Of a stretch of 64,000 nucleotides of DNA, positions 1 to 64,000 are shown piece by piece. Under the pieces are notes generated by a model, which saw nothing but the letters and a program-made list of their open reading frames with translations, ran no database searches and had not been told where the DNA came from. Every line of letters begins with the position of its first letter. Positions within the stretch are counted from its first letter, which is position 1. This DNA is from a virus. Location of the stretch: the IMG/VR virus record IMGVR_UViG_3300035162_002132; one strand, given 5' to 3'. A program made the translations under genes and the position numbers.

Positions 1-1
1 G

Positions 2-2509
2 TGTTTGTATAGAAGAAGTGACACCATCTAAATATCCTATCTCAGTAGAACTTACACCACTAACACCATCTAATATGTTTAGTTCAGTTGCAGAAGCAGT
101 AATACTCAAATCACCTAAGTTCTCTATCTTTGAGTTGAGAGCAGTTGTTAACCCTGTAACTTTACTTTGTGCAATAGCATCTAACTTAGAGTTAGCAATA
201 CTACCTGCTAAATGAGCATTAGTAACTGCTCCTGTTGTTAAAGAGAAGTTGTTAGCATTAGCGGCTACACTAACTAACTTATCATACAGTGCAGTTGTAA
301 AGTTCTTTTGTGATAATCCACCATCCCCTACTGTGTATTCAGTATTTGAATAATTAGAAGCATGAATAGTTCCTGCTCCATTTGATGTCCAATCAATGAT
401 TTGATTACCACTTGGTATTGTTGGTTTGTTTAATATCTGCGAATCCCCACTACCTGAGTTCCAATCTGCATTAACATTTACTTCTGCTCCGGCGTCAACA
501 CCTGAAAGTTTTGCTTCTAAAGTGCTTGTGAATAATTTATTATTAGTTCCTGCTGCAATCTTATCTGCGCTAATAGCGGCAGAATTGGATATGTCTGCAT
601 CTACTAGGGTTGTTCCAACTGCTCTATATGCTCCACTCAGACTAGGAATATCACTAGCAGTTAGTTTACTAAATATGTTTTCTAGATTTACCTTTCTTAA
701 TCCAACAGTGTTGTCGTGGAAGGCAACGAAATCAGCAGTTCTATCAATACCGTTTTCATTAGATAACCCTGTTATATCTAACGTTAAGGTAGCACCAGTC
801 CTATCAAGGCCATCACTAATAGTAAGAGTAGGTTCTTTACCACTAAGAGCAGATACTAAACCACTAATTTTACTCTGAGCAATAGCCGCATTAGAATCAA
901 TTTTAACATTAGTAATTGCGTTATCAGCAATCTTCGATGTTGTCACTGCACTATTGTTTATCTTAGCAGTAGTAACTTTGTTTGCTCCTATTGTAGTAGC
1001 GCCATCTGCACTAGATGTTACATCACCACTATGATTAGGGTGTACATATGTATTAGCATTAGCAGTACCAGTATAACCTAAGTCTGCTAAAGATAATGTT
1101 CTAGTTCCCATTGATGTAATATGACCAGTGTTGTTTGTACTAATATTATCTATTATTACTGCACCAGTAGTATTTAGGTTACTTGTAGTATAATTAGGAT
1201 GAGTGTATGGGTTAGCCAATTCAGATGTAACTGGTATGTTAAAGTAGTTATTACCATCATTAGTAAAAGTCCACCTGTTAGAAGTTTCATTCCATTTTAA
1301 CTGCACATTAGTATGGTTTCCTCTTTCTACTTCTATCCCTGCATCAGTCGAAGAGTTACCTGTTTGATTCTTGTTCAACATTATTGTGTTGTCTTCTATT
1401 GCTAGGTTAGTAACATTAAGGGTGGTTGTTTCACCACTTACAGTTAAGTTTCCTGTAACTGTTAAATCTCCACCCGTTGTTATAGCGACTCCATTACCAA
1501 TTGTTGTTGCAGTGTTTATTTGAGCAAGTCTAGATTCTAAATTGCTTACGCTTACATCAACATCTGTTGTTGTTAACTCTAAATCAATAGTTCCATCACT
1601 ACTTTGATATGTAGCATTAATTCCTGTTTCTGTATTACTAGAAAACATTCCTCCAACAACACTCTGTATGTATGTCTCTGAACGCTGAGTGTCATCGTTT
1701 ACAGCAGATAAAACCCCACTAGCATTAATACTTAGATTACTTCCTACTTTAATTCCACCAAGGGTATTAGCGGCGGCAGTTGGTAATGTGAAATTATTAG
1801 CACTTGCTTCTATGCCTGATAACTTAGTTACATTTGCGGCTAATTGGTCAAACTGTGTATTAGTCATTAACCCTGTAACAGAGTTAGAAGAGTTAGCAGG
1901 TAGTTGTGAGAATAGTGCTAATGTTCCTGTTGTAGCAGGAATAGTTACAGTTGTCTCTGTACCTGATACTGTTTTAGTAATAGTTCCTTCTTTATTAATT
2001 CTAAGAGTTTCAGTATTGTCATCTATTATACTAAGTCCTTTATTTGTTTGTTCATATCCTAGAAATTGTACTCTTCGGTTAGCAACATCAGGGTCACTAT
2101 CTTCTGCTATCTCTATTATTGCAACTGGTATATCATCAGCCAATAGTGCTGACACTCTGTTTGCTAGTCTATCTTCCCTTAATGCTAATGCATTAGCAGA
2201 AGTTACAACAAGAACAGCATACCAACTAGCAGTAGATATAGATGTTTTAGATTGAAATACATAAGAACTATTGTTAACTTGTGTAAGTATTCCCTCTCTA
2301 AGAACCCAATTTTGAGAACCAATAGTATATTTTGTATATGTACCACCATCTGATTGAGTAATGTCAAAACCTCTAACTACTCTATTACCACCAGTAGCAA
2401 TATTTAGAGTGTTAATTATTCCACTATGTATGTTGTCTGCTCCATCAGTTATCCTAGTGTTGGGAGTTACAGAAAGATGGCTTATGAAGCCTTGATTTTC
2501 ATTAACCAT
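2..2509 (-). CDS. Tail fibre / receptor-binding protein (partial, runs off window start; missing from ORF track)
   Basis: Manual translation from ATG at 2509 (TAATG overlap with upstream stop): MVNENQGFISHLSVTPNTRITDG... open to base 2. T/S/N/G/A-rich, with fibre-type segments (GDLTVTGNLTVSGETTTLNVTNLAIEDNTI; AVTTSKIADNAIT; EVNVNADWNSGSGDSQILNKP). Explains the plus-strand shadow ORFs. Confidence 0.8.
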   Translation of the reverse strand, partial: MVNENQGFISHLSVTPNTRITDGADNIHSGIINTLNIATGGNRVVRGFDITQSDGGTYTKYTIGSQNWVLREGILTQVNNSSYVFQSKTSISTASWYAVLVVTSANALALREDRLANRVSALLADDIPVAIIEIAEDSDPDVANRRVQFLGYEQTNKGLSIIDDNTETLRINKEGTITKTVSGTETTVTIPATTGTLALFSQLPANSSNSVTGLMTNTQFDQLAANVTKLSGIEASANNFTLPTAAANTLGGIKVGSNLSINASGVLSAVNDDTQRSETYIQSVVGGMFSSNTETGINATYQSSDGTIDLELTTTDVDVSVSNLESRLAQINTATTIGNGVAITTGGDLTVTGNLTVSGETTTLNVTNLAIEDNTIMLNKNQTGNSSTDAGIEVERGNHTNVQLKWNETSNRWTFTNDGNNYFNIPVTSELANPYTHPNYTTSNLNTTGAVIIDNISTNNTGHITSMGTRTLSLADLGYTGTANANTYVHPNHSGDVTSSADGATTIGANKVTTAKINNSAVTTSKIADNAITNVKIDSNAAIAQSKISGLVSALSGKEPTLTISDGLDRTGATLTLDITGLSNENGIDRTADFVAFHDNTVGLRKVNLENIFSKLTASDIPSLSGAYRAVGTTLVDADISNSAAISADKIAAGTNNKLFTSTLEAKLSGVDAGAEVNVNADWNSGSGDSQILNKPTIPSGNQIIDWTSNGAGTIHASNYSNTEYTVGDGGLSQKNFTTALYDKLVSVAANANNFSLTTGAVTNAHLAGSIANSKLDAIAQSKVTGLTTALNSKIENLGDLSITASATELNILDGVSGVSSTEIGYLDGVTSSIQT

Positions 2510-2847
2510 TATATCATCTCCATCCTAACTGTAAACGTTAAAGTGTCTGCCGAAGCCAACACTCCTGTATTCGTGAAAGCAACACGGCTCAAGAGTGTAT
2601 CCGTTGTAGCATGGAATATACCTAGTTCTGAGACACCTTCGTTTCCTAAATCACTACCACTAAACTCAACGTTCCACAATATGCTTGTTCCTATAACAGA
2701 AGGAGTTATCACCTTCTCCGCTACATAAGAATCTAAAGCGGGTTGAGTTGCATTTGTTGGGTCGCCACCACTACCAACTTTTACTTTAGTATAGTTTACT
2801 GCAATATACTGTGTTGCAATATCATTCGCTCCGTTATCTACTATCAT
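2509..2847 (-). CDS. Tail/baseplate-associated protein (tail-collar fibre N-terminal-like)
   Basis: 112 aa with VKVGSGG...SELGIF...LLSRV pattern typical of fibre-attachment proteins; lies between giant tail protein and fibre. Confidence 0.55.
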   Translation of the reverse strand: MIVDNGANDIATQYIAVNYTKVKVGSGGDPTNATQPALDSYVAEKVITPSVIGTSILWNVEFSGSDLGNEGVSELGIFHATTDTLLSRVAFTNTGVLASADTLTFTVRMEMI

Positions 2848-2857
2848 ATATATTCCT

Positions 2858-5800
2858 CTAATCGTAAAACCTATTCTTATATTCTTTTTTAATTGCTATT
2901 ACACCTGTTGAAGTAGTTTCAAACCCAACAACTTCAGTAAATCCAAATACATCATCAAAACCCATGTTAGCATTGAGAGTCTCCCCGACCACTTTGTATT
3001 CAATGGATGATAGTCTTAACTTCAAGTTATCGAATACTGCCTTGCCACCCACTGTTCCAATAGAGTTTGCTGAAAGCAAATGAAAAGTATTCTTTTTATC
3101 TTCTTGTGTTATCTCGGTTAATCGTTCAGCAATACCTTTAGTATATGTTCCAACTGTCAATGTTAATATAATTCCTAATACGTTTTCAATTTCAAATATT
3201 ATATATTCTCCCAATGGAATGTTATATGTTGGAAAGTCTAATATTAAAATATCTCCGGCTTCTAGGTTCTCAAATCCTTCCTTATTTATCTGCATTTGTA
3301 TTTTTCTTGCTTCACCACTATGTATTTGTAGTGTCTTTATTGCTTCTATTTTAGCCTCTTCTACTGTCGTAATGCTAGAATCATTAACCGTTTTAGTTTT
3401 TTCATTCTTTATAGTAGCACTAGTCAATTCAAATTTAACACCATCACCAACAACTATGACTTTGTTTATTTTATCAAACAGAGAGGTATTGTTTTGTATT
3501 GGTTCTACCCCTGCTAAATCTGTAAATTCAACTTTTTGCTTGCGTAAACCTACCCTATTTTCTATATCTGTAAAGGTTATTTTATTTCCTTCTACTTTGT
3601 AATCTAATCCTTTTTTCTTAGTTAATGCATTAATAGCACCATGAGCATCTGCATTATTAAAAGTTAAATTACTAACAAACGTTTTATCATTATATGTAAC
3701 TATATTAGAATATTGAGGCGGAATATAATACTTATCACCTGATGCAAATGTTATTGTTTTATTGGAGATACCTTGTATTTTTCCTATTAAATGTCCGTCT
3801 TGTGTATAAATTATACTTCCTTCTTTTACCTCAGTAACATTCTCTAAACAGACAACTGTATTAGTGCCGTTTGAATCTACTATATTAGTTGTAAAATTAA
3901 CTCCGTTTTTAAGACCGTTAAATTCTAATCCTACATCTTTTATTATATTAGATAATTCAGTATCTATGTTTGAACCTACGTCATAAGTAGTACCGATGTA
4001 ACAATGTTTTATATTTTTAAGTCTAGGTTTTTTACCTATTGTCAAATTAATTATTTCACCACACGACACTACTCCATTACCTGTTAAGTCTTCATCGTAA
4101 TTGAACACTAAACACGGTTCTGTTGCATTACTAACTCTCTTCTTTCTAGTTGTTGAAACTGTTATTTGTTTTTGAGTTTTGTTTATGCCATCTGTTAAAT
4201 GAACACTAAGCACTTCTCCATCTTCAAATCCTCTAATAGCACTGGCAGTTGTTCTAGATTCGATAAAAGGATTATCAGCAAGAATAGTATTATCAACATC
4301 TAATTTTAGATACATAGAATATACTGCTTCTTGGAAGGTTTTATTGTTAGTTGAATCTTCGGGACTCCCACTGCCCTTTCTAAAGTTAGTAGCCACCGTT
4401 TTGTATTCAAGACCTTCATCGTGCATTACATTAAATTCTATTTTTTGAGGGGTGTTTCGGAAGGTAGTCTCTGATATTCTCATTAAACGATATTTTGCTC
4501 CATGTGTAGGAACTTCCCCATTGCCTATTATACTACCATTTGTTAAATGTGTATCTAAAGTAATAGTATGTGCTTCGTAATTACTAGTAGAAGGAGCAGT
4601 GCTTATTGTATGGTTAGTTATTTTACTAATGTAAGTCGGAACTCCATGATGTTTAGCATCTGTTAAATTATCACCATCAACTAATTTTTCTGAGACTAAA
4701 TAATATCCAGTTAAATTAGGCATGAAACTTAACCAAGTATGTGTAGAGTCATTATTTAATGTAAAGGTGATGGTTTTATTACTATTAGAATATACAACAA
4801 CGCCTGTATCACCTGTTAAGTTGAACGTAGGTTTTACTATGTATTGTGATGAATACATTTGTCCTTGATTAGTTATGTCTTGGCCGCCCACGGTTAACTC
4901 CGTAGTATCGTGAGAGTTTTTTCTATAACCATAACTTCTTCTAAGATGACTACCCCTACCTATTTTATCAAAAGGATATACCTTAGTTTTAGTACCAAGT
5001 ATAGATGCCTTATATGTTATTGGTTGAGTTGCTTCTGTACCATTTATATAGGTTTCAACTTCAGGGTTAGTCCAATTAAAAACCCTAGTAGTAGGGGTAT
5101 GTTGGTCTTTATCTGTGTCAGAAGAATAATCCAAAGCGTAAGTAGTAAATTCTGAATCGGTATCGTGATATTGTTTAGTGCTTGAACCATATCCTGAAAA
5201 GCCCATAGGAGAACTAGTCAAAGTTACTTCCGTAGGCCACCCATAACTAGTAAGAGATGAAGGTACTACTGCTTCTGCATTTCTAAAAAGACCAATGCAA
5301 TTATCATATACATGAGTCCTACCAATACCTAATGCTTCTTTATTAGTTGTGCCAATTGTAGGGGAACTCAACCCAAACGAATTGTCAACCATAGCACTTA
5401 CAACTCTAGACATGTGTAGCCTAACAATACCTTCATCACCAGTTAACTCGCTTGCATCGGTGTCATCCCAACCATTTATGGCATGAGCAGGAGAAAATCT
5501 CATATCTCTTTTATTACTACTACTTGATTTATTTTCAATAATTAACGGGAGTATGACATTCATAGGGTCATAATTACCACTAACAGATGCTTTTTCTAAC
5601 AGTTGATGGCTAAATATACCACTATTAATAGGAGGATGTAATAACCAACTAGTGTGAAATTTAATATCATTATGTCCATTAGTTCTATCAGAATAAAATC
5701 CACTATCAGTCGTTGTTTGTAAAGCATCGAAAGTTGTATCAGTAGAAGTAAATAATCTAAACCTTTCTACACCATTTATTCTTATATTACTACCACTACC

Positions 5801-8800
5801 AAGAACATGACCATCAAACTTCAAAATATTATTAACAGGAGTTGCGGGAATTAAAACACCATGATTGTCTAATAGATGTTGATTATAATCTAAATTATTT
5901 GATGAGTTATATGCCATCGAGAATCCTGATGTTGCACCATCTACTTTCAATGAAGCATTAGACTCACTGCTGTTATCTCCAATTTTATCTATCCTATGAA
6001 CCACATCTCCAACTGTTAGTTGACCTGATAACGTACCACTCAAAGACCCACTACTAATATTAGCGGTAAAACCACTTAGAATACTTGGCGGTGCTACCAT
6101 AACATAATCGAAATAGTTTAGACTAGGTATTTCTGAAGGAGGTTTTAACGATTCAAAATCAATTGGGTTAAAGTGCCAATCAAATGTAGCCTCAACTAAT
6201 CGTATTATTCCCCATCTTTTTATTTCAGCAGTATGTTTTCCACTACCTTTAATAGTTGCAGTTTCAAAATTAATTTCTCTTTTCAATGTGGTCGAAGTAG
6301 CACCATCATATAATTCATGATTAGTTATATCAGTTAATGATGAAGCACTTTCTAATATTGCACCATATGTTTCAAATGGTTTTGAATTGGCACTATTAAA
6401 TATACTATTGTGACGTTGTTTAGATGAAGGTAATATGTCTCCTGTTGCTAATAATTCATAAGGAATTGTTCTAGGGTCTATTTGTTCAAAGTTAGAATAC
6501 ATTATATCAGTTTGGTTTGAAATATTATCTGAACTTGAAGCGTATGATGTTATTAATGGAGCAGTAGCGTGGTAAAACGTACTTAAATAATTCCAATCTT
6601 TTAATGTATTACTTCCGGCAAGTGGTTTATTATTTACTGTTGCAGTCACAGTTTGAACAGTACCATCTGCTTTTACACCATAACCTACTGCATATCCTTG
6701 TGTTTTTTGTTTACTAATACCTTCTCTGTAAATAGTATCTGATGTTCTAACCAACCCACCACTATTTATCTGCTGTAAATCCCAATATCTTATGGTATCA
6801 GAGGGTGTAATATTACCCCCTTGTTCAAATGAAGGTTGTAGTCTATGTATAAAACCACCAGTTTCTATATTATTATTAACTAAATATAAGTTAACATTGC
6901 CTCTTGTATCAAGACTATTAGACTCAACCCTACCTAATACTATGGGGAATGTTGGTGCAATTTCTAAAACTGGACTAGTGAAATCTTGTTCGTTTATCTT
7001 AATAACATCAAACATTTCAGAATTAGGTGTTAATATATCTGATTTAGTAGCACTAATACCATTTTCGTTTCCTATTGTGAATGCAAATATAGAATCGTCT
7101 GTTGAAATTGATTTAGGAGAAGATATATCATAACCTAATGTTTCACCTGTTTTAGTAGAACTATCGTTGGAAGACAGTTGTAAAGTAGAATGAGTAAGAG
7201 TTCCAACACCGTTCAAATTACCCGTAGTATAGTTTAACTCTATACCTGACTTAAAGGAAAGACCTTTTTCACTAATAGATGTAAAGTCTGCTACTCCTCC
7301 TGTATGTGTAATATTACTTTGTAATGCTTTAGTTCCTGTAATGTAGTTTGTTTGACTAGAACTATATGGGTTATACGCTTTAATTGTGTTATTTTCTGTT
7401 GTTGTTAATGCTTGGTCAAATAATGTTATTGTTTTAGTTGTTATACCAAACTCAGTATTACTAGCCATTGATTTTACTTCCCCTATTAAATCACCATTGT
7501 GATTAATTAACAAAGAATATCTATCTAACGCATCTGAAGGAGTGTAACTACCTCCACTACTAGTGGTTAATGTAACAGTTTTACCTGAAATTGCAACGGC
7601 TGAAATGTTTGTTATTAATGTGGGGTTTAGAATAGGTGGAATAGATGTTTTAATTACATCACTATAATGAGTTAAACTTCTATTAATAGATTTACCTAGT
7701 AGTTTAGAACTATCATCTCTACCTGCTATTTTAAAAGAAGTAAAACCACTACTTGTTTTAACATCTATATCTTCTACTTCTCCACTAAATACTTCATCGT
7801 TTATTGAATATGAACCATTGTAATAGTATGGTATATCAGCAGAAACATTTGATTTCTGATAGAATGTTTTACTAGGGTTTTTTAGTTTAGCATACTTATT
7901 GTTCTTATCTGCATAATCTACTTCTAATGTATGAGTGTTATATCTTAACGGAGTCATTGTTGATAAATGCATTCTACTATCTGTTTTATCTACTGCTATC
8001 CCATTCATAGTTAGAGTTTGAAATACTCCCCCGTTTGTTAATTTTGCAGCAGCGTCTGATATAAATTCAAAGTTGAGAACCCCTGAATATGGCATTACAT
8101 ACATTGTTTTTTTTATTATGTCTATGGCCGGAGTATCCCCCGCATCAGTAGTATCTCCGTCTGAGTTATTATCAATAGCATTTAGATTAGAACGTCCTGA
8201 CCAAGTATTAGCACTAGTTAATTTAGAATCTTTTATTGTAAAAGATTGTTGAGTATCAAGAGTCTTATTGGCAACCACATTAACAACATAGTGATAACCG
8301 TCTATCTCAACAATATCATTTGTTGATAGTATGTGATGTAAATTTATATTTGTTGAAATATTGTATAGTGTTAAAGTACTAGCCGCAGTTTTAGTGATTA
8401 TACCTTGTATTTCCTTTTTAATAAACTTACCATTGAATATGTTATTTCTTAATTTTAGAATATCTCCTTCTTTTATTTTTAGATGTTGAAGTCCACTATT
8501 ATCCATAACAGTTATATGAGCCATTTTAGTCAGTTTATTTTTAGGACTATTTAGAGAACTATCACGAACTGGTTCTATCTTATTGTTTTTATATTCTGTC
8601 TTTTCAAATGTAATATACCTATTTGGGCCAGTAAGATTACCGTCAATGGTGTTAACCGTAGGAGTTAATAAATCACCTGCATGCCTTTTCATCTTAGTAA
8701 ATGCACTATCCCAACGAGTAGCATCAAATGCAGAATTACTAGTATTACTATCGGTGGTATAATTACTATCAACTAAAGTAGCATTAATATTACTTCTTCC

Positions 8801-10282
8801 TAGACTTTTGACTATGTTACCAAACTTAGGTTGAGTTCTAAATACTACATTTTGTATAGTTTTACCAATTTTTATTTTAACACTAGTACCCGTTACAGCA
8901 GTGACTGGGATAGTTACAGTATGACTACTACCCAAAGCAACACTTAGAGTACTACTAGTAGTATATCCACTACCGCCAAATACTAATGATACCGCAGTTA
9001 CACTGCGTAATCCTGATGATGAATTATACGTTACAGTTATGCTAACCGTAGCACCAGTCCCGTCACCGCTAGTTGTTGCATATGTTTTAGTTCCTGTATA
9101 GAAAGCACCAATAGTACTTGTAGGAGAAACAGAATGTGAACCTAGTGCTGATACTCTAGTACTAGTACTATTAAAAGCAGTTAAAGTATTTCTAGCGTAA
9201 TCTATTTCAAATCTATTAGCACTGTTTGTCCCACTAGATATTTTTTCTTTTATATTACCAATATAATTATTATTATCATCAAAGATTGATTGACCTTCAA
9301 TTAATTTATGTCTATCAGCAGGAGTTAGTAAGTGAAAAAATTCTGCGGTAGTTTTTACATTTTGAGTATGTGCGCTTCTCGTTCCTATTTCTAATTCTGT
9401 TCCATAGTCCCACCATCTTTCAGATGTAACATTATATTTTTCAGAATAATCTAATTGGTCATTTTCATCTAACCTATCATTATAGAAATAGAACGTAGGT
9501 CTTATTGCACGTTGTAATACATCATACTTTGAACTAGTTGTTAGTGTATCGCCTCTTAGACCATAACTTACTGCCACAATATCAGTATCGTTTATTTTAT
9601 GTGGCCCTTTGTATATCTCAAAATTACTTTGAACTGGTACAGCAGTTGGGTATTTAGGTTCAAATTCTAACCCGTCACCAAACTCATCAAATGAGGTTAT
9701 CCGTGTAATCTTAGCGAAGTGTGGTCTTATTTTGTCGGTTGTTGCGCTTGTTAAGTTAGGATTTATTAAAATGAAATAATCATAATTATCAACATCTAAT
9801 CCTATAACACCACTAGAAGGATAGTCAGTGGTACTGTATGTAAATTTCGAATTAGTTTCTCCGATAGTATTCTCTGAATCAAACACCTTTACTTTAAATG
9901 AATTAGTTTCGTCACAATTTGTAGCGTAAGAATCTAAAGTAGTGTTTGTTGGATATATCCTGTTAACTATTCTACTACTGGAATCATTGGATATTCCTAC
10001 ACTATGAGGGGTATTTCTTATTTCAAAAAAGTTAGCAGAATCAACCCAATCGTTTCCATTTGTTCCTGCGGTTTGACCTGTTATACTACCACTGTTAGAA
10101 TTTTCATATTCTAGTCTAGTTGTTTTAAATTGTGGATTTACAGAGACACTACTAAATGCATCACCATTACTAAACTCGGATAGTCTATCATCATAGTCAC
10201 TGGTGTTTACTATATCTGTATCTTTTTTACCGGCATTAATGGGATATAACATTCTACCAGTAGTGCTGTCTGCTGCTCCCAT
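2858..10282 (-). CDS. Giant tail-tip/baseplate hub-like structural protein (2474 aa)
   Basis: Position after tape measure and distal tail genes; T/S/N-rich beta composition; C-terminal NKVIVVGDG...IVDSSITT-like hub segment. Confidence 0.65.
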   Translation of the reverse strand: MGAADSTTGRMLYPINAGKKDTDIVNTSDYDDRLSEFSNGDAFSSVSVNPQFKTTRLEYENSNSGSITGQTAGTNGNDWVDSANFFEIRNTPHSVGISNDSSSRIVNRIYPTNTTLDSYATNCDETNSFKVKVFDSENTIGETNSKFTYSTTDYPSSGVIGLDVDNYDYFILINPNLTSATTDKIRPHFAKITRITSFDEFGDGLEFEPKYPTAVPVQSNFEIYKGPHKINDTDIVAVSYGLRGDTLTTSSKYDVLQRAIRPTFYFYNDRLDENDQLDYSEKYNVTSERWWDYGTELEIGTRSAHTQNVKTTAEFFHLLTPADRHKLIEGQSIFDDNNNYIGNIKEKISSGTNSANRFEIDYARNTLTAFNSTSTRVSALGSHSVSPTSTIGAFYTGTKTYATTSGDGTGATVSITVTYNSSSGLRSVTAVSLVFGGSGYTTSSTLSVALGSSHTVTIPVTAVTGTSVKIKIGKTIQNVVFRTQPKFGNIVKSLGRSNINATLVDSNYTTDSNTSNSAFDATRWDSAFTKMKRHAGDLLTPTVNTIDGNLTGPNRYITFEKTEYKNNKIEPVRDSSLNSPKNKLTKMAHITVMDNSGLQHLKIKEGDILKLRNNIFNGKFIKKEIQGIITKTAASTLTLYNISTNINLHHILSTNDIVEIDGYHYVVNVVANKTLDTQQSFTIKDSKLTSANTWSGRSNLNAIDNNSDGDTTDAGDTPAIDIIKKTMYVMPYSGVLNFEFISDAAAKLTNGGVFQTLTMNGIAVDKTDSRMHLSTMTPLRYNTHTLEVDYADKNNKYAKLKNPSKTFYQKSNVSADIPYYYNGSYSINDEVFSGEVEDIDVKTSSGFTSFKIAGRDDSSKLLGKSINRSLTHYSDVIKTSIPPILNPTLITNISAVAISGKTVTLTTSSGGSYTPSDALDRYSLLINHNGDLIGEVKSMASNTEFGITTKTITLFDQALTTTENNTIKAYNPYSSSQTNYITGTKALQSNITHTGGVADFTSISEKGLSFKSGIELNYTTGNLNGVGTLTHSTLQLSSNDSSTKTGETLGYDISSPKSISTDDSIFAFTIGNENGISATKSDILTPNSEMFDVIKINEQDFTSPVLEIAPTFPIVLGRVESNSLDTRGNVNLYLVNNNIETGGFIHRLQPSFEQGGNITPSDTIRYWDLQQINSGGLVRTSDTIYREGISKQKTQGYAVGYGVKADGTVQTVTATVNNKPLAGSNTLKDWNYLSTFYHATAPLITSYASSSDNISNQTDIMYSNFEQIDPRTIPYELLATGDILPSSKQRHNSIFNSANSKPFETYGAILESASSLTDITNHELYDGATSTTLKREINFETATIKGSGKHTAEIKRWGIIRLVEATFDWHFNPIDFESLKPPSEIPSLNYFDYVMVAPPSILSGFTANISSGSLSGTLSGQLTVGDVVHRIDKIGDNSSESNASLKVDGATSGFSMAYNSSNNLDYNQHLLDNHGVLIPATPVNNILKFDGHVLGSGSNIRINGVERFRLFTSTDTTFDALQTTTDSGFYSDRTNGHNDIKFHTSWLLHPPINSGIFSHQLLEKASVSGNYDPMNVILPLIIENKSSSSNKRDMRFSPAHAINGWDDTDASELTGDEGIVRLHMSRVVSAMVDNSFGLSSPTIGTTNKEALGIGRTHVYDNCIGLFRNAEAVVPSSLTSYGWPTEVTLTSSPMGFSGYGSSTKQYHDTDSEFTTYALDYSSDTDKDQHTPTTRVFNWTNPEVETYINGTEATQPITYKASILGTKTKVYPFDKIGRGSHLRRSYGYRKNSHDTTELTVGGQDITNQGQMYSSQYIVKPTFNLTGDTGVVVYSNSNKTITFTLNNDSTHTWLSFMPNLTGYYLVSEKLVDGDNLTDAKHHGVPTYISKITNHTISTAPSTSNYEAHTITLDTHLTNGSIIGNGEVPTHGAKYRLMRISETTFRNTPQKIEFNVMHDEGLEYKTVATNFRKGSGSPEDSTNNKTFQEAVYSMYLKLDVDNTILADNPFIESRTTASAIRGFEDGEVLSVHLTDGINKTQKQITVSTTRKKRVSNATEPCLVFNYDEDLTGNGVVSCGEIINLTIGKKPRLKNIKHCYIGTTYDVGSNIDTELSNIIKDVGLEFNGLKNGVNFTTNIVDSNGTNTVVCLENVTEVKEGSIIYTQDGHLIGKIQGISNKTITFASGDKYYIPPQYSNIVTYNDKTFVSNLTFNNADAHGAINALTKKKGLDYKVEGNKITFTDIENRVGLRKQKVEFTDLAGVEPIQNNTSLFDKINKVIVVGDGVKFELTSATIKNEKTKTVNDSSITTVEEAKIEAIKTLQIHSGEARKIQMQINKEGFENLEAGDILILDFPTYNIPLGEYIIFEIENVLGIILTLTVGTYTKGIAERLTEITQEDKKNTFHLLSANSIGTVGGKAVFDNLKLRLSSIEYKVVGETLNANMGFDDVFGFTEVVGFETTSTGVIAIKKEYKNRFYD

Positions 10283-11413
10283 CTACTCACCAAACCTGTA
10301 ATAAAACAATATGTTACTATAACTCGGAGAGAGGGTTTTAGTTGTAGATACATTTGGAGCATTACTACTATGCATTGCTATTTCGTATATCTCACCATAG
10401 AACTGTTCACTAGAAGTTCCTTGTCCTATCTTACAATCACTAGGATGTAAAGTAACATCATGTTGAGTATGTTGCATAGTTGCTTGTAAAGAATTATCTA
10501 TGTATATCTCTGCTGCATGTTGTAGATATGTAAAAGAAATCTTATACATTTGGTCTAAGTATAATGCTTCTTTTAATTGAGAATAATAAACAGTGGTGCT
10601 ACTTTGGGCTTTATCCATTGTTATTACTCCTGCACCACTACCCGACAAAATATTTGTACCGACTACTTTACCGATAGAAACTCCTGAACTATTAAACAAC
10701 TCTGTTCCTTTTCCAACTAAATTGATATTACTAGCAGTTCCTAATGTTAAAGTAGATGCTGTGCCATTACCAGTAGCAGTATCTAATTTAGTTAGAGAAG
10801 TAGTATTACCTACATAATATCCATAAGGGTCATAATAACCTGTTAGTTTATTTTCTGCCTTAATTACTGTATCAGTTTCTAGTGTTCGAAATGTACCGTC
10901 TGTTTTTCTAAACTTGGCTACAACCTTATATTCAGCCGGTTGATTGTAACTATTATCAGTAGTATTTTCTAAATATAATTGTACGTTGGCATTATGAAAT
11001 ATCATTAACTTTAGTGGAGAGGTAGTATATTTTGTCGAAGACGAAGTACCTAATATGCTAGTACTTTCATATGTGCTTGCTCTACTACTTAATGAGTCAC
11101 TTGGGTACGGGGCAGTCTTAGTAGAGTCTAATACTCCAAACTCAGAGTTACCATACTTAGCAGAACCATTTACATCATAAGGAGTAATAATACATTCAAT
11201 AGTAAATGCTCCGGTGTTATTCCAAGGACTCCTGTTTCTAACATCTGACATTGTAGTGCTAGTAGGTGTTCCTGTATTATCACCTGAACCACCAACAGTA
11301 CCAGTAGTTCCTTCTATTTGTGTAACGGAAACATCATAATCTAGATTTAAATATCCACTTGATAGTAGAGGAAAAACTAACTTGTATAAATTACCTGCAT
11401 ATGCGTTAACCAT
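10283..11413 (-). CDS. Tail protein with concanavalin A/LamG-like domain
   Basis: AFTIECIITP, YKISFTY...AEIYIDN, CKIGQG...FYGEIYEIAM: LamG-like strand pattern. Confidence 0.6.
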   Translation of the reverse strand: MVNAYAGNLYKLVFPLLSSGYLNLDYDVSVTQIEGTTGTVGGSGDNTGTPTSTTMSDVRNRSPWNNTGAFTIECIITPYDVNGSAKYGNSEFGVLDSTKTAPYPSDSLSSRASTYESTSILGTSSSTKYTTSPLKLMIFHNANVQLYLENTTDNSYNQPAEYKVVAKFRKTDGTFRTLETDTVIKAENKLTGYYDPYGYYVGNTTSLTKLDTATGNGTASTLTLGTASNINLVGKGTELFNSSGVSIGKVVGTNILSGSGAGVITMDKAQSSTTVYYSQLKEALYLDQMYKISFTYLQHAAEIYIDNSLQATMQHTQHDVTLHPSDCKIGQGTSSEQFYGEIYEIAMHSSNAPNVSTTKTLSPSYSNILFYYRFGE

Positions 11414-11423
11414 ATCTAATCCC

Positions 11424-12116
11424 TCAATCTAAGAAGTTATCCGCTATCACCTTTGCTTCTTCAAACTCCAATTGGAATTGTACAGATGGAAACTCCTGTC
11501 CTGAAACTGTTGTTGAAAATGAACGAATGAATCCCATAATTCCTAAACTAGCAGAATCTATATCAGTAGAACTGTATGGAGTAAAATATGCTTTTCCTCC
11601 ACTAACAGCCGCAGTAAAATCATTATCATATTCTCTGTTTTTCCATGACCAAGGTATTAACTTACAATCATTTAAATCAGTATTCTCATCAGTTTCAGGA
11701 TGATATTCAAAATTGTGATTAACTCTGCTTGGGATTAAGATAACAATCTTGTTTATGTTTTGGTCATCTTGAAAAGTACTAGCATCAACATAAGAATGAA
11801 TTAACTGTGCTAATTCAAAAGAAGTAAATTTAACTTTTACTTGGTCGCCAGTTACAGATTTTCTCTTAGTTATAGTTTGGTCAACTAATATTCCTGTAAC
11901 ACTAACAGTCTTTTGAGCCATACCAATATCCATAGCCAAGTTAAGAGACTCACCTCTTACTGCTCCTGAGAATGGAATGCCCATATTCATTACTGTTTTA
12001 CTTGTTGATACTGTTAAGTCACTAGCGAGTAAAGCGATTCTATTCTCTTGACCACTACCAAACTCATTCCTTCTTTGTAGTTCTAAGAAGACTCTGTAAT
12101 TTGGGTCAACCATCAC
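11424..12116 (-). CDS. Putative distal tail/tail-tip component
   Basis: Immediately after tape measure gene; synteny only. Confidence 0.45.
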   Translation of the reverse strand: MMVDPNYRVFLELQRRNEFGSGQENRIALLASDLTVSTSKTVMNMGIPFSGAVRGESLNLAMDIGMAQKTVSVTGILVDQTITKRKSVTGDQVKVKFTSFELAQLIHSYVDASTFQDDQNINKIVILIPSRVNHNFEYHPETDENTDLNDCKLIPWSWKNREYDNDFTAAVSGGKAYFTPYSSTDIDSASLGIMGFIRSFSTTVSGQEFPSVQFQLEFEEAKVIADNFLD

Positions 12117-13576
12117 AATCTCCCCGTAGTATGTGCTGTTCTATTCATCTTTAGATTAATTTCTCTAGCAACCTTATTTGCTATATCTCGTATCTCTGCA
12201 TCAGAAGCACCAACTCTACCGTTAACATGAACGTTAATCGTACCTCCACTCATTCTTCTACTTTCAGCATTAGAGTGTACTCTTGCTCCTGAAGGTAGTC
12301 TAACTAGTTCAGGCCCACGTTCTCCAACTAAAGCCATACCACCACTACTTACTCCACCATTAGCAAAGGAGGCAAGACCACCACCAAGATATGCACCTGC
12401 ACTCTGAATATTGTTACCATAACCTATGATTGTATTTCCACCAAACCCTAAAGTACTATTTATTGCTCTCCCAATACCCTTAACAATACCACCAATAGCC
12501 GTGAATATTCCTTTTAGTAATAAAGAAAGCATTGTTTGTAGAACTCTTAGAAGTATTCCTATCAAACCATTCATCATCTTAAAAAATCCATCTTGTAGTT
12601 TCTTGCCATCACCACCAAATGCTCCCTGAAACATCATAAATACTCCTGTCAATGCTTCTTTCACATTCCCAAGTATCTTACCAAACAAACCAAATTGTTC
12701 TTCAAACTTTTTAAATCTTGTACCTAATTTCATTTTCTTTATTATAAATATTAATAGTGCGAAACCTGTAACTATCGCTATGAAGTATAACATAAACTTC
12801 CCTAATGCAAAAGCACCTACAATAAAGAATTGACTTATTTTTCCTGCTATTGGTGCAAGTTTTTCTCCTATTCTAGCAAATGATTTACGCATTCTTTGGC
12901 CTATTGAGGGGTCGCCTGAATGTCGCCTGATGCCTTTACCGGATTCTCTCTTATCAAGTCCAAAATCCCTAAGTCCACCACCCCCTTTTATGAAATGTCT
13001 TCCTAAACCTGTATCCATGAAATCTTCTCTTTTTCTTTTCAGGAACTCCATTGTTCCCATACTATCTTCACCAGCCCTAAAACCTCCTTTGAGATAGTCC
13101 CTAGTAGTATTAGGCATGAATGATTTTACTATGCCTGATTTAGCCTTATTCAATTGTTTTTCTGCCATTCCCCAATACTTCTTGTATTCTGATTTACCAT
13201 TTCCCCCGCTTATTTCTTCAAAGAATTGAAAAATAGGGTCATTCTTTAACGCCTGACCCCCTTCACTCAACTTTTTCTTAGCCTCTACTATATCTTTCAA
13301 TGATTCAGCCAATTTCAAATTAGCCTCAATAGCCTCAATTGTTGATTTGGTAGCCTCTTCTTGTCTTTTATGCATGACGTTAATAATGTTACCAACCGCA
13401 CGAATCTGATTCTGAACTCTCCACATTCCTGTTCCTGAAAGAATACGGCTAACAATATTCCATTCCTGACTGCTTCTAGCAAGTTCACCAAAGGCCGCAC
13501 CTGTTCTAGTTATAGAAGTATTAGCCCTATCGAATGCTAGGCTTAATTTAGAAAGGTCTTGAGCCGTGTCTGTCAT
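12113..13576 (-). CDS. Tail tape measure protein (short, 487 aa)
   Basis: Helical N-terminus, hydrophobic central helices, C-terminal FANGGVSSGGMALVGERGPELVRLP motif typical of TMP C-termini; follows chaperone pair. Confidence 0.75.
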   Translation of the reverse strand: MTDTAQDLSKLSLAFDRANTSITRTGAAFGELARSSQEWNIVSRILSGTGMWRVQNQIRAVGNIINVMHKRQEEATKSTIEAIEANLKLAESLKDIVEAKKKLSEGGQALKNDPIFQFFEEISGGNGKSEYKKYWGMAEKQLNKAKSGIVKSFMPNTTRDYLKGGFRAGEDSMGTMEFLKRKREDFMDTGLGRHFIKGGGGLRDFGLDKRESGKGIRRHSGDPSIGQRMRKSFARIGEKLAPIAGKISQFFIVGAFALGKFMLYFIAIVTGFALLIFIIKKMKLGTRFKKFEEQFGLFGKILGNVKEALTGVFMMFQGAFGGDGKKLQDGFFKMMNGLIGILLRVLQTMLSLLLKGIFTAIGGIVKGIGRAINSTLGFGGNTIIGYGNNIQSAGAYLGGGLASFANGGVSSGGMALVGERGPELVRLPSGARVHSNAESRRMSGGTINVHVNGRVGASDAEIRDIANKVAREINLKMNRTAHTTGRL

Positions 13577-13778
13577 TTTTTTTCATCTCCCTATCTAATT
13601 CTTTATGTTTCATTGATTCTACTTCTGCATGTATTTGTAGCATTTCATTCATTAATCTCATTGAGGTGTATTGTGCTTCCGCAGGACTTATTGAGAAAGT
13701 CTTGCAGTATGAATACAATATGATTCTAAAGGCAACAGCAGGTTCTACTTCTCTACCGTGTAGTGCTTTACGAATCAA
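13548..13778 (-). CDS. Tail assembly chaperone, frameshift-accessed T portion
   Basis: Only a TTG start with no RBS; lies in the -1 frame relative to the upstream chaperone across A-AAA-AAA. Confidence 0.7.
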   Translation of the reverse strand: MIRKALHGREVEPAVAFRIILYSYCKTFSISPAEAQYTSMRLMNEMLQIHAEVESMKHKELDREMKKNDRHGSRPF

Positions 13779-14152
13779 ATTGCTTTTTTTGTATCCTCCT
13801 CCTGCAAATCAAAGAATGGGTTTGGGAGGACTTCTTTTAACTGCGCCCCAACATAAGGGCTTAGTCTGAGTAATTCTAAACTAGTAAGTTTGGGTTCTGT
13901 TTTCTCTACGAACTCTGTACACATGAACTTATACATCTTATTTAAATCAAGAGTCATTTCACCATTATCACCCATTTGCATGACACTAGATAGTGCTTGC
14001 TCGACTTGTAGCCAAGTGGGTTCTTTTACCCATACTTTTAGCACTTCATCCGAATCAGGTCTTGCCTTTATCGTATGGCATTCAGTTGCAATTGTTGCAA
14101 ACAGGCTGTTCTTATCACTTACTATTTTTTCATCACTCATATATCTTTCCAC
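13775..14152 (-). CDS. Tail assembly chaperone G (probable start 14140)
   Basis: Between tail tube and TMP; ends ...GAT ACA AAA AAA GCA ATT TGA. Confidence 0.75.
   Translation of the reverse strand: MERYMSDEKIVSDKNSLFATIATECHTIKARPDSDEVLKVWVKEPTWLQVEQALSSVMQMGDNGEMTLDLNKMYKFMCTEFVEKTEPKLTSLELLRLSPYVGAQLKEVLPNPFFDLQEEDTKKAI
13783..13790 (-). promoter_or_regulatory. -1 programmed ribosomal frameshift slippery site A AAA AAA G
   Basis: Seven A's on minus strand (13784-13790) three codons before the G stop; a -1 slip gives ...TKKSNLIRKALHG, joining the two ORFs. Confidence 0.7.
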
Positions 14153-14233
14153 CTAACTAATAATACTAACAAACAAACGATGTTAGTGGAATAAAATGAA
14201 TATAATAAAGGTTCTAATTTACTTAGAAGCCTC

Positions 14234-15820
14234 CTATATTCCCGATGCAGATTGAAGTATTTTCCAATCTCCTTGATATGTTGCTCCTGCTAGTTTTCTA
14301 GCAGCAAGCACTACGTCTACTTGTACTGGGCCTTTATCGTCAGGCAAAGGAACAGTTACGCTTTGAGTAATGTAGTCTTCAAACTTTAACTCAATGTAAT
14401 CATCCACTGTACTATTATCCATGTCCTTAGCGAACTTTAGAGTTAGTTGTTGACCATCACCATTAGACTCACCATCTTTTCTTAGTTCATCCCAAATGGT
14501 TGTATCTGTAACAAGCAATGATAAGTTGATGTCGTATGTTCTTTGAGCAGGTATATGTGCTGACATTATTTGACGAGAAGATTGTCCTATGAATCTCTGC
14601 GGTGTTATGTTGTTATTGATAGCAACACTACCTGACTTTACTCTAGCAACAGTCTGACCGTACAGTTTAATCTGTCCACCGGAAAACAAGTAAGGTCTGA
14701 TATTAGTATCATCAGCATGGTAGTTAAATAAACCAGTAGCAGAACTGTCATTTGTTCTTTGTCCTCTTCTTGGTGTATAACCCGCAGGTGCATCAAATGC
14801 CCTTCTTGTAACTAGGTCTAAGTTTGCTTTCAATTCTTGACCTTCATCAAAGTTCATAGTCAAACTGTTTACTTGACAACCAGTAAATACTCTAGCATAG
14901 ATGTCTTTGAATGGTCTTGTAGTGCTATCAGTTGTAGTACCTAATGAACCAACATAATAGTTAGCATCTGCTAATCCTGATTTTTCATATGTTACTTCTA
15001 ATGCGAAAGAAGGTAATGAGTCTCCATTATTCTGAATAAAATCATAGATATAATACCCACCTGTATTTTCTGTTACTTGCTGTAATGTAGATTTATCTGA
15101 ACTTGGAGGATATTCCTTTCCTCCTATTGTTCTAACAAGTCTATGGTTAGTTGTATCTATTGCTACTCCCGTACCTGATAAACTGTCTGCTGAACCTAAT
15201 GCATGAGCCGTTCCACCACCTGCTCCTCCGTTAGCAACAGTATAGTCTCCTAGTGCATAGTATAACCAAGAACCATTACCCATTGAAATATCTAAAGAAC
15301 CTCCACTAACAGTTTCTCCTTTCTTGTATTGGTATCCTAGATTTCTAGAACCACCTAATGCTAAACTAACTTGTGCTACTTCTACTTCTACATTTGGAGG
15401 AGTTAAAGTGTTAACAAGACCTAACCAGTTATCGGCTAGTAATGTTGGTTTTCCAGATATTACATTAGGAGCAGGAGAAGGTGCGCCGAAAGACATGATA
15501 GTAATATCAATATCATCATCATCTGCATCTCCAATATTTTCTGCAAAGGTAATAGTGTTTCCAGTATTACTCTTAATCATGTATGTTCCATTAAAACTAG
15601 CACTTGTATTATTTACTATCTTAGCCATACAGCCTTGATATAAATTAGTAACTAAAGTCAACGCAACTGATTCAAGGCTAGTAGTAGTAATATCCACTGT
15701 TGCAAAATCATTTGCTTGAAGGTCGCAGTCTGACAAATAGATGTCGCTTTCAGGTATCATTGTAGCACTTACACCTGCTCCTGTAAACACCTCATCTGTC
15801 AAAATTGCTGTTGTTGTCAT
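14234..15820 (-). CDS. Major tail tube protein (528 aa, with extra domains)
   Basis: Position between tail terminator and chaperones; RVFTGCQVNSLTMNF, SGSVAINNNI, YDINLSL tube-type motifs; no sheath gene seen. Confidence 0.7.
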   Translation of the reverse strand: MTTTAILTDEVFTGAGVSATMIPESDIYLSDCDLQANDFATVDITTTSLESVALTLVTNLYQGCMAKIVNNTSASFNGTYMIKSNTGNTITFAENIGDADDDDIDITIMSFGAPSPAPNVISGKPTLLADNWLGLVNTLTPPNVEVEVAQVSLALGGSRNLGYQYKKGETVSGGSLDISMGNGSWLYYALGDYTVANGGAGGGTAHALGSADSLSGTGVAIDTTNHRLVRTIGGKEYPPSSDKSTLQQVTENTGGYYIYDFIQNNGDSLPSFALEVTYEKSGLADANYYVGSLGTTTDSTTRPFKDIYARVFTGCQVNSLTMNFDEGQELKANLDLVTRRAFDAPAGYTPRRGQRTNDSSATGLFNYHADDTNIRPYLFSGGQIKLYGQTVARVKSGSVAINNNITPQRFIGQSSRQIMSAHIPAQRTYDINLSLLVTDTTIWDELRKDGESNGDGQQLTLKFAKDMDNSTVDDYIELKFEDYITQSVTVPLPDDKGPVQVDVVLAARKLAGATYQGDWKILQSASGI

Positions 15821-16353
15821 ACGCTTCTCCCCATTCTCTTCATCTCTACGCCTAGTTTATAGCCCAATAACCTTTTCTTTCTATCATTGGCTTCACTCCT
15901 ACTTTGCAACTTTATTATTTCTGCACTATCGGTGTAAGTTATTCCCCCCACTGACGTGGATATAGTTGGGCTAAGAGAGTTTGTCTCAAGAATGTGTCGG
16001 ACGATTTTGTATATTATTCTAAGTCTATCTCTAGATGTTGTATTATCAGGAAAATCTCTTCTATGTAATACTCTCATATGTATAGTAAAAGAGAATGTTT
16101 CATTTCTAACTGCATAATCTATGGTAGGATATGTAGTAGAAGAACTGTCTTCATACACAACTATAATTGCTGATTCACTATCAGCATCTACTCTTCTTCC
16201 TTCCTTTGGTTCAATTGAACGAACATCTATTACTTTAGGAACAGGTAGGTTATTTGTTATATCTCCCCTGTTGTATAATGTAAGTGCAGAAGAAGACCAA
16301 TTTTCTGTAATCACTTTCATTAGAAATGTAACTTCATCAAGTATTCCTGCCAT
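15817..16353 (-). CDS. Tail completion/terminator protein
   Basis: 178 aa between adaptor and tube genes; synteny. Confidence 0.5.
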   Translation of the reverse strand: MAGILDEVTFLMKVITENWSSSALTLYNRGDITNNLPVPKVIDVRSIEPKEGRRVDADSESAIIVVYEDSSSTTYPTIDYAVRNETFSFTIHMRVLHRRDFPDNTTSRDRLRIIYKIVRHILETNSLSPTISTSVGGITYTDSAEIIKLQSRSEANDRKKRLLGYKLGVEMKRMGRSV

Positions 16354-16525
16354 TTAATGCCTCCACTGCTTTCTCTTGTACCTTAGTGACAAATACATCT
16401 AATGCATTTTTAAAGACTGCATCATCACTAATAGTAAATCCTGCATAACCAAGTTCAGCCAAGGCTTCGTTCCTTTCCATCTCTCTATCTAAGAGTTCAC
16501 GAAATAGATTATTTAGGTCTTGCAT
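16337..16525 (-). CDS. Small hypothetical neck-region protein
   Basis: 62 aa ORF coupled to neighbours. Confidence 0.55.
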   Translation of the reverse strand: MQDLNNLFRELLDREMERNEALAELGYAGFTISDDAVFKNALDVFVTKVQEKAVEALNGRNT

Positions 16526-16529
16526 AGTA

Positions 16530-17609
16530 TCACGATATGAAATGTATTAGGTTCTTTTTACCTTCAATTATTTTATTTGCTTCTTCTAATAATATATCAT
16601 GTTTGGCTTTCAAATCAATATTAGAACCTGTTTCAGTAATCAATATAGAATTATCATCATGTCTGATTATTTCAGCCGCTACAATTTTAGTTGCTGCTTC
16701 ATGTATAGAAGCAGGTACTCTACTATCCCCTGCAATATACGCTACTCTAATAGAATGGTTAATGATTTGAGGATATTCTTGTAAAAAGAATATTTTGCCT
16801 TCGCTTTTCATTTGCCAAAAGTCTCCTCTTCTTCTTTGGTCTTCGTGGTCAGTAAATCCTTCTACTGAACCAAACGTAGAAGAAATAGTACAGTTAGAAC
16901 CATCATCACCCAACAATAGTGAAGATATTATAACTGTGCCTCCCTTTTCTGAATCGGTAGTTGCATAAAAGAAATCTGAAATATGTATGTTAGAATTACC
17001 TTCAGCAGTAACAACTTTAGCAGCAGTTTCACCTGTAAACTTAGCAGTCTTATGTGGAAACACTTCATTGATAGCATCTACTATTTGACTAGCAGTTGTT
17101 TTTGGGCCAAAATTATCAAAGAAGTCTGTTGCTTCATCTAACTCAAATGTGTATCCTCCTGCTGTTAAAGATATTTTCCAAGCACTACTTGTTACAGTAG
17201 TTGGTAATGCTATACTTGCAGTAGCGGAGGCTAAATCTTTCCAACCATTACCTTGGTATATTTCTAACCTAACTAGTTTTTGAATCTTAGGTTGAGACAG
17301 TTGTATAAACCCAACATAATCTTTGTATTTCCTTACAGGATATGACCCTTGTCCGAACGCAGTATCAAATGAATAAAATTCTTCGTGGTGTAATATTGGT
17401 CTGTATGATTGTTTAATCCCATCATCTATTTTCTCTTCTACTCTTTTAATTAGTTTACCTACTTCTGCTCTTGTAGGGGTAGTACTATCACTAAATGGAC
17501 TAATTTGTAGTAGATTGGAAACATCAGTATGAGTAGTATAATACCCAAAACCGATATTATAATTAACATCAATATTTGTAAAATCACTTGGAGAACTTAC
17601 TTTACCCAC
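16530..17609 (-). CDS. Head-tail adaptor/connector protein with large insertion
   Basis: N-terminal YTTHTDVSNLL...EVGKLIKRVEEKID and C-terminal IRVAYIAG..VPASIHEAATKIVAAEI, typical of gp15/gp6-like adaptors. Confidence 0.65.
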   Translation of the reverse strand: MGKVSSPSDFTNIDVNYNIGFGYYTTHTDVSNLLQISPFSDSTTPTRAEVGKLIKRVEEKIDDGIKQSYRPILHHEEFYSFDTAFGQGSYPVRKYKDYVGFIQLSQPKIQKLVRLEIYQGNGWKDLASATASIALPTTVTSSAWKISLTAGGYTFELDEATDFFDNFGPKTTASQIVDAINEVFPHKTAKFTGETAAKVVTAEGNSNIHISDFFYATTDSEKGGTVIISSLLLGDDGSNCTISSTFGSVEGFTDHEDQRRRGDFWQMKSEGKIFFLQEYPQIINHSIRVAYIAGDSRVPASIHEAATKIVAAEIIRHDDNSILITETGSNIDLKAKHDILLEEANKIIEGKKNLIHFIS

Positions 17610-17613
17610 TTAA

Positions 17614-19680
17614 TCACCTGTCTATCATTTCTTTTAATCCTTCATATTCATTAAACACTAATGTTAATTCTTCGGCATCTTTTGAATCTGTATTAGTAAC
17701 TCTATCTTTAGTTTGTTGCTCAGACGCTCCTACACCTGACTCAGAAAATCTTCCTGTTTTGAATCTGTCCTTACCCCTACTAATTTTACGGCCAAGGTTA
17801 GTATCAATTTCAGTAGTGATTTTTATGTTTCTATTAAATGTTAAGATTGGTATTCCCTCAGTATCAGACACTTTGAACTCAACATCTCCTGCTCTTTCCC
17901 AATCTTGACTTACTTCTAACTGTTCTTTTATTGCCTCCATTAAACCGTCAGTGTCATCTGCTTCTGCTAGTAGTGGAATAATATTAACTGACTCTCTGTA
18001 ATCTGCACTGTTGATGTTCTTTAGTATTGCTTGTATCTTTGAGATAAAAGTAGTATGATTCCCAAATGCAGGATAGTATGGTTTAGTTTCAATGACTTGT
18101 TTACCGTCTTTATCTTTTTTAGGAGTAATTTTTTGTTCTGTTTTTCCAGTATTAGGATTTATAAAATCAAGATTATCATATTGTATTTCGTCTACTTCAT
18201 TATCTTCTTGTAGGTTAAGATTATCTTGTTTTATATTAACTAATAACATAGAGAAAAAGGCGATTAATTCCTTTCTTCTTTTCTCAGACAACAATTGTAT
18301 AAACTTATCAAAAGGTGCTTCGTTTTTATCATATACATAACTACCCCAGTTAGATTCCAAATCATTAAACAGTGGTTGTAGTAAAAGTATTTGTTTTGTC
18401 ATTTTATTAACAGAAGATGTAAGTTTCTTATCCTCGTCTTTTCCGCCACCTTTAGTAGCCCACACAATAAATGCTTCTTCATCTTTCCATTCTTTTAATT
18501 TCAGATTAATACTAACTTGCCCTACTTTTATTTTATTTGATTGTGGAGTTAATGCTCCTAGTATAGCATCTTTTAATCCTGATTTCTTTTGAGAACTAAC
18601 AATTTCAATAAGTTCTTTTTTATTTGGAAGCGATATATCCTGTAATGCTTTCCATAACTCTTCTAAATTATCATCTCTATCATCTGTATTGAATGCCTTT
18701 TTACTACCAAACTCAACTAATTCATAACCACCATTATCTAGAATCTTTAAACTCACAAGTTTATTTGACCCCTTTGTTTCGGCTTTTCTTAACATCTTTT
18801 GGGTGATACCTGAATCATCATCCTCTTCTTCTTCCATACCTTCAGCAACTTCTCTATTCATTTCTGCTTCATACGCTTGTGTTTCTTCAAACTCTTTTTG
18901 TTCCTGAGTTTTCTTTTCTTTTGCTGATTCTTTTGCTGATAAATCTGTACCAGTTACAGAATTAAATTGAAAAGAATCTTTACCTAATACACCATATCCT
19001 TCAGCCTTGAATATAGTTTTAAAATATTTTTCAGTATCAATAGTAATATTACTTCCAGTTGTTTGTAAATTTTCTTCTAATGTAGATGGATATAATATAG
19101 GTTCGTTTCTATCAAACGCTCCTATAATTCTACTGTTTCGAGAAATGTATTTGTCTTTTGCGTTTTCTTGAGCCGGTTTTGTTTTTCTGTCAGTATCGTC
19201 TAAACCTTTACCATATCTTGAACCTAGAAGTTTACTTACTTTCAAATCATTACCTAAATCAATAAGACGTGTACCGTTATCCTTCATCTTATTTCTTAGA
19301 CCTTCTGAAAATGCTCGATTCTTACCGTCAGGAGTAATGTACCCTTTGGCTTGTAAATCATAAACTAAGTCATACAACGTGGCCTTTTCTAATTTAGAAA
19401 TAAAGGCTAGTAAATATGAATCGTATTCTTCTTCATCAAAATAATAATCTGTATTCTTGTAGTCTGAATCGTCTAACGTAATTAGATTTCTAGTAACTCT
19501 TCTTACCTTTTGCATATTAGCAGTATCAGACACACCGTTGAATACATATGCTGCTAGGTTTCTGAATAAAGGTTGGTTATCTAATAGTTCTTCCCAACTC
19601 TTACCCTTATCCGTAGAAGTTAAAACAAAACCTGTTTTTAACCTATTTACTACTTTATCGTTTACTTTTATATCCGGCAT
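17614..19680 (-). CDS. Large charged hypothetical protein (688 aa), candidate internal virion protein
   Basis: K/E/D-rich ORF in the morphogenesis operon; no recognisable motif. Confidence 0.75.
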   Translation of the reverse strand: MPDIKVNDKVVNRLKTGFVLTSTDKGKSWEELLDNQPLFRNLAAYVFNGVSDTANMQKVRRVTRNLITLDDSDYKNTDYYFDEEEYDSYLLAFISKLEKATLYDLVYDLQAKGYITPDGKNRAFSEGLRNKMKDNGTRLIDLGNDLKVSKLLGSRYGKGLDDTDRKTKPAQENAKDKYISRNSRIIGAFDRNEPILYPSTLEENLQTTGSNITIDTEKYFKTIFKAEGYGVLGKDSFQFNSVTGTDLSAKESAKEKKTQEQKEFEETQAYEAEMNREVAEGMEEEEDDDSGITQKMLRKAETKGSNKLVSLKILDNGGYELVEFGSKKAFNTDDRDDNLEELWKALQDISLPNKKELIEIVSSQKKSGLKDAILGALTPQSNKIKVGQVSINLKLKEWKDEEAFIVWATKGGGKDEDKKLTSSVNKMTKQILLLQPLFNDLESNWGSYVYDKNEAPFDKFIQLLSEKRRKELIAFFSMLLVNIKQDNLNLQEDNEVDEIQYDNLDFINPNTGKTEQKITPKKDKDGKQVIETKPYYPAFGNHTTFISKIQAILKNINSADYRESVNIIPLLAEADDTDGLMEAIKEQLEVSQDWERAGDVEFKVSDTEGIPILTFNRNIKITTEIDTNLGRKISRGKDRFKTGRFSESGVGASEQQTKDRVTNTDSKDAEELTLVFNEYEGLKEMIDR

Positions 19681-19693
19681 TCATCAAACCACC

Positions 19694-20425
19694 TTAAGCA
19701 AGCCATTTAGCCCATGCAACTGCTTTACCCAATCCTTGCGCTAGACCTAGACCACTCTGAGGTGGTGTATAAGTTGGTTGTCCTGTTTGTGGGTCAATCC
19801 AATAAGGATTGTTCATGTTATCATAACCACTAGGAGGTATAGGATAGCCACTACCATTGTTCATAGCCATCTGTTGTTGGTTCATAGTATTATTAAAATT
19901 AGTACTCATATTGCCACCTTGTATTTGGTTAGGGTTTAACCCTTGAGGATTCATTCCTTGCTGCATACCCATCTGTTGTGGTTGCATACCCATTCCTTGT
20001 GTTTGTTGTTGTGGTGCTGAAGGAGAACTAAATCCTTGTGCTTCTAAGTATTGTTGTTTAGCCATTCTTCTTTGCATAACAACTTCACTATTCACAGCAG
20101 TAGCCAATAGTTGCTGTATATCTAAATCAATATTTTCCTGAGTTATTTTTGTGAACTCATTTAATGCATCGGGAGTAATAGTTAGGTTTCCACCGGAACT
20201 CTGACTAAATTCTAATTTAGTTAACATTTGACTTACAGTTCTTGCTACTGTATCTTCAATTAGTTTTTCTAATGCTCCTAAAAACGCTTCTCCGTGATAC
20301 TGAAAGAAATCTTCTACATGATTTTCTTGTAGAGTTAGAAGGTTATTCATTGCCTTAAACTGAGTTTGTTGTTGTGCTCCCATTTGTGTGGCTAACGCAC
20401 CATTACTAGTTCCAAATAATCCCAT
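19694..20425 (-). CDS. Q/M/N/G-rich low-complexity protein
   Basis: QQQTQGMGMQPQQMGMQQGMNPQGLNPNQ tract; amphipathic C-terminus GLGKAVAWAKWLA. Confidence 0.75.
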   Translation of the reverse strand: MGLFGTSNGALATQMGAQQQTQFKAMNNLLTLQENHVEDFFQYHGEAFLGALEKLIEDTVARTVSQMLTKLEFSQSSGGNLTITPDALNEFTKITQENIDLDIQQLLATAVNSEVVMQRRMAKQQYLEAQGFSSPSAPQQQTQGMGMQPQQMGMQQGMNPQGLNPNQIQGGNMSTNFNNTMNQQQMAMNNGSGYPIPPSGYDNMNNPYWIDPQTGQPTYTPPQSGLGLAQGLGKAVAWAKWLA

Positions 20426-21099
20426 TACTCTACCTCCTCTTGCTCCGAGCCTGATACTACCTTAGCCCCTTCAGTTAATAGTGTTTTGATTCTTTCATTA
20501 ATACCATTGTTTTCTATTATTAACCTAAACAACTCTTCTTCTTTAGATTCTGAATTACTAGAAGGTGGATGTATAGACCAACCTAAAGAAGATAAAGATT
20601 GAATATCAATCTGCTTTAAGCCTAATAATGGCCCACTCGATAGTGGGTTTAGATTTTTAACTGAAGGTATATATGCACTAAAAGAAAGCCCATGTTCGTC
20701 TGCTAATATTTGTTGTTCTAACATTTCGTATTGCCTATGTATTTGTGAGTGTTTTTCACAATATGTGCCTCTCATTGGGTATCCTTTTCTAACTTTATGT
20801 AACGGCAATGGTGGACGCATACTATCTCCTGCTTCCCAAATTTTTTGAGAACCACATACTACACATCTATCTTTAAGATTATATTTAAACTTATACGGGA
20901 ACTTGAGGAATGTTTTTTTCTCAGGCATTAATACCTTAATTATTTCTTTCAAACGTTTCTTTGGTTTTACACTTTTAAAATCGTATAGCATTATTGCTCC
21001 GGCTGCTCTAGCAGCAGAAAACCTATCCAAAAAAGGATTACTACCTGTATGTGCTGACTGTGCGCCAATCAAACTTGGTGGTTGGAATTGTATAGACAT
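20425..21099 (-). CDS. Zn-binding hypothetical protein
   Basis: CVVC...YCEKH motif; coupled to flanking genes. Confidence 0.7.
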   Translation of the reverse strand: MSIQFQPPSLIGAQSAHTGSNPFLDRFSAARAAGAIMLYDFKSVKPKKRLKEIIKVLMPEKKTFLKFPYKFKYNLKDRCVVCGSQKIWEAGDSMRPPLPLHKVRKGYPMRGTYCEKHSQIHRQYEMLEQQILADEHGLSFSAYIPSVKNLNPLSSGPLLGLKQIDIQSLSSLGWSIHPPSSNSESKEEELFRLIIENNGINERIKTLLTEGAKVVSGSEQEEVE

Positions 21100-21112
21100 C
21101 TATCTCTCTCCC

Positions 21113-21784
21113 TTAGTAGTCCTTTATCATTGTTAGGATTCCTCGGTAAACCATTTCTGAATCCGATTTAGCACTAACAATGTACTTATGACAAGGTATG
21201 CCTTTATCATTTAACTTCTGCATTCCATTTCTAAATGATTCAAAGATAGGGTGTTTTTCTATCTTCCCATCATAGTCATATTTATCTTTCCACAAGTCAT
21301 ATTTATTAGCCCAAATTCCTACTGCAATAGGATAGTCATGCATTTTTTTCTTTTTCTTTTTACCCTTTACCATATAGTGTGGCGCACAAATGGTATCTAC
21401 TAAAAATGTCCAACATAGTTGTTGTTCTATATCATAATGCTTATCCATATGCCTATCATCTATCATAAATATAATATATTTAACATGTCGAGTACGCATA
21501 TCTTCAACCCATTCAGTCCAAAATACCGTTTCCCCACCAACATCAGCAGTTTTGACAGTATGTGCATCACCATCTAATTTTACAAATTTTCTAGATGCTC
21601 TATGTAATCCTACGGTTCTATCTGTAATAGAAGGAACTTCACCCCTAGTTCTTAGTTGGTGATGTAATGTAGTTTTACCTGCTTTACTTGCACCATATAC
21701 TCCGAAGGGAATTGAATGAAGTCTTTGATATACTTTATTAATTCCTTCAACAAGTAAAATAGCGAAACCCGCCATTACTGACAT
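21113..21784 (-). CDS. Small GTPase (Ras/Arf/Rab-like TRAFAC class)
   Basis: G1 GASKAGKT, G2 Thr (TDRTVG), G3 DVGG, G4 NKYD, G5 SAK at canonical spacing; N-terminal hydrophobic helix. Confidence 0.85.
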   Translation of the reverse strand: MSVMAGFAILLVEGINKVYQRLHSIPFGVYGASKAGKTTLHHQLRTRGEVPSITDRTVGLHRASRKFVKLDGDAHTVKTADVGGETVFWTEWVEDMRTRHVKYIIFMIDDRHMDKHYDIEQQLCWTFLVDTICAPHYMVKGKKKKKKMHDYPIAVGIWANKYDLWKDKYDYDGKIEKHPIFESFRNGMQKLNDKGIPCHKYIVSAKSDSEMVYRGILTMIKDY

Positions 21785-21787
21785 AAC

Positions 21788-22015
21788 TCAACTCCATAGA
21801 TGATGCCACAAACTAAACACCCCATCTATCATCCATTGAAATACATTAATTCCAAATATTGGTAATAGGTGTCCTATTGAAAAACTGCATACACATGCTA
21901 TCATTCCCCATAGCCAAAATCTTGCTCTTAAAAACCATATATCAGCAGAATGCGCTCGCTGTAAATCATAGGCTAATGTAGATTCATCGAATCCCATTAG
22001 TATTTCTGAAACCAT
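21788..22015 (-). CDS. Small membrane protein
   Basis: Hydrophobic helices FWLWGMIACVCSFSIGHLLPIFGINVF. Confidence 0.65.
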   Translation of the reverse strand: MVSEILMGFDESTLAYDLQRAHSADIWFLRARFWLWGMIACVCSFSIGHLLPIFGINVFQWMIDGVFSLWHHLWS

Positions 22016-22024
22016 ATTTCAACC

Positions 22025-22444
22025 TCATTCATTAAATTGAGTTAAGAAAGTTGGGCTTAATGCATTATCGCTAGGTGTGACTGTTTGCATAAATGGAGTC
22101 TGTACTTCTCCATAGTTTTGTTGTTGGAATGTTTGGTTAAACTGACGTAGTGAATCTCTAACCCTCTTACGGTTTTCTTCTTCTCTAGCCTTCCTATTCC
22201 AGTATCCGTCTATGTTTCGCTTTAGCAAAAACTCCTCTATAATATCGTTTAAGAATAAATCAAATATTGCTTTCATTATCATTATCGCACCCACGGTTGA
22301 AATGCCAAAGAGTACGGCATGAGAGAATCCTCCATATGGAAAGTTAACTCCTACCATTTGGTAAAAGTATATGTTAACACCACTCATTGCGCCAACGAAT
22401 AATATAGTCATTATTAATCTTGTATCTGTATCAATACTAGGCAT
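22025..22444 (-). CDS. Two-TM membrane protein with coiled-coil tail (holin-like topology)
   Basis: Two N-terminal hydrophobic helices followed by charged RKAREEENRKRVRD. Confidence 0.65.
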   Translation of the reverse strand: MPSIDTDTRLIMTILFVGAMSGVNIYFYQMVGVNFPYGGFSHAVLFGISTVGAIMIMKAIFDLFLNDIIEEFLLKRNIDGYWNRKAREEENRKRVRDSLRQFNQTFQQQNYGEVQTPFMQTVTPSDNALSPTFLTQFNE

Positions 22445-22450
22445 AGATAA

Positions 22451-22735
22451 TCAACTCCAAGTGCAAGCGTATGTTCCGCCAGTACCACTTAGAATTGCAG
22501 TTACCCCTGTACCCATTGTTCTACCATGCATATCAAATTCAATAGTATTATTAGCAGTTAAAATTAATCTAGCAATCTCGTCTGCTGAACCAACAGTAGT
22601 ACTATTATGGTCGTATATTTTTAATGTTGCAGTTCCAGTAGAGCAAAAATGAATACTATTTAGTTTACATCGGCCATCATTTAATACTGCACTGGATGTT
22701 TTAACTGGGCTACCTGCTACTCCGCCGACCATCAA
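22451..22735 (-). CDS. Small beta-rich virion-associated protein
   Basis: 94 aa downstream of MCP; resembles small post-MCP phage proteins. Confidence 0.6.
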   Translation of the reverse strand: MMVGGVAGSPVKTSSAVLNDGRCKLNSIHFCSTGTATLKIYDHNSTTVGSADEIARLILTANNTIEFDMHGRTMGTGVTAILSGTGGTYACTWS

Positions 22736-23142
22736 TTCACATCCTTCTTAGTGTTAGTTTTCTTAGTAGTTTTCTTGGTAGGTGTTGCTTTCACCTCGGT
22801 TTTAATAGGAGTAATAGTTTCAACAACTGTTTCAACTATTTCTGCTACTTTCTTTTTAGAAACTGATTTCTTTGTAGGATAAAGGACGTTTAATACATCT
22901 CCACCTTCTTCCACATTGAAATGTTTTCTTATGAGTTTTAATCTATTTTCGGGCAATTCAGAAATCTCTTTCTTATCAGAACTAGTAAAGTCAACAATCA
23001 TGTTTTCGTCACCCAAGTATAATGATGCTATTCTAGCACACACTTCTACTGGTTCAGAATTGACTTTATGTATTGCCCCTTCCAATCCTCGTATCTCTAT
23101 TGCGCCTTGCGCTCTATGTCGCATTAATCTAATCATTGCCAT
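22732..23142 (-). CDS. Hypothetical protein with K/T-rich tail (start revised to 23142)
   Basis: GGAGG RBS before ATG at 23142; the longer ORF-track start runs through the intergenic hairpin. Confidence 0.65.
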   Translation of the reverse strand: MAMIRLMRHRAQGAIEIRGLEGAIHKVNSEPVEVCARIASLYLGDENMIVDFTSSDKKEISELPENRLKLIRKHFNVEEGGDVLNVLYPTKKSVSKKKVAEIVETVVETITPIKTEVKATPTKKTTKKTNTKKDVN

Positions 23143-23166
23143 AATTATTCCTCCGTATTTTAAAGG

Positions 23167-23208
23167 GTAGTATCCCCTACCCCGATGTTTCGGAGTAGAG
23201 GGTACTAC
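23167..23208 (-). terminator. Long hairpin after MCP gene (terminator/mRNA stabiliser)
   Basis: GUAGUACCCUCUACUCCGA-AACA-UCGGGGUAGGGGAUACUAC: 18 of 19 pairs including 2 G-U on the coding strand. Confidence 0.7.
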
Positions 23209-23234
23209 TTTACGTTTCACTTAAATTATCTTAA

Positions 23235-24626
23235 TTAAGCACTCTTAAGGTTGGTAATCTTACCTTGTCCCTTGAAGAAAGAACAACATGTTTCACCCAT
23301 AGTGCGGTACATTCCTTGATTACCAAGTTTACCAACACCGAATGGATTTCCACTAGTGATACCATCTTCGAAGTATTGTGTAGGTTTCATAACAGACAAC
23401 CAAAGATGGTCTGTATCAAGAATCAATATATCGCTAATCCTGTTTGCTGTTTGCTTACCAGTTGAAGGCATATCTTTAGCAGGGATAATTGGTATATCGT
23501 AGTAGGTTGCCACTCGGAAACCAACTTCTGTACCTTTAACACCACGAACACCATTATGAGTAGGAACAATTTCTTTCCTATCCATGAATCTCTCTTGTGC
23601 TTGTAACAAGTCAGAGAGTTGCTGTATAGTATCGTATCCAGTAATGATAACTTTAGGATTTCCACCGTTTTGGCGGATTTTACGAATCATATCATTCATA
23701 ATACTTAGTGTTAAAACTCTACAATTACCTGCTGTATAATCAGTACCGAAGTCAACTTCTGCATCTAAGAAAGAAGCAGTACCAACGTATGTGTGACTAC
23801 CTGCACTACCACCACGAGTAATAGTTCTATCAGAGCCATATATCAAACTAGCATCAGCAAGTTGTGCTACTGTTCCGTTTGAAGTCTGATTGAAATCAAA
23901 CACGTCATCCAGTGCCATTTGTGCTATTTCCGCAGCAGAAGAAACTATCTTCAGTAATGAAGTATAATTTTTATCTATGTCACCTGTTGCTGTTTGTGCA
24001 TATGCCTCAAGAGGCATAACTAACATCTTGCTTTGTACTTCAGCGTGTAACTTACCCATATCTTCTCTAACGATAGCGCGAATATCTCCGACACCATCAT
24101 CAATAGCAGCAAGTTCCATTCCAAGTTCTGAGAACTCAAACAGATGCGCTACTGTCTTAGGGCTAACATATAGTTTAGTGTATTCCGGTGCTAAAGCAAC
24201 GAAACTACCTGAACCAATTACAGCGTTTTCTCCGACTCCACCAATTGTATCTGCTCTTGGTGTTGCTGCGTTTGCAGATGAAATATTTGCGCTTACAGCG
24301 TTTGAACCAAGTGCGAAAGCAGAACCTGAACCACCAATAGGTCGGCTCTTTAGTACTCTCCAACCTGAAGATGTGTATGGCCTCTTAGCAATCATAGAAA
24401 GAGGATTAACTTCTTGGTTTAACATTGACCATACTTTCTGTCCGTAAAGAACGTTGTATAAGTCGCCTAGACCTGCCGCAGCAGTAAAGGGATTAGATGC
24501 TCCATCGTGCGGAGTACCGAAACCACCAACAACTCCACCCGCTTTGAGTAGAGCGTTACCTGAGTTTCCGCCGTATCCGTATGTTGCCGCTTCTAAATCT
24601 TTCATTGTTTTAATGTATCCTGACAT
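23235..24626 (-). CDS. Major capsid protein (HK97 fold)
   Basis: Follows protease; VSPKTVAHLFEFSELGMELA, GFRVATYYDIPIIP, FKGQGKITNL motifs typical of archaeal HK97-type MCPs; highly-expressed codon usage. Confidence 0.9.
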   Translation of the reverse strand: MSGYIKTMKDLEAATYGYGGNSGNALLKAGGVVGGFGTPHDGASNPFTAAAGLGDLYNVLYGQKVWSMLNQEVNPLSMIAKRPYTSSGWRVLKSRPIGGSGSAFALGSNAVSANISSANAATPRADTIGGVGENAVIGSGSFVALAPEYTKLYVSPKTVAHLFEFSELGMELAAIDDGVGDIRAIVREDMGKLHAEVQSKMLVMPLEAYAQTATGDIDKNYTSLLKIVSSAAEIAQMALDDVFDFNQTSNGTVAQLADASLIYGSDRTITRGGSAGSHTYVGTASFLDAEVDFGTDYTAGNCRVLTLSIMNDMIRKIRQNGGNPKVIITGYDTIQQLSDLLQAQERFMDRKEIVPTHNGVRGVKGTEVGFRVATYYDIPIIPAKDMPSTGKQTANRISDILILDTDHLWLSVMKPTQYFEDGITSGNPFGVGKLGNQGMYRTMGETCCSFFKGQGKITNLKSA

Positions 24627-24628
24627 AA

Positions 24629-25819
24629 TTATTCACCTCTTGTTAATGCGTGTAAGTCGTCCCAAGACATATCAGCCGCCGCTTCCATACTTGTTGGGAA
24701 GCCCGCAGGTAATGTCATAGACACTTCTTGTGCTTTCCTAATCTCGCTGTTTCTTTCTGTTAGAGATTTGCGTAGTTCAGCAAATTCTGTTTTCAGAGCC
24801 GCTACATCATCACGAGCATCATATTCTGCTCTTTCTGCCATAGACTTTTTTACAGATAGTTCGTTAGTAAACCTTGACTCGAACTCTTTACTTAGAGAAT
24901 CGTAAGCCATTGCTTCCATTCTTTCTGACTTGAATTTAGTATATGCCTTCTCGACATTCTCAACACTTAAATCAAGAGTAGAAAAATCAACATTTTCTAA
25001 TCCTTTAGATACTTTAAGAGGAGCAGGTGTTGCTACTGGGTTTCCACCAGTTACTACTTCTTCTCCTGCTTCACTATGTACCAAATCTATGTCAAGAGCA
25101 GCAAGTTTAGAATCTTCATCTTCTTCTTCTCCCTCTGCCATTTCTATATCTTCATCAGGCTTATCATCCATATATGCCATTTCGTTCTTCGTTACTTCGT
25201 CATCAATTTTTGTCCCTCCGAGTCCGTTGACTTGTTTCATCAAGTCATTCAACTCTTCGAGTGCTTTTTCCAAATTTTCACTCATCTTGTTGTCCTCCAT
25301 TTTTAAAATGTCGAATTTTGCTTCAGGATTAATACCCTTTTCACAGATAGTTACTTCGTGTAACTCTAATCTGTCTATCTCATTATACTCACCATATTCA
25401 TCAGAAGTCTTTTGCTTCTTTGATATAGCCTGTCCTCCTATACTAAAAGAACGAAGTGTTCCCTTTCTAATACCTCTTGAGATTTCTTTTGCTTTCTCAA
25501 TGTCATCTCTTAACTTGATAACAACATAGAACCCTACCTCATCTACTGCTGTCTTATGTAATACACCGTAACTATCTCGGTATTGTTCTACAACTTCTCC
25601 AACTTGTACATTAGAATGATTAGACATTACATTTCTGTATTTCTCATCAGACATGTATTTCTTAACTGCATCATTTAACGCTGCTAGTGTGATTAAGTCG
25701 TTTTGTTTGTCAACAATTTCTATGGAAGCATAACCTCCAATGATTAAACTATCCGACTTAAGAATAGTAAATTCATGAGAAGCCTCTGCCTTAAGTAAAG
25801 GAGATTCCATCATCAACAT
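24629..25819 (-). CDS. Prohead protease fused to scaffolding domain
   Basis: IIGGYASIEIVDKQND, MSNHSN (His), LRSFSIGG (Ser), LHEVTICEKGINPEAKF; acidic coiled-coil C-terminus. Confidence 0.9.
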   Translation of the reverse strand: MLMMESPLLKAEASHEFTILKSDSLIIGGYASIEIVDKQNDLITLAALNDAVKKYMSDEKYRNVMSNHSNVQVGEVVEQYRDSYGVLHKTAVDEVGFYVVIKLRDDIEKAKEISRGIRKGTLRSFSIGGQAISKKQKTSDEYGEYNEIDRLELHEVTICEKGINPEAKFDILKMEDNKMSENLEKALEELNDLMKQVNGLGGTKIDDEVTKNEMAYMDDKPDEDIEMAEGEEEDEDSKLAALDIDLVHSEAGEEVVTGGNPVATPAPLKVSKGLENVDFSTLDLSVENVEKAYTKFKSERMEAMAYDSLSKEFESRFTNELSVKKSMAERAEYDARDDVAALKTEFAELRKSLTERNSEIRKAQEVSMTLPAGFPTSMEAAADMSWDDLHALTRGE

Positions 25820-25869
25820 TACAATTAACTTTTCTACTCTTACTATATTAAATAACAGTAAGATTAGTT

Positions 25870-28470
25870 CTATTCAGGGCTTGGGAAGCCTAATACAGCA
25901 TATGTATCTTCGGTTATATTCCATTTGTTAGGATTATCTTTATCATCTAACATCTCTTGTTTTTTACCTGTCCAAGCAATCCAACTTTTTTTCTCATCTA
26001 AAGGTACTACTCTAAAGTGCATTCTAGTCTCAAACTTATCACCATCTAAACGATACTCATGATAGCCATCTTTTTGTATGCCTAATTCAATTACTCCTTT
26101 ATCTAATACTTTCTTAGACTCTCCAATTTTTTTAGAGATAATAGCAGGGAACTTACCTGATTTACCGAATAGAGAATAGATGTCATTACTACCTTCTATG
26201 TCTATTGTCCAAGCCATACGTTCTTCTTTATAGTCTATAATCAAATCCACATTACCATCTTCTCTCAACACAATAGTATATTCACCCATGTTGTCTTTCT
26301 TTACTAATTCTTCAACATCTTTCTCTAAAATGTCTTCTCTAGCAGTAAACTTATTTGGGTGTAAGTAAACTAAATCTTCCTGTTGTTTCATCCATGCCAT
26401 TAGTTTACCATCATTTGAATCAAACAAATCTGCAAACGCTCCTTGGTACTTATCTACCACAAAATCTAATATTTTACTAAAGGGTAGGTTGTCTCTACCA
26501 CTCTCTAATATTTCATTTCTAATTGCTAATCTAAACACAGAACGTTTACTTTTCATTATGTCAGCAACTTGTTCTTTCCAAATATCTATGTTATGTAATG
26601 CATTCTTTTGCATTAGGTTGTCTCCTTCAAAACCATAAATAGTAAACCCATTTAGGTCTTCTTTTAGAATTATCTCAGCAGTACCGTGTGTGTGGTCAGT
26701 AATGTAATATCCTTTCTTGACTTTCTTACTACCTGCTCTTGGATTTGCTAATCCACTAGTAACTTCAAACATATCGCTAACGTTATTACCAAATGAATAT
26801 GACATAGCACTCAAAGATTTCTTAGTTTTACTAGCAAGTTGTTCTAATGTTTCAACAGAATCAGAATGCGTAACTTCAGGTATTTCAATTACTTTAGCCG
26901 AAAATAGTTTGAATCCGTCTTTTCCTTTCTTTACTTCATCAACCTTAACTCTAACAATACTACCTAACTTTACAGATTGTTTAGTGTTTAGTGCTTTACC
27001 AACGGGTAAGTAATCTTTATCTTCGTATTCTACTGTTTTGTAATTTCTAGCAGTATCAGCATTAACTGGCCCAATACCCATTGTGTAAGAGTGTAAGTTA
27101 CTTTTTGTTTTCTTAGCGTCTAACACTACAACGTCTAAATCAACAAACTTCTTCCACTTTATCCACTTAGGATTTTTCTTAACCCCAATATAATATGTTG
27201 ATTCTATATCTTTAATTACGACTCCTTCTGATGCAGGAAGTTGCATAATCTCCTTTGCATATTCTTCTACTTCTTTAATAGAATCAGCAACTCTAGTATC
27301 TTTTTTAGATGGGAACGCTAAATGCTCTGAAGAATGTTGGGAGTATTGGTAAAGTAAAATATTGTGTCTTTCTCTCAATGTTTCATCTGCAATATTCTTA
27401 CCTTCATGAACCATTATATCAAAGACATGCGCTCTTAATTCTCCACCTTTCTTGTTCTTGAAAACGTGTGCAATAGTATCTGCTCTATGTAATGGTTCAT
27501 CTTCCATGAACAACATTAATTCTCCATCTAATATACAATCATTGAATGATTTCTTTTCAAGAGCCTTAACTTGTTCAGGACATTTATCGGTAATATCTTT
27601 TTCATTAAATGAATAGATTTTCACCTTATTGTTGAACTTATGGAGTTGTATTCTCATACCGTCATATTTTTCTTGAACAATATATTCTCCCGTTAGCCCT
27701 TTAATTTCTTTTAAATCATCAATTTCGAATATCCTATACATTGGTTTGTTAGGGATTATAAAATCAATAGATTGTTTTTCATCTTCACTTTTTGCAATGT
27801 CTAAATCTACTAAACTATCCCATTTATCTTCACTATATTCAGAACCATATACTTCTTGTAATAATTTATATGCACCCTTAAACTTGGATTCTATTCTTCT
27901 AGAGTCGCCATCTTCTTTCCCATAATGTTCTATGATGTAAAGTGGAATATCCTTTGGCTCTAAATCTAAACCCATGTAATTTCTAGTTATCTCATCGGGC
28001 TTCAAATTAAGACCTTCCCATGCTTTATCAGGAAGAGGATTAGCATGTGAACGTAGAGCATAATGTATGAATGCAGCAAACATTGATTTGTCTTTTAATA
28101 AACTAGCAATTACTTTATCTCCTAGTTGTTTAGAGAAAGGGTCACTAACAGAATTTGATTTAAATCTCATTTCTTTTATTGATTCATATAATTCTTTAGC
28201 CTGTCTAGACTTAGGGTTATATACTTCGTCAGAATATGCTGTGTCTTCTTTAAGATATACTTTGAGTTCTCTACTAAAATCATCTATGGTATCAAATTGT
28301 TCTCTAACTTCTTTGACAGTTTTCTTCCATGAATCACTATATTCATCAGGGTTTTCTCTTGCAGAAAGATAAGAATACCTAACACGCTCAAAGAAATCCA
28401 ATACTTTCTTAGTCATAGTGTTGGTTTCTTTTTCAAAAGATAACCCTGTTTGTGGCATATGACCCCTCAA
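25870..28470 (-). CDS. lig: ATP-dependent DNA ligase with N- and C-terminal extensions (probable start 28458)
   Basis: Motif I QEKYDGMR, III LDGEL, IIIa VFDIM, IV EGVVIK, V KWIKWKK, OB domain DLDVVV. Confidence 0.9.
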   Translation of the reverse strand: MRGHMPQTGLSFEKETNTMTKKVLDFFERVRYSYLSARENPDEYSDSWKKTVKEVREQFDTIDDFSRELKVYLKEDTAYSDEVYNPKSRQAKELYESIKEMRFKSNSVSDPFSKQLGDKVIASLLKDKSMFAAFIHYALRSHANPLPDKAWEGLNLKPDEITRNYMGLDLEPKDIPLYIIEHYGKEDGDSRRIESKFKGAYKLLQEVYGSEYSEDKWDSLVDLDIAKSEDEKQSIDFIIPNKPMYRIFEIDDLKEIKGLTGEYIVQEKYDGMRIQLHKFNNKVKIYSFNEKDITDKCPEQVKALEKKSFNDCILDGELMLFMEDEPLHRADTIAHVFKNKKGGELRAHVFDIMVHEGKNIADETLRERHNILLYQYSQHSSEHLAFPSKKDTRVADSIKEVEEYAKEIMQLPASEGVVIKDIESTYYIGVKKNPKWIKWKKFVDLDVVVLDAKKTKSNLHSYTMGIGPVNADTARNYKTVEYEDKDYLPVGKALNTKQSVKLGSIVRVKVDEVKKGKDGFKLFSAKVIEIPEVTHSDSVETLEQLASKTKKSLSAMSYSFGNNVSDMFEVTSGLANPRAGSKKVKKGYYITDHTHGTAEIILKEDLNGFTIYGFEGDNLMQKNALHNIDIWKEQVADIMKSKRSVFRLAIRNEILESGRDNLPFSKILDFVVDKYQGAFADLFDSNDGKLMAWMKQQEDLVYLHPNKFTAREDILEKDVEELVKKDNMGEYTIVLREDGNVDLIIDYKEERMAWTIDIEGSNDIYSLFGKSGKFPAIISKKIGESKKVLDKGVIELGIQKDGYHEYRLDGDKFETRMHFRVVPLDEKKSWIAWTGKKQEMLDDKDNPNKWNITEDTYAVLGFPSPE

Positions 28471-28979
28471 GCACTTGTCGTTGGAGGGTTTACTGAACTT
28501 CTACCACTAGCGGTTGTTCCCATGTCCATCTCAATAAGAACTCTAACAGCCTCATATGCTTTTTCCGCCGAACCTGTTCTTCCTTGTTTAAGTTCAGCAG
28601 TAGCCATTTCTAATTCTTTAAGTGCATCTTTGTAGGCTGCTGATTCCATTAGGTTATTTTCATTTTGTTCAAACGGAGAAGCATCATTTCCCATAGGAGA
28701 ATATTTTTCACCATATTGTTTGATTAACGATTCTAATGCTGATATTACACTCGCCTTAGTTACCTCATTAAGTTTATTTTCCTTTCCTTCAACATTACTT
28801 GTCTTAGGTAGAGATTCTTCTGATGGGTTTTTCTTAGGTCTACTCAATGTAATATCTTCACCAGTTAACGGCTCATCTAGTTTTAATGTACCTAGATGTG
28901 CTGCTTCTTGCAATACTTCTTTCGCTTTTCGTATAGTCAATTCGACTATTTTTTCTTCCCATGTTACTCTCTCCGGCAT
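28467..28979 (-). CDS. Hypothetical head-region protein
   Basis: 170 aa ORF, coupled. Confidence 0.7.
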   Translation of the reverse strand: MPERVTWEEKIVELTIRKAKEVLQEAAHLGTLKLDEPLTGEDITLSRPKKNPSEESLPKTSNVEGKENKLNEVTKASVISALESLIKQYGEKYSPMGNDASPFEQNENNLMESAAYKDALKELEMATAELKQGRTGSAEKAYEAVRVLIEMDMGTTASGRSSVNPPTTSA

Positions 28980-28985
28980 ATTATT

Positions 28986-29216
28986 TCACTCCATTTCTTT
29001 TACTAGTTTGTGTATGTCATCCCAACCCATACTCTTGTTGATTGTACTTCCACCGACAATATTTCTACTATCCATAGTAGGGGAAGGGGAATCATATACA
29101 ACGTATCCTGATTTCATTAATAGATTGTCTTTGTGATATACTGCGTCTTCTAAAGACCTTACTTTATCAACTAATTCTTTCAGTAGCATAAGCATCTCAT
29201 TGTTTTCTTCACTCAT
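28986..29216 (-). CDS. Small head-region protein ending in scaffold-like helix (start revised to 29216)
   Basis: GGTGA RBS before 29216; C-terminus MGWDDIHKLVKEME resembles scaffold end MSWDDLHALTRGE. Confidence 0.7.
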   Translation of the reverse strand: MSEENNEMLMLLKELVDKVRSLEDAVYHKDNLLMKSGYVVYDSPSPTMDSRNIVGGSTINKSMGWDDIHKLVKEME

Positions 29217-29301
29217 TATATTCACCTGACTTTATATCATTTATAGCAATTAACATGTCTTCTCTAATTCTTTGTCTTAGAACTATTTTCCAGTCTATCA
29301 T
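29209..29301 (-). CDS. 30-aa microprotein MIDWKIVLRQRIREDMLIAINDIKSGEYNE (not in ORF track)
   Basis: AGGAG RBS upstream; fills the gap; W-x-x-V-L-R tag variant. Confidence 0.5.
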   Translation of the reverse strand: MIDWKIVLRQRIREDMLIAINDIKSGEYNE

Positions 29302-29344
29302 GTAACTCCTGCTCCTTCGTGTAGTGGTCTAGTTCAATAATGTT

Positions 29345-29695
29345 TCACTTGTCATCTTTTTTCTTATTCTCAGGATAAACCATCTTTCTTAATTGTCGGT
29401 ATAGTGTTTCATAGTCTTTCCTCAACTCTGATGCTGAAGCAAGTATCTCTAGATTCTTCTCATCAAACCCATCTACTTGCTTACTCAATTTCTTATCTGA
29501 TTTTACTATATCAATATCTTTTAGTTCACTAATTAAATCAGAGAGTTGTGTCATCTCTTGACCCATAGCATTAGTTGGTTGAGACTTCTGTAAAAGTTTC
29601 TTAAGTTTTTTCTTCTTCTTAGCATCTATCTTTTCAATAAATACAGGTGAGAAGTAGAATCCTTCTGCTTTAATAATATCATCAAACCACGTCAT
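29345..29695 (-). CDS. Tagged head-region protein (MTWFDDIIK)
   Basis: N-terminal tag; ATGA overlap. Confidence 0.75.
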   Translation of the reverse strand: MTWFDDIIKAEGFYFSPVFIEKIDAKKKKKLKKLLQKSQPTNAMGQEMTQLSDLISELKDIDIVKSDKKLSKQVDGFDEKNLEILASASELRKDYETLYRQLRKMVYPENKKKDDK

Positions 29696-31395
29696 TGAGA
29701 TGCCTCCGGTGTCTCTTCAGATGTAGGTTCATCTAATGATTGTTGTTGTGTAGGTAGGTTTTCTAGAACTCTATCTAGTACTTCTATTTTATTTGTTAAT
29801 ATAGGAAGTTGTTCGTCATAGTATTCTATCCATTCCCTAAGTAACTCTTTATCGTCTTCTATGTCATCTTCATCAATATTATGAGGATTACTACCATCAA
29901 CCAATTCTTGTAAGGAAACTTTAAAATTATCTGTTCTTGTTTGATAATCCTGTATTAGTTCTAACAACTTATCTTTAGTTGTTGTAAATAGTCTAATTTG
30001 TTGAGATGGATTTTCAGGTAAGTTTCCTGATTTAGCATCTTCTGCTAGTCCCTTAACCTTACCACTAAACTCATTTAATTTTTCTTCAAGTGTTTTCGAT
30101 TCTTCTAATGTTTTAGGGCCAAGATACCTATCAGGATATTTAGTTCCCCGTACTCCAAACGTAGGGGCATTAACTTTAGCCGGTGTTTTTGTTCTTTTAG
30201 TCTCAGCATTAGGCGCAAACTTACTAGGGTCTTCTTCATATAATTCCCAAGCAGTATCTAAATGTGGAAAGTCTCTATTCATTTTAAGCGAAGAACCTCT
30301 ACGTTTATTTGCTATTCTTTTTGCTGATTTTAACCTGCTCTCTTTTAATCTACTAAAGTCACCAGTTAAAGTATTGATTCTAATCAAGTATTCTAAAGCA
30401 TCAAATTGCTTTTCCAACTCTCCCTTTCTTTCTCCTTCACTCATCTTTTCATTAGCGGTATGGACTATATCAGGTACTAAACGATAAATCATCCTAAGAA
30501 TATTATCAGAATTAAAGAACAACCTGTAATGGTCGGCAGGGTCTGCACTTTTCGTTTGTATCAATTCAGTTATTTCATCAACAAACTTATCCACATCTAA
30601 AGAATAATATTGTTCTACTCCTTTTATACCTGCTTCTAACTCTCCTGTTTTTCTCACTGGTATTCTAGCAAATTGATATATTTCTAGTAGAACATCAATA
30701 CTAGATTTACCATTATATTCTCTAACTTCTGACCATGAACCATCTTCATACCTATTTCCTCTAGGAATAAATAGAGCAGAAACATCCGCCTTCAACCTAC
30801 CTTTGCCTTCAAGTAAGTATTCTTGCATTAGTTTTGAACTAGATGCAAGATTTTTTCTCATGTTATTTATTGTATTTTTAGCCTTAGCATTATTACCATA
30901 CTTAGACCAAGTTTCTAATAGCATCTTAAGTTGTTTTGCAAACTCTATACTTTTGTCTGTTCTAACACCCAAAGCCATTTTTATTTTTTCTAATGGTTTG
31001 TCATCTCCTTCGAATAAGAAATTATACAGTTCGCTTTCATCTTCTTGTAAATCTCTTAAATCAAAACTACTTCCTTCTCTCAGTCTTTCTAAACTACTAA
31101 CTTCAGGTTTTAATGTTCTTTCCACAGCATTAATTTTATTTATGAACTTCCTCTTACCCTTTTCTAAAGCAACAGCATCTAAACCACTAGGCTTACCTGT
31201 AAAAAACCCACTTCTCAAAATATTATCTAAGTTATCATTTGTTCTTGACTCTACTTCTAATAATTTATCAGCCCGAAATAATATACTTTTATCGAACTTA
31301 AACTGTTCATTTTTATTCGCAGCATCAAACGCCCACCAAACATCAGCATGGATTTCAGACCCATCTGCTTTAATTAAGACATTCATGAAAGACAT
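29692..31395 (-). CDS. Large tagged head-region protein (MSFMNVLIK), 567 aa
   Basis: GGTGA RBS; variant tag. Confidence 0.75.
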   Translation of the reverse strand: MSFMNVLIKADGSEIHADVWWAFDAANKNEQFKFDKSILFRADKLLEVESRTNDNLDNILRSGFFTGKPSGLDAVALEKGKRKFINKINAVERTLKPEVSSLERLREGSSFDLRDLQEDESELYNFLFEGDDKPLEKIKMALGVRTDKSIEFAKQLKMLLETWSKYGNNAKAKNTINNMRKNLASSSKLMQEYLLEGKGRLKADVSALFIPRGNRYEDGSWSEVREYNGKSSIDVLLEIYQFARIPVRKTGELEAGIKGVEQYYSLDVDKFVDEITELIQTKSADPADHYRLFFNSDNILRMIYRLVPDIVHTANEKMSEGERKGELEKQFDALEYLIRINTLTGDFSRLKESRLKSAKRIANKRRGSSLKMNRDFPHLDTAWELYEEDPSKFAPNAETKRTKTPAKVNAPTFGVRGTKYPDRYLGPKTLEESKTLEEKLNEFSGKVKGLAEDAKSGNLPENPSQQIRLFTTTKDKLLELIQDYQTRTDNFKVSLQELVDGSNPHNIDEDDIEDDKELLREWIEYYDEQLPILTNKIEVLDRVLENLPTQQQSLDEPTSEETPEASQ

Positions 31396-31404
31396 TATAT
31401 CACC

Positions 31405-31632
31405 TTAAAATGGAATATTTTCTTTTCTATTTTTTTGCTTCTTTGGTAGTAGAATAACATCAGGAATGCCTGAAGCGTTTGGTGTTTTCTTTTCAACCGT
31501 AGTATTCTTATCAATACCACCAATAGAATAGTCTCTACTAACAGTAACTTTACTACGTTGTTCACTACCTTCTTTAATTCTAGCCGCTTTTAATTCTCTT
31601 TCTAATTCTCTTACACTTTTATATTCTGTCAT
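31405..31632 (-). CDS. Small basic hypothetical protein
   Basis: 75 aa ORF, coupled. Confidence 0.65.
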   Translation of the reverse strand: MTEYKSVRELERELKAARIKEGSEQRSKVTVSRDYSIGGIDKNTTVEKKTPNASGIPDVILLPKKQKNRKENIPF

Positions 31633-31633
31633 A

Positions 31634-31876
31634 TTAATTACCTTTCCTTTTCTCTTCTTCTAGATTTTTCTTTGCTCTTGCTATGAATGACTTCTGTCCT
31701 GCTGTTTTGTTTTTTGGTTGTTGCATGAACTCATTCATCCAACTAGTGTCTGCTGCTTCTTCCAATTCTTCAGGAAGTTTATAGTCAGGTTTCTGCATAT
31801 CTTCATCATCACCAAACTCATCTGCTACTGATTGTTCATAAGGAGTTAATGTTTTTAGTATATCTTTCCAACTCAT
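31634..31876 (-). CDS. Tagged protein (MSWKDILK; start revised to 31876)
   Basis: GGTGA RBS then TAAAATG after the upstream stop. Confidence 0.75.
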   Translation of the reverse strand: MSWKDILKTLTPYEQSVADEFGDDEDMQKPDYKLPEELEEAADTSWMNEFMQQPKNKTAGQKSFIARAKKNLEEEKRKGN

Positions 31877-31877
31877 T

Positions 31878-32195
31878 TTATTCACCATGTCTATATTTAG
31901 CACCATAATTAGATATAAATTTTGAATCCTGTCTGTCGGCAGATAAATTTTCTGTTGACCCGCCATATTTTGCTACTTCAATTAAATCTTTATCCAAGTC
32001 ATCTAATATTTTTCTTAAGTCTTTAACATGAGTTTTAATCATTACTTCGCTAACTTCTGTTGGTTTTGCAATTTCTTCTTCTATAAAAGTAAGTTTCAGT
32101 TCCATAGACTTTAGCCTACTATGTATACCAATAAATCTACCATGCTCTGATTGTGGCCCTTGAAATTTTTCTTTCAATACGTCTTCCCAACTCAT
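31878..32195 (-). CDS. Tagged protein (MSWEDVLK)
   Basis: Tag plus GGTGATTTAGAATG start block. Confidence 0.75.
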   Translation of the reverse strand: MSWEDVLKEKFQGPQSEHGRFIGIHSRLKSMELKLTFIEEEIAKPTEVSEVMIKTHVKDLRKILDDLDKDLIEVAKYGGSTENLSADRQDSKFISNYGAKYRHGE

Positions 32196-32206
32196 TCTAA
32201 ATCACC

Positions 32207-32566
32207 TTATATCTTATACACATACTCAGCCTTTTTATCTGAAGGTGTTATATTATTTACATAAACCTCAACATGATAGTCTCCTGCATCGGTGTCAGGG
32301 TTTCCAAAAAGCGACTTCGGAAATCTTTCTTTCATAATATGTGCTAATAGTTTCTTTTCCAACATATCTCTAACCATGCTTTTTGTTTCTTTTTCTGTTA
32401 TAAAATCTGCTTCTCCATGCATAACGCTACTGCTAGGGTCTTTTACTTCTACACGGGCTGATAACTCAAAATGTAAATCGTCAAAAGCAACTCCTTTTAC
32501 GGGTTCAGAAGGTGATGTAAACTTTTTACTTTCACCATCATTTTTTACTATATCTTTCCAACTCAT
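32207..32566 (-). CDS. Tagged protein (MSWKDIVK)
   Basis: Tag plus identical start block. Confidence 0.75.
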   Translation of the reverse strand: MSWKDIVKNDGESKKFTSPSEPVKGVAFDDLHFELSARVEVKDPSSSVMHGEADFITEKETKSMVRDMLEKKLLAHIMKERFPKSLFGNPDTDAGDYHVEVYVNNITPSDKKAEYVYKI

Positions 32567-32572
32567 TCTAAA

Positions 32573-32983
32573 TCACCGCTTCCTCATATTTGTTGGTCTT
32601 CCTTGTTTCGAATAATCTTTTTCTCTCTCAAAGTTTCCATGTATATCCATATGAAAGTAGGTAATATAATTCCTTTTATCACTTACGAAACCCGCAGTAT
32701 TGTAATTTCTATCCCGAACACCAACATACAAACCCTTTTCGAATTCGTTTTGGTCGAAACGTGCAGGGTCACCAAAGATATGAATATCTAATTCTTTTCC
32801 TAACCCATCTAAAGCACTACCATCATTAATTTCCTTCTGCATTTCATTTATCTTTTTTTGGTTATAATCTGTTTTTTCAAAAAGATGTCTATTTAAAAAT
32901 CTTTCAACTTCTTTTTCTAACCTATCAATAAGTTTTGCACTAGAATTTGTTTCGGTTTTTTTTAATATACTTTCCCAACTCAT
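32573..32983 (-). CDS. Tagged protein (MSWESILK)
   Basis: Tag plus identical start block. Confidence 0.75.
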   Translation of the reverse strand: MSWESILKKTETNSSAKLIDRLEKEVERFLNRHLFEKTDYNQKKINEMQKEINDGSALDGLGKELDIHIFGDPARFDQNEFEKGLYVGVRDRNYNTAGFVSDKRNYITYFHMDIHGNFEREKDYSKQGRPTNMRKR

Positions 32984-33053
32984 TCTAAATCACCTACTAT
33001 TGGTAAACTCATTCCTACATTCCAAACTATTATATCTGTAAATAATCTTAATT

Positions 33054-34712
33054 TCATCCTACTCTCCTCTCTGTTCTCTTGTCCACATTTTCATTTCCTG
33101 CTTCTCTTGGTAATCCAGTAAATCTCTTATCAGGGCCAGTTGACATGGACGGCTTGTTCCTCGTAGCCGGGGGGTTCTCTTGAGGTTTGCTATTTTCTCC
33201 ATCTTGATTACCCATCATCATCTGTTCTTGCATTTGTCCCATTTGACTAGCATCAACATCTGTTCCTGCATATGGGTCTAAACTAACATCTTCCTTTCCT
33301 TCACTACTTTCTCCCTGTTCAGGTTGGGGTTTAGGTTTAGTGTAAATGAATCTCCCTTCATCATCCATATCAACTTCGAATCCTAAGTTCTTAATCGCAG
33401 CAGCAACGTTAACTTCTATCTCTCTCTTACGAAGAACAGCAATCTCATCTTCTTCTTCTGATGGAGGTAACTTAAGTTGCCAATCTGTAATACCAAACTC
33501 CTTAGTCATAAACGGGAAAACATAGTTGTTCCAAATAGTCTGTGCCATTTCTACTGCTCTGTTAGTAACTAGTACTTGCATACCCTCATTATTGAGTCCA
33601 CCACTAGCAGAGTTATCAGCCATGAAAATCTTACTAACTCCATAGAAAGCAGATATTCTATCTCTTAAATCATCTTTAACTTGTATGTAGTCCATCTCTT
33701 TCAGACTGTCCATGAACTTAACCCATTCAACAGAACCCTTACCACCTTCAGATTCTATTCCCATTACTGGTATAAAGTGTGGGTCTTGTTCCATCTTCTC
33801 TTTGACCCCACGCCAAAAAGATTTCATAGAATCCATGTTTCTAGTTTGAACTGCCAATATTCCTTTAGGCATTCTTGCCTTAGTATATGATGAATTAACA
33901 TAGTTTTCCATAGCAATTAAAGTAGTCACATTATTCCATAATGTTATCACAGGTGAAAGACCATACAAACGACTAGGGGAATACTTACTAAAATGTAATA
34001 CTTCACCTTTCACGAAATACTGTTCTTCTCCATTTACTCTATTAACATAATGAACGGGGTGTAGTTCTGAACTACAAACTTCACATAATTCAGTGGTAGT
34101 TGAATGTATTCTATCACGATGACGCAAACAAGTAAACCCACTCTTTCCTCTTTCACCTAGTTCATTAGAATAAATATGCATCGTCACTGGGTCGCCACGG
34201 TAAACTTCTTTGATTCTATGCATTCTAACTGAGTTATTATTATCTGCAAAATACTCTTTAACCATAACCATGTATGCATCGTCCATAATATTCAAATCAT
34301 CCTCAAGTTCTTTAAGAACATCAATAAACATCTGTTCTGAACAATTAACATATCCTTCTAAGAAGTCTTTAGCATATTTTAATTGCTCAGGATTTGGTTT
34401 GTTTAAATCTACACTACCACAGTCTGCACATTCTTTTGTTGCATTTTCATGTTCTTTACCACAAGACCCACATTTAACTGCAAACATAGCATCCCAATGG
34501 TATCCTCGTCTAAATATTTCTTGTTTAAGTTGAGTAATACAAGTTCTAACAATAGTAGACTGAGTAACTATATGATATATTATGGGAGATGTTAACATAT
34601 AAGAGGTATCTTTTTCCTGAATACCCATGTTGAATACTGTTCTATCTGCGGGTTTTGGCGTAGTCTGCCTAAACAGATTACTAACACTAAATCTTCTTTT
34701 TTCTTCTACCAT
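33054..34712 (-). CDS. Portal protein with Zn-ribbon insertions
   Basis: VRTCITQLKQEI, DLNIMDDAY, EVLHFSKYSPSRLYGLSPV, RISAFYGVSKIFM portal motifs; near TerL. Confidence 0.85.
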   Translation of the reverse strand: MVEEKRRFSVSNLFRQTTPKPADRTVFNMGIQEKDTSYMLTSPIIYHIVTQSTIVRTCITQLKQEIFRRGYHWDAMFAVKCGSCGKEHENATKECADCGSVDLNKPNPEQLKYAKDFLEGYVNCSEQMFIDVLKELEDDLNIMDDAYMVMVKEYFADNNNSVRMHRIKEVYRGDPVTMHIYSNELGERGKSGFTCLRHRDRIHSTTTELCEVCSSELHPVHYVNRVNGEEQYFVKGEVLHFSKYSPSRLYGLSPVITLWNNVTTLIAMENYVNSSYTKARMPKGILAVQTRNMDSMKSFWRGVKEKMEQDPHFIPVMGIESEGGKGSVEWVKFMDSLKEMDYIQVKDDLRDRISAFYGVSKIFMADNSASGGLNNEGMQVLVTNRAVEMAQTIWNNYVFPFMTKEFGITDWQLKLPPSEEEDEIAVLRKREIEVNVAAAIKNLGFEVDMDDEGRFIYTKPKPQPEQGESSEGKEDVSLDPYAGTDVDASQMGQMQEQMMMGNQDGENSKPQENPPATRNKPSMSTGPDKRFTGLPREAGNENVDKRTERRVG

Positions 34713-34713
34713 G

Positions 34714-35025
34714 TTACCACTTCACTTTGTTAGCCCAATATGCCGCAGACTGTTTTCCACGCTTAATATTCTTAGCATGTCTAGCCTTAAAACTATCTTG
34801 CTTCTTTTTTCGTTTCCCTTTTGGATTGTCAGTGGTTACGGTGTCTGCTCCCTGCTCACCAAACCGTATGGTTTTAATTTTAGTTTGTTTACCATCTTTC
34901 CATCTAGCAACTACAACGTGAGATTTCTTAGAATGCTTAGGAGTTCTCTTTGGTTTGTTAAAACCGGAAACCCCTGCCCTCTTTAATCTAGGGTCTTTTT
35001 CTTTAATAATATCAAACCAAGTCAT
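34714..35025 (-). CDS. Tagged basic protein (MTWFDIIK) of a widespread marine-phage family
   Basis: KDPRLKRAGVSGFNKPKRTP...IRFGEQG...SAAYWANKVKW, recognised from memory of marine phage hypotheticals. Confidence 0.75.
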   Translation of the reverse strand: MTWFDIIKEKDPRLKRAGVSGFNKPKRTPKHSKKSHVVVARWKDGKQTKIKTIRFGEQGADTVTTDNPKGKRKKKQDSFKARHAKNIKRGKQSAAYWANKVKW

Positions 35026-36347
35026 ATTACTCCCTCCAACTTATCCATTTCCGACATCATACAATTGTCATGTAGTTTAGAAACAGTATCTATATCAATA
35101 TCATAACTAGTAAAATCAAAACCAACATGGTCTTTATGGTTTTCATATTTCATCAACTTAAACAGGTCATGTTTTCTACCATGATACCAATCAGTCTTCT
35201 TATGTGATTTTTTCATTCTAATTAACTCTAGTAGAATATCAGCATTTGGCCCTTTCATTCTAAAATGTGGCCTACATTTAGTTAATATTTCAGTTACATC
35301 TGCGGCGGAATAAAAATTTAATCTATTCACTGGTCTAGTATCTTGCGGAGATTTTTGGTCTAGATGTAGTCTGCCACAACCTAGAGATTTATGCATTTCT
35401 AACATGAAAGCCTTACCTCTTTCACCCGTAGCGACTAACCCAACTCTAGGGTTATATTTTTTATCCATAGTTATGTAGCCATCTGAATCTATGAATGCTG
35501 CTGTATATGCATAAATATCTTTTTTAATCTCGTCACTAAATTTGTAGAATGCACCATCAACAGAAGTAATATTACTTTGTATAGCCATTTTAGCAATTAT
35601 ACTAGGTGTAGTTTTATTGAACAACGGCTTCGGTAATCTTTCATGTATTTGCCTAGCCGATACACCTGACTCTTCACAAACAATACTGGTTATGTGATGT
35701 TTTAGAATATCTTTTTGAGTAGTAGTTTTCATATGTTTCTTTAACACTCGTTTGAACTCTCTCTTAGAATTAGTCATTAACTTAGTTAATGAACAAAATT
35801 CAGAATTATAAGGCATACCATCTTTCTCTACTTTGGCTTCCCAATATTTGCATAGAACATCAATCAATTCTCTTCTAGTATTTTCATCATTAACATATGA
35901 AAGTTTGATTAAGTGGTCTTCAGTACAAGTCATATTTTTTAGTACAGGTTTATATTTTCTAACCCAGTAAATAGAATCCATACTACTATCTAAATGGTCT
36001 GAATATGCTTTAATTAAATTCTCTATTGAATGTGTAATTTTTACTTTATCTTCGCCTTTCAACTTTCTTCTATATTTTTTCAGAGATTTAATAGTTCTAG
36101 GAATATCATTTCCTTCTATCTCATATTTCTTTAAGTTATATTTTAATTCTGATTTAGCATCAGATAGAGACAATCTGAAATCCTCTGCAAACTTCTTTTC
36201 CAAAGTAGTATGGTCTTCTAAAGTAGTAGTTGATAACCACTTCCTTTTCATTTCATCAGTGATTCTATTTTGTTCGTCTTCTGCGGTTTCTTTTCTTCTT
36301 GCTACTTCAGCAAGTTCCTCAAATTTTTCACTTTCTTTTTCCGCCAT
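35022..36347 (-). CDS. LAGLIDADG endonuclease-domain protein with long N-terminal extension
   Basis: AYTAAFIDSDGYI motif then PRVGLV, LGCGRLH, RLNFYS; wHTH-like GVSARQIHERL precedes it. Confidence 0.8.
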   Translation of the reverse strand: MAEKESEKFEELAEVARRKETAEDEQNRITDEMKRKWLSTTTLEDHTTLEKKFAEDFRLSLSDAKSELKYNLKKYEIEGNDIPRTIKSLKKYRRKLKGEDKVKITHSIENLIKAYSDHLDSSMDSIYWVRKYKPVLKNMTCTEDHLIKLSYVNDENTRRELIDVLCKYWEAKVEKDGMPYNSEFCSLTKLMTNSKREFKRVLKKHMKTTTQKDILKHHITSIVCEESGVSARQIHERLPKPLFNKTTPSIIAKMAIQSNITSVDGAFYKFSDEIKKDIYAYTAAFIDSDGYITMDKKYNPRVGLVATGERGKAFMLEMHKSLGCGRLHLDQKSPQDTRPVNRLNFYSAADVTEILTKCRPHFRMKGPNADILLELIRMKKSHKKTDWYHGRKHDLFKLMKYENHKDHVGFDFTSYDIDIDTVSKLHDNCMMSEMDKLEGVI

Positions 36348-36358
36348 ACAATTACCCC

Positions 36359-37792
36359 CTAGAAGTTTAGCCCTGCCATACCGCCTAAAGACCTATTCAT
36401 AGGTTTAGGTGTATCGAATAATCCCATATCATCCAATAACATGAAGACATCTTGAGTTTTTGTAGCGCAAGAAACGGCCAATGCTAAACTCATAACCAAG
36501 TCATCATGCGCACCTACACCTTCAAATCTACCGCTATGGGTAATAGAAAACATAGATAGTTCTTCAATTAAAGCATTAGTCAAAGTTCTACTATTATTAT
36601 CACCATAAGGAAAGTGTATCTTACCATTCTCTATATTCATTTGTAGGCTTAAAATAATCTCTTGTTTATTTTTTCTAGTAGTAGTAAAGTCTCTAACATT
36701 CAAATCTGAAATACTTCTAAGTTCTTGCGTAAACGCTTTAGCAAAAGTATTAGTTTCATAGAGTATTTCTTCAGGTTCAAATATTCTACCAATCAACCGT
36801 ATTTTCTCAATGTTCTCTCTAAAGTCAACATTCTTTGCTCTGTCTACATGAACAATAGTTTTGTTCTTCTCATCATCAACTTCTATAACAGTAATAACAT
36901 TGTAGTCTCCATCAGTTGAGATAGCAGGGTCAACCCCAACATAATATTTGTAGCCCTTATCTTTTCTATGTCCTAGTCTCAAAACGTAATCTTTGTTTTT
37001 ACATTTAGTAATAAACTCAGGATTAAACAAGGCTGTACCAGTAGATATAGGGACACATAGATATTCTCTTGTAAATTTCAAAGAACCTATCTCTGCTTTC
37101 CTACGCATGAGAGCATCGTAATCCCATCTTTCCGGCCAAAGTGGTTCGTTCATAGAAGTAAGACATGGATATTTATTAACAGTATATGCAGGGTTTTCTT
37201 CTAACTGTGCAAATATGTCGGTGTAAGTAAATGGAGTTCCAATCATTCTCAATTTAGAAGTATGATGTAATGTTGGTATCATATCTCCAAAGAACCAATC
37301 AGTAACTCGCTGAATACCTGCAAGACTAAACTCTTTCAAAGGGTCGTCAATGATAATTTCTTGAGGATGAAGACCTCTAATCTGAGAACCAACAGAACGT
37401 TCTAAAATAGCGTTACCATTTGTGAGTTGTATATTACCAATAGCCCAACCCCTACTAGGTTTGAATTTTTTAAGTGCCGGTAAATTGAAGTATCTATCAA
37501 TCTCTCTCATATGAACTAGAGTTTGTTTTTGGTTAGAAGATATGTATAACATTTGATACGGTGGTTCTTGGAAACATAAGTTCCATACTACCCAACTGTG
37601 CATAAAGACAGATTTTCCGTGGTCACGACTACAAACAATAACAGTTCTATCTGTTGTCTCCATTGTCTCTAACCATTCATGCATGTATTTAGGATACATC
37701 ATCCCTAGTACATTCTGAAAAAAATAAGGAAACGATGTTTTAGATATTTCCATGTCCATAGAGGATATAAAATCTAAGTCACCTAATTCCAT
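36359..37792 (-). CDS. terL: Terminase large subunit
   Basis: Walker A SRDHGKS, Walker B IIIDD, coupling GTP, nuclease GVDPA and HDDLVMSLALA. Confidence 0.92.
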   Translation of the reverse strand: MELGDLDFISSMDMEISKTSFPYFFQNVLGMMYPKYMHEWLETMETTDRTVIVCSRDHGKSVFMHSWVVWNLCFQEPPYQMLYISSNQKQTLVHMREIDRYFNLPALKKFKPSRGWAIGNIQLTNGNAILERSVGSQIRGLHPQEIIIDDPLKEFSLAGIQRVTDWFFGDMIPTLHHTSKLRMIGTPFTYTDIFAQLEENPAYTVNKYPCLTSMNEPLWPERWDYDALMRRKAEIGSLKFTREYLCVPISTGTALFNPEFITKCKNKDYVLRLGHRKDKGYKYYVGVDPAISTDGDYNVITVIEVDDEKNKTIVHVDRAKNVDFRENIEKIRLIGRIFEPEEILYETNTFAKAFTQELRSISDLNVRDFTTTRKNKQEIILSLQMNIENGKIHFPYGDNNSRTLTNALIEELSMFSITHSGRFEGVGAHDDLVMSLALAVSCATKTQDVFMLLDDMGLFDTPKPMNRSLGGMAGLNF

Positions 37793-37793
37793 C

Positions 37794-38354
37794 TTACTTC
37801 CTCATAATATAAAACCAATTAGAAGCAGGGCGGTAATACAATTTTCTAATGGCTGTTGTAGGGGCATTTTCTCTCGCTAATTTTTCAAAGACTTCTTTAA
37901 CATCTTCAGGAATATCATCTTGGCCTATTACTTTCCTATTACCATCAAACTGTATTTCTTGAAATCCTTGACGATTAACAAAAACAGAGAGTCCTTTAGG
38001 CATAGCCTCTCCTACTATTGGCCTATGACTATGTAAATCAATTACTTTTTTTGATACCCATAATCCTGCACCCCTAGTTTGTTCTCTAGATAACCCAGTT
38101 TCTGTTGCATGGCTCTTTAACCCAGTCAACAAAAATATATTTTTGTAAGGAGCAATACCTTGAACTGCAACAGGTTTTCCATCTTTTACTGTTGGATGAT
38201 ACGCAATGTAATACTTTGGTCTAACTCGTGCAAACATTGTATTGTTCATTAGTTTATATCGTTGCGCTCTAGTTTCGTAGGTAATACCATGTTCAGCAAA
38301 TACCCTAACCACCTCTTCCTCAGACATAGGGTTAGATATTTGAAACTCTTCCAT
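37794..38354 (-). CDS. Possible GNAT-fold acetyltransferase
   Basis: QTRGAG (motif A-like) and GLSVFVNRQGF (motif B-like); ends NWFYIMRK. Confidence 0.45.
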   Translation of the reverse strand: MEEFQISNPMSEEEVVRVFAEHGITYETRAQRYKLMNNTMFARVRPKYYIAYHPTVKDGKPVAVQGIAPYKNIFLLTGLKSHATETGLSREQTRGAGLWVSKKVIDLHSHRPIVGEAMPKGLSVFVNRQGFQEIQFDGNRKVIGQDDIPEDVKEVFEKLARENAPTTAIRKLYYRPASNWFYIMRK

Positions 38355-38358
38355 CTAA

Positions 38359-41091
38359 TCACCTAAAATTTGCTTTGAGGAAATACACTCCTTCTTTTGG
38401 TACTCCGTGTTTTTTACTCAGTTCTTCCATTGACGTTGTTTCAGAAACAATATTTTGAATTTCATATGCAGAAATATCAACATGATATTTTGATTTCATA
38501 ATGAGCATAGCAGAATGAACGTGTTCGAAATTATCCGTCTTAGCAGTATTATAGTATATCGGTTTACCTAACATTTTTCGAATACTATCGTGTGCATCTA
38601 ATAACTTAGTATCAATATCACTTCTTATGATTTTCATACCATCAACAGCAATAACAAATCTCTGTACTATTGTATTAGCACCTTTAGTTCGTCTATCCTT
38701 TCCACGAACCATTGTTCTTTTACTACCACTGTAACCACCGATGTTTCTTTTGATATGACTTTCAATTGCTTCAAATGGATATACGTTTGATTCATCATAT
38801 AGTTTATTCCACTCTGATGGAGTCTTACCTCTTGCATTTGGGAATTTTTCACCTTCAGGCCAACTAATGTCGTTGGCTTCTAATACCTTATGTAAATAAG
38901 TTCCAAACTCTATGTTAGTTTCTTGTGATAATATGGAGTTTCTTTTATTCATAAGAACAAAGTTAACTGCTTTTATTCCCTTTGTTAGTTCATTCACTAA
39001 TCTACCAATATCTTTCTTATCATCTACCGAACTCAGGAACTCTAACATTCTAGTCAAATCTTCCAACTCATTCGCTTTAACCATTAAGTGTCCTGCTCTG
39101 CCTTCTAACGCTAACACTTTGAACAATGCCGTATCTGTTCTACCTGTTGCTAATGCTCTGAATATTCTACGAGTTTTATTTGTTTTAGTGTCAAACGGGA
39201 ACTCATCATCAAATGGTTTGTTAGAACCACTGATGGGAACTACGAAATAATCTAACACTGCTTCAATTAAATCATTAAATTCTTCTCTTGCTTCTTCTAT
39301 ATCTGCTAAGTGGTCTTTTCTGTTTATAGTTCCTAGTTGTGGTCTTTTTTGTGAAGGTACTCCTTCACTAGAAGAACCAACCTTTGCTTGTGCAGGTGAA
39401 GATGCTCTATCTAAATCATCACCTGCGTCTAATATCTTACTTATATTATCTAAGAAATCCCCAATAGCAGATAATTTTTTGTTAATACCACTTTCAGTGT
39501 TCATGGCCTTATCATCAACATTCCAATTTTCTGTCACCATGAATTTGTTTACTGTTTCTGTTAATGGTAAATAATATGGCCCATTTCCACCTTTAGCCAT
39601 AGTTTTCTCTACTTCATCAACATAAGCATTAATCTTATCATCCATATCAACACCAGTAGCCATCTCTCTAGAAGCACCTGCTCCTAACATGGCTTCTCTC
39701 AAAGTGTTAATATCATCTCTAAATGCAACCGTATCTTTGAACGCTCCTGATTCAGCATTGAAAGCATGATAGAAAAGAGGGTCTACTTTAGTAGCCATCC
39801 TTTTAAGTTTAATACCAAACCTAGAAAGTTCTTCTAATTCTTTCTTGTTCTCTGCCGCACTAACATTTCTTTCTTGTGTAACAGCGTCATCAGAATCAAA
39901 CGTCTGACCACCATCTTCTACGGTAACTGTCTCTTTGTAATCCCCACTAGTTTTATCATAATATCCTTCTTTTCTAGCACCTCTATCATCAGAAGTATCC
40001 TTTAGAGTATCTAAACCTACTTCAGCAATAAACTTCTCATATAATGCAAGACCTTTGTGTTTTTTGAAATAAGGTTCAAGTTCTTTAGGATTAATTTTAA
40101 CAACATAATCTAGTTCATTGTTATTGACTGCCGATTTATATGATAGAAACATATCTATTATATCAGCAATCTCTTGTTTATCTTTGTCATCCCTATTGTC
40201 TCCCTCAACTAACATATCTCTAATAGGAAGAAAGGCTTCATTACATGCATTGTATGCGTCTACAAAGTTTTTGTACTTACCCTTATGACCTTTCCAAAAG
40301 TTGTAAATCCTATTACGCCTATCTAATCTTTTAAGGTCTAGTTCACCTATTATTTGGTCAGCATCTAAATGAATTATTTGTTCTTCTACTTTGTCTAATG
40401 GTCTTAAGACTGTAACAAGTGGTTGAAGTCTTCTTTGAATCGCAGGGGTTTGGTTCTGTATTATAAACTTCCATCTCTCTATGTTTTTCATTTTTACATT
40501 TCTATCTCTAAGTGAAACCCTAGTTAGATTCCTATCTTGTTCAATTGTATTCCTATACGTTAATTGTTTACCGTCTTCATCTAAGAAGTTCTTTAAAGTT
40601 TCATGTAATAGTTGTTTATCTCTCGTAATAGATTTATCATCATCAACAGTATCGCTCACTAAGTCAGTACCTTTAACCCCGCCTTTAACTTCAGATAACT
40701 TTAGTAATTGTTTTACCATTAAATCTCTAGTTGTTTTAGGTATGTCACTAAAATCTGAGTATTTAGCGTTAATATCTTCAACAAGCATGTTAGTAAGTTC
40801 GCCCATTTGTTTACCTTTGAGTTGATATTTACTAGAGAGTTTACCATTACTAATAAAATCAGTATCTTTACTCAGAAATCTGTGTAGGAAATCAGGCTTA
40901 AACTCATCAAAATAATCATCAAGTCTATCATCTGCTTCCATCTCTATTTGACTTTGTAGGTTCTTTAATTCATCTTCACTCATGTCTGCATACTTATCAG
41001 ACTCTTTGACTTTCTTTTCCGCAAACTCTTCTAACGAATCAGCGTTAACCATTAGTAATTCAAACACTTCGTATAATTCACTATCATCCAT
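38359..41091 (-). CDS. Large acidic hypothetical protein (910 aa), candidate ejection/internal protein
   Basis: D/E/K-rich helical ORF in the head module. Confidence 0.75.
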   Translation of the reverse strand: MDDSELYEVFELLMVNADSLEEFAEKKVKESDKYADMSEDELKNLQSQIEMEADDRLDDYFDEFKPDFLHRFLSKDTDFISNGKLSSKYQLKGKQMGELTNMLVEDINAKYSDFSDIPKTTRDLMVKQLLKLSEVKGGVKGTDLVSDTVDDDKSITRDKQLLHETLKNFLDEDGKQLTYRNTIEQDRNLTRVSLRDRNVKMKNIERWKFIIQNQTPAIQRRLQPLVTVLRPLDKVEEQIIHLDADQIIGELDLKRLDRRNRIYNFWKGHKGKYKNFVDAYNACNEAFLPIRDMLVEGDNRDDKDKQEIADIIDMFLSYKSAVNNNELDYVVKINPKELEPYFKKHKGLALYEKFIAEVGLDTLKDTSDDRGARKEGYYDKTSGDYKETVTVEDGGQTFDSDDAVTQERNVSAAENKKELEELSRFGIKLKRMATKVDPLFYHAFNAESGAFKDTVAFRDDINTLREAMLGAGASREMATGVDMDDKINAYVDEVEKTMAKGGNGPYYLPLTETVNKFMVTENWNVDDKAMNTESGINKKLSAIGDFLDNISKILDAGDDLDRASSPAQAKVGSSSEGVPSQKRPQLGTINRKDHLADIEEAREEFNDLIEAVLDYFVVPISGSNKPFDDEFPFDTKTNKTRRIFRALATGRTDTALFKVLALEGRAGHLMVKANELEDLTRMLEFLSSVDDKKDIGRLVNELTKGIKAVNFVLMNKRNSILSQETNIEFGTYLHKVLEANDISWPEGEKFPNARGKTPSEWNKLYDESNVYPFEAIESHIKRNIGGYSGSKRTMVRGKDRRTKGANTIVQRFVIAVDGMKIIRSDIDTKLLDAHDSIRKMLGKPIYYNTAKTDNFEHVHSAMLIMKSKYHVDISAYEIQNIVSETTSMEELSKKHGVPKEGVYFLKANFR

Positions 41092-42860
41092 TATGCTCGG
41101 CCTCCTTCACTAGCAATCCATTCGAAGGGTTGTATTGCTCCTTTTTTATTATGTAGGATTGGTTCTTCCATAACTTGAGACATTTTATTCTTTATTCTCA
41201 CTAATAGTTCTGAATGAAGTTCGCCATATGATTTAGTCAATTGTGCTTTGAACGTCTTAATTCCTTCATCATCTTTATTTTTTCTAAGCCGCCTAAGTGC
41301 CATGTCTAAAACTCTGTCTCCTAACATATACCCTTCTAATATTACTATTGCCTCCAACAAATCTGAAAACCTCAATGTTTGATTATGAGATAAGGTAGGG
41401 TCTTTCAACTTATTTCCTTCACCACTACGGCTAGTTAGATAGTTACCAATCGGGTCGTTATCTACTTCTTCGAATAGAAATTGTAGTGTTGGAATACGTT
41501 GTTTATCTATTATAGAAACTGAACCTTCCTTACCTCGCATTTCTTTTAATGCCGCTAAAATCTGTTCGGGGTTTCCATATTCAGTATCTCCTTTAGTCAT
41601 TCTTTTGACTGAGGTTCTAAGTGGTCTGGAAAATAAGTAGCCTAATTCTTGCTTAACCAACTTCTGTTCTTCTTTACTCGCTCCGCCTTCCATCATAGCA
41701 ACAAGAGAATCTCTAAGTTTTTCTGACATAGTATATTTTCTAACCTTAGTTTCAGTAAGTAATTTTTCATAGTCTTCCCCTAAGTCAGCATTGTAAACTG
41801 CTGTTTTGAATTGCCCATAACCTGCTGTCCCTGTCTTCTTATTACCCTGACCCGTTTTTACAAACTTATTATACAGAGCAACTATCTCAGCATTTTCTAC
41901 TAAACCATCTCTAATGTTTGTTTGAAGTTGTTTCTCTTGTAGTGATTGCTTTGTTTGTTGTTTAACAAAACCAACATCTAAGTTAATAGTGTTATTACTC
42001 ATAATATAGTCTATGGCAGGTTGTATTCGACTAGTACCTGCTCCACTGTCTGCTCCAAACAAATCTTGCATTATCTCTTTCATATTTCTAGATACTTGTT
42101 TAATATTATCACTACTATGAATACTTAAATTTGGCATAAAAGGTTCTCTTGCCTTACCTCGAATAGAAGTTACCACCATTCTAACATAATCAGCAGCAAA
42201 CGAATCTGATATGGTTGAAGCATCTAGTGATTGAGATGAGGCTACTTCTCCATCATTATATTCAGGTAATCTATACACTTTTCCTAAACTAGTTCTAACT
42301 ATTGGTTTAGACGGAGTTCCCCCTGATAATAGTTTACCTTGTTTATCAGACAAACTATCAGGTAATGTTACCGTTAATTGTTTATCGAGTACATATTTTA
42401 AATCTGTTAACTTATCAGTATCGAAAGTTAGTGGTAGTTGTAATGTTATACCCTCTGTTTCATATCCATAAAGTTCAGGTTTGTCTTTGATATAATTGAA
42501 TATCTTATCGCCATTTTCTTTATCCCACTTAAGTAGCCTACTAATCTTAGCACCTGATTTAGATGGTGTCACTCCTTCTAAGAAAGAAATTAAAGGTTTG
42601 TGATTACCTGCAAGAAAGTCTTCATATAATTTTATTTCTTTAGGATTTTTATAATCATCATCTTTTTTTGAAGCACCTAATTTATCCAATAGAGGTTGAA
42701 ACTCTTTCTCATGCACACCATCTTCTACTAAGTTATTGATTGCCCTTCTAATCTGAGACTTACCATGATTAGCAAGTATCTCATCAAAGTTACCTGACTT
42801 TCTAGAAGCAATAATCTTGTCTCTGAGAGTTTGCCTTTTCAGAATATCTGTCCAATTCAT
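41091..42860 (-). CDS. Large tagged protein (MNWTDILK), 589 aa
   Basis: N-terminal tag; GAGG RBS. Confidence 0.75.
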   Translation of the reverse strand: MNWTDILKRQTLRDKIIASRKSGNFDEILANHGKSQIRRAINNLVEDGVHEKEFQPLLDKLGASKKDDDYKNPKEIKLYEDFLAGNHKPLISFLEGVTPSKSGAKISRLLKWDKENGDKIFNYIKDKPELYGYETEGITLQLPLTFDTDKLTDLKYVLDKQLTVTLPDSLSDKQGKLLSGGTPSKPIVRTSLGKVYRLPEYNDGEVASSQSLDASTISDSFAADYVRMVVTSIRGKAREPFMPNLSIHSSDNIKQVSRNMKEIMQDLFGADSGAGTSRIQPAIDYIMSNNTINLDVGFVKQQTKQSLQEKQLQTNIRDGLVENAEIVALYNKFVKTGQGNKKTGTAGYGQFKTAVYNADLGEDYEKLLTETKVRKYTMSEKLRDSLVAMMEGGASKEEQKLVKQELGYLFSRPLRTSVKRMTKGDTEYGNPEQILAALKEMRGKEGSVSIIDKQRIPTLQFLFEEVDNDPIGNYLTSRSGEGNKLKDPTLSHNQTLRFSDLLEAIVILEGYMLGDRVLDMALRRLRKNKDDEGIKTFKAQLTKSYGELHSELLVRIKNKMSQVMEEPILHNKKGAIQPFEWIASEGGRA

Positions 42861-43117
42861 TATACCTCACCCTCATGGAATAAATCTTCACTATCTTCGG
42901 TATGGGTTTCACCTGTCATAAGTTGACCCTTAGTCTTATGAGTTTTACCAGTCCACAATTTACCATTTTTCTTATAGTGTTTCATATCGGGACTTTTTTT
43001 AGCAGACTCGACCTGTTCGATTATTTTTAAAGCATCAACCATAGGTTCTTCTTTATCACCATCTCCATCCAAATCAGGATAGTCAGGTTTTTGTTTTAAA
43101 ATGTCAAACCAACTCAT
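42860..43117 (-). CDS. Tagged small protein (MSWFDILK)
   Basis: Tag plus KPDYPDLDGDGDKEEPM and HYKKNGKLWTGKTHK motifs seen in small marine-phage proteins. Confidence 0.75.
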   Translation of the reverse strand: MSWFDILKQKPDYPDLDGDGDKEEPMVDALKIIEQVESAKKSPDMKHYKKNGKLWTGKTHKTKGQLMTGETHTEDSEDLFHEGEV

Positions 43118-43134
43118 TGTAATTTCTCCTCCAT

Positions 43135-43590
43135 TTATTTTGACGCTTCATAAGTTATTGCTAATTGTTCAAGGGTAAGGTTGCCATTCTCGTATTTCAT
43201 CATCAAATCGCCTCCTTTGAGGTCTACTTCTAAAACTAATTGGGATTTTTGATTCAAATTAACAACATACTCAACATCAAACTCACTATTGGATGCCTCA
43301 AACTCAAAAACCTTTTTTGTAATAAAATCCTTATCTTCATAGTCTTCATCATTGGGAGGAATCCTAGAATAGAAACTGACTTCACCCTCTACTCTATCTA
43401 TTTGTTCTAAATATACTCCACCTTGATTTTCTGTTGTAGTATAAATCTTAAAAGAATAACTACTCACTTCTAATCGTTTTTTATTAGAATCTAATATTTC
43501 TACTGAAAAGTTTCTATCCTTGTGGGTTATATTTTGCCACACTTCCATTTCTTGCTTCTTAATGTCTTTTAGTATATTTTTCCAACTCAT
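43135..43590 (-). CDS. Tagged protein (MSWKNILK), beta-rich acidic
   Basis: Tag; GGAGAA RBS. Confidence 0.75.
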   Translation of the reverse strand: MSWKNILKDIKKQEMEVWQNITHKDRNFSVEILDSNKKRLEVSSYSFKIYTTTENQGGVYLEQIDRVEGEVSFYSRIPPNDEDYEDKDFITKKVFEFEASNSEFDVEYVVNLNQKSQLVLEVDLKGGDLMMKYENGNLTLEQLAITYEASK

Positions 43591-43613
43591 TGTACCTTCT
43601 CCTTCTTAATAAT

Positions 43614-43949
43614 TCAACGATTCTCATATCGTTCTTTGATTTCATTATCTGTAAATTCACTAGGTAATACTGGAAACATTATATCGTGTTCAGTAAACCC
43701 ATACATAGAATTATCAAACTCATCATATAGTTCATCAATTTCTTTCTCTTGAGTTATTGGGTCTAACCGATAAAACTTACTCCTAAACTTACCAAACTCT
43801 TCTGCTTCATCTTGTAGCGTTCCATCATTTCCATGAGGACTTTCATATTTTCTTCCGAAGCGTTCTAAATCATTTGTAAAGTCTTCATATAATGTTTTTA
43901 TCATATCATTTATTGTGATATCTTGTTTCAAAATGTTTTTCCAACTCAT
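43614..43949 (-). CDS. Tagged protein (MSWKNILK; start revised to 43949)
   Basis: ATGA overlap with upstream stop. Confidence 0.75.
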   Translation of the reverse strand: MSWKNILKQDITINDMIKTLYEDFTNDLERFGRKYESPHGNDGTLQDEAEEFGKFRSKFYRLDPITQEKEIDELYDEFDNSMYGFTEHDIMFPVLPSEFTDNEIKERYENR

Positions 43950-44317
43950 TGATGCCACGACCCCTGTTCAGGATAAAAATCCATAGCCTCTTCAATATCG
44001 TCTTTAAAATTTTCAGCAACTTCTAACCAATCAACATCTGATATTGAATCTCCTACTTCATCTCTATCATTAACGGGAGATAATAAATCATCCATAAACC
44101 CTTTATTTTGAGACATCATTTCGGGCAACTCTTTTGCTATTGCATTTAATACATCTTCAATAACTTCTTCTTTAGACCAATGCCAATCAAGATAGCCTTT
44201 TACCTTTTGTTTGATTAATTGTATTATAGGAAAATAATTTGCTTCCTCGTTCATAACCCACAAATCTGCACTTCTAGTTGCAGTTGTAGTGTCTTTCAAA
44301 ATATCAAACCAACTCAT
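43946..44317 (-). CDS. Tagged protein (MSWFDILK)
   Basis: Tag; ATGA overlap with TerS candidate. Confidence 0.75.
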   Translation of the reverse strand: MSWFDILKDTTTATRSADLWVMNEEANYFPIIQLIKQKVKGYLDWHWSKEEVIEDVLNAIAKELPEMMSQNKGFMDDLLSPVNDRDEVGDSISDVDWLEVAENFKDDIEEAMDFYPEQGSWHQ

Positions 44318-44970
44318 TGTAACTTCTCCTCCATTTTACTTCTAACATCTAGCCAAACTTCAGGATGATTTTGTGCTAGTACTTCTTTGATAATTTGCAT
44401 CTGATGAACAATAATTGTATCTTGTCTCTTGTGAACTAACTTACCCTTGAACTCCATTAGATACTTCAGAGACTCACGAACTTCTTTCGCTAACTTAGTT
44501 AGAGAATCAATATACTTAGCATCCAAATCATCTGAATCCATGAGTTGGTCTAACTTACCTTCAAGTCTAGAGATGTTACCGCTTAACGTATCAATCTCAT
44601 TTACCTCTCTAACTGCTATAATATGTGCTGCTGCTTGCTGAACTAAAGGTTGAATGTGATTTTTTATATGTCTAACAATCTGCTCTTTAGAACTACCAAC
44701 AATCTTAGCCGCTAAATCAGGAGTCATATCTCCACTGTAAAGTTCTTGCTCAATATCTGAACGGTTCTCATATGTGCATAGTTTACATTTTGGGTTTGAT
44801 GCATCTGCATATCCTTCCATGTGGTTTCTTTGATGTTTCGCAGTTGTACCACTAGGCCAATTTAATCTAATATCCAAATCATCCGGTGTACAAATCATAG
44901 TCTCTAAATCAGATTCAAGGGATTCCCTTTCCTCGTGATTACAAAGACGACACCGTTTTCTAGTTACCAT
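44314..44970 (-). CDS. Probable terminase small subunit / Zn-HTH DNA-binding protein
   Basis: Two CxxC...HxxxH/HTH repeats plus C-terminal coiled coil; near the start of the head operon. Confidence 0.5.
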   Translation of the reverse strand: MVTRKRCRLCNHEERESLESDLETMICTPDDLDIRLNWPSGTTAKHQRNHMEGYADASNPKCKLCTYENRSDIEQELYSGDMTPDLAAKIVGSSKEQIVRHIKNHIQPLVQQAAAHIIAVREVNEIDTLSGNISRLEGKLDQLMDSDDLDAKYIDSLTKLAKEVRESLKYLMEFKGKLVHKRQDTIIVHQMQIIKEVLAQNHPEVWLDVRSKMEEKLQ

Positions 44971-45051
44971 TTAATAATCTCCACAATAAGGACACATTGT
45001 CCCTGACCAATTATCTTCATCTAACTTATCTATTCCTCTACAACAGTTCAT
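44971..45051 (-). CDS. 26-aa Cys-rich microprotein MNCCRGIDKLDEDNWSGTMCPYCGDY (not in ORF track)
   Basis: Exactly fills the gap: ATGA overlap upstream, TAA-ATG abutting downstream. Confidence 0.6.
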   Translation of the reverse strand: MNCCRGIDKLDEDNWSGTMCPYCGDY

Positions 45052-46172
45052 AATGCCACCAACATATCTTGCCAACTATCTATTGATTTTTTCTCTTCAT
45101 CTAGTTTAGGTCTTGTACCAAACTTCAGTGGGTATGCCGCTATGTCTCCACTAGTTCTAGCCCAATGTAATGACATGCCTTTTGATTTAGCACGAATAAT
45201 AGCCATCCTTTTAATCTGCCTTCTAGATAGTTTGAACCAACATTCTGTGATGTCATTATCAACACTTAAATTCTTTAATGTTTTAACTGCTTCAGATTCA
45301 GTCTCGGTACTAATGTCAAACCCTTGAGTATTGAATAGTTTCCAAATTGGCTTATCGGGAAAAGAACCCGTTGTACCCTTGCCCTTATCCAAGGCAGAAT
45401 CAATTATATCTCTGATAAATGATATTGTTAAAGCAGTAGTTGCAGCCTTTGCTCCTTCAATGGGTACGCGGTTATCTTCCCCTAATGCCATATCAGCATT
45501 TTCTAATGTTTCAATTGCATTTTTAATTATACTATGTAAACTAGGGGAATTGAAAGGTGAAGCATTACCATCACCGTAAAGAACTTGCCAAAAGGGAGGT
45601 TGTGCTGCATTCTGTGTCTCGTTATACCACTCACTATCTTTAGCAGGAGCATCTTGACCTTTTAATTCTCTTACTGTTTCATATTCGTCAGTTCTGTAAT
45701 GTCCAAAAACAGGCTTAGTATTCAATATTGCTCCTGTTCTATCAGACCAATTGGAAGGATTTGAAAACTTAATATTTCTAGGGTCTGCGCTAGTTCCTTG
45801 AATATTATCCATTATAGTATCTACTTTCTTTAATGCAATTTTTTGCGCCTGTGTCATATCTCTACTATTGAATACAGTCTTCAAACCTTTGAATATTTGA
45901 ACTCCACCTTTACCCTTTATTTTAGTTCCGACCTTACCTTTAACTCTACCCGCAATGCCTTGATTCTTCACTAAGTCTAACAAACTTAACCCTCTTGTTT
46001 CAGGACTCATCATACCAATAGTGTCACCCCTAAGACCTTCTGCTTTTCTTTGCCAAATCTCAAACTCTTCTCTAAAAGATTTAGAGGTTACGTCTAAACT
46101 AGCAGAACTTCCATCAGGTAGTTTTACTGGTAAGCCTTTCTTTTTTCTTACTGGCTTTTTTCCTTTTACCAC
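45048..46172 (-). CDS. Hypothetical protein (374 aa) ending SWQDMLVAL
   Basis: GTG start; C-terminal tag-like helix. Confidence 0.7.
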   Translation of the reverse strand: MVKGKKPVRKKKGLPVKLPDGSSASLDVTSKSFREEFEIWQRKAEGLRGDTIGMMSPETRGLSLLDLVKNQGIAGRVKGKVGTKIKGKGGVQIFKGLKTVFNSRDMTQAQKIALKKVDTIMDNIQGTSADPRNIKFSNPSNWSDRTGAILNTKPVFGHYRTDEYETVRELKGQDAPAKDSEWYNETQNAAQPPFWQVLYGDGNASPFNSPSLHSIIKNAIETLENADMALGEDNRVPIEGAKAATTALTISFIRDIIDSALDKGKGTTGSFPDKPIWKLFNTQGFDISTETESEAVKTLKNLSVDNDITECWFKLSRRQIKRMAIIRAKSKGMSLHWARTSGDIAAYPLKFGTRPKLDEEKKSIDSWQDMLVAL

Positions 46173-46344
46173 GTTTTTTACCCCCTATTGATTCGTTGTT
46201 GAATAGTGCTGATGTTCCAGTCGAAGAAGTAGTGACTGCTCCCCCCATTCTTAGGATGTTAAACCAAGAATCTTTGGAAGCCCTAACTAAACCTTGCTGT
46301 GTCCCACTAAGACCAAGACTATCAAACTTACTTATGTTACTCAT
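46114..46344 (-). CDS. Small basic protein with internal SWFNILR motif
   Basis: 76 aa; K/R-rich tail. Confidence 0.65.
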   Translation of the reverse strand: MSNISKFDSLGLSGTQQGLVRASKDSWFNILRMGGAVTTSSTGTSALFNNESIGGKKRGKRKKASKKKERLTSKTT

Positions 46345-46616
46345 TTATTACCCTTCTTTTTAGTAGTTAATATATTTCTCGCAGTTTGTGAACAGAACCT
46401 TATTTTCTGAGTTGATTCTAACTCCCAAAAGGAATTGCGGTCTAAATCAAACTTATCTTCTATGTGACAACATAACTCATATCTCGACATACTAGTAAAG
46501 TCATCATCTATTGCCAAACCAAGTACTGGGCCAGTAGGATGTACTAACTTGCGGTCTAACCAAACATAGACTTTACCCATAACAGCAATCAACTTCCTAA
46601 TTAACATCTGTTTCAT
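46341..46616 (-). CDS. Hypothetical protein (start revised to 46616)
   Basis: ATGA overlap with the upstream microprotein. Confidence 0.65.
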   Translation of the reverse strand: MKQMLIRKLIAVMGKVYVWLDRKLVHPTGPVLGLAIDDDFTSMSRYELCCHIEDKFDLDRNSFWELESTQKIRFCSQTARNILTTKKKGNK

Positions 46617-46717
46617 TCTACATACGCTCCACAATATGAACAGAAACAACCCTTCGTTGAATATTCAATCATCCTAAACCACTCACAGGTGATGCAGATA
46701 CCCATTACCGGACTCAT
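46613..46717 (-). CDS. 34-aa Zn-ribbon microprotein MSPVMGICITCEWFRMIEYSTKGCFCSYCGAYVE (not in ORF track)
   Basis: CxxC...CxxC; coupled to the next gene; first ORF of the late operon. Confidence 0.6.
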   Translation of the reverse strand: MSPVMGICITCEWFRMIEYSTKGCFCSYCGAYVE

Positions 46718-46840
46718 ATTAAAGTGCAAAATACTTTACCCCCTTGTTATTGAGAAAATGGGGTGGAATTTTTTTACCACTAGCGACTTTATTTTTGACC
46801 ATATCGTTCCATTCCCAGTATAAAAATCATTAGTATCTAA

Positions 46841-47053
46841 TTATTTAAAGTCGGTAAGCCTTGTTTGCCTAAACACTTTCTCTAGTATCACGTTAGTCAT
46901 CTCTTTTGTAGCGGATTTAATTGCGATTAGTTTTCTATCTAAAGCAGGGTCTAATTGTCCTTGTGCCTTAATATCGTTAATTTCTTCTCGTATGTTATTG
47001 AGTATGGTAGTGGCTTTTTCTAGCAATTCACGATTTAATACCTCATCCACCAT
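46841..47053 (-). CDS. Small coiled-coil protein (start revised to 47053)
   Basis: MVDEVLNRELLEK...; the longer ORF-track start crosses a poly-T tract and dyad element. Confidence 0.6.
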   Translation of the reverse strand: MVDEVLNRELLEKATTILNNIREEINDIKAQGQLDPALDRKLIAIKSATKEMTNVILEKVFRQTRLTDFK

Positions 47054-47188
47054 AGCCTTGCGTAAGGGGTTAAACAAATTAACCTTGTTAATAGGTAGAG
47101 AAAAAAATAAATTGTAAAGCAAAGCATATGGTTGGAGTACTTTGTTACATAGACCACAAAGCCCCTTGCGGGACAATGGGTGTTAGTC

Positions 47189-47917
47189 TCACTCTTCTTC
47201 TTGAGTGGCATTACGAGCATCAATGGAGGCTTGCTTTCTCATTGCAATGATGTCGGGAGTACATTCTGAAGTTGATAATGTCTGACAACGGAAATTACAA
47301 TCAATATCTACTGGTGTGGTTGTACCTATTGCATCTTCAACTAAACTCTGAATCAGAGCAAGGTCAAGCAAAGGTAAAGCAATCATATTCTCTTCAATAG
47401 CCTGTTTTCTCGCCACCTTTGAAGTTGTCCAAGTAGTCTCGAACTTAAGAACAAGACCATCAGAAGAATTACTCAGACTAGGAGTCATACGAACATCCTC
47501 ACCATAGAGCAAATGCAAAAAGTCGTAAGACTTACTGGCGTTAGTTACATCATCAGAGATATACATCGAAGAACCTCGTGGTTGACCCCATACTTGTTTA
47601 ACTGATTGGGTTGTTTCTTTACTATAATCACAATCAAAACCGTTTTCTGTCAACTGCTCTTTCCACGCACGTGCGTCAGAGGAATATGTGGTTGTAATAG
47701 CGGGTTTATCGTCTATTGTAACGTGCCATTCGTGAGAAGTAGTAGTATCATCAACTAAACCATAAGTAACTTCGGGTTGGCTACTACCATAGTGAGAAAT
47801 AGAGCATAAATACAATCCACTCTGAGATAATTTCAAGGCTGCTTTAGAGAACTCTTTATCGCTCATCTTTTCTTCTGAATACTGGTATCGGGCTGTTTGC
47901 ACATAGGTCACTGACAT
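47189..47917 (-). CDS. Early/host-interaction hypothetical protein (242 aa)
   Basis: Leaderless start about 24 nt after CCCTTATACC TATA box. Confidence 0.75.
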   Translation of the reverse strand: MSVTYVQTARYQYSEEKMSDKEFSKAALKLSQSGLYLCSISHYGSSQPEVTYGLVDDTTTSHEWHVTIDDKPAITTTYSSDARAWKEQLTENGFDCDYSKETTQSVKQVWGQPRGSSMYISDDVTNASKSYDFLHLLYGEDVRMTPSLSNSSDGLVLKFETTWTTSKVARKQAIEENMIALPLLDLALIQSLVEDAIGTTTPVDIDCNFRCQTLSTSECTPDIIAMRKQASIDARNATQEEE

Positions 47918-48059
47918 GATATATGCTCCAAAAGTACGGTATAAGGGTATTCGTTTAACAAAGTATCTCTTACCATATGGTTGTAATTACTTTGTGACTA
48001 TGAAGACCCCAACTAGTAGAGGAGGCCATTTCTGACCCCCCCTACGGGGTTTTGCGTGT

Positions 48060-48605
48060 TTACTCGGTTGTTGGGGGTGTTTCCACTGCCGGAGCAGTTT
48101 CAACCACTTTTTGAACAATTAAGTTCTTCAAAGCCTTACCCTTGACGTATTCGTAGTCTTTTGAACTACCACGAATCGCACTGTGTACTCTAGCATCGAA
48201 TGATGCGAGTTCATAATCTGCGAAAGTTTCAGCATTGTCAAAAACTCCGCCGCCACCTCTTTTGCTTTTTACAGCAAATCTCTTGAAGAAAGTAGTATTC
48301 CAAAGAGTAATCAAAGCAGTTCTTGCTTCTGCTCTAGGTGTAGCATAGTCTTCAAGTAGTTCTGAATCCATTGTTGAAGCCTTTCCTGTTTTGAAAGGAC
48401 TGGTTAATACATCCATAAAGAGAGTACGAACAGTAGACATAATTCTACTTCTTCGCTCTGCGTTTTTCTTACCTTTCTTCATAAGACGAGTCAAAGAATC
48501 TAAATCCTCCGAATAGTTGTCATGTCCCTCGACATTCCAACCCTTATTGGCTTTTTGCCATGCTTTCACTGTTACTTCAAAGTTATTCCATTTTTCATCA
48601 ATCAT
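48060..48605 (-). CDS. Early protein, paralog A
   Basis: Own promoter and AGGAG RBS; aligns by eye with 50242-50712. Confidence 0.75.
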   Translation of the reverse strand: MIDEKWNNFEVTVKAWQKANKGWNVEGHDNYSEDLDSLTRLMKKGKKNAERRSRIMSTVRTLFMDVLTSPFKTGKASTMDSELLEDYATPRAEARTALITLWNTTFFKRFAVKSKRGGGGVFDNAETFADYELASFDARVHSAIRGSSKDYEYVKGKALKNLIVQKVVETAPAVETPPTTE

Positions 48606-48787
48606 TATTGGTTGCTCCTAATATATATTGGATTTTTGGGGTATAAGGGTATTCAGATTCACAAAGTAGTTCATACCATATGGTAGGATACTTTGTCGTC
48701 ATGCCCCGAAGGGTGAGGTTATACATATTCCCAACTCTCAAATATGTATTCTTTAGTTATAATCCTCAATTGTAATTGCATTAACAC

Positions 48788-48949
48788 TTATTCACCTTCA
48801 ATGTATATTGTCTTAACTATATTATCACTATATAGAACGTATTCATACATCTTCAAATAGCATTCCTCACACAAATCACCGAACTCAGGTAGTGAGTAGT
48901 AGTGAGGTTTCCCACATTGATATTGTTCACATCTTCTTTCTTTACTCAT
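48788..48949 (-). CDS. 53-aa Zn-finger microprotein (not in ORF track)
   Basis: MSKERRCEQYQCGK...LCEECYLKMY. Confidence 0.55.
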   Translation of the reverse strand: MSKERRCEQYQCGKPHYYSLPEFGDLCEECYLKMYEYVLYSDNIVKTIYIEGE

Positions 48950-48962
48950 GCGTCATCCCCCA

Positions 48963-49115
48963 TTATTCCACTTCCACAGGTAAGTTTACTCCACAATTCT
49001 CATTAGAGCATACATACCATAACATCATCATCGGTTTTCTAGTAAACATATTAAAATCACTCCTTTCATATGTATGGCCTTCGTCTATATCTGTATTGCA
49101 TTCTTCACATCTCAT
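48963..49115 (-). CDS. 50-aa Zn-ribbon microprotein (not in ORF track)
   Basis: MRCEECNTD...YVCSNENCG; GGAG RBS. Confidence 0.6.
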   Translation of the reverse strand: MRCEECNTDIDEGHTYERSDFNMFTRKPMMMLWYVCSNENCGVNLPVEVE

Positions 49116-49121
49116 TCCTTA

Positions 49122-49298
49122 TCACTCCTCACTATATCCATCAAACCACATTCCACGCTTCGATAAGTCAGAACAAGTTGAACCACTTGTTTCCGGGTCT
49201 TGACAATGTTCTTGTGCTTCTTCGAGCGTTAACCCTTTTTTTATAATCTTAGTAGACGCTCTATTAGCCCACATTCTAATAATGTAATAAGTTGACAT
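49122..49298 (-). CDS. 58-aa protein of a widespread small phage family (not in ORF track)
   Basis: IIKKGLTLEEAQEHCQDPETSGST...WFDGYSEE; GAGGAGG RBS. Confidence 0.7.
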   Translation of the reverse strand: MSTYYIIRMWANRASTKIIKKGLTLEEAQEHCQDPETSGSTCSDLSKRGMWFDGYSEE

Positions 49299-49381
49299 TA
49301 TTCTTCCTCCTCTTCAAAGTCCTCGTCTAAATAAGAGTGGTCTTCTGATGTCATGCTATCAGGAAAATTATTTCTAGGCAT
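49298..49381 (-). CDS. 27-aa acidic micropeptide (not in ORF track)
   Basis: MPRNNFPDSMTSEDHSYLDEDFEEEEE; fills the gap between coupled ORFs. Confidence 0.45.
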   Translation of the reverse strand: MPRNNFPDSMTSEDHSYLDEDFEEEEE

Positions 49382-49382
49382 T

Positions 49383-49694
49383 CTAAATACCCCCACTGTT
49401 TAAATTGTTATACAACGTACACTCTACCATGAACCTTTTTGATTGATAGTTATTATTAGTACCTACTAACATATTTGATAAGAGTTTAACTTGATGGCGT
49501 GTTAAACCAAGTTCATGTGACATTTGAACTAACCATTCATAGTGTCTTCTAGTGAAAAGTGTGGTAGAAGGTACAGGATACGATTTACCTTTGGTACTAT
49601 ATCCGCATGAACACACTAATTCAATTAAATTATCTATATCTTCTATTTCCGTTGTATCACCACATTTAGGACAGTCTATAACTTCTGCTTGCAT
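49383..49694 (-). CDS. Zn-ribbon protein
   Basis: CPKC...CSCG; leaderless, about 24 nt after CCCTATATATACC. Confidence 0.7.
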   Translation of the reverse strand: MQAEVIDCPKCGDTTEIEDIDNLIELVCSCGYSTKGKSYPVPSTTLFTRRHYEWLVQMSHELGLTRHQVKLLSNMLVGTNNNYQSKRFMVECTLYNNLNSGGI

Positions 49695-49818
49695 GATATT
49701 AACTAAGTAATACTGGTATATATAGGGTTTTTACGACAAAGTGCCGAACCATATGGTTGGTACTCGCCTTTGGCAAGTTAAACCCCAAAGGGATGGCCCG
49801 AAGGCCAAACCTATTGGA

Positions 49819-50076
49819 TTAACGATAATTATCGTCTACATGGATTTTATTCATTTTATACGGGAGATTAGTCAATATGCTCTGTATTGCATGCATTCTT
49901 GCCTGACCGTTTCCACGGATTGCTCCGTTCAATGTAGCAATCTCACGAGATAATAATCGTATGATTCTATCATTACGACTTTTCACATCTTTCATTGCAT
50001 CTCTCTCATAAGCATAGAAACCTCGATTGATTTCATTACCATTATCTTCACGCATTACCACTTGGTACACTTTCAT
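49819..50076 (-). CDS. Early hypothetical protein (start revised to 50076)
   Basis: Leaderless start after CCCTAATATATC; followed by GGCC-UUCG-GGCC hairpin. Confidence 0.7.
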   Translation of the reverse strand: MKVYQVVMREDNGNEINRGFYAYERDAMKDVKSRNDRIIRLLSREIATLNGAIRGNGQARMHAIQSILTNLPYKMNKIHVDDNYR

Positions 50077-50241
50077 GATATATATCAAAAAAAATAGATA
50101 TATTAGGGTACATTTAACAAAAGTATAGTACCATATGGTGGGAAGTACTTTGTCACTGTAACCCCATATAGGTTGGAGAGGAGAGGAGAATTAACTCCTC
50201 TACCTCTCTCGATTGCTGCGAAGGGATTTAGAGACTCCCGT

Positions 50242-50712
50242 CTATTGTTCTCCTCCGGTTGGAAGAGTAGCCGCGAGACTCTCGTGTGTTCCGTCCCAAG
50301 TACCTGACTTAGAAAGGTTCACTGCTGTGCTGTTTATGTTCTTTAATGCACTTGCTGCCCATGAAGCACCGTTAGCATAATGCTTAACTTTACTTCGTTG
50401 GTTTGGTAGCATTAATGCTTTGATAGCATCTCCACCGTTGTCGAATGCTTCAGCCATTGCATTAATTGCTTCTGTAACTGATGTCATAACTGCTTGACCT
50501 TCGGCAGGTAGAGCATACCCTCTCTGACCGTATGGTGCGTTAGCGTAATCCCTAGCAATCTCTCGAATGGTAGAAGAAATACGAACTTGACGTGATTCAT
50601 TACCCGAACCTTTGTCAATCATTTTTCTTATAGTGGAGGCATCTGCCTTATCCACTGTCGTATCTGCGTCTAGCCATGCTAATGTTGTACCTGTAAATTG
50701 TTTCCATTCCAT
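50242..50712 (-). CDS. Early protein, paralog B
   Basis: GGTGA RBS; own promoter; followed by strong hairpin at about 50176-50210. Confidence 0.75.
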   Translation of the reverse strand: MEWKQFTGTTLAWLDADTTVDKADASTIRKMIDKGSGNESRQVRISSTIREIARDYANAPYGQRGYALPAEGQAVMTSVTEAINAMAEAFDNGGDAIKALMLPNQRSKVKHYANGASWAASALKNINSTAVNLSKSGTWDGTHESLAATLPTGGEQ

Positions 50713-50871
50713 CTTATATCACCTATTAATATTCGGTTCTCTCAAACCCTTCGTAGCACTATTATACTAGAATTAACGATATATGAGGTTTCTGCTACAA
50801 AGTGCTACAACCATATGGTGGGACTACTTTGTAAGGGACACCTCATATACCACTATTTCACTACAAGTAGT

Positions 50872-51057
50872 ATGTCAAGACTCATTGAAGGCAAAGTATA
50901 TCCTTATGAATTAGAAGTAGGTCATTCTAAATCAGGCTCACAACAAGTATTAGTAATTAAGAGCCTTAAAGTCAAGGGTGATGACCTTGCACAAGCATTA
51001 GAAGAATTAGATTCGGCCATAACCGTGTTTAACTCAATAATTAATCAAAACAATTAA
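50872..51057 (+). CDS. Small early protein (start revised to 50872)
   Basis: Leaderless after CCTCATATACC on the right flank of the dyad at 50797-50832. Confidence 0.65.
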   Translation: MSRLIEGKVYPYELEVGHSKSGSQQVLVIKSLKVKGDDLAQALEELDSAITVFNSIINQNN

Positions 51058-51059
51058 CT

Positions 51060-51535
51060 CCCATATGGGGCTGAAAGTGGATTGGTCGAAATCACAGGAT
51101 TTTATTAAAAGACCCCACTCTTAGACTTGTCAGAACGTTTGTTCTTGTATCCGTCATAATTTCAACGACATATGCATCATAAAGGTAGCGAATAGAAGCC
51201 ACCGAGTATGTATAATTCATCGGTTGAACACTTAAACGAACTACAAACTTCCCACTGTTTAGAGAACGAAAAAATATCACCGTTCACCGAAGCCCCATAC
51301 TCACACTCCTGTTATCAAAGATGGTTTAAACCAAGTAACGAGCCAACGTCAGTAATCAAAACAAAGCAGACCTCTCCTACAACGCATACTACGCCGAATA
51401 ACCCTTAACTTAATTGTTATGTGACATACTGTATCGAATACTAGTACAACGATAGAAGTCCCTGTTCGGAATTGCCTCTCTAGTGCATTGTCTTAAGTCT
51501 AATTCACTGTTTACTGACCGAGGCTCGTTCAGCCT
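51060..51535 (-). ncRNA. Candidate structured ncRNA (left)
   Basis: Own dyad and TATA (51557-51569); no credible ORF; hairpins AGGCU-GAACG-AGCCU (51521-35), GGUGGC/GCUACC (51184-203), CUUCGG (51286-93), CCCAUAUGGG (51060-69). Confidence 0.5.
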
Positions 51536-51659
51536 TACTCTTTTTTGCACATTTTTGGTATATATGGGGATGCCGACAAAGTGGCCTACCATATGGTTGT
51601 AATTTTTGCAATAGAAATAAACTCGGCAGAGGTGTCCGCAGAGGTGGCAGGGCTATATA

Positions 51660-52150
51660 TACCGAATCTGCGAAATATATATTGTCAGACGGCGCTTTCA
51701 AAGCGCATGTTTACCCTAGTACAATATATAATCAGCACATGTTGCTAGATACACAACCCTTGACACCTAAATAACACTACAATTTATTGGGTATAAACTA
51801 CCCTCCCTATATAGTATAGTATAATGTACTAATATTAGTATAGTATAAAATATAATTAATATCTATATTGTAACAGTCTCTGATTCTACCATCGTTTATC
51901 GTCCTTTATCTAGTCAAATGATAATTGGAAACGTAGAAAAGGTGGCTTTCTAAGTCATATACTTATATTTTATATATTCATTTATCATTTATTATTATTA
52001 TCATATATATATTATCTAACTTACACTCACATATTATCTACTACTATCTACCATTACCTATTACTATTATATTATTAGGGCATGATGATAAACGGGATAA
52101 ACAATAAATGGACAGGAAAATCTGCGATTCCTGCATAATTTCGCAGAATA
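51660..52150. other. AT-rich putative replication origin or genome-end region
   Basis: Coding-strand switch point; 14-bp palindrome TACTAATATTAGTA (51827-40); inverted TTTATC/GATAAA pairs; inverted repeat TCTGCGAAAT (51667-76) and ATTTCGCAGA (52138-47). Confidence 0.5.
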
Positions 52151-52660
52151 ATACTTATCATTGCCATATAGAAATGGCAGATAAATGACACTCAACAACA
52201 CATGGAAGACAAGAAAGGCGTTTGGCTAACTTAGCGGTTAGTCATATGACAAGTGACGTAGTGACTCTTCGGAGGAATGACTGAACGACTAAGTATTGGC
52301 ATGGTTGAGATTGTAGGTTACTTTCAGTAATTGAATGAATAGATACAGGAGTTCGCCCTTCTAGCAAAACGATGACAAGCCCTACTTCGGTAGGTGAGTT
52401 GGAATTTTGAGAGATTGAGTACCTAGCACTTAGAAGATGTCTTTGTGCTGCTTTGCGCTATAAAAAAGAGCAGTCGGTATTGTGGTAAAATCATCGGTCA
52501 TGTTACTTCAACAGGACACATCCCCTCCGAGGAAGATGGCATAGCACATTCGTTCACCCTACAACTCACACTCAAAATATCACATATATTCGGGAGTCAA
52601 ACCCTTAGTATTAGGGGTGCAGGAAATCCATACCTGCATCCCAACACATTCAACAATCGG
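52150..52660 (+). ncRNA. Candidate structured ncRNA (right)
   Basis: No credible ORF; stems UGGCUAAC/GUUAGUCA (52223-44), CUC-UUCG-GAG (52265-74), CCUAC-UUCG-GUAGG (52381-94), 10-bp GGGGUGCAGG/CCUGCAUCCC (52614-42), enclosing CUCAAC/GUUGAG (52191-52309). Confidence 0.6.
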
Positions 52661-52672
52661 AGAGAAATAAAA

Positions 52673-52954
52673 ATGAAAATAAATAAAAACGGATTTGTAG
52701 AAAACAAGACATACATACACATGGTAACTGATAGGCATCATACTCACATGAAAGTGTCAGTATCTGATTGGCCGAACTTAGGTGGTATGATTTTACATAA
52801 AGAGCGAGACATTACAACAGGTAGCAAATCAAAAATATACGCTTGGGCTAGAGAGAATAACTATCCTGTATATCATTGGAAACAGGAAGCATTCATGTCT
52901 CCGTATGTTTATTCACCAAGTATTACAGAACCAATTGACCCAAGGGGATATTGA
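52673..52954 (+). CDS. Hypothetical protein (start revised to 52673)
   Basis: GGAG RBS; the ORF-track extension lies inside the structured RNA. Confidence 0.65.
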   Translation: MKINKNGFVENKTYIHMVTDRHHTHMKVSVSDWPNLGGMILHKERDITTGSKSKIYAWARENNYPVYHWKQEAFMSPYVYSPSITEPIDPRGY

Positions 52955-53487
52955 AGATGAACATATTTGTATTAGATAACTGCCCTAGAGAAAGTGCTAG
53001 AATGATGGCAGACAAGCATGTAGTAAAAATGCCAACCGAAAGTTTACAGATGATTTCAACTATACTAAACTTGTATGGGTTGAAGAGTCCATACAAACCT
53101 GTAATGTTAAACCACCCTTGTACTATTTGGTCAAGGGAAACTAAACAGAATATGCAATTTCTACTAGACCATGCTGACGAGTTATGCAAGGAGTACACTC
53201 GCCGATATAGCAAGACTCACAAAGTCGAACTCTCAATGAAAGAGTTTGCAGGAGAAATAGAGACACTACTAACTCTATTAGATGATGGTGGATTAACACC
53301 ATTCGCAGTAGCAATAAGCGATAATCAAAAATGTAGAACAGCAGTAAAAGACTTCGATAGTTTATCTACTGTTGATAAATACCGAGCATATTATATCCAT
53401 GATAAGTATTGGTTTGCATCATGGAGGTGGCCGTTAAACCCACCTTCTTGGTATGCCAAACATGTCAATCAATATGCTAAATTTTAG
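52951..53487 (+). CDS. Pyrimidine-dimer DNA glycosylase/endonuclease V (DenV)-like family protein
   Basis: MNIFVLD.CP...DKHVVKMPTESLQMIST...NHPCTIW...YRAYY signature. Confidence 0.7.
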   Translation: MKMNIFVLDNCPRESARMMADKHVVKMPTESLQMISTILNLYGLKSPYKPVMLNHPCTIWSRETKQNMQFLLDHADELCKEYTRRYSKTHKVELSMKEFAGEIETLLTLLDDGGLTPFAVAISDNQKCRTAVKDFDSLSTVDKYRAYYIHDKYWFASWRWPLNPPSWYAKHVNQYAKF

Positions 53488-53498
53488 GAGGAATAATA

Positions 53499-54032
53499 AT
53501 GGCAAGAATTAATAAAAATATAAATTACAATGGTCTTAACACTAAAGGAAGAACACGACATAAATCACAGCGAACATGTACTTTCATCAATGAAGATGGT
53601 CACAGGTGTGCTCGCGTATTTGTTGGATATACAACTAAACATACTCGTTGTAGCGAACACAGTCCCGATGGTGTGGATAAAACAAGTAATCAGAGAAACA
53701 TATATTCTATGAATGCTAAGTCTGACGACATGCGAACTTTCATCCTTGAACTAATGGATAAAGATGCAGCAGGACTACTACGCGGTGGAGATGGTATTAC
53801 TACTATTAAGGAAACTATCAAAGGATTAGAAACCGAAATTAGTGAATTAAAAACTATCATATCTGCTGTCAATGATGAGAACAAACTGCTCAGGGAATCA
53901 AGTGGCGCGGACGAAATAGCAGGACTAAAAAAACAGGTCGAATCCTTTAGAAAAACATCCCTAGCCAATTCAGAACGTATCGTGAATCTCAACACTAATG
54001 TAAGTGCTATCACGAATAAATGGGGATTATAA
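53499..54032 (+). CDS. Zn-finger plus coiled-coil protein
   Basis: C...C...CSEH; heptad-rich C-terminus; GGAGG RBS. Confidence 0.7.
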   Translation: MARINKNINYNGLNTKGRTRHKSQRTCTFINEDGHRCARVFVGYTTKHTRCSEHSPDGVDKTSNQRNIYSMNAKSDDMRTFILELMDKDAAGLLRGGDGITTIKETIKGLETEISELKTIISAVNDENKLLRESSGADEIAGLKKQVESFRKTSLANSERIVNLNTNVSAITNKWGL

Positions 54033-54340
54033 TTACAATCAATGTCGGTTTCCACAATAATTAGTGAAACATTAACGTGGTGTTGCTCTCTCCGCACAAT
54101 CACTTCCCGACAACTGACCTCATATCCTACCGCTACGTTATTGCAACCAGTGGTTAGATGTCAGAGTTTATCAAAAAATATTAATTAAAATAAGTAAAAT
54201 GTAATAGAATTAAACTAACTCCGTGTAAAGACACTAAACAATGTGTGTTTTTGCACCGTTTAAGTAGTCTCAGGATTTATTTTTCACAGGAATTAGTTTA
54301 TCTCTATTATGAATGAGTAAAGAGCATAAGAGGAATTACA

Positions 54341-54529
54341 ATGATAATAGATAACAACAAGTTAAATAATAAAGAGATTTACTGCACTGTGTGTGAAGAT
54401 AAAGAATATATTGCTGTTCAGACACAATATGGTGAATATGAACGAGAAGAATGCTTATGTGTACTTCAACGGTTCTTTGAACTACATAGTATAGAGGTAG
54501 AAGAAGATGAGCGAGAAAGTAATAGATAA
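54341..54529 (+). CDS. Small Zn-finger protein
   Basis: CTVC...CLC. Confidence 0.65.
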   Translation: MIIDNNKLNNKEIYCTVCEDKEYIAVQTQYGEYEREECLCVLQRFFELHSIEVEEDERESNR

Positions 54530-54617
54530 ATGTCACATATGTTGTCGTAGGACAGTTATTTGGAATAACCAACCCAAAGATACTTGTTTCGTCTGCTATC
54601 AGACATTAACATGTTAG
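54507..54617 (+). CDS. 36-aa Zn-finger microprotein (not in ORF track)
   Basis: MSEKVIDKCHICCRR...TCFVCYQTLTC; GAGG RBS. Confidence 0.5.
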   Translation: MSEKVIDKCHICCRRTVIWNNQPKDTCFVCYQTLTC

Positions 54618-54883
54618 AGAGAGACAAAGAGTATATTAGATTTAAAAACGCACTATTATCCATTAAAGAGATACAAGCGTTTACTTGGTCTAAACTTAAA
54701 GAAACAGATGAAATGAATAGGTTATTCTATGGTGATACTTTAGGTGAACATAAAAAACCAAAGTACTACAAAGTGGTAGTGTTTCTTCGTGGTGGTCAGA
54801 ACTTCGTTTCTGCTTGCACTAAGAAGACTCTTGATAATTTAATTAGAAGATTCAAAAGACAGTGGTCAGAAGAAGAGGAATAA
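54611..54883 (+). CDS. Hypothetical protein
   Basis: Probable start 54611. Confidence 0.65.
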   Translation: MLERDKEYIRFKNALLSIKEIQAFTWSKLKETDEMNRLFYGDTLGEHKKPKYYKVVVFLRGGQNFVSACTKKTLDNLIRRFKRQWSEEEE

Positions 54884-54884
54884 T

Positions 54885-55088
54885 ATGAAAGAAATAGATA
54901 TGCGAACTGCAATCGCAACAAATATAGAAAAAATGCAAATACACTACAACGGTTTGGTTGAGGCATACGAAAGTTTGCCCACATTAAGACTACACCGTAA
55001 ACAAACAATCGAAGATGCCATCCTAGTTATTGGGGTAATTATGGATGGAGTTATGAAAGAAATAATAGACGAAGGAGGAAGAATATAA
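54885..55088 (+). CDS. Hypothetical protein
   Basis: GAGG RBS. Confidence 0.65.
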   Translation: MKEIDMRTAIATNIEKMQIHYNGLVEAYESLPTLRLHRKQTIEDAILVIGVIMDGVMKEIIDEGGRI

Positions 55089-55251
55089 TGTTTGGAATAT
55101 TAAAAACAATGTATCAGATAGCAACACCTTGGAACTGGACTAGTGACGGTACAGGGAACGATGATGTCTGAAACATAATAAAAAGGAGATAAAAAAATGA
55201 AAATATGGAAGATATACTACAATCAAGGTAGTATTTATTGGAGGAATAAAA

Positions 55252-55497
55252 ATGAATAAACAAGAAAGTAATGTAGAATTTAGGATGGTTAACGATGATG
55301 AAATGCCACCTATGGTAATAACGATGAATGACAATGATGAAGTTAAGGTAGTACTTAACCAACGTTTTTTAATTTGGCTATCGCTAAATAGAAAGACAAT
55401 TGGTGGATTGCCTGAAGCACTGTATGGTAAAATAGACATGCTTCTAGACGGATTCTTGAGAGAACAGAGAAGCAACGAAAGGTTGGATTTAGAATGA
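55252..55497 (+). CDS. Hypothetical protein
   Basis: GGAGG RBS. Confidence 0.7.
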   Translation: MNKQESNVEFRMVNDDEMPPMVITMNDNDEVKVVLNQRFLIWLSLNRKTIGGLPEALYGKIDMLLDGFLREQRSNERLDLE

Positions 55498-56672
55498 ATG
55501 ATATAGATAATGAGATGAATTTAAAGAAAGGTAATAATTATCCTGCTTTAACTGCAAGATTGTTAGCACTATCTGAATCGGATGACTATGATATAGCCAA
55601 GAAAGAATGGCGTATCACAGGTAAGGTTTGGAAGAAATCACCTGTCGGAAGATATAGGCATTTAATTCTTAATCACCCTAGTAATCATCCCTACCACTGT
55701 TTATGTGGTAAAGATATTGTATATCATTTTGAGATTGAGAACACTAAAACCGGTGTTGAAGAAATAGTTGGGTCTACATGTATTAATAATTGGATGGTTC
55801 TCAGACATATGTCTGAAACTCTTAACATTCCAATTAGTGCTATTACAGAAGCAAAGATAGAAGAATGGAAAAACACATCAGTTAAGACTTTGATTAGACA
55901 AGCATGGTGGGACGAAGAAGGTGAAGAGTTCACTAAGTTATATGAAGAAATCATGGACTTGGATTTAAGACTTAATGTTAGGACAACCGGAAAGAAGTAC
56001 TACGATACTACATTAAAAGAATGGAGGCCGGTTACTTTTCTAAGAAAGACAGGTTCAGGTAAGTTCGGTAGAGAAGATTATCAAATGGCATCTATTGTTT
56101 GGAGATATAATCATCCTGATAATAAGAAGTCTCAACTGGGAACACGAGGTTATCCTAATGAGAAACTATTGAATGATATGGATTTGTTTTCAGTATATAT
56201 TGATGAGTACCTAGAAAAACTAGGTGTTGAAGATAAACACATTGCAGACAGAAAGTTATTTCTAGAGAATCTTGGTTTAGATGTTAAGGATAGAATGGGT
56301 AAACTCAGAGAACATGACATAACAGAACGTAAGTTCTTAGAAGCCTGTCTTTACTTTGGTTATCCTATATTTGATGCATATGAAGACGGGAATACTTCTT
56401 GGGAACGTGGCTTTTTGAGAGATATGAAGCGATTATTTGTTCGTGGCGGAGAACCAACTGAAAGTCAAGCCGGAAGGTTAAAGGAGATATTACTAACACG
56501 TAAGTTTGCTACGGCGACAGAACCACAACTGAACTTTCTAAAAGGATTAGGATACGAAGGGGATATGACATTACTTACTAAAAAGCAAGCATCTGAGGAG
56601 ATAGATAAGTTGAAGAAAACAGATGCTTACCCAGTAGTAAGAAACGGAACATGGAGGGAAGTTTATGAGTAA
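55494..56672 (+). CDS. Zn-binding protein with C-terminal DNA-binding-like helices
   Basis: HCLCGKDI...VGSTCI; SWERGFLRDM; ATEPQLNFLKGLGY...ASEEIDKL. Confidence 0.7.
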   Translation: MNDIDNEMNLKKGNNYPALTARLLALSESDDYDIAKKEWRITGKVWKKSPVGRYRHLILNHPSNHPYHCLCGKDIVYHFEIENTKTGVEEIVGSTCINNWMVLRHMSETLNIPISAITEAKIEEWKNTSVKTLIRQAWWDEEGEEFTKLYEEIMDLDLRLNVRTTGKKYYDTTLKEWRPVTFLRKTGSGKFGREDYQMASIVWRYNHPDNKKSQLGTRGYPNEKLLNDMDLFSVYIDEYLEKLGVEDKHIADRKLFLENLGLDVKDRMGKLREHDITERKFLEACLYFGYPIFDAYEDGNTSWERGFLRDMKRLFVRGGEPTESQAGRLKEILLTRKFATATEPQLNFLKGLGYEGDMTLLTKKQASEEIDKLKKTDAYPVVRNGTWREVYE

Positions 56673-56940
56673 GAAAAAAGAAGAAACTAAAGAAGAAAAA
56701 ATTGAAGAAGTAACAGAAGATGTGGTGGAGCAAACACCAGTAAATACATTGCAAGCGGATTTTAACCGTCTTCTAGAGTATGCTAAGGGATTGGAAGGAA
56801 CAATTCAAGAGTTTAGAAGTAGGGTTGACGTTTACGAAGCAATGCAAATACAACTACTTGGTGATAAGAGAGAATTAAAATCTTATATAACATCATTAGA
56901 AAATACGCTGAATGAAGCGAGACAAGCAACTCAGTCTTGA
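56665..56940 (+). CDS. Coiled-coil protein
   Basis: Heptad pattern; GGAGG RBS. Confidence 0.7.
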   Translation: MSKKKEETKEEKIEEVTEDVVEQTPVNTLQADFNRLLEYAKGLEGTIQEFRSRVDVYEAMQIQLLGDKRELKSYITSLENTLNEARQATQS

Positions 56941-56975
56941 ACATAGTTGACATAAAAAAAGGAAGGTAAATTAAA

Positions 56976-57176
56976 ATGAAATTAAGAATAATGAATGAAA
57001 CGGGCCACACGGAAATGGAAGTAACCAGTTCCGAGATGATTGAACAGATAGCAGACCATCCAACTCATTGGGTATATGTTAACGGTGACATGGTAAGCAG
57101 ACAGAACATAACCGATGTAGATTGGTCAACTGTTGATAATGTGAACCTAGTCCCTGCAATCGTTGGCGGTTGTTAG
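56976..57176 (+). CDS. Ubiquitin-like (beta-grasp, ThiS/SAMP-like) protein ending VGG-C
   Basis: 66 aa; WVYVNG...VNLVPAIVGGC; di-glycine masked by one extra residue. Confidence 0.75.
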   Translation: MKLRIMNETGHTEMEVTSSEMIEQIADHPTHWVYVNGDMVSRQNITDVDWSTVDNVNLVPAIVGGC

Positions 57177-57207
57177 ACAATAACAACTAAGACAGAATTA
57201 CTAGAAA

Positions 57208-57310
57208 CTCCTGTCGGGATTCACTGACAGGAGGCAACTACTATATGGTGCGAGCAGCGCGTATGTAGTCCTAGCATCGGGAAAGATGACGAGTAGGTGC
57301 AAAGCCTACT
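57208..57310 (+). promoter_or_regulatory. Structured intergenic leader upstream of class II RNR
   Basis: Four consecutive stems: 57208-33, 57237-69, 57275-88, 57292-310 (loop UGCAAAG). Confidence 0.55.
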
Positions 57311-57337
57311 AACAACACTTTTAAGGAGAGAGTATTA

Positions 57338-59239
57338 ATGAAATTAGGAAATGAAGTTTTAGCAGAAGTTGTAGCGAATATAAAATATGCTAAATGGAAA
57401 GAAGATGAGCAAAGAAAAGAAACATGGGATGAGATTTGCGATAGAAATCGAGACATGCATCTTAAACATATTAGACAGACATTAGATTTAGATACAGATA
57501 ATTCTGTTGTTATAGCAACTAAATTATATGAAGTATATGATAATTTTGTCAAGACTCAAAAGATACTTCCGTCAATGCGTTCAATGCAGTTTGGTGGTAA
57601 ACCAATAGAAGTGTCTCCAAATAGAATATACAATTGTGCATTCTTACCAATAGATAGTACACTATCTTTCAGTGAAGCAATGTTCTTATTACTAGGTGGA
57701 ACAGGTGTAGGTTTTTCAGTACAGAAACATCACATAGACAAACTACCAGTTGTTAGAAAGCCTAGTACTGATAGAACTTACAGATATAAAGTAGCAGATA
57801 CTATTGAAGGTTGGGCAGAAGCAATTAGAGTTCTCTTCGATAGTTATACTGGAAAGAGGACTACAATGCCTAGATTTGATTATTCAGACATTAGACCAAA
57901 GGGTGCTAGATTAAAGACAACTGGGGGAAATGCTCCGGGGTCTGAACCACTAAAGAAATGTGTTGTTATTATACAAGGAATGTTTAATGAAATGGAAGAG
58001 GGTCATAGAATTAAACCCATTGAAGCACACGATATGATGTGTTATATTGCTGACACAGTATTGTCGGGCGGTATACGCCGTTCTGCTTTAATTAGTTTAT
58101 TTAGTGCTGATGATAGAGAGATGATTAATTCTAAATCGGGTAACTTTGCTGCGGAAGGTAATGCTCAAAGGTATAGAGCAAACAATTCAGCAGTTGTTAT
58201 GAGGCATAGAGTTACAGAAGATTTCTTCAAAGAACTAATGGCTAATGTTGCAGATAGTTACTCAGGAGAACCCGGAGTTTATCTAACTAATGATAAAGAT
58301 TGGGGAACTAATCCTTGTGTAGAAATTGGATTAAGACCATATCAATTCTGTAATTTATGTGAAGTTAATGTATCTAACATTGAAAATGAAGCAGACTTAT
58401 TACAACGAGTAGAGGCGGCAACATTCTTAGGAACAATACAAGCAACATATACTGATTTCCACTATCTTAGAGAAGTTTGGAAAAGAAATACTGAGAAAGA
58501 TGCTCTAATTGGTATTGGTATGACAGGTATTGCTAGTAACAAAGTTGAGGATTCATGGTATGTTAAAGCGGCGTTAATGGTTAAAACTGTTAACTCTACT
58601 TATGCTAAATTACTTGATATTAATGAAGCCGCTAGAACCACTTGTGTTAAACCCGCAGGAACAACTAGTTGTGTTTTAGGTACTTCTAGTGGTATTCATG
58701 CTTGGCATAGTAAACATTACATTAGGACTATTCGTATCGGTAAGAACGAAGCAATATATCCTTACTTATTAGAGAACCTTCCTGATTTGGTTGAAGACGA
58801 AATAGGTAAAGAAGATGATAGTGCAGTACTATCTATACCACAAATTACTCCTTACGATGGTGTAATAACAAGGGCAGACGAAACTGCGTTGGAAATGTTA
58901 GAACGAGTCAAATCCGTTGCAGAAAAATGGGTTAAAACAGGCCATCGTAGAGGTAATAATGGTCATAATGTTTCAGCAACCGTTTATGTTAGACCAACCG
59001 AATGGAAAGAAGTCACTCAATGGTTATGGGATAATAGAGGGTCTTACAACGGTATGTCTTTCTTACCTTATGATGGTGGGAATTATGACCAAGCCCCTTT
59101 CCAAGAGATAGATGAAGAGAGATATAACGAGATGGTTAAGATGCTACACCCGATTGATTTGAGTGAAGTTGTAGAACTAGTAGACAATACTAACCTTCAA
59201 GGCGAACTCGCCTGTGCCGGTGGAGCATGTGTAATATAA
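57338..59239 (+). CDS. nrdJ: Class II (AdoCbl-dependent) ribonucleotide reductase, monomeric type
   Basis: LPSMRSMQFGG, NCAF, GTGVGFSV, TNPCVEI, CNLCEVN, VKPAGT, C-terminal CAGGAC. Confidence 0.92.
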   Translation: MKLGNEVLAEVVANIKYAKWKEDEQRKETWDEICDRNRDMHLKHIRQTLDLDTDNSVVIATKLYEVYDNFVKTQKILPSMRSMQFGGKPIEVSPNRIYNCAFLPIDSTLSFSEAMFLLLGGTGVGFSVQKHHIDKLPVVRKPSTDRTYRYKVADTIEGWAEAIRVLFDSYTGKRTTMPRFDYSDIRPKGARLKTTGGNAPGSEPLKKCVVIIQGMFNEMEEGHRIKPIEAHDMMCYIADTVLSGGIRRSALISLFSADDREMINSKSGNFAAEGNAQRYRANNSAVVMRHRVTEDFFKELMANVADSYSGEPGVYLTNDKDWGTNPCVEIGLRPYQFCNLCEVNVSNIENEADLLQRVEAATFLGTIQATYTDFHYLREVWKRNTEKDALIGIGMTGIASNKVEDSWYVKAALMVKTVNSTYAKLLDINEAARTTCVKPAGTTSCVLGTSSGIHAWHSKHYIRTIRIGKNEAIYPYLLENLPDLVEDEIGKEDDSAVLSIPQITPYDGVITRADETALEMLERVKSVAEKWVKTGHRRGNNGHNVSATVYVRPTEWKEVTQWLWDNRGSYNGMSFLPYDGGNYDQAPFQEIDEERYNEMVKMLHPIDLSEVVELVDNTNLQGELACAGGACVI

Positions 59240-59240
59240 T

Positions 59241-59564
59241 ATGTTAATCAAAGAAAAAGATTTCCTTACCTTTGAATATGCGATTAAAGAAAGTGTAAAC
59301 ATCCCTCATAGGGTTCGTATAGATAAGAGTTATAAAATGTATAAACAGGGAAATCTTAGATATAGACAACTATATCACACAATGGAGCGTACTATCGTGG
59401 GAGGTCAAAGTTCTTTCAAATCAATGGAAGAATTGGCTGAACACATAGAACGAAGTGCATGGTATCTGCATAATTATAATGATACTAAATATTGGGAAAA
59501 TAATAATAATAGGACTGATAAAAATGGTAAAAATAAAAATAACAATCCCCTCAGTGGGAGATGA
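59241..59564 (+). CDS. Hypothetical protein
   Basis: 107 aa ORF, coupled. Confidence 0.6.
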   Translation: MLIKEKDFLTFEYAIKESVNIPHRVRIDKSYKMYKQGNLRYRQLYHTMERTIVGGQSSFKSMEELAEHIERSAWYLHNYNDTKYWENNNNRTDKNGKNKNNNPLSGR

Positions 59565-60858
59565 TGCGAGTAATTTCATAACTAGTAGTTTCTTGTTTAG
59601 GTCATCACAAAAAGGATTATTCCCTATGTGGAATAGGATAAAGCGTAATGATGTTATATGTTTTGAGCAAGTAAGACATTCTATGAACAGTTTTGGTGAA
59701 TTAGCATATCAAGTAACTAGGCCAAACCTATCTAACCTTAGAGGTGAACTAGACCCTATACTAACTAACACATCTTCAACAATAAATAACCTATTCCTTA
59801 CTAAAGTACAGGACAGGAACTTCCTAAATACTATTACTTTCAAATATAACGATGGTGAAAGTATTATTATTTATGGTAGGAAAGGTAGTGGACACCATAT
59901 TGATGGTGTTAGAGTTAGTAAGAAAGACCTTACAACTACATTAGCCAAAATAATAATCAGAGGTGCGTTTGTTCGAAGTGTAGATATAATGGATGATTAT
60001 ATTGACAAGGTTATTCACTATCCACCTAATGTATTACATGCAATAGAGAATAGAAGTATTTATTGGTTTTACGAGGCAGGAGAAAAGCACGAGGTATTAA
60101 TTAATACTAAAGTCATTAGTGAAACTGAGTGTGCTTTAGAAATATCAGATGGTATTTGGGGAGCAATAACTCTTAAAGATTTAAACGTCTTCATAAATAC
60201 CTTTAGATTTGGGCAATCTAAATCAAAGACATGGTATAGAGCAAAACCTTCGGTACTATGGTCACTACTAATGGGTAACGAACCAACAGAAATACAAAAC
60301 AAACTATGTATCGCATGGTTGATGCAAAACCGTAAACAAGATATGGTTGAAGATAGAGCAACTAAATTATTACATGATATGGATAGAGAATATCCAAACA
60401 TAACTCTAGTTCAGTTCAGAAACCCAATGAATAAGGCTCTTTATGTCAGAGGTAAAGTTAGTGATTGGGTTATTGTTGATGAAAGAAAGGGTATGAAACT
60501 CGGACATCAAAATGTTAACACCTATATGATTGGAGCAAAGACAGACACTGGCTCTAGATGGCATGGACATAATATTACTGGCCCAATTTGTATTGATAAT
60601 ATTCACAAGAACTCTAGTATTGGCGACCAACTAACTGCTAGAGCATTAGCATTAATGAATGATAGAAACTCTATGGGTAATATATATACAATACGAGACT
60701 ATGTAGTAAACAGACAGGCAATACAGAATGGATGGTCAGAATCAGCATACGATGCTAACTTCCGTATTAACCCTAGTAGTCTAAACTCTTGGTCTAAGCA
60801 AAAAGAACAGAATTACATAACCAAAATGGCTGAATCTGCTAAGACAGGTGGAGCGTAA
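59524..60858 (+). CDS. Large protein with putative C-terminal E2/UBC-like domain (start revised to 59524)
   Basis: HNITGPICIDN resembles the E2 active-site H-x-N...G-x-I-C-L pattern; same operon as E1, JAB and Ubl. Confidence 0.45.
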   Translation: MVKIKITIPSVGDDASNFITSSFLFRSSQKGLFPMWNRIKRNDVICFEQVRHSMNSFGELAYQVTRPNLSNLRGELDPILTNTSSTINNLFLTKVQDRNFLNTITFKYNDGESIIIYGRKGSGHHIDGVRVSKKDLTTTLAKIIIRGAFVRSVDIMDDYIDKVIHYPPNVLHAIENRSIYWFYEAGEKHEVLINTKVISETECALEISDGIWGAITLKDLNVFINTFRFGQSKSKTWYRAKPSVLWSLLMGNEPTEIQNKLCIAWLMQNRKQDMVEDRATKLLHDMDREYPNITLVQFRNPMNKALYVRGKVSDWVIVDERKGMKLGHQNVNTYMIGAKTDTGSRWHGHNITGPICIDNIHKNSSIGDQLTARALALMNDRNSMGNIYTIRDYVVNRQAIQNGWSESAYDANFRINPSSLNSWSKQKEQNYITKMAESAKTGGA

Positions 60859-61742
60859 TGAAATGTATGGAATGTGGCTCAACTGATTCTTCTTTCGATG
60901 ATAGGTTGGGCTACCATATATGTGTTGATTGTGGTTTAGTACTCAATGTTGAAATCTTTGAAGAAAGCCATACTCCTATTGCTAGGGTTGCTGATTCTAA
61001 ATATAATTTAGGTAGTACTATTAGTAATGGTAATTATAAACAGGCGCGTAAACATAGGTTTGAGTTAAACCATTTAAAGTCAGAAGGTAAGACTAAATAT
61101 TGGTCTGAAGGTGATATAGCGGCACACAATATGTGTATGATGTATTTATCTTATTACAGAGATAGAAGTAATATATCTCTTAGAGATAGGGTCGAACATT
61201 ATTATCAGGAACTACAAAAGAATAGAGTATTACTTGGGTTTCCAACTGATGTTAGAGCAGCAGGACTTGCTTATTTTATATTAAAGGATGAAGGTATTTT
61301 TGTGTCTCTTAAGCATTTAGCAAAGTTATCCTTGATTAGTAAATCCAAGATTATGCGAGTAGCCAAGAAAATAGCCAAGTTCTACCGCAAGTCACACATC
61401 TTTTCGCAGCGAAATATACACGAGATAATATCTGCCTGTTTAGATATTGCAGATGGACACAAAACAGATAGAACAGCAATATTCTTATTCGTAGAATACG
61501 TTAATGATTACTATGAGACTATCAACATGCGAATGGGTAATGGGGAAATAGGCGCGGCTATATATATAGCGAACAAAATAACAGGGTTTGGTTTGACCCA
61601 AGAGCAAATACGCAATGCTGTAAACACATCAGACTCCACACTTAGAAGACATGTTGGTTTGATTTGTGTGTTAATAGAAATAGATAGAAGTAAACTACAT
61701 AATTACGAAATACAAGAAATAATAGGAGGAATTAAAAAATGA
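60858..61742 (+). CDS. tfb: Transcription initiation factor IIB (TFB) homolog
   Basis: N-terminal CMECGS...HICVDCGLVL Zn ribbon; two cyclin-like repeats (AAGLAYFIL, GAAIYIA, LTQEQIRNAVNTSDSTLRR HTH). Confidence 0.85.
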   Translation: MKCMECGSTDSSFDDRLGYHICVDCGLVLNVEIFEESHTPIARVADSKYNLGSTISNGNYKQARKHRFELNHLKSEGKTKYWSEGDIAAHNMCMMYLSYYRDRSNISLRDRVEHYYQELQKNRVLLGFPTDVRAAGLAYFILKDEGIFVSLKHLAKLSLISKSKIMRVAKKIAKFYRKSHIFSQRNIHEIISACLDIADGHKTDRTAIFLFVEYVNDYYETINMRMGNGEIGAAIYIANKITGFGLTQEQIRNAVNTSDSTLRRHVGLICVLIEIDRSKLHNYEIQEIIGGIKK

Positions 61743-62329
61743 GAAAAATAATGATAATAGGAACAGGCGGAATTGGAAGTTACTTGGTAGATTTTTTATC
61801 TAGAATTGGTATATATGACATAACAGTGTTTGATGATGATAAGTTAGAAGAGAAGAATCTAACATATCAAAACTTCATGCCTGATATGGTAGGACAAACT
61901 AAAGTTAATGCACTTCAAAACCGATTAAAAGTTAATGGTTTGAAAACCGTGACACAACATGGATTTCAAGTATTGGTAGAAAAACAACTTAAAGGGTATG
62001 ATTTAGTAGTTTGTTGTGCTGACAACCTAGCAGTAAGACGTTTACTATATCGTCAAGGCTATGGAGATAGTGCTAAAATTAAGTGGTTAGATTTGAGAGC
62101 ACAAGGGCGTAATGCTGCATTAATATCATATAGAGTTGATGCTAATCTTGTTGATGATTTATTAGCAGGAGCAGAAGGTTCATTCAGTTGTCAAGGTGGT
62201 GAGTGGGATGGTTCACCTACTGATATTAATTGTATGCATATTGCAATTGCAGGTATTGCAGTACAGTGGATTCAACGATGGTGGCAAAACCATGAGAATG
62301 TTGCTGATAAAATGGTGGTGAATGTTTAA
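61739..62329 (+). CDS. E1-like / ThiF family activating enzyme
   Basis: GTGGIGS, FDDDKLEEKNLTYQ, KVNAL, VVCCADN, DLRAQG, FSCQ. Confidence 0.85.
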   Translation: MRKIMIIGTGGIGSYLVDFLSRIGIYDITVFDDDKLEEKNLTYQNFMPDMVGQTKVNALQNRLKVNGLKTVTQHGFQVLVEKQLKGYDLVVCCADNLAVRRLLYRQGYGDSAKIKWLDLRAQGRNAALISYRVDANLVDDLLAGAEGSFSCQGGEWDGSPTDINCMHIAIAGIAVQWIQRWWQNHENVADKMVVNV

Positions 62330-62559
62330 TGAGAGCCGCTTCAAAGATACATGTAGAATATGAAGTGTTACAGTTTATTATGAATGAAATAGACCTAACC
62401 TTAGTAGAACAAGAGATGTGTCCAACCGGAGATACAGTAGCCATTAAGAGATTTAATGACGGTGCTGAATCTGCTGCGGCTTTAGTAAACAATATGATAG
62501 TTAGAAGACTACATAGATTACCAAAGACTCACCCTGCTTACAAGGAGAAGGGAGAATGA
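62329..62559 (+). CDS. Hypothetical protein
   Basis: Coupled ORF. Confidence 0.65.
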   Translation: MRAASKIHVEYEVLQFIMNEIDLTLVEQEMCPTGDTVAIKRFNDGAESAAALVNNMIVRRLHRLPKTHPAYKEKGE

Positions 62560-62822
62560 AATATATTCATTTCTCAATATTAGATAAGACTCTTTGTGGT
62601 AAAGAGGATGAACCAGTTCCTCAACACTTGGCAGACAGCAGAAGGTTCTGTAATGACTGCGTACAAGTTGTATGGAGGGAACAGTATAGAAGGGACATAT
62701 CTGTGCGACAAGAAATAGTAAGTGAAGAAGTAATAGAAATAAAACAACCTGTGGTAACACCGTTGGTCGAAACGCCTAGACCAATTAAAACATTAAGGCA
62801 TTATTTAAAGGTGGAAATATGA
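62556..62822 (+). CDS. Zn-binding hypothetical protein
   Basis: H...LCG...CNDC. Confidence 0.65.
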   Translation: MKYIHFSILDKTLCGKEDEPVPQHLADSRRFCNDCVQVVWREQYRRDISVRQEIVSEEVIEIKQPVVTPLVETPRPIKTLRHYLKVEI

Positions 62823-63058
62823 GCGAAGAAGAAAGAATAGAAGATGTAGATGAAGGTATGATTGATGAAGTAATTAATGTAATATCTACCGATGGTTATT
62901 ATGAGCAAGCGCAAATAGTAAAGGTTACATGTCCTGTTTGCGGAGAGGAGTTCTTAGGAACTAAGAGACACGCGGGTGGATTTATAGCAGGTCATAGAGC
63001 ATATCACGAATTTATTAATACTTTAGATATGGCAATAGATAACATGGGGGGAATATGA
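62819..63058 (+). CDS. C2H2-like Zn-finger protein
   Basis: CPVCGEEF...HxxxH. Confidence 0.7.
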   Translation: MSEEERIEDVDEGMIDEVINVISTDGYYEQAQIVKVTCPVCGEEFLGTKRHAGGFIAGHRAYHEFINTLDMAIDNMGGI

Positions 63059-63247
63059 ATGACAGAATTAGAAACGATAGAGTGTGTAATTTGTGGTAGG
63101 GATATAGAACACAAAGTACACGATGGAAGAGTGTATTGGACACAAGGAAATAATGCACAACCTGTTGCAGATGGAAGATGTTGCGATAGGTGTGATGTAG
63201 GAATAGTTATCCCTACTAGGCTCAAAAGAGCAATGGGGGGAGAATAA
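63059..63247 (+). CDS. Small Zn-finger protein
   Basis: CVICG...GNNAQPV..GRCCDRCD, a common small phage family. Confidence 0.7.
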   Translation: MTELETIECVICGRDIEHKVHDGRVYWTQGNNAQPVADGRCCDRCDVGIVIPTRLKRAMGGE

Positions 63248-63397
63248 ATGGGAAAGATGGGAAGAAAGTTTCAAGAGATGCGTGATGATTACGAACAAGC
63301 ATTACTTGATGGTAGAATAGAAGAAAGTCTAACGTTTTCTAATTGGATACAGTTAGAGAAAGCGTCAGTAAAACAAAACAAAAAAGAAGAGGAATAA
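63248..63397 (+). CDS. 49-aa hypothetical protein (not in ORF track)
   Basis: GGAG RBS; fills the gap before the JAB gene. Confidence 0.55.
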   Translation: MGKMGRKFQEMRDDYEQALLDGRIEESLTFSNWIQLEKASVKQNKKEEE

Positions 63398-63399
63398 AA

Positions 63400-63909
63400 A
63401 TGGAAAAAGAAATAACAGCAAATGAAGAAGCAATGAAAAACTTTGATTGGAAACAGCACATACGAGATGTGCATGGGGATATGGCAGATGATATAGAATA
63501 TCTGTACCCTAACAATTCAACTGAGGCTTTTCTAACGTCAATATGGAAGATGTCACTAGATGTCTTAGAAGGCATGGAAGTACAAGTAATTGTAGATGAT
63601 AAAGATGATTTATACATCAGCAGTGGCGACCCGTCCTTCGTATCTTTTGAAGGTCATGAAGATGAATTAGTTAATGGCACACCTATGAGAATACCAATTA
63701 AATGTTGGATTCATACTCATCCGTTTGGTCAGGCTTATTTTAGTAGTACAGATTGGTCAACTATTAATACATGGAAACCAATACTTAAATCTGCTATCGT
63801 ACTTGGAGATAATCAATACTTAGCATATAACCCTGAAACTATTCTAGCAAAGAAAGTTTTCTACGGGTTATTACAAGAAGAAGGTTCTAACGGGAGGGAA
63901 GAGGAATGA
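63400..63909 (+). CDS. JAB/JAMM (MPN+) isopeptidase (start revised to 63400)
   Basis: GMEVQ (Glu) plus HTHPFGQAYFSSTD = H-x-H-x7-S-x2-D. Confidence 0.85.
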   Translation: MEKEITANEEAMKNFDWKQHIRDVHGDMADDIEYLYPNNSTEAFLTSIWKMSLDVLEGMEVQVIVDDKDDLYISSGDPSFVSFEGHEDELVNGTPMRIPIKCWIHTHPFGQAYFSSTDWSTINTWKPILKSAIVLGDNQYLAYNPETILAKKVFYGLLQEEGSNGREEE

Positions 63910-64000
63910 GGTTAATTACTTTAGTAACTAATTCAGGCGATACTACTCTAAAAGTAGATGATATTAGTGGGTATTGTGTTAATGAAGAAGCACAAGGTAT
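63906..64000 (+). CDS. Partial ORF running off window end
   Basis: GGAAGAGG RBS, ATGA overlap; MRLITLVTNSGD... Confidence 0.5.
   Translation, partial: MRLITLVTNSGDTTLKVDDISGYCVNEEAQG

Follow-up and report, generated by a model that had tools for sequence, protein, structure and literature searches.

An N-terminal peptide shared by unrelated head-proximal proteins of magroviruses, a candidate capsid-targeting signal

Why should a dozen or more otherwise dissimilar genes, grouped around the head module of a single virus, open with nearly the same eight residues? The question is raised by a 64,000-nucleotide stretch of DNA (IMG/VR record IMGVR_UViG_3300035162_002132), here called the window, which comes from a magrovirus, an uncultured tailed virus of Marine Group II archaea (Poseidoniales) in the ocean. 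Magroviruses rank among the most abundant archaeal viruses of the surface ocean, and their Marine Group II hosts are uncultured. The window carries a halovirus-like major capsid protein (MCP), portal, protease and terminase; its structural module includes an ATP-dependent DNA ligase; and the genomes of its relatives measure ∼95–100 kb, all as in magroviruses of the group A/B type (PMC5434244). The portal protein (33054..34712) and the large terminase subunit (36359..37792), both with Pfam and PHROG matches, provide the genomic context, and the portal protein was used as the anchor for collecting related loci. All gene coordinates given here are on the minus strand, so that the second number marks the start of the gene.

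A shared N terminus around the head genes

The strict form of the tag, M-[STN]-W-x-[DNS]-[IV]-[LIV]-K, opens ten minus-strand genes in the window. By translation these encode proteins of 80 aa (31634..31876, MSWKDILK at 31853–31876, with the listed open reading frame running upstream to 31966), 105 aa (31878..32195, MSWEDVLK at 32172–32195), 119 aa (32207..32566, MSWKDIVK at 32543–32566), 136 aa (32573..32983, MSWESILK at 32960–32983), 103 aa (34714..35025, MTWFDIIK at 35002–35025), 589 aa (41091..42860, MNWTDILK at 42837–42860), 85 aa (42860..43117, MSWFDILK at 43094–43117), 151 aa (43135..43590, MSWKNILK at 43567–43590), 111 aa (43614..43949, MSWKNILK at 43926–43949), and 123 aa (43946..44317, MSWFDILK at 44294–44317), the last of which has a start overlapping the stop of an upstream 218-aa gene. 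Three further starts are variants. MTWFDDIIK (29669–29695) begins a 116-aa protein (29345..29695) of a core tagged family found in 75 of 81 loci, and MSFMNVLIK (31369–31395), which begins a 567-aa protein (29692..31395), is taken to be a degenerate tag because relatives in its family start with MTWTSILK or MTFMDVLK. A weak variant, MIDWKIVLR, opens a 30-aa open reading frame (29209..29301) that may or may not be a real gene, and MIDW starts recur nine times in the relatives. All 13 N termini listed in an earlier note on this DNA thus translate as it described. They fall in the interval from 29.3 to 44.3 kb, around the genes for the portal, terminase, and protease.

A six-frame scan of the window for W-x-x-[ILV]-[ILV]-[KR] revealed 11 minus-strand matches directly behind M-[STN], and none of the nine plus-strand matches had this context. 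When scored with a matrix built from the relatives, the ten strict tags reached 18.6–21.9 bits; the highest-scoring other site in the window proteins reached 12.2 bits and the remainder 5.7 bits or less. A ligase-internal SWKKTVK (12 bits) was not counted as a tag, its tag-like motif being only partly conserved. The tagged window proteins that were clustered each formed a separate BLAST family, in agreement with the earlier description of their bodies as unrelated.

The same N terminus recurs across the lineage. A total of 754 distinct tagged proteins fell into 337 sequence clusters among ∼200 related loci, and of 1702 genes lying no more than 10 kb from the portal, in the window and 80 relatives, 415 begin M-x-W. 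In five near-complete relative genomes (92–103 kb) the strict tags number 7–15 per genome; every one is on the coding strand and within ∼20 kb around the portal and terminase, and a reversed-pattern control gave no matches in the same genomes. The statement in the note that no tail or right-arm gene is tagged is accurate for the window and the five near-complete genomes but fails in one relative (L089), where four tagged genes lie just downstream of tail-fibre-like genes.

The tag is restricted to the virus and, within it, to the late, head-proximal region. The tag DNA pattern was found in >120 stretches of viral contigs, nearly all from magroviruses, compared with 36 scattered single matches among the genomes of 185,579 prokaryotic species, with no match in Poseidoniales, and a host signal was rejected on these grounds. 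In a sister lineage the tag takes a different form, P-[IFM]-D-x-A-[WM]-x-x-L-K, likewise ending in LK.

Resemblance to the scaffold tail and a possible docking site

The Peptidase_S78 prohead protease of the window (24629..25819; Pfam and PHROG matches) is fused to the scaffold and ends in MSWDDLHAL (∼24644–24670). The C-terminal motif [MILV]-[ST]-W-x-[DE]-[IL]-[HN], which the tag resembles closely in the form [MILV]-S-W-x-[DE]-[IL]-H, ends the scaffold in 65 of 65 relatives. In the window lineage the tag agrees with this conserved tail at six of six positions (M-S-W-x-D-I/L). Comparable W peptides end three other window proteins, and all four endings named in the earlier note are present. A core protein of 76–79 aa (28986..29225) ends in MGWDDIHKL (29004–29030), with the motif in 64 of 75 family members, and a 374-aa protein (45048..46172) ends in DSWQDMLVAL (45051–45080), with the C-terminal W motif in all 14 members of its family. 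The NWFYIMRK ending (37797–37820) of a 186-aa protein (37794..38354) is found in only 6 of 60 family members, and other members of this family bear the N-terminal tag instead. Part of a fourth family has SWKDILRR immediately before the stop codon (two sequences listed).

A peptide held in common by a scaffold and a second protein is known from phage 80alpha, where the scaffold and SaPI1 CpmB both end in a helix-and-hook that contains an RIIK motif and attaches to the N-arm of the capsid protein (PMC5644958). The magrovirus arrangement is alike in that the same conserved W peptide occurs on the scaffold C terminus, on the 79-aa protein, and in the tags; 80alpha likewise has an amphipathic helix ending hydrophobic-hydrophobic-Lys, and there a second protein copies the peptide and reaches the same site. 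The 80alpha peptide is, however, C-terminal, limited to two proteins, and uncleaved, whereas the magrovirus version is N-terminal and present on hundreds of proteins, and sequence similarity between the two stops at the hydrophobic-hydrophobic-Lys ending.

As the tag copies the MSWxD[IL]H at the C terminus of the protease-scaffold, the two most likely dock at one site inside the procapsid. Our preferred reading of these sequences, to which we give slightly better than an even chance, is that MSWxDILK acts as a portable capsid-targeting peptide comparable with the capsid-targeting sequence (CTS) of T4 and is probably removed after Lys. It would consist of an amphipathic helix of two turns, tethered by a flexible linker, which any late-expressed soluble protein could gain at its N terminus, and would dock on the inner face of the capsid protein, or on the scaffold core, in the assembling procapsid. 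Docking would carry a large and fast-changing set of proteins into the head, where an HK97-type prohead protease would remove the tag after Lys and free the cargo. The sequences show that the tag exists, is modular and selected as a peptide, keeps to the virus and its head-proximal region, and resembles the scaffold tail; the binding partner, the cleavage, encapsidation, and any delivery into the host are inferred. Against this reading, a dozen or more proteins, some of 570–870 aa, would place a large demand on a capsid that holds ∼95 kb of DNA, and the halovirus HVTV-1, the closest cultured relative, has no such tag.

The proposal in the earlier note that the tag mimics the scaffold helix holds only in part. 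The match to the conserved scaffold C terminus is close, but a joint change of tag and scaffold tail between lineages was not found: the sister lineage, with its different tag, has a scaffold ending in MEWGEVHRL, a tail of the same type. Tag and scaffold tail thus do not co-vary, a plain copying of the scaffold tail is no general rule, and the partner of the tag need not be the partner of the scaffold. Across 65 loci there was also no co-variation between scaffold tail and tags at the residue before the Trp, positions that are too conserved for this test.

The tag could instead dock on some other viral hub (such as the portal, terminase, head-module ligase, a chaperonin, or a replication or assembly factory) and gather accessory proteins there with no packaging at all. 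The change of tag without change of scaffold tail in the sister lineage fits this alternative, as do the tagged genes that follow the tail-fibre genes in L089. We nevertheless regard it as rather unlikely, given the agreement at all six positions with the scaffold tail in the window lineage, the binding of scaffold C termini to the capsid protein where this has been resolved (PMC5644958), and the restriction of the tag to the late structural region.

It is also conceivable that the tagged proteins enter the procapsid but serve only as auxiliary scaffold or assembly factors that are degraded or expelled before DNA packaging, with nothing delivered. In favor of this, the W peptide is common to the scaffold and the core 79-aa protein, protease and scaffold form a single fused protein, and the AlphaFold2 model of the core tagged 116-aa protein is all-helical and scaffold-like. 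Set against this are the 337 unrelated, mostly singleton families, which include a PAP2 phosphatase and a pentapeptide-repeat protein; such diversity resembles an arms-race pool of accessory genes more than it does assembly machinery, and we judge the auxiliary role improbable.

Modularity of the tag and selection on the peptide

No transmembrane segment was predicted in 335 of the 337 representatives of the tagged clusters, as would suit cargo. Pfam and PHROG scans of the tagged window proteins and of the 40 largest in the relatives were almost blank, the few family matches being to PAP2 phosphatase, pentapeptide repeats, DUF5754, and, weakly, sigma70_r3; the 567-aa and 589-aa proteins had no Pfam, PHROG, or usable ESM Atlas match. 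In the AlphaFold2 model of the 116-aa protein (29345..29695), the tag is predicted as a short helix (residues 3–10) that is followed by a low-confidence linker and a helical body.

The gene at 34714..35025 illustrates the modularity of the tag. Its phrog_7595 match covers only residues 8–103, and 103 of its best 120 homologues are untagged. To judge from these sequences, the tag is prepended to a generic protein family widespread in marine phages and tagged in magroviruses only. The start of this gene overlaps the stop of the upstream gene by 4 nt (ATGA) and its end lies 2 nt ahead of the portal start; by such gene arrangements, tagged genes appear translationally coupled to the head genes.

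Conservation ends abruptly after Lys8. The information content is 1.2–6.6 bits at residues 2–8 and at most 0.5 bits from residue 9 onward, with residue 8 being Lys in 289 and Arg in 14 of 336 cases, and the linker behind the tag is rich in indels. The sharp end at residue 8, the hundreds of unrelated soluble proteins, and the prepending to the phrog_7595 family all bear out the portable, discrete peptide that the earlier note had envisaged. The tag could instead be an intrinsic element of the proteins themselves, such as an oligomerization or regulatory helix inherited from a common ancestor, with no shared partner. Some tagged genes are indeed tandem paralogues (four in relative L064), but the sharp boundary before an indel-rich linker, the addition of the tag to a family that is untagged elsewhere, and the same motif at the ends of unrelated core proteins make this explanation quite improbable.

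Selection acts on the tag as a peptide and not as DNA. Synonymous usage at codons 5–8 is close to background frequencies, with all six codons used for Leu7, and in 327 within-family pairs codon 8 differed synonymously in 36% and non-synonymously in 4%. Conservation of synonymous sites beyond that of amino acids, which the earlier note had associated with a recombination scar, was looked for and not seen, with codons 5–8 varying freely. An upstream block, GGTGATTTAGA-ATGAGTTGG, is common to the three neighboring genes at 31878..32195, 32207..32566, and 32573..32983, and the identical block of ∼20 nt in these genes takes in non-coding spacer; in addition, Ser at codon 2 of the tags is AGT in 97% of cases and codons 2–4 end in A/T. 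These features would suit a functionless peptide encoded by a DNA or RNA element (a recombination scar, a translation-initiation cassette, or a downstream box), yet untagged genes have the same AGT preference (111 of 143 Ser at codon 2) and the same A/T-ending, low-GC3 bias at codons 2–4, amino acids are kept at codons 5–8 while synonymous sites vary, the W motif also occurs at C termini, and residue 9 excludes Pro (0 of 337 clusters, compared with 15–28 at residues 10–16, where it is enriched), so that a pure DNA or translation cassette is largely refuted by the codon usage, untagged-gene bias, C-terminal copies, and pairwise substitutions, and we hold it to be very improbable.

Possible removal of the tag, known parallels, and implications

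The earlier note had pointed to hydrophobic-hydrophobic-Lys motifs at expected maturation cuts. All of them exist: NALLK, followed by Ala or Ser, at residues 24–29 of the MCP (motif at 24543–24557 in the gene at 23235..24626; Pfam and PHROG matches), and, by translation, PLLK (25790–25801), FTILK (25757–25771), and FDILK (25301–25315) within the protease gene. FDILK aligns with AKFGVVSK of the HVTV-1 protease, inside the Pfam Peptidase_S78 match, and TILK-S lines up by eye with VFKSK of HVTV-1, just upstream of the FDILK alignment. These two segments are thus conserved parts of the protease domain and not tag-like insertions, and they were rejected as independent evidence for cut sites. The protease itself has matches to Peptidase_S78 and XkdF-type models as well as to proteases of haloviruses; its domain, searched against PDB sequences, returned nothing meaningful.

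In the MCP, the candidate maturation site NALLK-A/S contains Leu27 and Lys28, which are invariant in 22 sequences, the sister lineage included. An AlphaFold2 model of this protein (22-sequence alignment) had a mean pLDDT of 40 and gave no placement of Lys28 in the fold. Since the I/L-L-K ending of the tag matches the conserved LLK-A/S with which the short N-terminal segment of the MCP closes, and Pro never follows it, a protease cut after Lys is suggested, and on these sequence grounds the tag is probably removed there. Against this, residue 9 showed no preference for small residues. Alternatively, by analogy with the RIIK of 80alpha, the ILK ending could be a binding hook and not a cleavage site, in which case the absence of Pro could reflect binding geometry.

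A functional parallel is the T4 CTS, a stretch of 10 N-terminal residues that directs a protein to the core and that gp21 cuts (PMC9026906). Like the CTS of IPI, IPII, and IPIII at the polymorphic IP loci of T4-like phages, a short N-terminal peptide that sits on small, unrelated, and poorly conserved proteins (PMC9026906), the magrovirus tag is an 8-residue N-terminal peptide on otherwise unrelated proteins of variable loci (337 clusters). As in T4, targeting would fall to the upstream residues, with the cut at the last one, and the signal would be portable to foreign proteins. Homology between the systems was rejected, the magrovirus protease being of the Peptidase_S78/XkdF type, HK97-like rather than gp21, and the tag ending in Lys, where the P1 residue in T4 is Glu. 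The pattern of an aromatic, an acidic, and two hydrophobic residues before P1 is one that we take to be analogous in the two. The magrovirus differs further in its archaeal host and in a far greater number of tagged proteins (about a quarter of head-proximal genes, 337 families); its tag resembles the C terminus of its own scaffold and is known from sequence, whereas function has been proven experimentally in T4.

Other systems share single elements. The N-terminal signal of P1 DarB, also a capsid-localization signal, is enough to direct both a large protein and a reporter to the capsid interior, and Dar cargo counteracts host defence (PMC9024508). That signal differs in being ∼30 residues long and confined to one protein with no shared motif, and loading needs other Dar proteins. 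Encapsulin cargo-loading peptides are short terminal peptides on flexible linkers that dock diverse cargo inside an HK97-fold shell; they differ in being usually C-terminal, with another consensus and no protease, and their shells hold no DNA. In giant phages such as SPN3US and phiKZ, the prohead protease processes many head-internal proteins during maturation, and the propeptides are long and dissimilar, share only a cleavage motif, and have no common 8-residue tag (PMC7411985, PMC10052503). No published description of the magrovirus tag was found, the magrovirus papers searched (including PMC5434244) do not mention N-terminal motifs, and nothing in the literature searched joined capsid targeting with an archaeal virus.

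A wider form of the capsid-targeting reading is that the scaffold-derived tag loads any soluble protein, is cut after Lys, and lets the cargo enter the host with the DNA. We put this forward tentatively, as a real possibility that falls short of being probable, and the injection of tagged proteins into the host is speculation. If it were true, the hundreds of interchangeable tagged genes would constitute an injected effector or anti-defence arsenal of an archaeal virus, and the tag would offer a compact packaging handle for HK97-fold shells, protein delivery, and nanocontainer design. Because the tag is only 8 residues long, a test of the loading idea needs no cultured virus. The tag also suggests that capsid-targeting signals, such as those of T4 and P1, may arise repeatedly by the copying of a scaffold docking peptide. 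For the magroviruses themselves, the shared tag gives head-proximal genes of unknown function one testable role and points toward the delivery of proteins by the virions of an archaeal virus.

The virus and its tagged genes

The minus-strand genes of the window extend from ~52 kb to position 1, and profile searches placed on this strand the major capsid protein (MCP; 23235-24626), an HK97-type prohead protease (Peptidase_S78) fused to the scaffold (24629-25819), an ATP-dependent DNA ligase (25870-28470), the portal (33054-34712) and the large terminase (36359-37792). IMG/VR contains 372 relatives of the portal, located on marine contigs of up to ~103 kb; among cultured viruses, the haloarchaeal HVTV-1 and HCTV-1/5 (~102 kb) have the closest relatives of the protease; and a ligase inside the structural module is a described trait of magroviruses of groups A and B (PMC5434244). 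Taken together, these features place the virus among the magroviruses, the tailed viruses of Marine Group II archaea. In HVTV-1, the portal-protease interval (9781-18115 of its locus) holds a 'head assembly' gene and genes for two proteins of very large size, 1048 and 1313 aa; it contains no array of small tagged genes, and no shared N-terminal tag was found in HVTV-1.

All of the tagged N-termini listed in the earlier note were located where it had placed them. Ten fit the strict form M-[STN]-W-x-[DNS]-[IV]-[LIV]-K and three are variants (MTWFDDIIK, MSFMNVLIK, and MIDWKIVLR). A six-frame scan of the window found the motif behind M-[STN] 11 times on the coding strand and nowhere else. With a scoring matrix derived from the tags of relatives, the ten strict tags scored 18.6-21.9 bits and everything else in the window at most 12.2 bits. 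The tagged proteins that were clustered are, as claimed, unrelated, each belonging to a BLAST family of its own. For several tagged genes, the start codon overlaps with the stop of a conserved gene of the head region (ATGA or TAATG), making them part of the late operon.

The highest non-tag score (12.2 bits, the remainder being ≤5.7) belongs to an internal SWKKTVK at residues 43-49 of the head-module ligase (28312-28332, minus strand), of which the Trp is kept in every relative listed and the V-K part is sometimes lost; this is perhaps a weak tag inside the protein, or else just a conserved helix. Another internal tag-like sequence, DSWFNILR, is present at residues 25-32 of a 76-aa ORF (46114-46344, minus strand) that overlaps the 374-aa gene at its start.

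Distribution and modularity of the tag

In a set of 80 relatives plus the window, 415 of the 1702 predicted genes within 10 kb of the portal start with M-x-W, and all regex matches to the tag in these loci lie on the coding strand. Information content drops from high values over residues 1-8 to ≤0.5 bits at residue 9. Adding loci found by a DNA-pattern scan brought the catalogue to 754 different tagged proteins of 30-869 aa (median 107 aa), which BLAST grouped into 337 clusters. More distant relatives have offset variants such as MWFNIIK, MWQNIILK, and MSDWFDVVK. One related locus (L064:2659-5274) holds four tandem paralogues of ~204-226 aa, each starting with a tag variant (MTWFSIVK, MWFSIIK, MWFKILK, and MWFNILK).

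Each of five near-complete genomes has 7-15 copies of the strict pattern, on a single strand and within ~20 kb around the portal and terminase, with no occurrence in the replication half and zero matches to a reversed control pattern. These genomes bear out the earlier proposal that tail genes lack tags, but it does not extend to all relatives: on the reverse strand of locus L089 (~8.9-10.7 kb of the reversed locus), genes starting MMWESILK, MWRDTLKK, MSWQDILK, and MSWENILK lie directly 3' of tail-fibre-like genes, keeping the late direction, and the tags are thus not strictly head-side. A host signal was rejected, as the DNA pattern gave only 36 scattered single matches in the genomes of 185,579 prokaryotic species, approximately the chance expectation, and none in Poseidoniales.

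The portability of the tag is most readily seen in the 103-aa tagged protein (34714-35025, minus strand), whose match to phrog_7595 begins at residue 8. This family has >8000 homologues, mostly on marine phage-like contigs; among the best 120, 103 begin straight at the family's own N terminus, and in the magrovirus copies MTWFDI[IVM]K precedes it. In three homologues of 140-143 aa (P0002-P0004), two small domains widespread among marine phages, MPIRKVKGGYKWG... and that of phrog_7595, are fused in frame, and the tag MDWFDTLK is internal, at their junction. The alignment of the core tagged family (116 aa for the window member) shows the tag, an indel-rich linker and a conserved helical body in succession, and in an AlphaFold2 model of the window protein the tag appears as a short helix (residues 3-10) before a low-confidence linker. 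The tagged proteins are soluble by prediction, membrane segments being absent from 335 of the 337 cluster representatives. Recognisable domains are very rare in tagged proteins; among the few cases are a PAP2-superfamily phosphatase (E 1e-14) and a pentapeptide-repeat protein (E 2e-11), the two being the product of L141:9366-10379 (minus strand) and another of the 40 largest tagged proteins (alignment A1). Pentapeptide-repeat proteins are known DNA mimics.

Selection on the peptide

A DNA recombination scar would conserve synonymous sites more than amino acids, and this does not hold. Codon usage for residues 5-8 is roughly that of the background (Asp5 GAT 73% versus 68%; Lys8 AAA 65% versus 54%), Leu7 uses all six codons, and among 327 within-family pairs, synonymous differences at codon 8 occur in 36% and non-synonymous ones in 4%. 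The near-constant AGT at Ser2 and the A or T endings of codons 2-4 reflect a start-context bias that is general, as untagged genes with a ribosome-binding site are biased alike (AGT in 111 of 143 position-2 Ser codons; GC3 0.17-0.23). Most decisively, the same W motif is conserved far from start codons, at the C termini of the scaffold (65/65), a core 76-79-aa protein (64/75), and the 374-aa protein family (14/14), and some members of a further family end in SWKDILRR-stop, which argues for selection on the peptide rather than the DNA. Three consecutive tagged genes do share an identical ~20-nt block, GGTGATTTAGA-ATGAGTTGG, spanning the ribosome-binding site, spacer and first three codons (32184-32206, 32555-32577, and 32972-32994, minus strand). 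Its identity exceeds what the peptide requires, suggesting that local duplication of a cassette, or recombination, has acted at the tag in addition to selection on the peptide. The sequence evidence gives good support to the reading of a portable peptide address tag.

Proposed capsid loading and candidate cleavage

The scaffold C terminus reads [MILV]-[ST]-W-x-[DE]-[IL]-[HN] in every relative, upholding the proposed resemblance to the tag, with agreement at M-S-W-x-D-I/L. In the systems with known structures, it is the scaffold C terminus that binds the capsid; the 80alpha scaffold does so through an amphipathic helix and an RIIK-motif hook, which engage the N-arm of the capsid protein, and CpmB of SaPI1 copies this element (PMC5644958). 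It is mainly these two points that would place the partner of the tag inside the procapsid. Capsid loading is the best-supported mechanism, and we lean modestly toward it; injection of the tagged proteins into the host is speculative.

Removal of the tag after Lys, also proposed earlier, appears plausible from indirect evidence. Residue 8 is Lys in 289 and Arg in 14 of 336 tags; Pro is found at residue 9 in 0 of 337 clusters (1 of 754 proteins) and at residues 10-16 occurs 15-28 times per position, often as K-x-P-P-P. Of the suggested maturation-cut motifs, that of the MCP remains a candidate, residues 27-29 being an invariant L-K followed by A/S/G. FDILK and TILK of the protease were rejected as extra support, as both correspond to segments of the HVTV-1 protease: FDILK, inside the Pfam domain match, aligns with AKFGVVSK, and TILK-S matches by eye VFKSK, which lies just ahead of the aligned part. 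Alternatively, the ILK ending may act in binding instead of cutting, the 80alpha hook being likewise hydrophobic-hydrophobic-Lys.

Just past FDILK (25270-25300, minus strand), an indel-rich linker follows the protease domain and usually contains a conserved Met ahead of [ST]-E-[KN]-L-E-K-A-L. By analogy, this Met might be the internal start of a separate nested scaffold protein, of which lambda C/Nu3 is an example.

A second magrovirus-like lineage (43% GC, contigs of ~109-110 kb), reached via phrog_7595 homologues, bears terminal tags of another form, P-[IFM]-D-x-A-[WM]-x-x-L-K (L200:10001-14124 and 17966-18169; G006 (L205) 17928-18815). The lineage's phrog_7595 homologue is among the tagged proteins, and one protein is tagged at both ends. 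The head module has ELLK-A at the same place in the MCP and a scaffold ending in MEWGEVHRL. Thus, the scaffold tail is conserved while the tags differ save for their L-K ending, which speaks against tags simply copying that tail in every case; the shared ending, with the MCP LLK conserved, supports a common role for hydrophobic-L-K in both lineages.

The closest functional analogue is the capsid targeting sequence of T4, a peptide of 10 residues at the N terminus of internal proteins, enough by itself for loading and cut by gp21; its encoding loci are poorly conserved, and it has been proposed as a means of incorporating varied proteins (PMC9026906). DarB of P1 has a 30-residue N-terminal packaging signal (PMC9024508). 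The magrovirus tag is homologous to neither; its protease family, P1 residue and host domain differ, and its scale is much larger. No published description of it was found, nor, in the literature searched, any paper combining capsid targeting with archaeal viruses, and the magrovirus literature examined does not mention N-terminal motifs. The earlier interpretation is partly supported, its portable address tag by sequence evidence and capsid loading as the best-supported mechanism. The tag would extend known capsid-targeting tags to an abundant archaeal virus, at an unusual scale.

Follow-up and report, generated by a model that had tools for sequence, protein, structure and literature searches.

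The locus lies on the minus strand of a 64,000-nt viral sequence (IMG/VR record IMGVR_UViG_3300035162_002132; hereafter the window), where four small cassette genes stand between two conserved anchor genes, p218 and p589 (Table 1). All genes of the array are small, mutually unrelated and acidic, and they start with the peptide tag M-S-W-x-D/N-I-L-K. The four cassette proteins had no match in PHROG or Pfam, and the DNA from 41000 to 46200 had none in the phage collection. Searches with p589 and a 910-aa protein against PDB, Pfam, PHROG and NCBIfam were likewise negative. p589 is not the large terminase; TerL is encoded at 36359-37792, and its protein has only remote matches in the phage collection (≤28%).

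Table 1. Genes and joint copies of the p218 array, with the partner gene of a large deletion in a second array.
Feature	Position (nt)	Strand	Description
p218 (218 aa)	44314-44970	-	conserved left anchor; its final six codons (MEEKLQ*) make up joint block 1
Joint copy 1	44298-44336	-	p218 3' end (ribosome-binding site, spacer), ATG-AGT-TGG and first p123 tag codons
p123 (123 aa, acidic, MSWFDILK tag)	43946-44317	-	cassette
p111 (111 aa, acidic, MSWKNILK tag)	43614-43949	-	cassette; start overlaps p123 stop (ATGA)
Degenerate joint copy	43582-43605	-	precedes p151; 14/17 to p218 3' end
p151 (151 aa, acidic, MSWKNILK tag)	43135-43590	-	cassette; travels with joint copy 2 as one unit
Joint copy 2	43098-43136	-	non-coding copy of p218 3' end right behind p151 stop, then ATG-AGT-TGG and first p85 tag codons
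p85 (85 aa, MSWFDILK tag, PDYPDLDGDGD motif)	42860-43117	-	last cassette before right anchor
p589 (~590 aa, MNWTDILK tag)	41091-42860	-	conserved tagged right anchor
80-aa tagged gene, second array	31634-31876	-	start is the partner of the tag-to-tag 10,984-nt deletion (L244, L253)

The left anchor protein is built from two CxxC-plus-short-helix units followed by long helices. The first-pass annotation had regarded p218 as a TerS candidate. This assignment was not borne out: p218 matches no TerS family in Pfam, PHROGs or NCBIfam and has no fold match, and its gene does not adjoin that of TerL, which lies 6.5 kb away and has a gene for a basic 186-aa protein (37794-38354) directly upstream. Its only family matches are a weak one to phrog_21066, a family of unknown function (E 0.0033), and a weak one to an NCBIfam 'hypothetical protein'. 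When an AF2 model of p218 (pLDDT 70.7) was compared with the PDB by Foldseek, no hit reached E≤0.001; the weaker ones were helix-turn-helix look-alikes. Searching for relatives of p218 yielded 91, of which 80 loci (viral contigs) were kept. In nearly all of these 80, the protein ends in ...M[EQ]E[KR]LQ* and its gene overlaps the next as ATGA; homologs with identities as low as 53% still have this six-residue end, with few exceptions. The gene behind p218 is nearly always tagged, but it is a different one almost every time.

The two copies of the 39-nt repeat are identical at 37/39 positions and lie exactly 1200 nt apart, start to start, as the first pass had noted; blastn widens the match to 40/43. 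On the minus strand, copy 1 encodes the final six codons and the stop of p218, and this stop overlaps the start of p123 (MSWFDIL...) as ATGA. In copy 2, the p151 stop at 43135-43137 is followed by 17 non-coding nt, and the remainder is the start of p85 (MSWFDIL...). An earlier description of copy 2 as intergenic DNA is thus correct for its upstream half, whereas the downstream half is coding. Nor does copy 2 look like an inert 'fossil', as judged from its sequence it would provide the ribosome-binding site of p85. The repeat pair is not unique. A 24-nt core, consisting of ribosome-binding site, spacer and ATG-AGT-TGG, occurs with ≤3 mismatches at three sites in the window (43109-43132, 43582-43605 and 44309-44332) and at none in 100 shuffles, and the core starts four successive genes (44317, 43949, 43590 and 43117). 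The repeat's upstream half occurs a third time, in degenerate form (14/17), before the gene that starts at 43590. Inverted repeats or attC-like palindromes were found at none of the joints of the array. The block likewise holds no promoter or stem-loop; its non-coding part is only 17 nt long, or is coding sequence of the upstream gene.

Homologs of the cassettes are found both in p218 arrays and elsewhere. A p123 homolog (96% aa) stands between p218 and p85 in L164 and another (81% aa) right behind p218 in L014; in L010, L019 and L022, homologs with 85-90% nt identity belong to arrays upstream of p218. In each case the homology begins at the gene's own ATG and stops at or within a few nt of the next ATG-AGT-TGG. 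The boundaries of p151 are sharper still, with homology that begins exactly at its own ATG-AGT-TGG and stops exactly after the next one; together with copy 2 it recurs at 96.6-97% nt identity in L161 and L162, there in a portal-proximal array. No p111 homolog was found in IMG/VR, and the exact protein occurs in 4 independent assemblies, always directly behind p123. p85 has a 96% homolog at the same place in L163, the closest relative of the window, and homologs of 64-67% in the p218 array, which directly follow p218 in L165 and L166; L176 carries a contig-end fragment directly behind p218 (90% over the first 42 aa), and L172, L173 and L175 have homologs of ~57%, some 2.8 kb upstream of p218. 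The right anchor is represented by p589 homologs of 67-69% behind the array in L001-L004 and L024, in L003 directly behind p218, and by one of 47% in L005, also directly behind p218.

At tag residues 4-5, p123 and p85 of the window and the p85 of L163 all read F-D; other p123 homologs read K-D, K-K or E-D. Homogenisation of tags within arrays by concerted evolution was considered and rejected (9.49 identical positions vs 9.25 ± 0.15, a value reached by 136/2000 shuffles). Residues 4-5 are alike in 13/204 within-array pairs, with 5.7% expected, and matching tags are limited to the two genomes in which p123 and p85 occur together.

The proposal of an expandable locus is supported by the nearest relatives, which carry 0 to 4 tagged cassettes between p218 and p589. 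This is reflected by the distances from p218 to the p589 homolog, which measure 0, 0, ~250-270, ~1080, ~1460, ~1570 and ~1800 nt in these relatives and 1454 nt in the window. L163 agrees with the flanks of the window at 97.3% over 2601 nt up to 44293 and at 95.8% over 3130 nt from 43123, and only the segment between the repeats is exchanged: 1169 nt with three genes in the window vs 393 nt with one gene in L163. A second pair, L187 and L165, is 98.7% identical except that 532 nt are cleanly inserted at the joint, with a 16-nt repeat of the tag start on either side.

How did the two copies in the window arise? The first-pass annotation had proposed a single insertion of three genes. In a strict form of this reading, an ancestor with p85 directly behind p218 acquired p123, p111 and p151 in one event, either Campbell-type integration of a three-gene circle or unequal crossover; the junction was thereby duplicated, and copy 2 is the local scar. 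Several observations agree with it. The inter-copy segment is exactly what differs from L163, and the collapsed form predicted for the ancestor, p218 followed directly by a p85 homolog, was indeed found, in the more distant relatives L165, L166 and L176. Copy 2 matches the window's own p218 3' end at 16/17 positions. By comparison, this 3' end matches that of L163's p218 at only 14/17, with three adjacent bases differing within an otherwise identical stretch. The F-D residues are shared by both copies, as if p123 had acquired the tag start of p85. Moreover, a mechanistic precedent exists in the mini-circles, circular excision products of the promoter-early stem-loop (PeSL) cassettes (PMC2839356). 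Against a single event, p151 and copy 2 form one 97%-identical unit in the different array of L161 and L162; copy 2 is thus a portable cassette flank that need not have arisen by duplication here. The site in L163 is not empty but holds a different cassette, and its p85 is preceded by a GGTGAT-type start block. The three-gene block contains the further, degenerate joint and is hence itself composite. In the L164/L187 clade, the joint flanks of the inserted cassettes differ from the clade's own p218 3' end, which indicates that these flanks were imported, not duplicated.

A strain-level counterpart of the collapsed form was also looked for. Exact-protein look-ups of p218, p123, p111, p151 and p85 returned only the full arrangement or the variant of L244 and L253, so that among the assembled contigs there was no 1200-nt deletion or collapsed strain, which is a weak negative; nor did these contigs contain a recombination intermediate or strains that had gained or lost the 1.2-kb block. 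In L244 and L253, which come from two other sequencing runs, the variant shows a tag-to-tag deletion junction of 10,984 nt (~11 kb). Overall, the exchanged segment and the collapsed form stand, and the single three-gene event that duplicated the junction is a possibility that we take seriously without favouring it.

The opposite direction of descent was considered as well, in which the block is a free-standing portable joint, p218 merely reads through its first copy, and there is no 'fossil' of p218 at all. In the p218 array, taken as the 2.5 kb downstream of p218, the Shine-Dalgarno-spacer block is present at 53/118 genes. In 25 of these 53 internal blocks, an unrelated upstream ORF continues into the block and ends, like p218, in ...QE[KR]LQ* with an ATGA overlap. 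In addition, no cassette was found to be followed by a longer relic of the p218 3' end: the similarity has a sharp 5' edge at about -19, beyond which identity to p218 drops to background. Both findings are in accordance with a portable joint. However, the six-residue end is kept in nearly all p218 homologs, even the distant ones, and copies of the block keep to the first 2.5 kb behind p218. Sequences matching the p218 3' end (≥14/17) precede 46/118 tagged genes within this distance, 0/43 tagged genes further downstream and 2/240 upstream. The functionless ATG at -17 also argues for p218 as the source, being kept at 56/57 p218 junctions with the block, but only in 21/53 internal copies and decayed in 60% of them. 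We consider the reversed direction a serious but less likely possibility.

In a mosaic comparison of the loci, the boundaries of exchange are enriched at tagged starts. Internal ends of high-identity tracts fall within -25 to +40 nt of a tagged start in 153/361 cases, compared to 14.7 ± 3.9 for random positions, a contrast that overstates independence because the loci compared are related. The ends peak at 0/-1/-13 and +8/+23 relative to the tagged start. Since only intact genes survive, mosaic boundaries of viruses in general tend to coincide with gene borders. Set against untagged gene starts, tagged starts hold tract ends more often (18% vs 7%, 2.4x, odds ratio 2.7, Fisher p 9e-10; the relatedness of the loci applies here too). 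At tag position 2, serine is encoded by AGT in 262/291 cases, as opposed to 28% in gene bodies, so that the core is conserved as DNA. These data bear on a reading without any recombination, in which the copies are alike only from a shared need for a ribosome-binding site, a start codon and a peptide tag. The block does hold a GGAG-type Shine-Dalgarno sequence and tag codons, and the later tag codons show ordinary synonymous variation. Yet the copies agree even in the spacer and the functionless ATG, AGT is the codon of nearly every tag serine, a match such as that of the core is not expected by chance, and the breakpoints of exchanged segments fall on the block. Convergence alone is thus very improbable.

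A last candidate is an assembly chimera, formed where the assembler switched from one strain to another at short repeats. The window is a metagenomic contig and its joints are repeated sequences, but an independent ENA assembly (ERZ27315277) has the gene order 218-123-111-151-85-589-910 at 99.97% identity, parts of the array recur at 99.6-100% in three Logan runs (SRR10849369, SRR10854700, SRR22704847) and one JGI sample (3300033742), and the repeats (≤39 nt) are shorter than usual final k-mers, so that an artefact is hardly credible.

We conclude that the repeat is, with high probability, the cassette joint of a hypervariable gene array. In this virus and its relatives, the array consists of p218, a run of tagged small genes and, at its end, the tagged ~590-aa gene. 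Each gene boundary is a compact block of stop, ribosome-binding site and start, which in the p218 array often repeats the six codons at the end of p218, joined to ATG-AGT-TGG. We propose that this block has two functions. First, as its sequence and general knowledge suggest, it would start translation of the next gene, with a GGAG-type Shine-Dalgarno sequence ~8 nt before the ATG and often an ATGA overlap. Second, it serves as a homology patch for recombination between co-infecting or sister genomes, by which cassettes are replaced, inserted or deleted. Breakpoints in several genome pairs show, at the sequence level, that what is exchanged extends from one ATG-AGT-TGG as far as the following one; each cassette thus brings along the start block of the gene downstream of it. 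Compared with the nearest relative, p123, p111 and p151 are such an exchanged segment, and the near-identity of the two copies probably reflects a recent recombination event, either a duplication or a conversion. The exchange looks like ordinary homologous or short-homology recombination. By analogy, the tag probably directs the proteins to a common fate, for example capsid loading. On indirect evidence, the virus probably infects archaea.

More speculatively, the array may work as recombinase-free, integron-like capture. In this case the ~40-nt joint would combine ribosome-binding site and start, capsid-loading tag codons and exchange patch, and tag-to-tag recombination would also yield large deletions that circulate as defective genomes, such as the 11-kb case. 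Any ORF that landed between two joints would gain expression, coupling to the adjacent genes and delivery alongside the DNA in a single step.

In the surface ocean, magroviruses rank among the most abundant viruses. To our knowledge, none has been cultured and hardly any of their small genes has been assigned a function. The locus described here reveals where and how these viruses renew their accessory genes, namely in a defined array that follows a fixed anchor gene. Its joints are identifiable from their sequence and provide a simple rule to pull the pool of variable 'cargo' genes from metagenomes, and the same rule allows cargo turnover to be tracked between strains and samples. If the tag is an address label for the capsid, as in T4, the array would list the proteins that enter Marine Group II archaea when they are infected. 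These proteins would then be natural candidates for counteracting host defences, which are unexplored in these archaea.

The overall layout is reminiscent of integron arrays, which carry attC-type imperfect palindromic sites and a tyrosine-recombinase integrase adjoining the array. Both consist of a row of promoterless, unrelated small genes, in both a recurring short site bounds the cassettes next to a fixed anchor, and single cassettes move between arrays. However, the joints here lack an attC-like palindrome and the site lies partly inside coding sequence; no integrase match was obtained among the selected window proteins that were scanned.

A closer parallel in mode of exchange is offered by the PeSL cassettes of the T4-type phages phi1 and RB49 (Arbiol et al. 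2010, PMC2839356). There, close genomes differ by insertion, deletion and replacement of genes, with crossovers inside the blocks, some of them between the Shine-Dalgarno/ATG and the -10 box (PMC2839356). In both systems a conserved block from upstream stop to downstream start flanks variable orphan genes (53/118 array genes here), every cassette brings its own expression signal, and there is no known dedicated recombinase. Close genomes here also differ with crossovers in the blocks, as seen for window/L163, L187/L165, p151 and p123. Whereas PeSL blocks have both a promoter and a stem-loop, the block described here has neither. Its joint is translational and extends into coding sequence, namely the codons of the shared tag; its upstream half is the 3' end of the anchor gene, and the virus is probably archaeal.

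T4-type phages likewise shuffle accessory and injected-protein genes. The parallel here is with the T-even internal-protein (Ip) loci with their capsid targeting sequence (Repoila et al. 1994, as cited in PMC3012670, PMC2839356 and PMC12373910). Conserved flanking elements are thought to confine shuffling to the Ip loci, and Ip proteins are packaged into the prohead by their leader, which is removed by the prohead protease, and are then injected. Both systems encode small unrelated proteins that have only a short N-terminal leader in common, at a few highly polymorphic loci within otherwise conserved genomes. The leader here, M-S-W-x-D-I-L-K, is unrelated to that of T4, the cassette proteins show no sequence relationship to Ip proteins, and packaging, prohead-protease cleavage and injection would apply by analogy only. 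A candidate gene for the prohead protease lies at 28467-28979. A further difference is that the joint here is derived from, or common to, the 3' end of the anchor gene. The array extends the principle of the PeSL and T-even internal-protein loci, in which expression signals double as recombination linkers: the virus is probably archaeal, and part of the joint is itself coding sequence.

The 39-bp direct repeat that the first-pass annotation had described, with two mismatches and the copies exactly 1200 bp apart, was confirmed: 37 of 39 bases are identical and the spacing is exactly 1200 nt. The copies occupy two joints in an array of small genes, named here by their length in amino acids, that runs on the minus strand from the left anchor p218 to the tagged right anchor p589. 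In copy 1, the p218 stop overlaps the ATG of p123, whose N-terminus reads MSWFDILK. In copy 2, the p151 stop is followed by 17 non-coding nt and then by the start of p85, which has the same N-terminus. The description of copy 2 as intergenic therefore holds for these 17 nt, but not for the remainder. With up to three mismatches allowed, the 24-nt repeat core occurs at three sites in the window and at none in 100 shuffles, and the ATG-AGT-TGG start and tag (M-S-W-x-D/N-I-L-K) are common to four consecutive genes. Both copies are thus real but do not form a unique pair, as the repeat's upstream half recurs a third time, in degenerate form, at the start of one further gene (43590).

Coordinates of the array, its joints and neighbouring features in the window
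Feature	Position	Strand	Details
p218	44314-44970	minus	218-aa ORF; C-terminal MEEKLQ*
Repeat copy 1	44298-44336		p218/p123 joint
Tagged starts	44317, 43949, 43590, 43117	minus	four consecutive genes
p151 stop	43135-43137	minus	overlaps copy 2
Repeat copy 2	43098-43136		p151/p85 joint
p85 segment	43030-43096	minus	residues 8-31
p589	41091-42860	minus	tagged right anchor
Basic orphan	37794-38354		186 aa
TerL	36359-37792		Pfam Terminase_6C; phrog_38 at 5.8e-56
HNH-matching gene	35022-36347		441 aa
Portal	33054-34712		
Portal-proximal array	31876-33010		GGTGAT-type start block
Capsid protein	23235-24626		

Scanning IMG/VR with p218 yielded 91 relatives, of which 80 loci were kept. Nearly all of these preserve both the stop-start overlap between p218 and the next gene and the p218 C-terminus, ...M[EQ]E[KR]LQ*. 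That next gene differs nearly every time among relatives, and is usually M-[STN]-W tagged (67 of 81 junctions under the strict tag pattern). The distance from p218 to the p589 homolog in the nearest relatives is 0 nt (L003, L005), about 250-270 (L001), 1080 (L006), 1460 (L004), 1570 (L024) or 1800 nt (L002). When L001-L004 and L024 are compared with the window, DNA homology ends just beyond the ATG-AGT-TGG after p218 (about 44292-44309) and restarts at the p589 start (about 42861-42874); all four small genes, p85 included, are therefore variable cargo. The expandable cargo locus proposed earlier is borne out, with 0 to 4 unrelated tagged genes between the anchors in the nearest relatives.

A metagenome scan with p85 as the query retrieved the closest relative, L163, in which p218, p85 and p589 are 98.6%, 96.5% and 92% identical. 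The left flank, which ends at 44293 in the window, is 97.3% identical over 2601 nt; the right flank starts at 43123 and is 95.8% identical over 3130 nt. In the interval between the flanks, the window has 1169 nt with three genes and the second joint, whereas L163 has 393 nt with one unrelated 137-aa tagged gene. The exchanged piece is bounded exactly by the two repeat copies. The predicted collapsed form, in which p85 directly follows p218, was found for p85 homologs in a more distant clade (L165, L166, L176). L187, 98.7% identical to L165, carries a 532-nt insertion of two tagged genes flanked by two copies of the 16-nt tag start; at the same site, L164 carries a 66-aa gene together with a homolog 96% identical to p123 of the window.

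The p151 cassette recurs at 96.6-97% DNA identity in L161 and L162, with unrelated flanks on both sides. The homology extends from exactly its own ATG-AGT-TGG to exactly past that of the next gene, and therefore includes the supposed fossil block. The p123 gene is likewise mobile as a cassette (L010, L019, L022, L164). In L161 and L162, p151 sits in the portal-proximal array (3990-5260 in these contigs), behind that array's typical GGTGAT-type start block, which indicates that cassettes move between both arrays. This other kind of block is expected to pair with a different part of the 16S rRNA 3' tail. In L163, the block before p85 is of the GGTGAT type and not p218-like, and in the clade of L164 and L187 the p218-like flanks of inserted cassettes mismatch the clade's own p218 end (...MEERMV*). 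From these homology limits and flank mismatches, we infer that each exchanged unit begins at one ATG-AGT-TGG and extends to the following one. Copy 2 belongs to the p151 cassette as its 3' flank and is not necessarily a fossil left by an insertion at this site, as proposed earlier; p151 and its block recur at 97% identity in a different array.

Comparing 114 loci all-against-all (tracts at least 88% identical and at least 150 nt long, internal ends counted), we found 153 of 361 tract ends within -25 to +40 nt of a tagged start, against 14.7 ± 3.9 at random positions. The peaks lie at 0, -1 and -13 for left ends and at +8 and +23 for right ends. Tract ends occur at 18% of tagged starts versus 7% of untagged gene starts (odds ratio 2.7, Fisher p 9e-10, to be taken as indicative because the loci are related). 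The serine at tag position 2 is encoded by AGT in 262 of 291 cases, compared with 28% in gene bodies, while codon usage is ordinary for the tag's Lys, Asp, Ile and Leu. Conservation thus acts on the DNA for the nine-base core and on the protein for the remaining tag.

Of 118 tagged genes lying up to 2.5 kb downstream of p218, 46 are preceded by a copy of a p218 3' end (at least 14/17), as against none of 43 genes beyond that distance and 2 of 240 upstream of p218. The AGGAGARATTACA ribosome-binding site and spacer is present at 53 of the 118 array genes, 21 of which retain a functionless ATG at -17, where base composition leads us to estimate a few per cent by chance; outside the array, the block occurs in 2 of 283 cases and the ATG in none. 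Internal copies are closer to their own genome's p218 end than to a random one (13.49 vs 12.73 ± 0.25; none of 2000 permutations came as high). In 25 of 53 blocks, the upstream cassette ORF reads through to end in ...QE[KR]LQ* with an ATGA overlap, like p218, and in 8 the ATG is immediately preceded by a stop, an arrangement also seen in the window. The copies are 89% identical to p218 from -1 to -13 and 55% from -14 to -19, with identity at background further out. This sharp edge of the copied unit fits both p218 as the source of the block and p218 as merely the first ORF to read it.

The repeat pair in the window is probably recent. Three adjacent bases of the p218 end differ from L163 within an otherwise identical stretch, and this end matches its own downstream copy at 16/17 positions versus 14/17 for L163's end. 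Both copies share the F-D tag variant, also present on p85 of L163; other p123 homologs have K-D, K-K or E-D, and L164 has E-D on both its p123 and p85 homologs. The own-copy resemblance and the shared variant fit a later conversion between the two joints. They also fit the first-pass model of a duplicative insertion into the p218-p85 junction, to which we give somewhat less than even chances. No strain-level variant without the 1.2-kb block was found among contigs carrying the exact proteins. Of that model, the exchanged segment between the copies stands, and a single three-gene event is possible. An assembly chimera is unlikely; an independent ENA assembly reproduces the order 218-123-111-151-85-589-910 at 99.97% identity, and three Logan runs plus one JGI sample contain parts of it at 99.6-100%.

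Besides this exchange of cassettes, contigs L244 (Logan SRR10854700) and L253 (Logan SRR22704847), which come from two independent runs and belong to the same strain as the window (3 mismatches over about 1630 nt), share a junction of 42836-42865 to 31876-31886. They run from p218 through p85, then from the p589 start block into the second array at its tagged 80-aa gene, a 10,984-nt deletion that removes p589, the 910-aa gene, TerL and the portal. Just 5-6 exact bases are common at the crossover, so reads must span the junction. The deleted form may be a defective genome, or tag-to-tag recombination may have produced it as a by-product. Dozens of viral contigs that are otherwise unrelated (L085-L160, L194-L242), including genomes of 100-170 kb, contain a match at 70-94% identity to the p85 segment K-P-D-Y-P-D-L-D-G-D-G-D-K-E-E-P-M, which suggests a calcium-binding-like module that is widespread among marine virus proteins. 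Magroviruses themselves carry the first ~42 residues of p85 in fusions with varied C-terminal parts (L176, L183, L185-L187).

The label of p218 as TerS is unsupported, as it has neither a TerS family nor fold match and lies 6.5 kb from TerL. The protein comprises two tandem units, each a CxxC knuckle and three short helices, then long helices, with C7, C10, C62, C65, H46, H50, H101 and H105 invariant. This architecture suggests a zinc-dependent DNA-binding protein that ends in a coiled-coil tail. Given the position of TerL, p589 is not the terminase; family searches with this 589-aa protein, encoded after four small genes, returned no match. By its place directly upstream of TerL, the basic orphan is a positional TerS candidate; viruses with a TerL at least 90% identical (L254-L263) instead have a 166-aa GNAT acetyltransferase (Pfam Acetyltransf_1) there. 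The gene directly downstream of TerL matches an HNH endonuclease (phrog_5046, E 8.6e-6, residues 279-388) and may be relevant to recombination. Some packaging systems typically have an HNH partner of the terminase. The relatives are marine contigs of 90-102 kb, and PRJEB19060, source of the first magrovirus assemblies, contains a member of the window's TerL cluster; assignment of the window to the magroviruses is thus indirectly supported only.

Three magrovirus papers make no mention of a tag, of cassettes or of recombination. The nearest known system is the PeSL cassettes of T4-type phages, in which orphan genes lie between conserved blocks that span from stop to start, and recombination of these blocks inserts, deletes or replaces the genes through mini-circles (PMC2839356). 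Also close are the T-even internal-protein loci, polymorphic hotspots encoding diverse injected proteins that have only an N-terminal capsid-targeting leader in common (PMC3012670, PMC12373910). The window's array shares the logic of both. However, unlike in these systems, its joint lacks a promoter or stem-loop, reaches into coding sequence and has the 3' end of the anchor gene as its upstream half.

Follow-up and report, generated by a model that had tools for sequence, protein, structure and literature searches.

A run of small genes of about 4.5 kb in the DNA analysed here (64,000 nucleotides, hereafter the window) consists of repeated cassettes, each headed by the same tripartite palindromic element, and the best explanation of the whole is probably that they are autonomous transcription cassettes of one regulon in a magrovirus-type archaeal tailed virus. 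The source of the window is a virus, as a sequence-only reading had claimed and as the portal protein bears out, its nearest relatives being those of haloarchaeal tailed viruses; we assign it to the uncultured magrovirus-type archaeal tailed viruses of the ocean. Each cassette is composed of a dyad, an ACC-type core promoter, a small fast-evolving gene and a 3' GC-rich or UUCG hairpin.

The tripartite dyad and its copies

The element CAAAG(T)-N5-9-(A)CCATATGG(T)-N5-9-(A)CTTTG is present in seven copies at 47120-51608, every one of them intergenic, as had been claimed. The strict pattern ACAAAGT-N4-8-ACCATATGGT-N4-8-ACTTTGT matched three of them and gave no match in 100 shuffles used as a control, while the remaining four have one degenerate half-site. 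The exact 10-mer core ACCATATGGT occurs six times, always within the 3.6 kb at 47972-51597 and nowhere else in 64 kb, and a core with one mismatch, AGCATATGGT, is found at 47123; when up to one mismatch was allowed, the 64-kb window contained 16 matches against 2.6 expected. The copies (no strand assigned) are:

47120-47145: boundary variant with one degenerate half-site, in which CAAAG abuts the core AGCATATGGT (47123-47132), right half-site ACTTTGT at 47139-47145
47958-47995: perfect 8-6-10-6-8 tripartite dyad, strict match, verified as originally described
48661-48696: tripartite dyad, strict match
49736-49772: dyad with degenerate right half-site (CCTTTGG), from the scan for core and half-sites
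50117-50153: dyad with left half-site CAAAAG, from the same scan
50797-50832: tripartite dyad, strict match, common to two divergent promoters whose ACC elements both lie 21 nt from the core
51576-51608: rightmost dyad, right half-site degenerate, from the same scan

Conservation among the dyads of relatives is limited to the core and the half-sites. Spacer symmetry is close to chance (30.8% vs 28.5% expected), and the arms are of unequal length in 122 of 168 full dyads; as read from the sequence, the element would consist of protein-contact blocks rather than form a hairpin. Spacer length varies by several bp and is uncompensated by the gap to the promoter (r = +0.29). Such variable spacers are awkward for one rigid protein and suggest two kinds of binding module.

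The leftmost of the seven dyads is real, but it is a distinct variant and not an ordinary seventh unit. It is followed by an A/T-rich run without an ACC-type promoter, and its form, CCATATG(G)CTTTG-N3-7-(C)AAATTTTTTWTTTT, is kept in 6/6 genomes and at many loci, and each of the six has exactly one boundary variant, which invariably marks the end of the cluster. Two features adjoin it:

47098-47119, minus strand: the A/T-rich run CAATTTATTTTTTT
46841-47053, minus strand: 70-aa gene, the first after the variant, with homologues in 8 related loci

The run may serve the operon from 47053 as a canonical-looking BRE/TATA, or else be an oligo-T terminator or an unwinding element. The last possibility would agree with the dyads being replication initiator or partition sites (iteron, ORB or parS-like) near an origin, with an incidental or autoregulatory link to promoters; the cluster also lies next to the site, at about 52 kb, where the coding strand switches and the GC skew turns, and a 940-bp non-coding stretch beside it is unusually conserved. 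However, the dyads are 380-1070 bp apart (most gaps 700-1070 bp) over 4.5 kb in total with one gene between each pair, unlike origin repeats, and every ordinary site is tied to its own promoter and start codon. The skew changes where the coding strand does and needs no origin, and the A/T-rich run can also be read as a promoter or terminator; we consider an origin function of the dyads highly improbable.

Promoters, genes and transcripts of the cassettes

Six dyads are followed on the minus strand, 8-10 nt on, by (A)CC(C/T)(T/C)ATA(T/A)A, which bears out the promoter proposed at 6-11 bp, and two dyads have a plus-side copy of the ACC-type element as well. One of these, 50797-50832, heads 50242-50712 (minus) and 50872-51057 (plus), confirming the symmetric divergent promoters described there. 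The other plus-side copy corresponds to a second right-flank TATA reported at 50162; it is directed into a hairpin and the 3' end of 50242-50712, without an ORF. CCC might stand in place of the BRE, as had been proposed; the CC-containing ACC-type element is present, but an A-rich stretch lies directly upstream of ACC. The label "non-canonical" is given to this promoter by comparison with other archaea, and it may not differ from the host consensus. The features of the units are:

47189-47917, minus: 242-aa gene without known family, leaderless-type unit
47940-47948, minus: core promoter ACCCTTATA of 47189-47917, ATG 31 nt past ACC
48006-48050, minus: GC-rich hairpin past the stop codon of 48060-48605 (-29.4 kcal/mol)
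48060-48605, minus: 181-aa gene of family A3, paralogue of 50242-50712
48642-48650, minus: core promoter ACCCTTATA of 48060-48605
48699-48716, minus: small C(UUCG)G hairpin closing the preceding unit (-4.3 kcal/mol)
48788-49298, minus: three small ORFs of 53, 50 and 58 aa, two of them cysteine-rich
49383-49694, minus: 103-aa protein of family A6
49719-49728, minus: core promoter ACCCTATATA of 49383-49694, leaderless type
49789-49812, minus: GGCC(UUCG)GGCC hairpin after 49819-50076 (-13.7 kcal/mol)
49819-50076, minus: 85-aa gene, leaderless type
50099-50109, minus: core promoter ACCCTAATATA of 49819-50076
50161-50170, plus: promoter-like right-flank ACCCCATATA, kept in relative L004
50176-50208, minus: strong hairpin after 50242-50712 (-22.5 kcal/mol)
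50242-50712, minus: 156-aa gene of family A3, leader of about 45 nt, top RNA contig depth of the region
50780-50789, minus: core promoter ACCTCATATA of 50242-50712
50840-50849, plus: core promoter ACCTCATATA of 50872-51057
50872-51057, plus: highly conserved 61-aa strand-strand-helix protein (26 related loci), leaderless type
51561-51569, minus: core promoter CCCCATATA directed into 51092-51560, a stretch with no credible ORF

The start codon usually lies about 31 nt past ACC, consistent with leaderless mRNAs, and this distance is found even in the divergent genome G002, whose TATA is weak; the leader of 48060-48605 is short and contains the ribosome-binding site AGGAG. The three small ORFs downstream of 49383-49694 are probably on its transcript, and 48788-48949 is missing from relatives. 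The pattern CC..TA.A was found within 2-16 nt of the arm in 117 of 392 arms, against 10.6 (maximum 20) in shuffles, and A precedes CC in 111 of these 117 promoter-like arms, though the search left that base free. The half-site-to-ACC gap is most often 8 nt (36/119), and the CC-to-ATG distance has its only sharp peak at 27-33 nt, with 51 of the 117. Where a site has only one half-site and one promoter, they share a side in 21 of 26 cases; on 46 full dyads in relatives, the search pattern recognised no promoter on either arm. Across six genomes, gene-preceding ACC-type promoters are almost absent outside the cluster.

All three of the UUCG or GC-rich hairpins that had been named at unit ends fold (48699-48716, 49789-49812 and 50176-50208), and a fourth was found at 48006-48050. 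Non-promoter arms fold to -11.3 kcal/mol vs -7.4 kcal/mol when shuffled (p = 6e-14), and 39 loops of the C(UUCG)G type occur in them, on the strand of the incoming RNA.

The RNA data come from three seawater metatranscriptomes as assembled contigs of close relatives, which are uninformative on starts, ends and strand; one contig was found per unit (47213-47903, covered in two runs, 48063-48557, 49120-49667, 50214-50735 and 50893-51487), and none in the three metatranscriptomes bridges a dyad. Contig depth reaches 908 in the array vs <7 over the head genes at 43-47 kb, the contig of 50242-50712 having depths of 178, 40 and 908 in the three runs. Read with that limit on ends, contigs stop at 48055 and 48063, near the hairpin at 48006-48050, those of three runs halt at 50214-50218 by the hairpin at 50176-50208, and 5' ends fall short of the predicted starts by 14-24 nt, with 50893 and 50896 as the contig starts for 50872-51057. 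One contig joint leaves out 48775-49000, and the contig 50893-51487 spans 51092-51487, part of the stretch lacking a credible ORF. The units look like separate transcription units with a common conserved upstream dyad and TATA-type promoter.

Conservation and reordering in relatives

The sequence-only reading had made its interpretation depend on conservation in relatives, and the exact tripartite motif is indeed kept at 50 loci on 43 viral contigs. Within each of five complete genomes of 92-103 kb, the motif is restricted to a single cluster of 3-5.5 kb, where 12/13, 8/8, 6/7, 5/6 and 6/6 of the genome's copies of CCATATGG lie and have half-sites; a reversed-pattern control gave no matches in these genomes. 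The order of the cassettes is less constant. The units 49819-50076 and 50242-50712 are in reversed order in L004 and in two further contigs, L031 keeps the order of the window, and aligned segments overlap exactly at dyads (49696-49757, 50095-50170 and 50760-50822), with further breakpoints at 48705 and 51552.

These rearrangements, and the fact that most cassette genes are singletons, would suit dyads that are primarily recombination sites, either recombinase targets or designed crossover points, moving promoter cassettes with transcriptional control as a secondary role. The precedent is the PeSL promoter-terminator repeats of T4-like phages (PMC2839356, PMC4122927), in which modules of a terminator hairpin and an early promoter likewise flank small ORFan genes in a plastic region and mark gene-swap points between close relatives. 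PeSL modules, however, have bacterial sigma-70 promoters without a separate factor-binding dyad, whereas here the promoter is archaeal and the large palindromic site is the most conserved part. Of this alternative, which had been raised from the outset, the breakpoints of gene order and content in or beside dyads were found, but integrase, resolvase and other recombinase families are absent from the window's Pfam hits and about half of the breakpoints lie away from dyads. Recombination as the primary role also leaves unexplained the fixed geometry to TATA and ATG and the bias toward keeping the promoter-side half-site, and we regard it as very unlikely. The breakpoints at dyads look like a side effect of the repeats, whose homology of about 70 bp is enough for ordinary homologous recombination. 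In the regulon that we favour, the repeated modules of about 70 bp would also serve such recombination, through which cassettes would be reordered and replaced.

Candidate factor and related systems

Archaeal activators are bound upstream of BRE/TATA and repressors occlude these elements (PMC5569661), and the small early genes of archaeal viruses are headed by conserved regulatory sequences (PMC11065993). We infer that a symmetric oligomeric DNA-binding factor would occupy the core and the two half-sites. The dyad centre is about 60 bp upstream of the start, and the promoter-proximal half-site would touch the TFB position, so that the factor would control recruitment of TBP/TFB to a promoter class unique to the cluster. 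Activation is favoured because the site lies upstream of BRE/TATA, like those of Ptr2 or TFB-RF1; alternatively, the factor may later act as an autorepressor of strong early promoters, the role proposed for Aca8 in SIRV2.

The factor is more likely to be viral than to come from the host. The best candidate is a conserved 55-aa three-helix domain ("FxRRHYxW...TNxNF...RF"), which follows the N-terminal zinc ribbon in the A6 protein encoded at 49383-49694. Family A6 is inside the cluster in 6/6 genomes and adjoins a dyad in all five where this is readable. The A6 homodimer model has an ipSAE of 0.82 vs 0.46 for the best control, with agreement between runs on 100% of contacts and a pLDDT of 90; in the tool's calibration, the mark of the A6 model was reached by 20/30 solved homodimers and 1/23 monomers. 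The A6 domain and the 61-aa protein gave no significant structural match to DNA-binding folds. A dimer of 55 aa would be large enough for the core, but hardly for all 36-38 bp of the site. The viral TFB had also been considered as a partner:

60858-61742, plus: viral TFB homologue of 294 aa, zinc ribbon and two cyclin repeats

This TFB exists and accompanies the dyad cluster in every relative that is sufficiently complete, but nothing ties it to the dyad promoters, and its BRE-reading helix looks conventional.

The dyad might instead be read by a factor of the host (Marine Group II / Poseidoniales) that the virus exploits, as the host protein Sta1 activates SIRV1 promoters. Viral clades whose own proteins are down to about 30% identity (27-33% for their TFBs) have the same core and half-sites, an invariance that suits a slowly evolving host factor no less well than a viral one. 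Moreover, host regulators are known at archaeal viral promoters (PMC5569661), protein searches recognised no viral DNA-binding fold, and the very first genes, if the cassettes are such, need a factor already in the cell. On the other hand, the dyad-coupled promoter type is specific to the cluster, and a universal dyad-headed viral protein, predicted to be a dimer, exists. A loose-pattern scan of cellular genomes gave, among the matches listed, scattered singles without clustering in unrelated bacteria, at roughly the frequency expected by chance, which is weak evidence given the looseness of the pattern. We hold a host factor to be unlikely.

The dyad shares with the sites of Ptr2 (Methanocaldococcus jannaschii) and TFB-RF1 (PF1088, Pyrococcus furiosus) a position immediately upstream of BRE/TATA and a proposed action in which TBP or TFB is recruited to an intrinsically weak promoter (PMC5569661). 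Those are cellular factors with experimentally proven sites that are bipartite at most, whereas here three blocks have variable spacing and the factor is a candidate. SIRV2 and other rudi-, lipothrix-, bicauda- and fuselloviruses also repeat a virus-specific sequence around the core promoter and cluster many small, mostly single, fast-evolving genes in one genome region; Aca8 is likewise a proposed small virus-encoded regulator with the same motif upstream of its own gene, and in SMV2 (gp37 system) the motif contains inverted repeats (PMC11065993). However, their conserved sequence overlaps a core promoter with a purine-rich canonical BRE and TTTAWATA, while in this tailed virus of a marine euryarchaeon a 36-38-bp tripartite dyad with free spacers lies wholly upstream of an ACC-type element with no recognisable strong BRE. 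Early timing and anti-defence function have been demonstrated for SIRV2 (PMC11065993) and are predicted here, where the cassette genes are probably early, host-takeover or anti-defence genes. Because its design is kept in at least 43 related viral contigs, the array very probably controls a single class of highly expressed genes in these viruses.

A dyad confined to one conserved cluster

The seven intergenic dyads, their promoters, the divergent pair and the hairpin-ended units that the sequence-only reading had described were all found as it had placed them. The dyad is a palindrome in three blocks, with seven intergenic copies within 47.1-51.6 kb; the strict pattern gave 3 matches against none in 100 shuffles, and the 10-mer core ACCATATGGT is present in exact form at six places, all within 47972-51597, and with one mismatch at 47123. 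Across genomes, the anatomy was read from 230-270 unique sites: (A)CCATATGG(T) and (A/G)CTTTG(T) are conserved, the spacers of 5-9 bp between them are no more symmetric than chance, and the arm lengths are unequal at most sites. Because the spacers are neither complementary nor equal in length, an RNA hairpin or a cruciform is ruled out, and the same features point to blocks that would serve as separate protein contacts. The layout is unlike that of replication-origin repeats (ORB or iterons), which are closely spaced and flank an A/T-rich unwinding element: genes separate the ordinary sites, whose spacing is 380-1070 bp (700-1070 bp in most gaps).

We found that the dyad recurs in relatives, as had been expected of a true regulatory motif. 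A scan of IMG/VR with the exact tripartite pattern returned 50 stretches on 43 contigs, many of them 77-103 kb long and many with 2-4 copies, and in the five complete relative genomes the pattern and nearly all CCATATGG 8-mers are gathered in one cluster 3-5.5 kb long; a control with the reversed pattern gave zero matches. These genomes are distant from the window (TFB identity only 27-33%), and the core and half-sites are unchanged. Among the matches listed from 596 Gb of cellular genomes, the tripartite pattern gave only single matches in unrelated bacteria and no Poseidoniales record; this is roughly what chance predicts for 18 fixed bases and variable gaps, and is uninformative as to the host. 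The cluster genes of the complete relative G002 lie on the plus strand and point away from the head operon, those of the window point toward it, and those of G003, G004 and G001 have mixed directions; thus, the units function in either orientation. A conserved regulon architecture is well supported.

The window encodes a portal, prohead protease, capsid, terminase, tail tube, ATP-dependent DNA ligase, ribonucleotide reductase and a ubiquitin-like activation set, and the minus strand carries every gene left of about 51.7 kb. The portal has its closest annotated relatives in haloarchaeal tailed viruses about 102 kb in size, and readings of the promoters as sigma-70 or Bacteroidetes -33/-7 elements were dropped, since the portal groups the virus with archaeal tailed viruses. 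These data fit a magrovirus. The cluster region had no DNA match among GenBank phages, its proteins found nothing in Pfam, PHROGs or the ESM Atlas, and Rfam over 46.5-53 kb gave zero matches. Beside the cluster, about 940 bp (51552-52495) lack a credible ORF and are 79-83% identical to three relatives, above most neighbouring coding sequence; an RNA contig of depth 116 spans 52203-52556 in one metatranscriptome.

The composite promoter and its boundary variant

On the minus strand, six dyads have an (A)CC(C/T)(T/C)ATA(T/A)A element 8-10 nt downstream, with a start codon beyond it, and the window holds seven dyads and eight promoters in all, compared with 5-12 sites per complete relative. A CC..TA.A element lies within 2-16 nt in 117 arms, against about 11 among shuffled arms. 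The search required the CC and left the preceding base free; that base is A in 111 of the 117 arms, giving the consensus ACC(C/T)(T/C)ATA(T/A)A (the ACC-type promoter). The gap from half-site to ACC is most often 8 nt, and the CC-to-ATG distance has a sharp peak at 29-31 nt. The conserved (T/C)ATA(T/A)A after the ACC, centred about 25-27 nt from the ATG, is what an archaeal TBP/TFB-type TATA box should look like, its centre being expected about 26-27 nt before the transcription start. Just upstream of it, where a purine-rich BRE would be expected from other archaea, stands A-C-C, with a weak A-rich stretch at -5 to -3. In G002 the TATA part has decayed (e.g. ACCCTATCAAATG), yet the ACC-to-ATG distance is still 31 nt, so that the ACCC block is constrained at least as much as the TATA. 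The ATG lies 31-34 nt past the ACC in four of the eight window promoters and 31 nt past it in G002, which is the expected transcription start, and these mRNAs are thus predicted to be leaderless. Unlike the predicted leaderless units, the paralogues 48060-48605 and 50242-50712 both have leaders with ribosome-binding sites.

The dyad at 50797-50832 has the promoter element on both sides at equal distance, with divergent genes, and of 26 sites that keep one half-site and one promoter, 21 have both on the same side. Outside the cluster, ACC-type promoters near genes are almost absent from the six genomes (the five relatives and the window). Judged from sequence, dyad and ACC-type promoter are one composite element specific to the cluster gene set. 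Hairpins stand at the unit ends in the window, and two of these have UUCG loops; the promoterless arms are significantly more structured than shuffled controls, with UUCG loops on the incoming RNA strand. A promoter-like ACCCCATATA (50161-50170, plus strand) on the right arm of the 50117-50153 dyad is an orphan with no ORF, aimed into the terminator hairpin and 3' end of 50242-50712. It is conserved along with that 3' end in the related locus L004, and may be an antisense or relic promoter.

RNA contigs from three seawater metatranscriptomes of three studies, assembled from close relatives 95-99% identical to the window stretch and interpreted only for the parts that they cover, agree with separate units. 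There is one contig per unit and none spans a dyad to join two units; contig depth over the cluster is 10-100 times that over the adjacent head genes. The contigs over 50242-50712 stop at 50214-50218 in all three runs, right before a strong hairpin, and contig ends on the 5' side (47903, 50735 and 50893/50896) fall 14-24 nt short of the TATA-predicted starts. This agreement is consistent but weak, because assembled contigs carry no information on strand, true ends or levels. One contig covers 50893-51487, from 21 nt inside the gene of a 61-aa protein (50872-51057) through the ORF-free 51092-51487, and may be a long 3' part of that mRNA or a convergent transcript from the promoter at 51561-51569.

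The leftmost dyad copy (47120-47145) differs from the others and is fused to an A/T-rich run (47098-47119), which adjoins this copy alone.

47131 down to 47098 (whole feature 47098-47145), minus strand: boundary variant, upstream of 46841-47053

In this variant the half-site abuts the core, CCATATG(G)CTTTG, and is followed by 3-7 nt and then (C)AAATTTTTTWTTTT. Exactly one occurs in each of the six genomes, always on the side of the cluster toward the head and structural operon, at its end, and the form was also found at about 17 loci. An A-rich BRE with a T-rich TATA, that is, a canonical late promoter under the same factor, would explain it equally well as an oligo-T terminator or an unwinding element.

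Cassette genes and their shuffling

The cassette genes (each unit being a dyad, promoter, gene and 3' hairpin) are mostly singletons, and iterated profile searches recovered two families in the cluster of all six genomes. The first, A3, comprises proteins of 150-180 aa with two or three paralogues in most genomes, those of the window being 48060-48605 and 50242-50712. It is the most widespread cassette family (29 loci), has by far the highest RNA contig depth, and always starts 87-105 nt from the dyad core, farther than other cassette genes. The second, A6, is a domain about 55 aa long that bears the signature FxRRHYxW...TNxNF...RF. In the window it makes up the C-terminal region of 49383-49694 and is preceded by a zinc ribbon; in the complete relative G001 the zinc ribbon is C-terminal. 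A6 adjoins a dyad in all five genomes where this can be read.

The units 49819-50076 and 50242-50712 are swapped in order in three close relatives, and a fourth has the order of the window. As an alternative to a regulon, the sequence-only reading had offered that the dyads are recombination sites for promoter-carrying cassettes, with breakpoints expected at the dyad centre. Part of this stands: the overlaps of aligned segments at the swap (49696-49757, 50095-50170 and 50760-50822) are dyad-promoter modules, and the two content breakpoints at 48705 and 51552 each lie within 25 nt of a dyad. A dedicated recombination site is not needed, as the repeats, about 70 bp long, would allow cassette swapping by homologous recombination alone. 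The stretch 48788-48949 occurs only in the window. In the viruses of the RNA samples there is a 27-nt insertion at 47545, within 47189-47917, and the stretch 48775-49000, which holds 48788-48949, is replaced, which is further evidence of cassette-level variation. The PeSL elements of T4-like phages are likewise repeats that enable cassette shuffling (PMC2839356, PMC4122927). As with PeSL, a repeated promoter and stem-loop here flank variable small genes, and breakpoints between close relatives fall in the repeats (PMC2839356, PMC4122927).

Candidate factors and a possible virus-specific promoter class

A regulon of this kind would need a factor that reads the dyad, for which the A6 domain is a candidate. 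The domain is predicted as three helices (pLDDT 92-97), and two copies gave a symmetric dimer through helices 1 and 2 with an ipSAE of 0.82 against 0.46 for the best control, 100% contact agreement between runs and a pLDDT of 90; in calibration 20 of 30 solved homodimers attained this mark, as did 1 of 23 monomers. The models thus support dimerisation. Structure comparisons of A6 in PDB, AFDB and VIA recognised no DNA-binding fold: the whole 103-aa protein (49383-49694; model pLDDT 88) had no significant match there, the best being a generic helical one (Z 5.9), and against DNA-binding three-helix domains (HMG-C1, DEK, homeodomain) it reached only Z 4.5-5.3 with poor rmsd. Profiles of A6 and A3 against solved structures gave spurious matches only. 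Perhaps A6 is the dyad-binding factor, a tentative candidacy that we rate as rather unlikely. The half-site (A)ACAAAG(T), as at 47957-47964, has the letters of (A/T)(A/T)CAAAG, the site of eukaryotic HMG-box factors; an HMG-type domain is a noise-level structural match of the three-helix domain (Z 5.3, rmsd 4.6 Å), and we provisionally treat the likeness as coincidence.

Other proteins of the region were considered as well. The 61-aa protein is highly conserved but found in only four of the six genomes, and its strand-strand-helix model (pLDDT 78) had no Foldseek match in PDB, with Pcc1/Gon7 as the best in VIA at noise level (Z 4.0). The other conserved small proteins of G002 gave no informative Pfam match. 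One protein to the right of the cluster resembles a dimeric nucleic-acid binder, but was set aside as the regulator since a homologue is absent from the five complete relatives.

53499-54032, plus strand: protein of 177 aa with a basic N-terminus, Cys/His cluster and long coiled coil; weak TSC-22 zipper match (E = 3.9e-5)

Between the dyad cluster and the TFB gene lie two familyless proteins conserved in all six genomes, 55494-56672 (plus strand, 392 aa), which has a Cys/His cluster, and 59479-60858 (plus strand, 459 aa).

60858-61742, plus strand: genuine TFB homologue with zinc ribbon and two cyclin repeats

The TFB zinc ribbon scores 29.8 bits with PF08271 (cut-off 29), and the profile also matches 1PFT. 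With a profile of 13 viral homologues, residues 107-275 align with Pyrococcus TFBc (1D3U, 1AIS; E = 1e-9) over the cyclin fold and its BRE-reading helix-turn-helix, including the VTEVT(V/L)R helix, and PF00382 gives 23.9 bits (cut-off 23.6). All TFB-bearing contigs that are at least 60% complete carry a dyad cluster, 8-10 kb from the TFB gene; no viral TBP was found in relatives. Some rudiviruses and Asgard viruses were already known to encode TFB homologues (PMC13700489), so the TFB itself is not new. Its action at the ACC-type promoters is only a hypothesis.

If transcription starts about 26 nt past the TATA centre, the dyad would be centred near -60, with half-sites near -45 (proximal) and -76 (distal). 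The archaeal activators Ptr2 and TFB-RF1 recruit TBP or TFB from sites upstream of BRE/TATA, and archaeal repressors overlap BRE/TATA or the start (PMC5569661). Activation through the dyad would be a better guess than repression, because of the position of the dyad, the proximal half-site abutting the TFB position, and a core without an obvious strong BRE. Strong early promoters that are later shut off by a small autoregulated protein are known from crenarchaeal viruses (PMC11065993), and by analogy such a shut-off may also occur here. The concept that repeated regulatory sequences stand before small early genes in archaeal viruses is published, and as in those systems the same sequence here surrounds the promoters of several small single genes in one genome (PMC11065993). 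Unlike their strong canonical BRE and TATA, the core here is ACC(C/T)(T/C)ATA(T/A)A, with a weak TATA in G002. In those systems a small regulator gene always bears the motif, and expression immediately follows infection and serves anti-defence (PMC11065993). Here A6 adjoins a dyad and is a predicted dimer with DNA binding as a candidate function, and expression was observed as relative contig depth in community RNA. We speculate that the viral TFB reads the ACC as a virus-specific BRE and that a viral dimer reads the dyad, the two together creating a private promoter class that would redirect host RNA polymerase to takeover genes, a combination that we consider distinctly improbable. If true, this would parallel in an archaeal system the way phage sigma factors or T4 MotA/AsiA switch promoter classes, and through the boundary variant, with the canonical A/T-rich promoter fused to it, the same factor would be able to switch the structural operon.

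The literature search found no paper linking magroviruses to promoters or motifs, and the core sequence occurred in papers only inside cloning primers. Magroviruses are uncultured and rank with the most abundant viruses in surface ocean waters, and to our knowledge nothing has been published on their gene control. The dyad with the ACC-TATA is a sequence handle for the most highly transcribed and fastest-evolving genes of the virus in any metagenome, and by analogy with crenarchaeal viruses the cluster genes would be the likeliest anti-defence or host-takeover genes. The dyad is also a defined DNA probe for fishing out the regulator, and the arrangement suggests a possible place of action for a virus-encoded TFB. 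Finally, the cassette design is a mechanism by which new genes slot in and shuffle in an archaeal virus.
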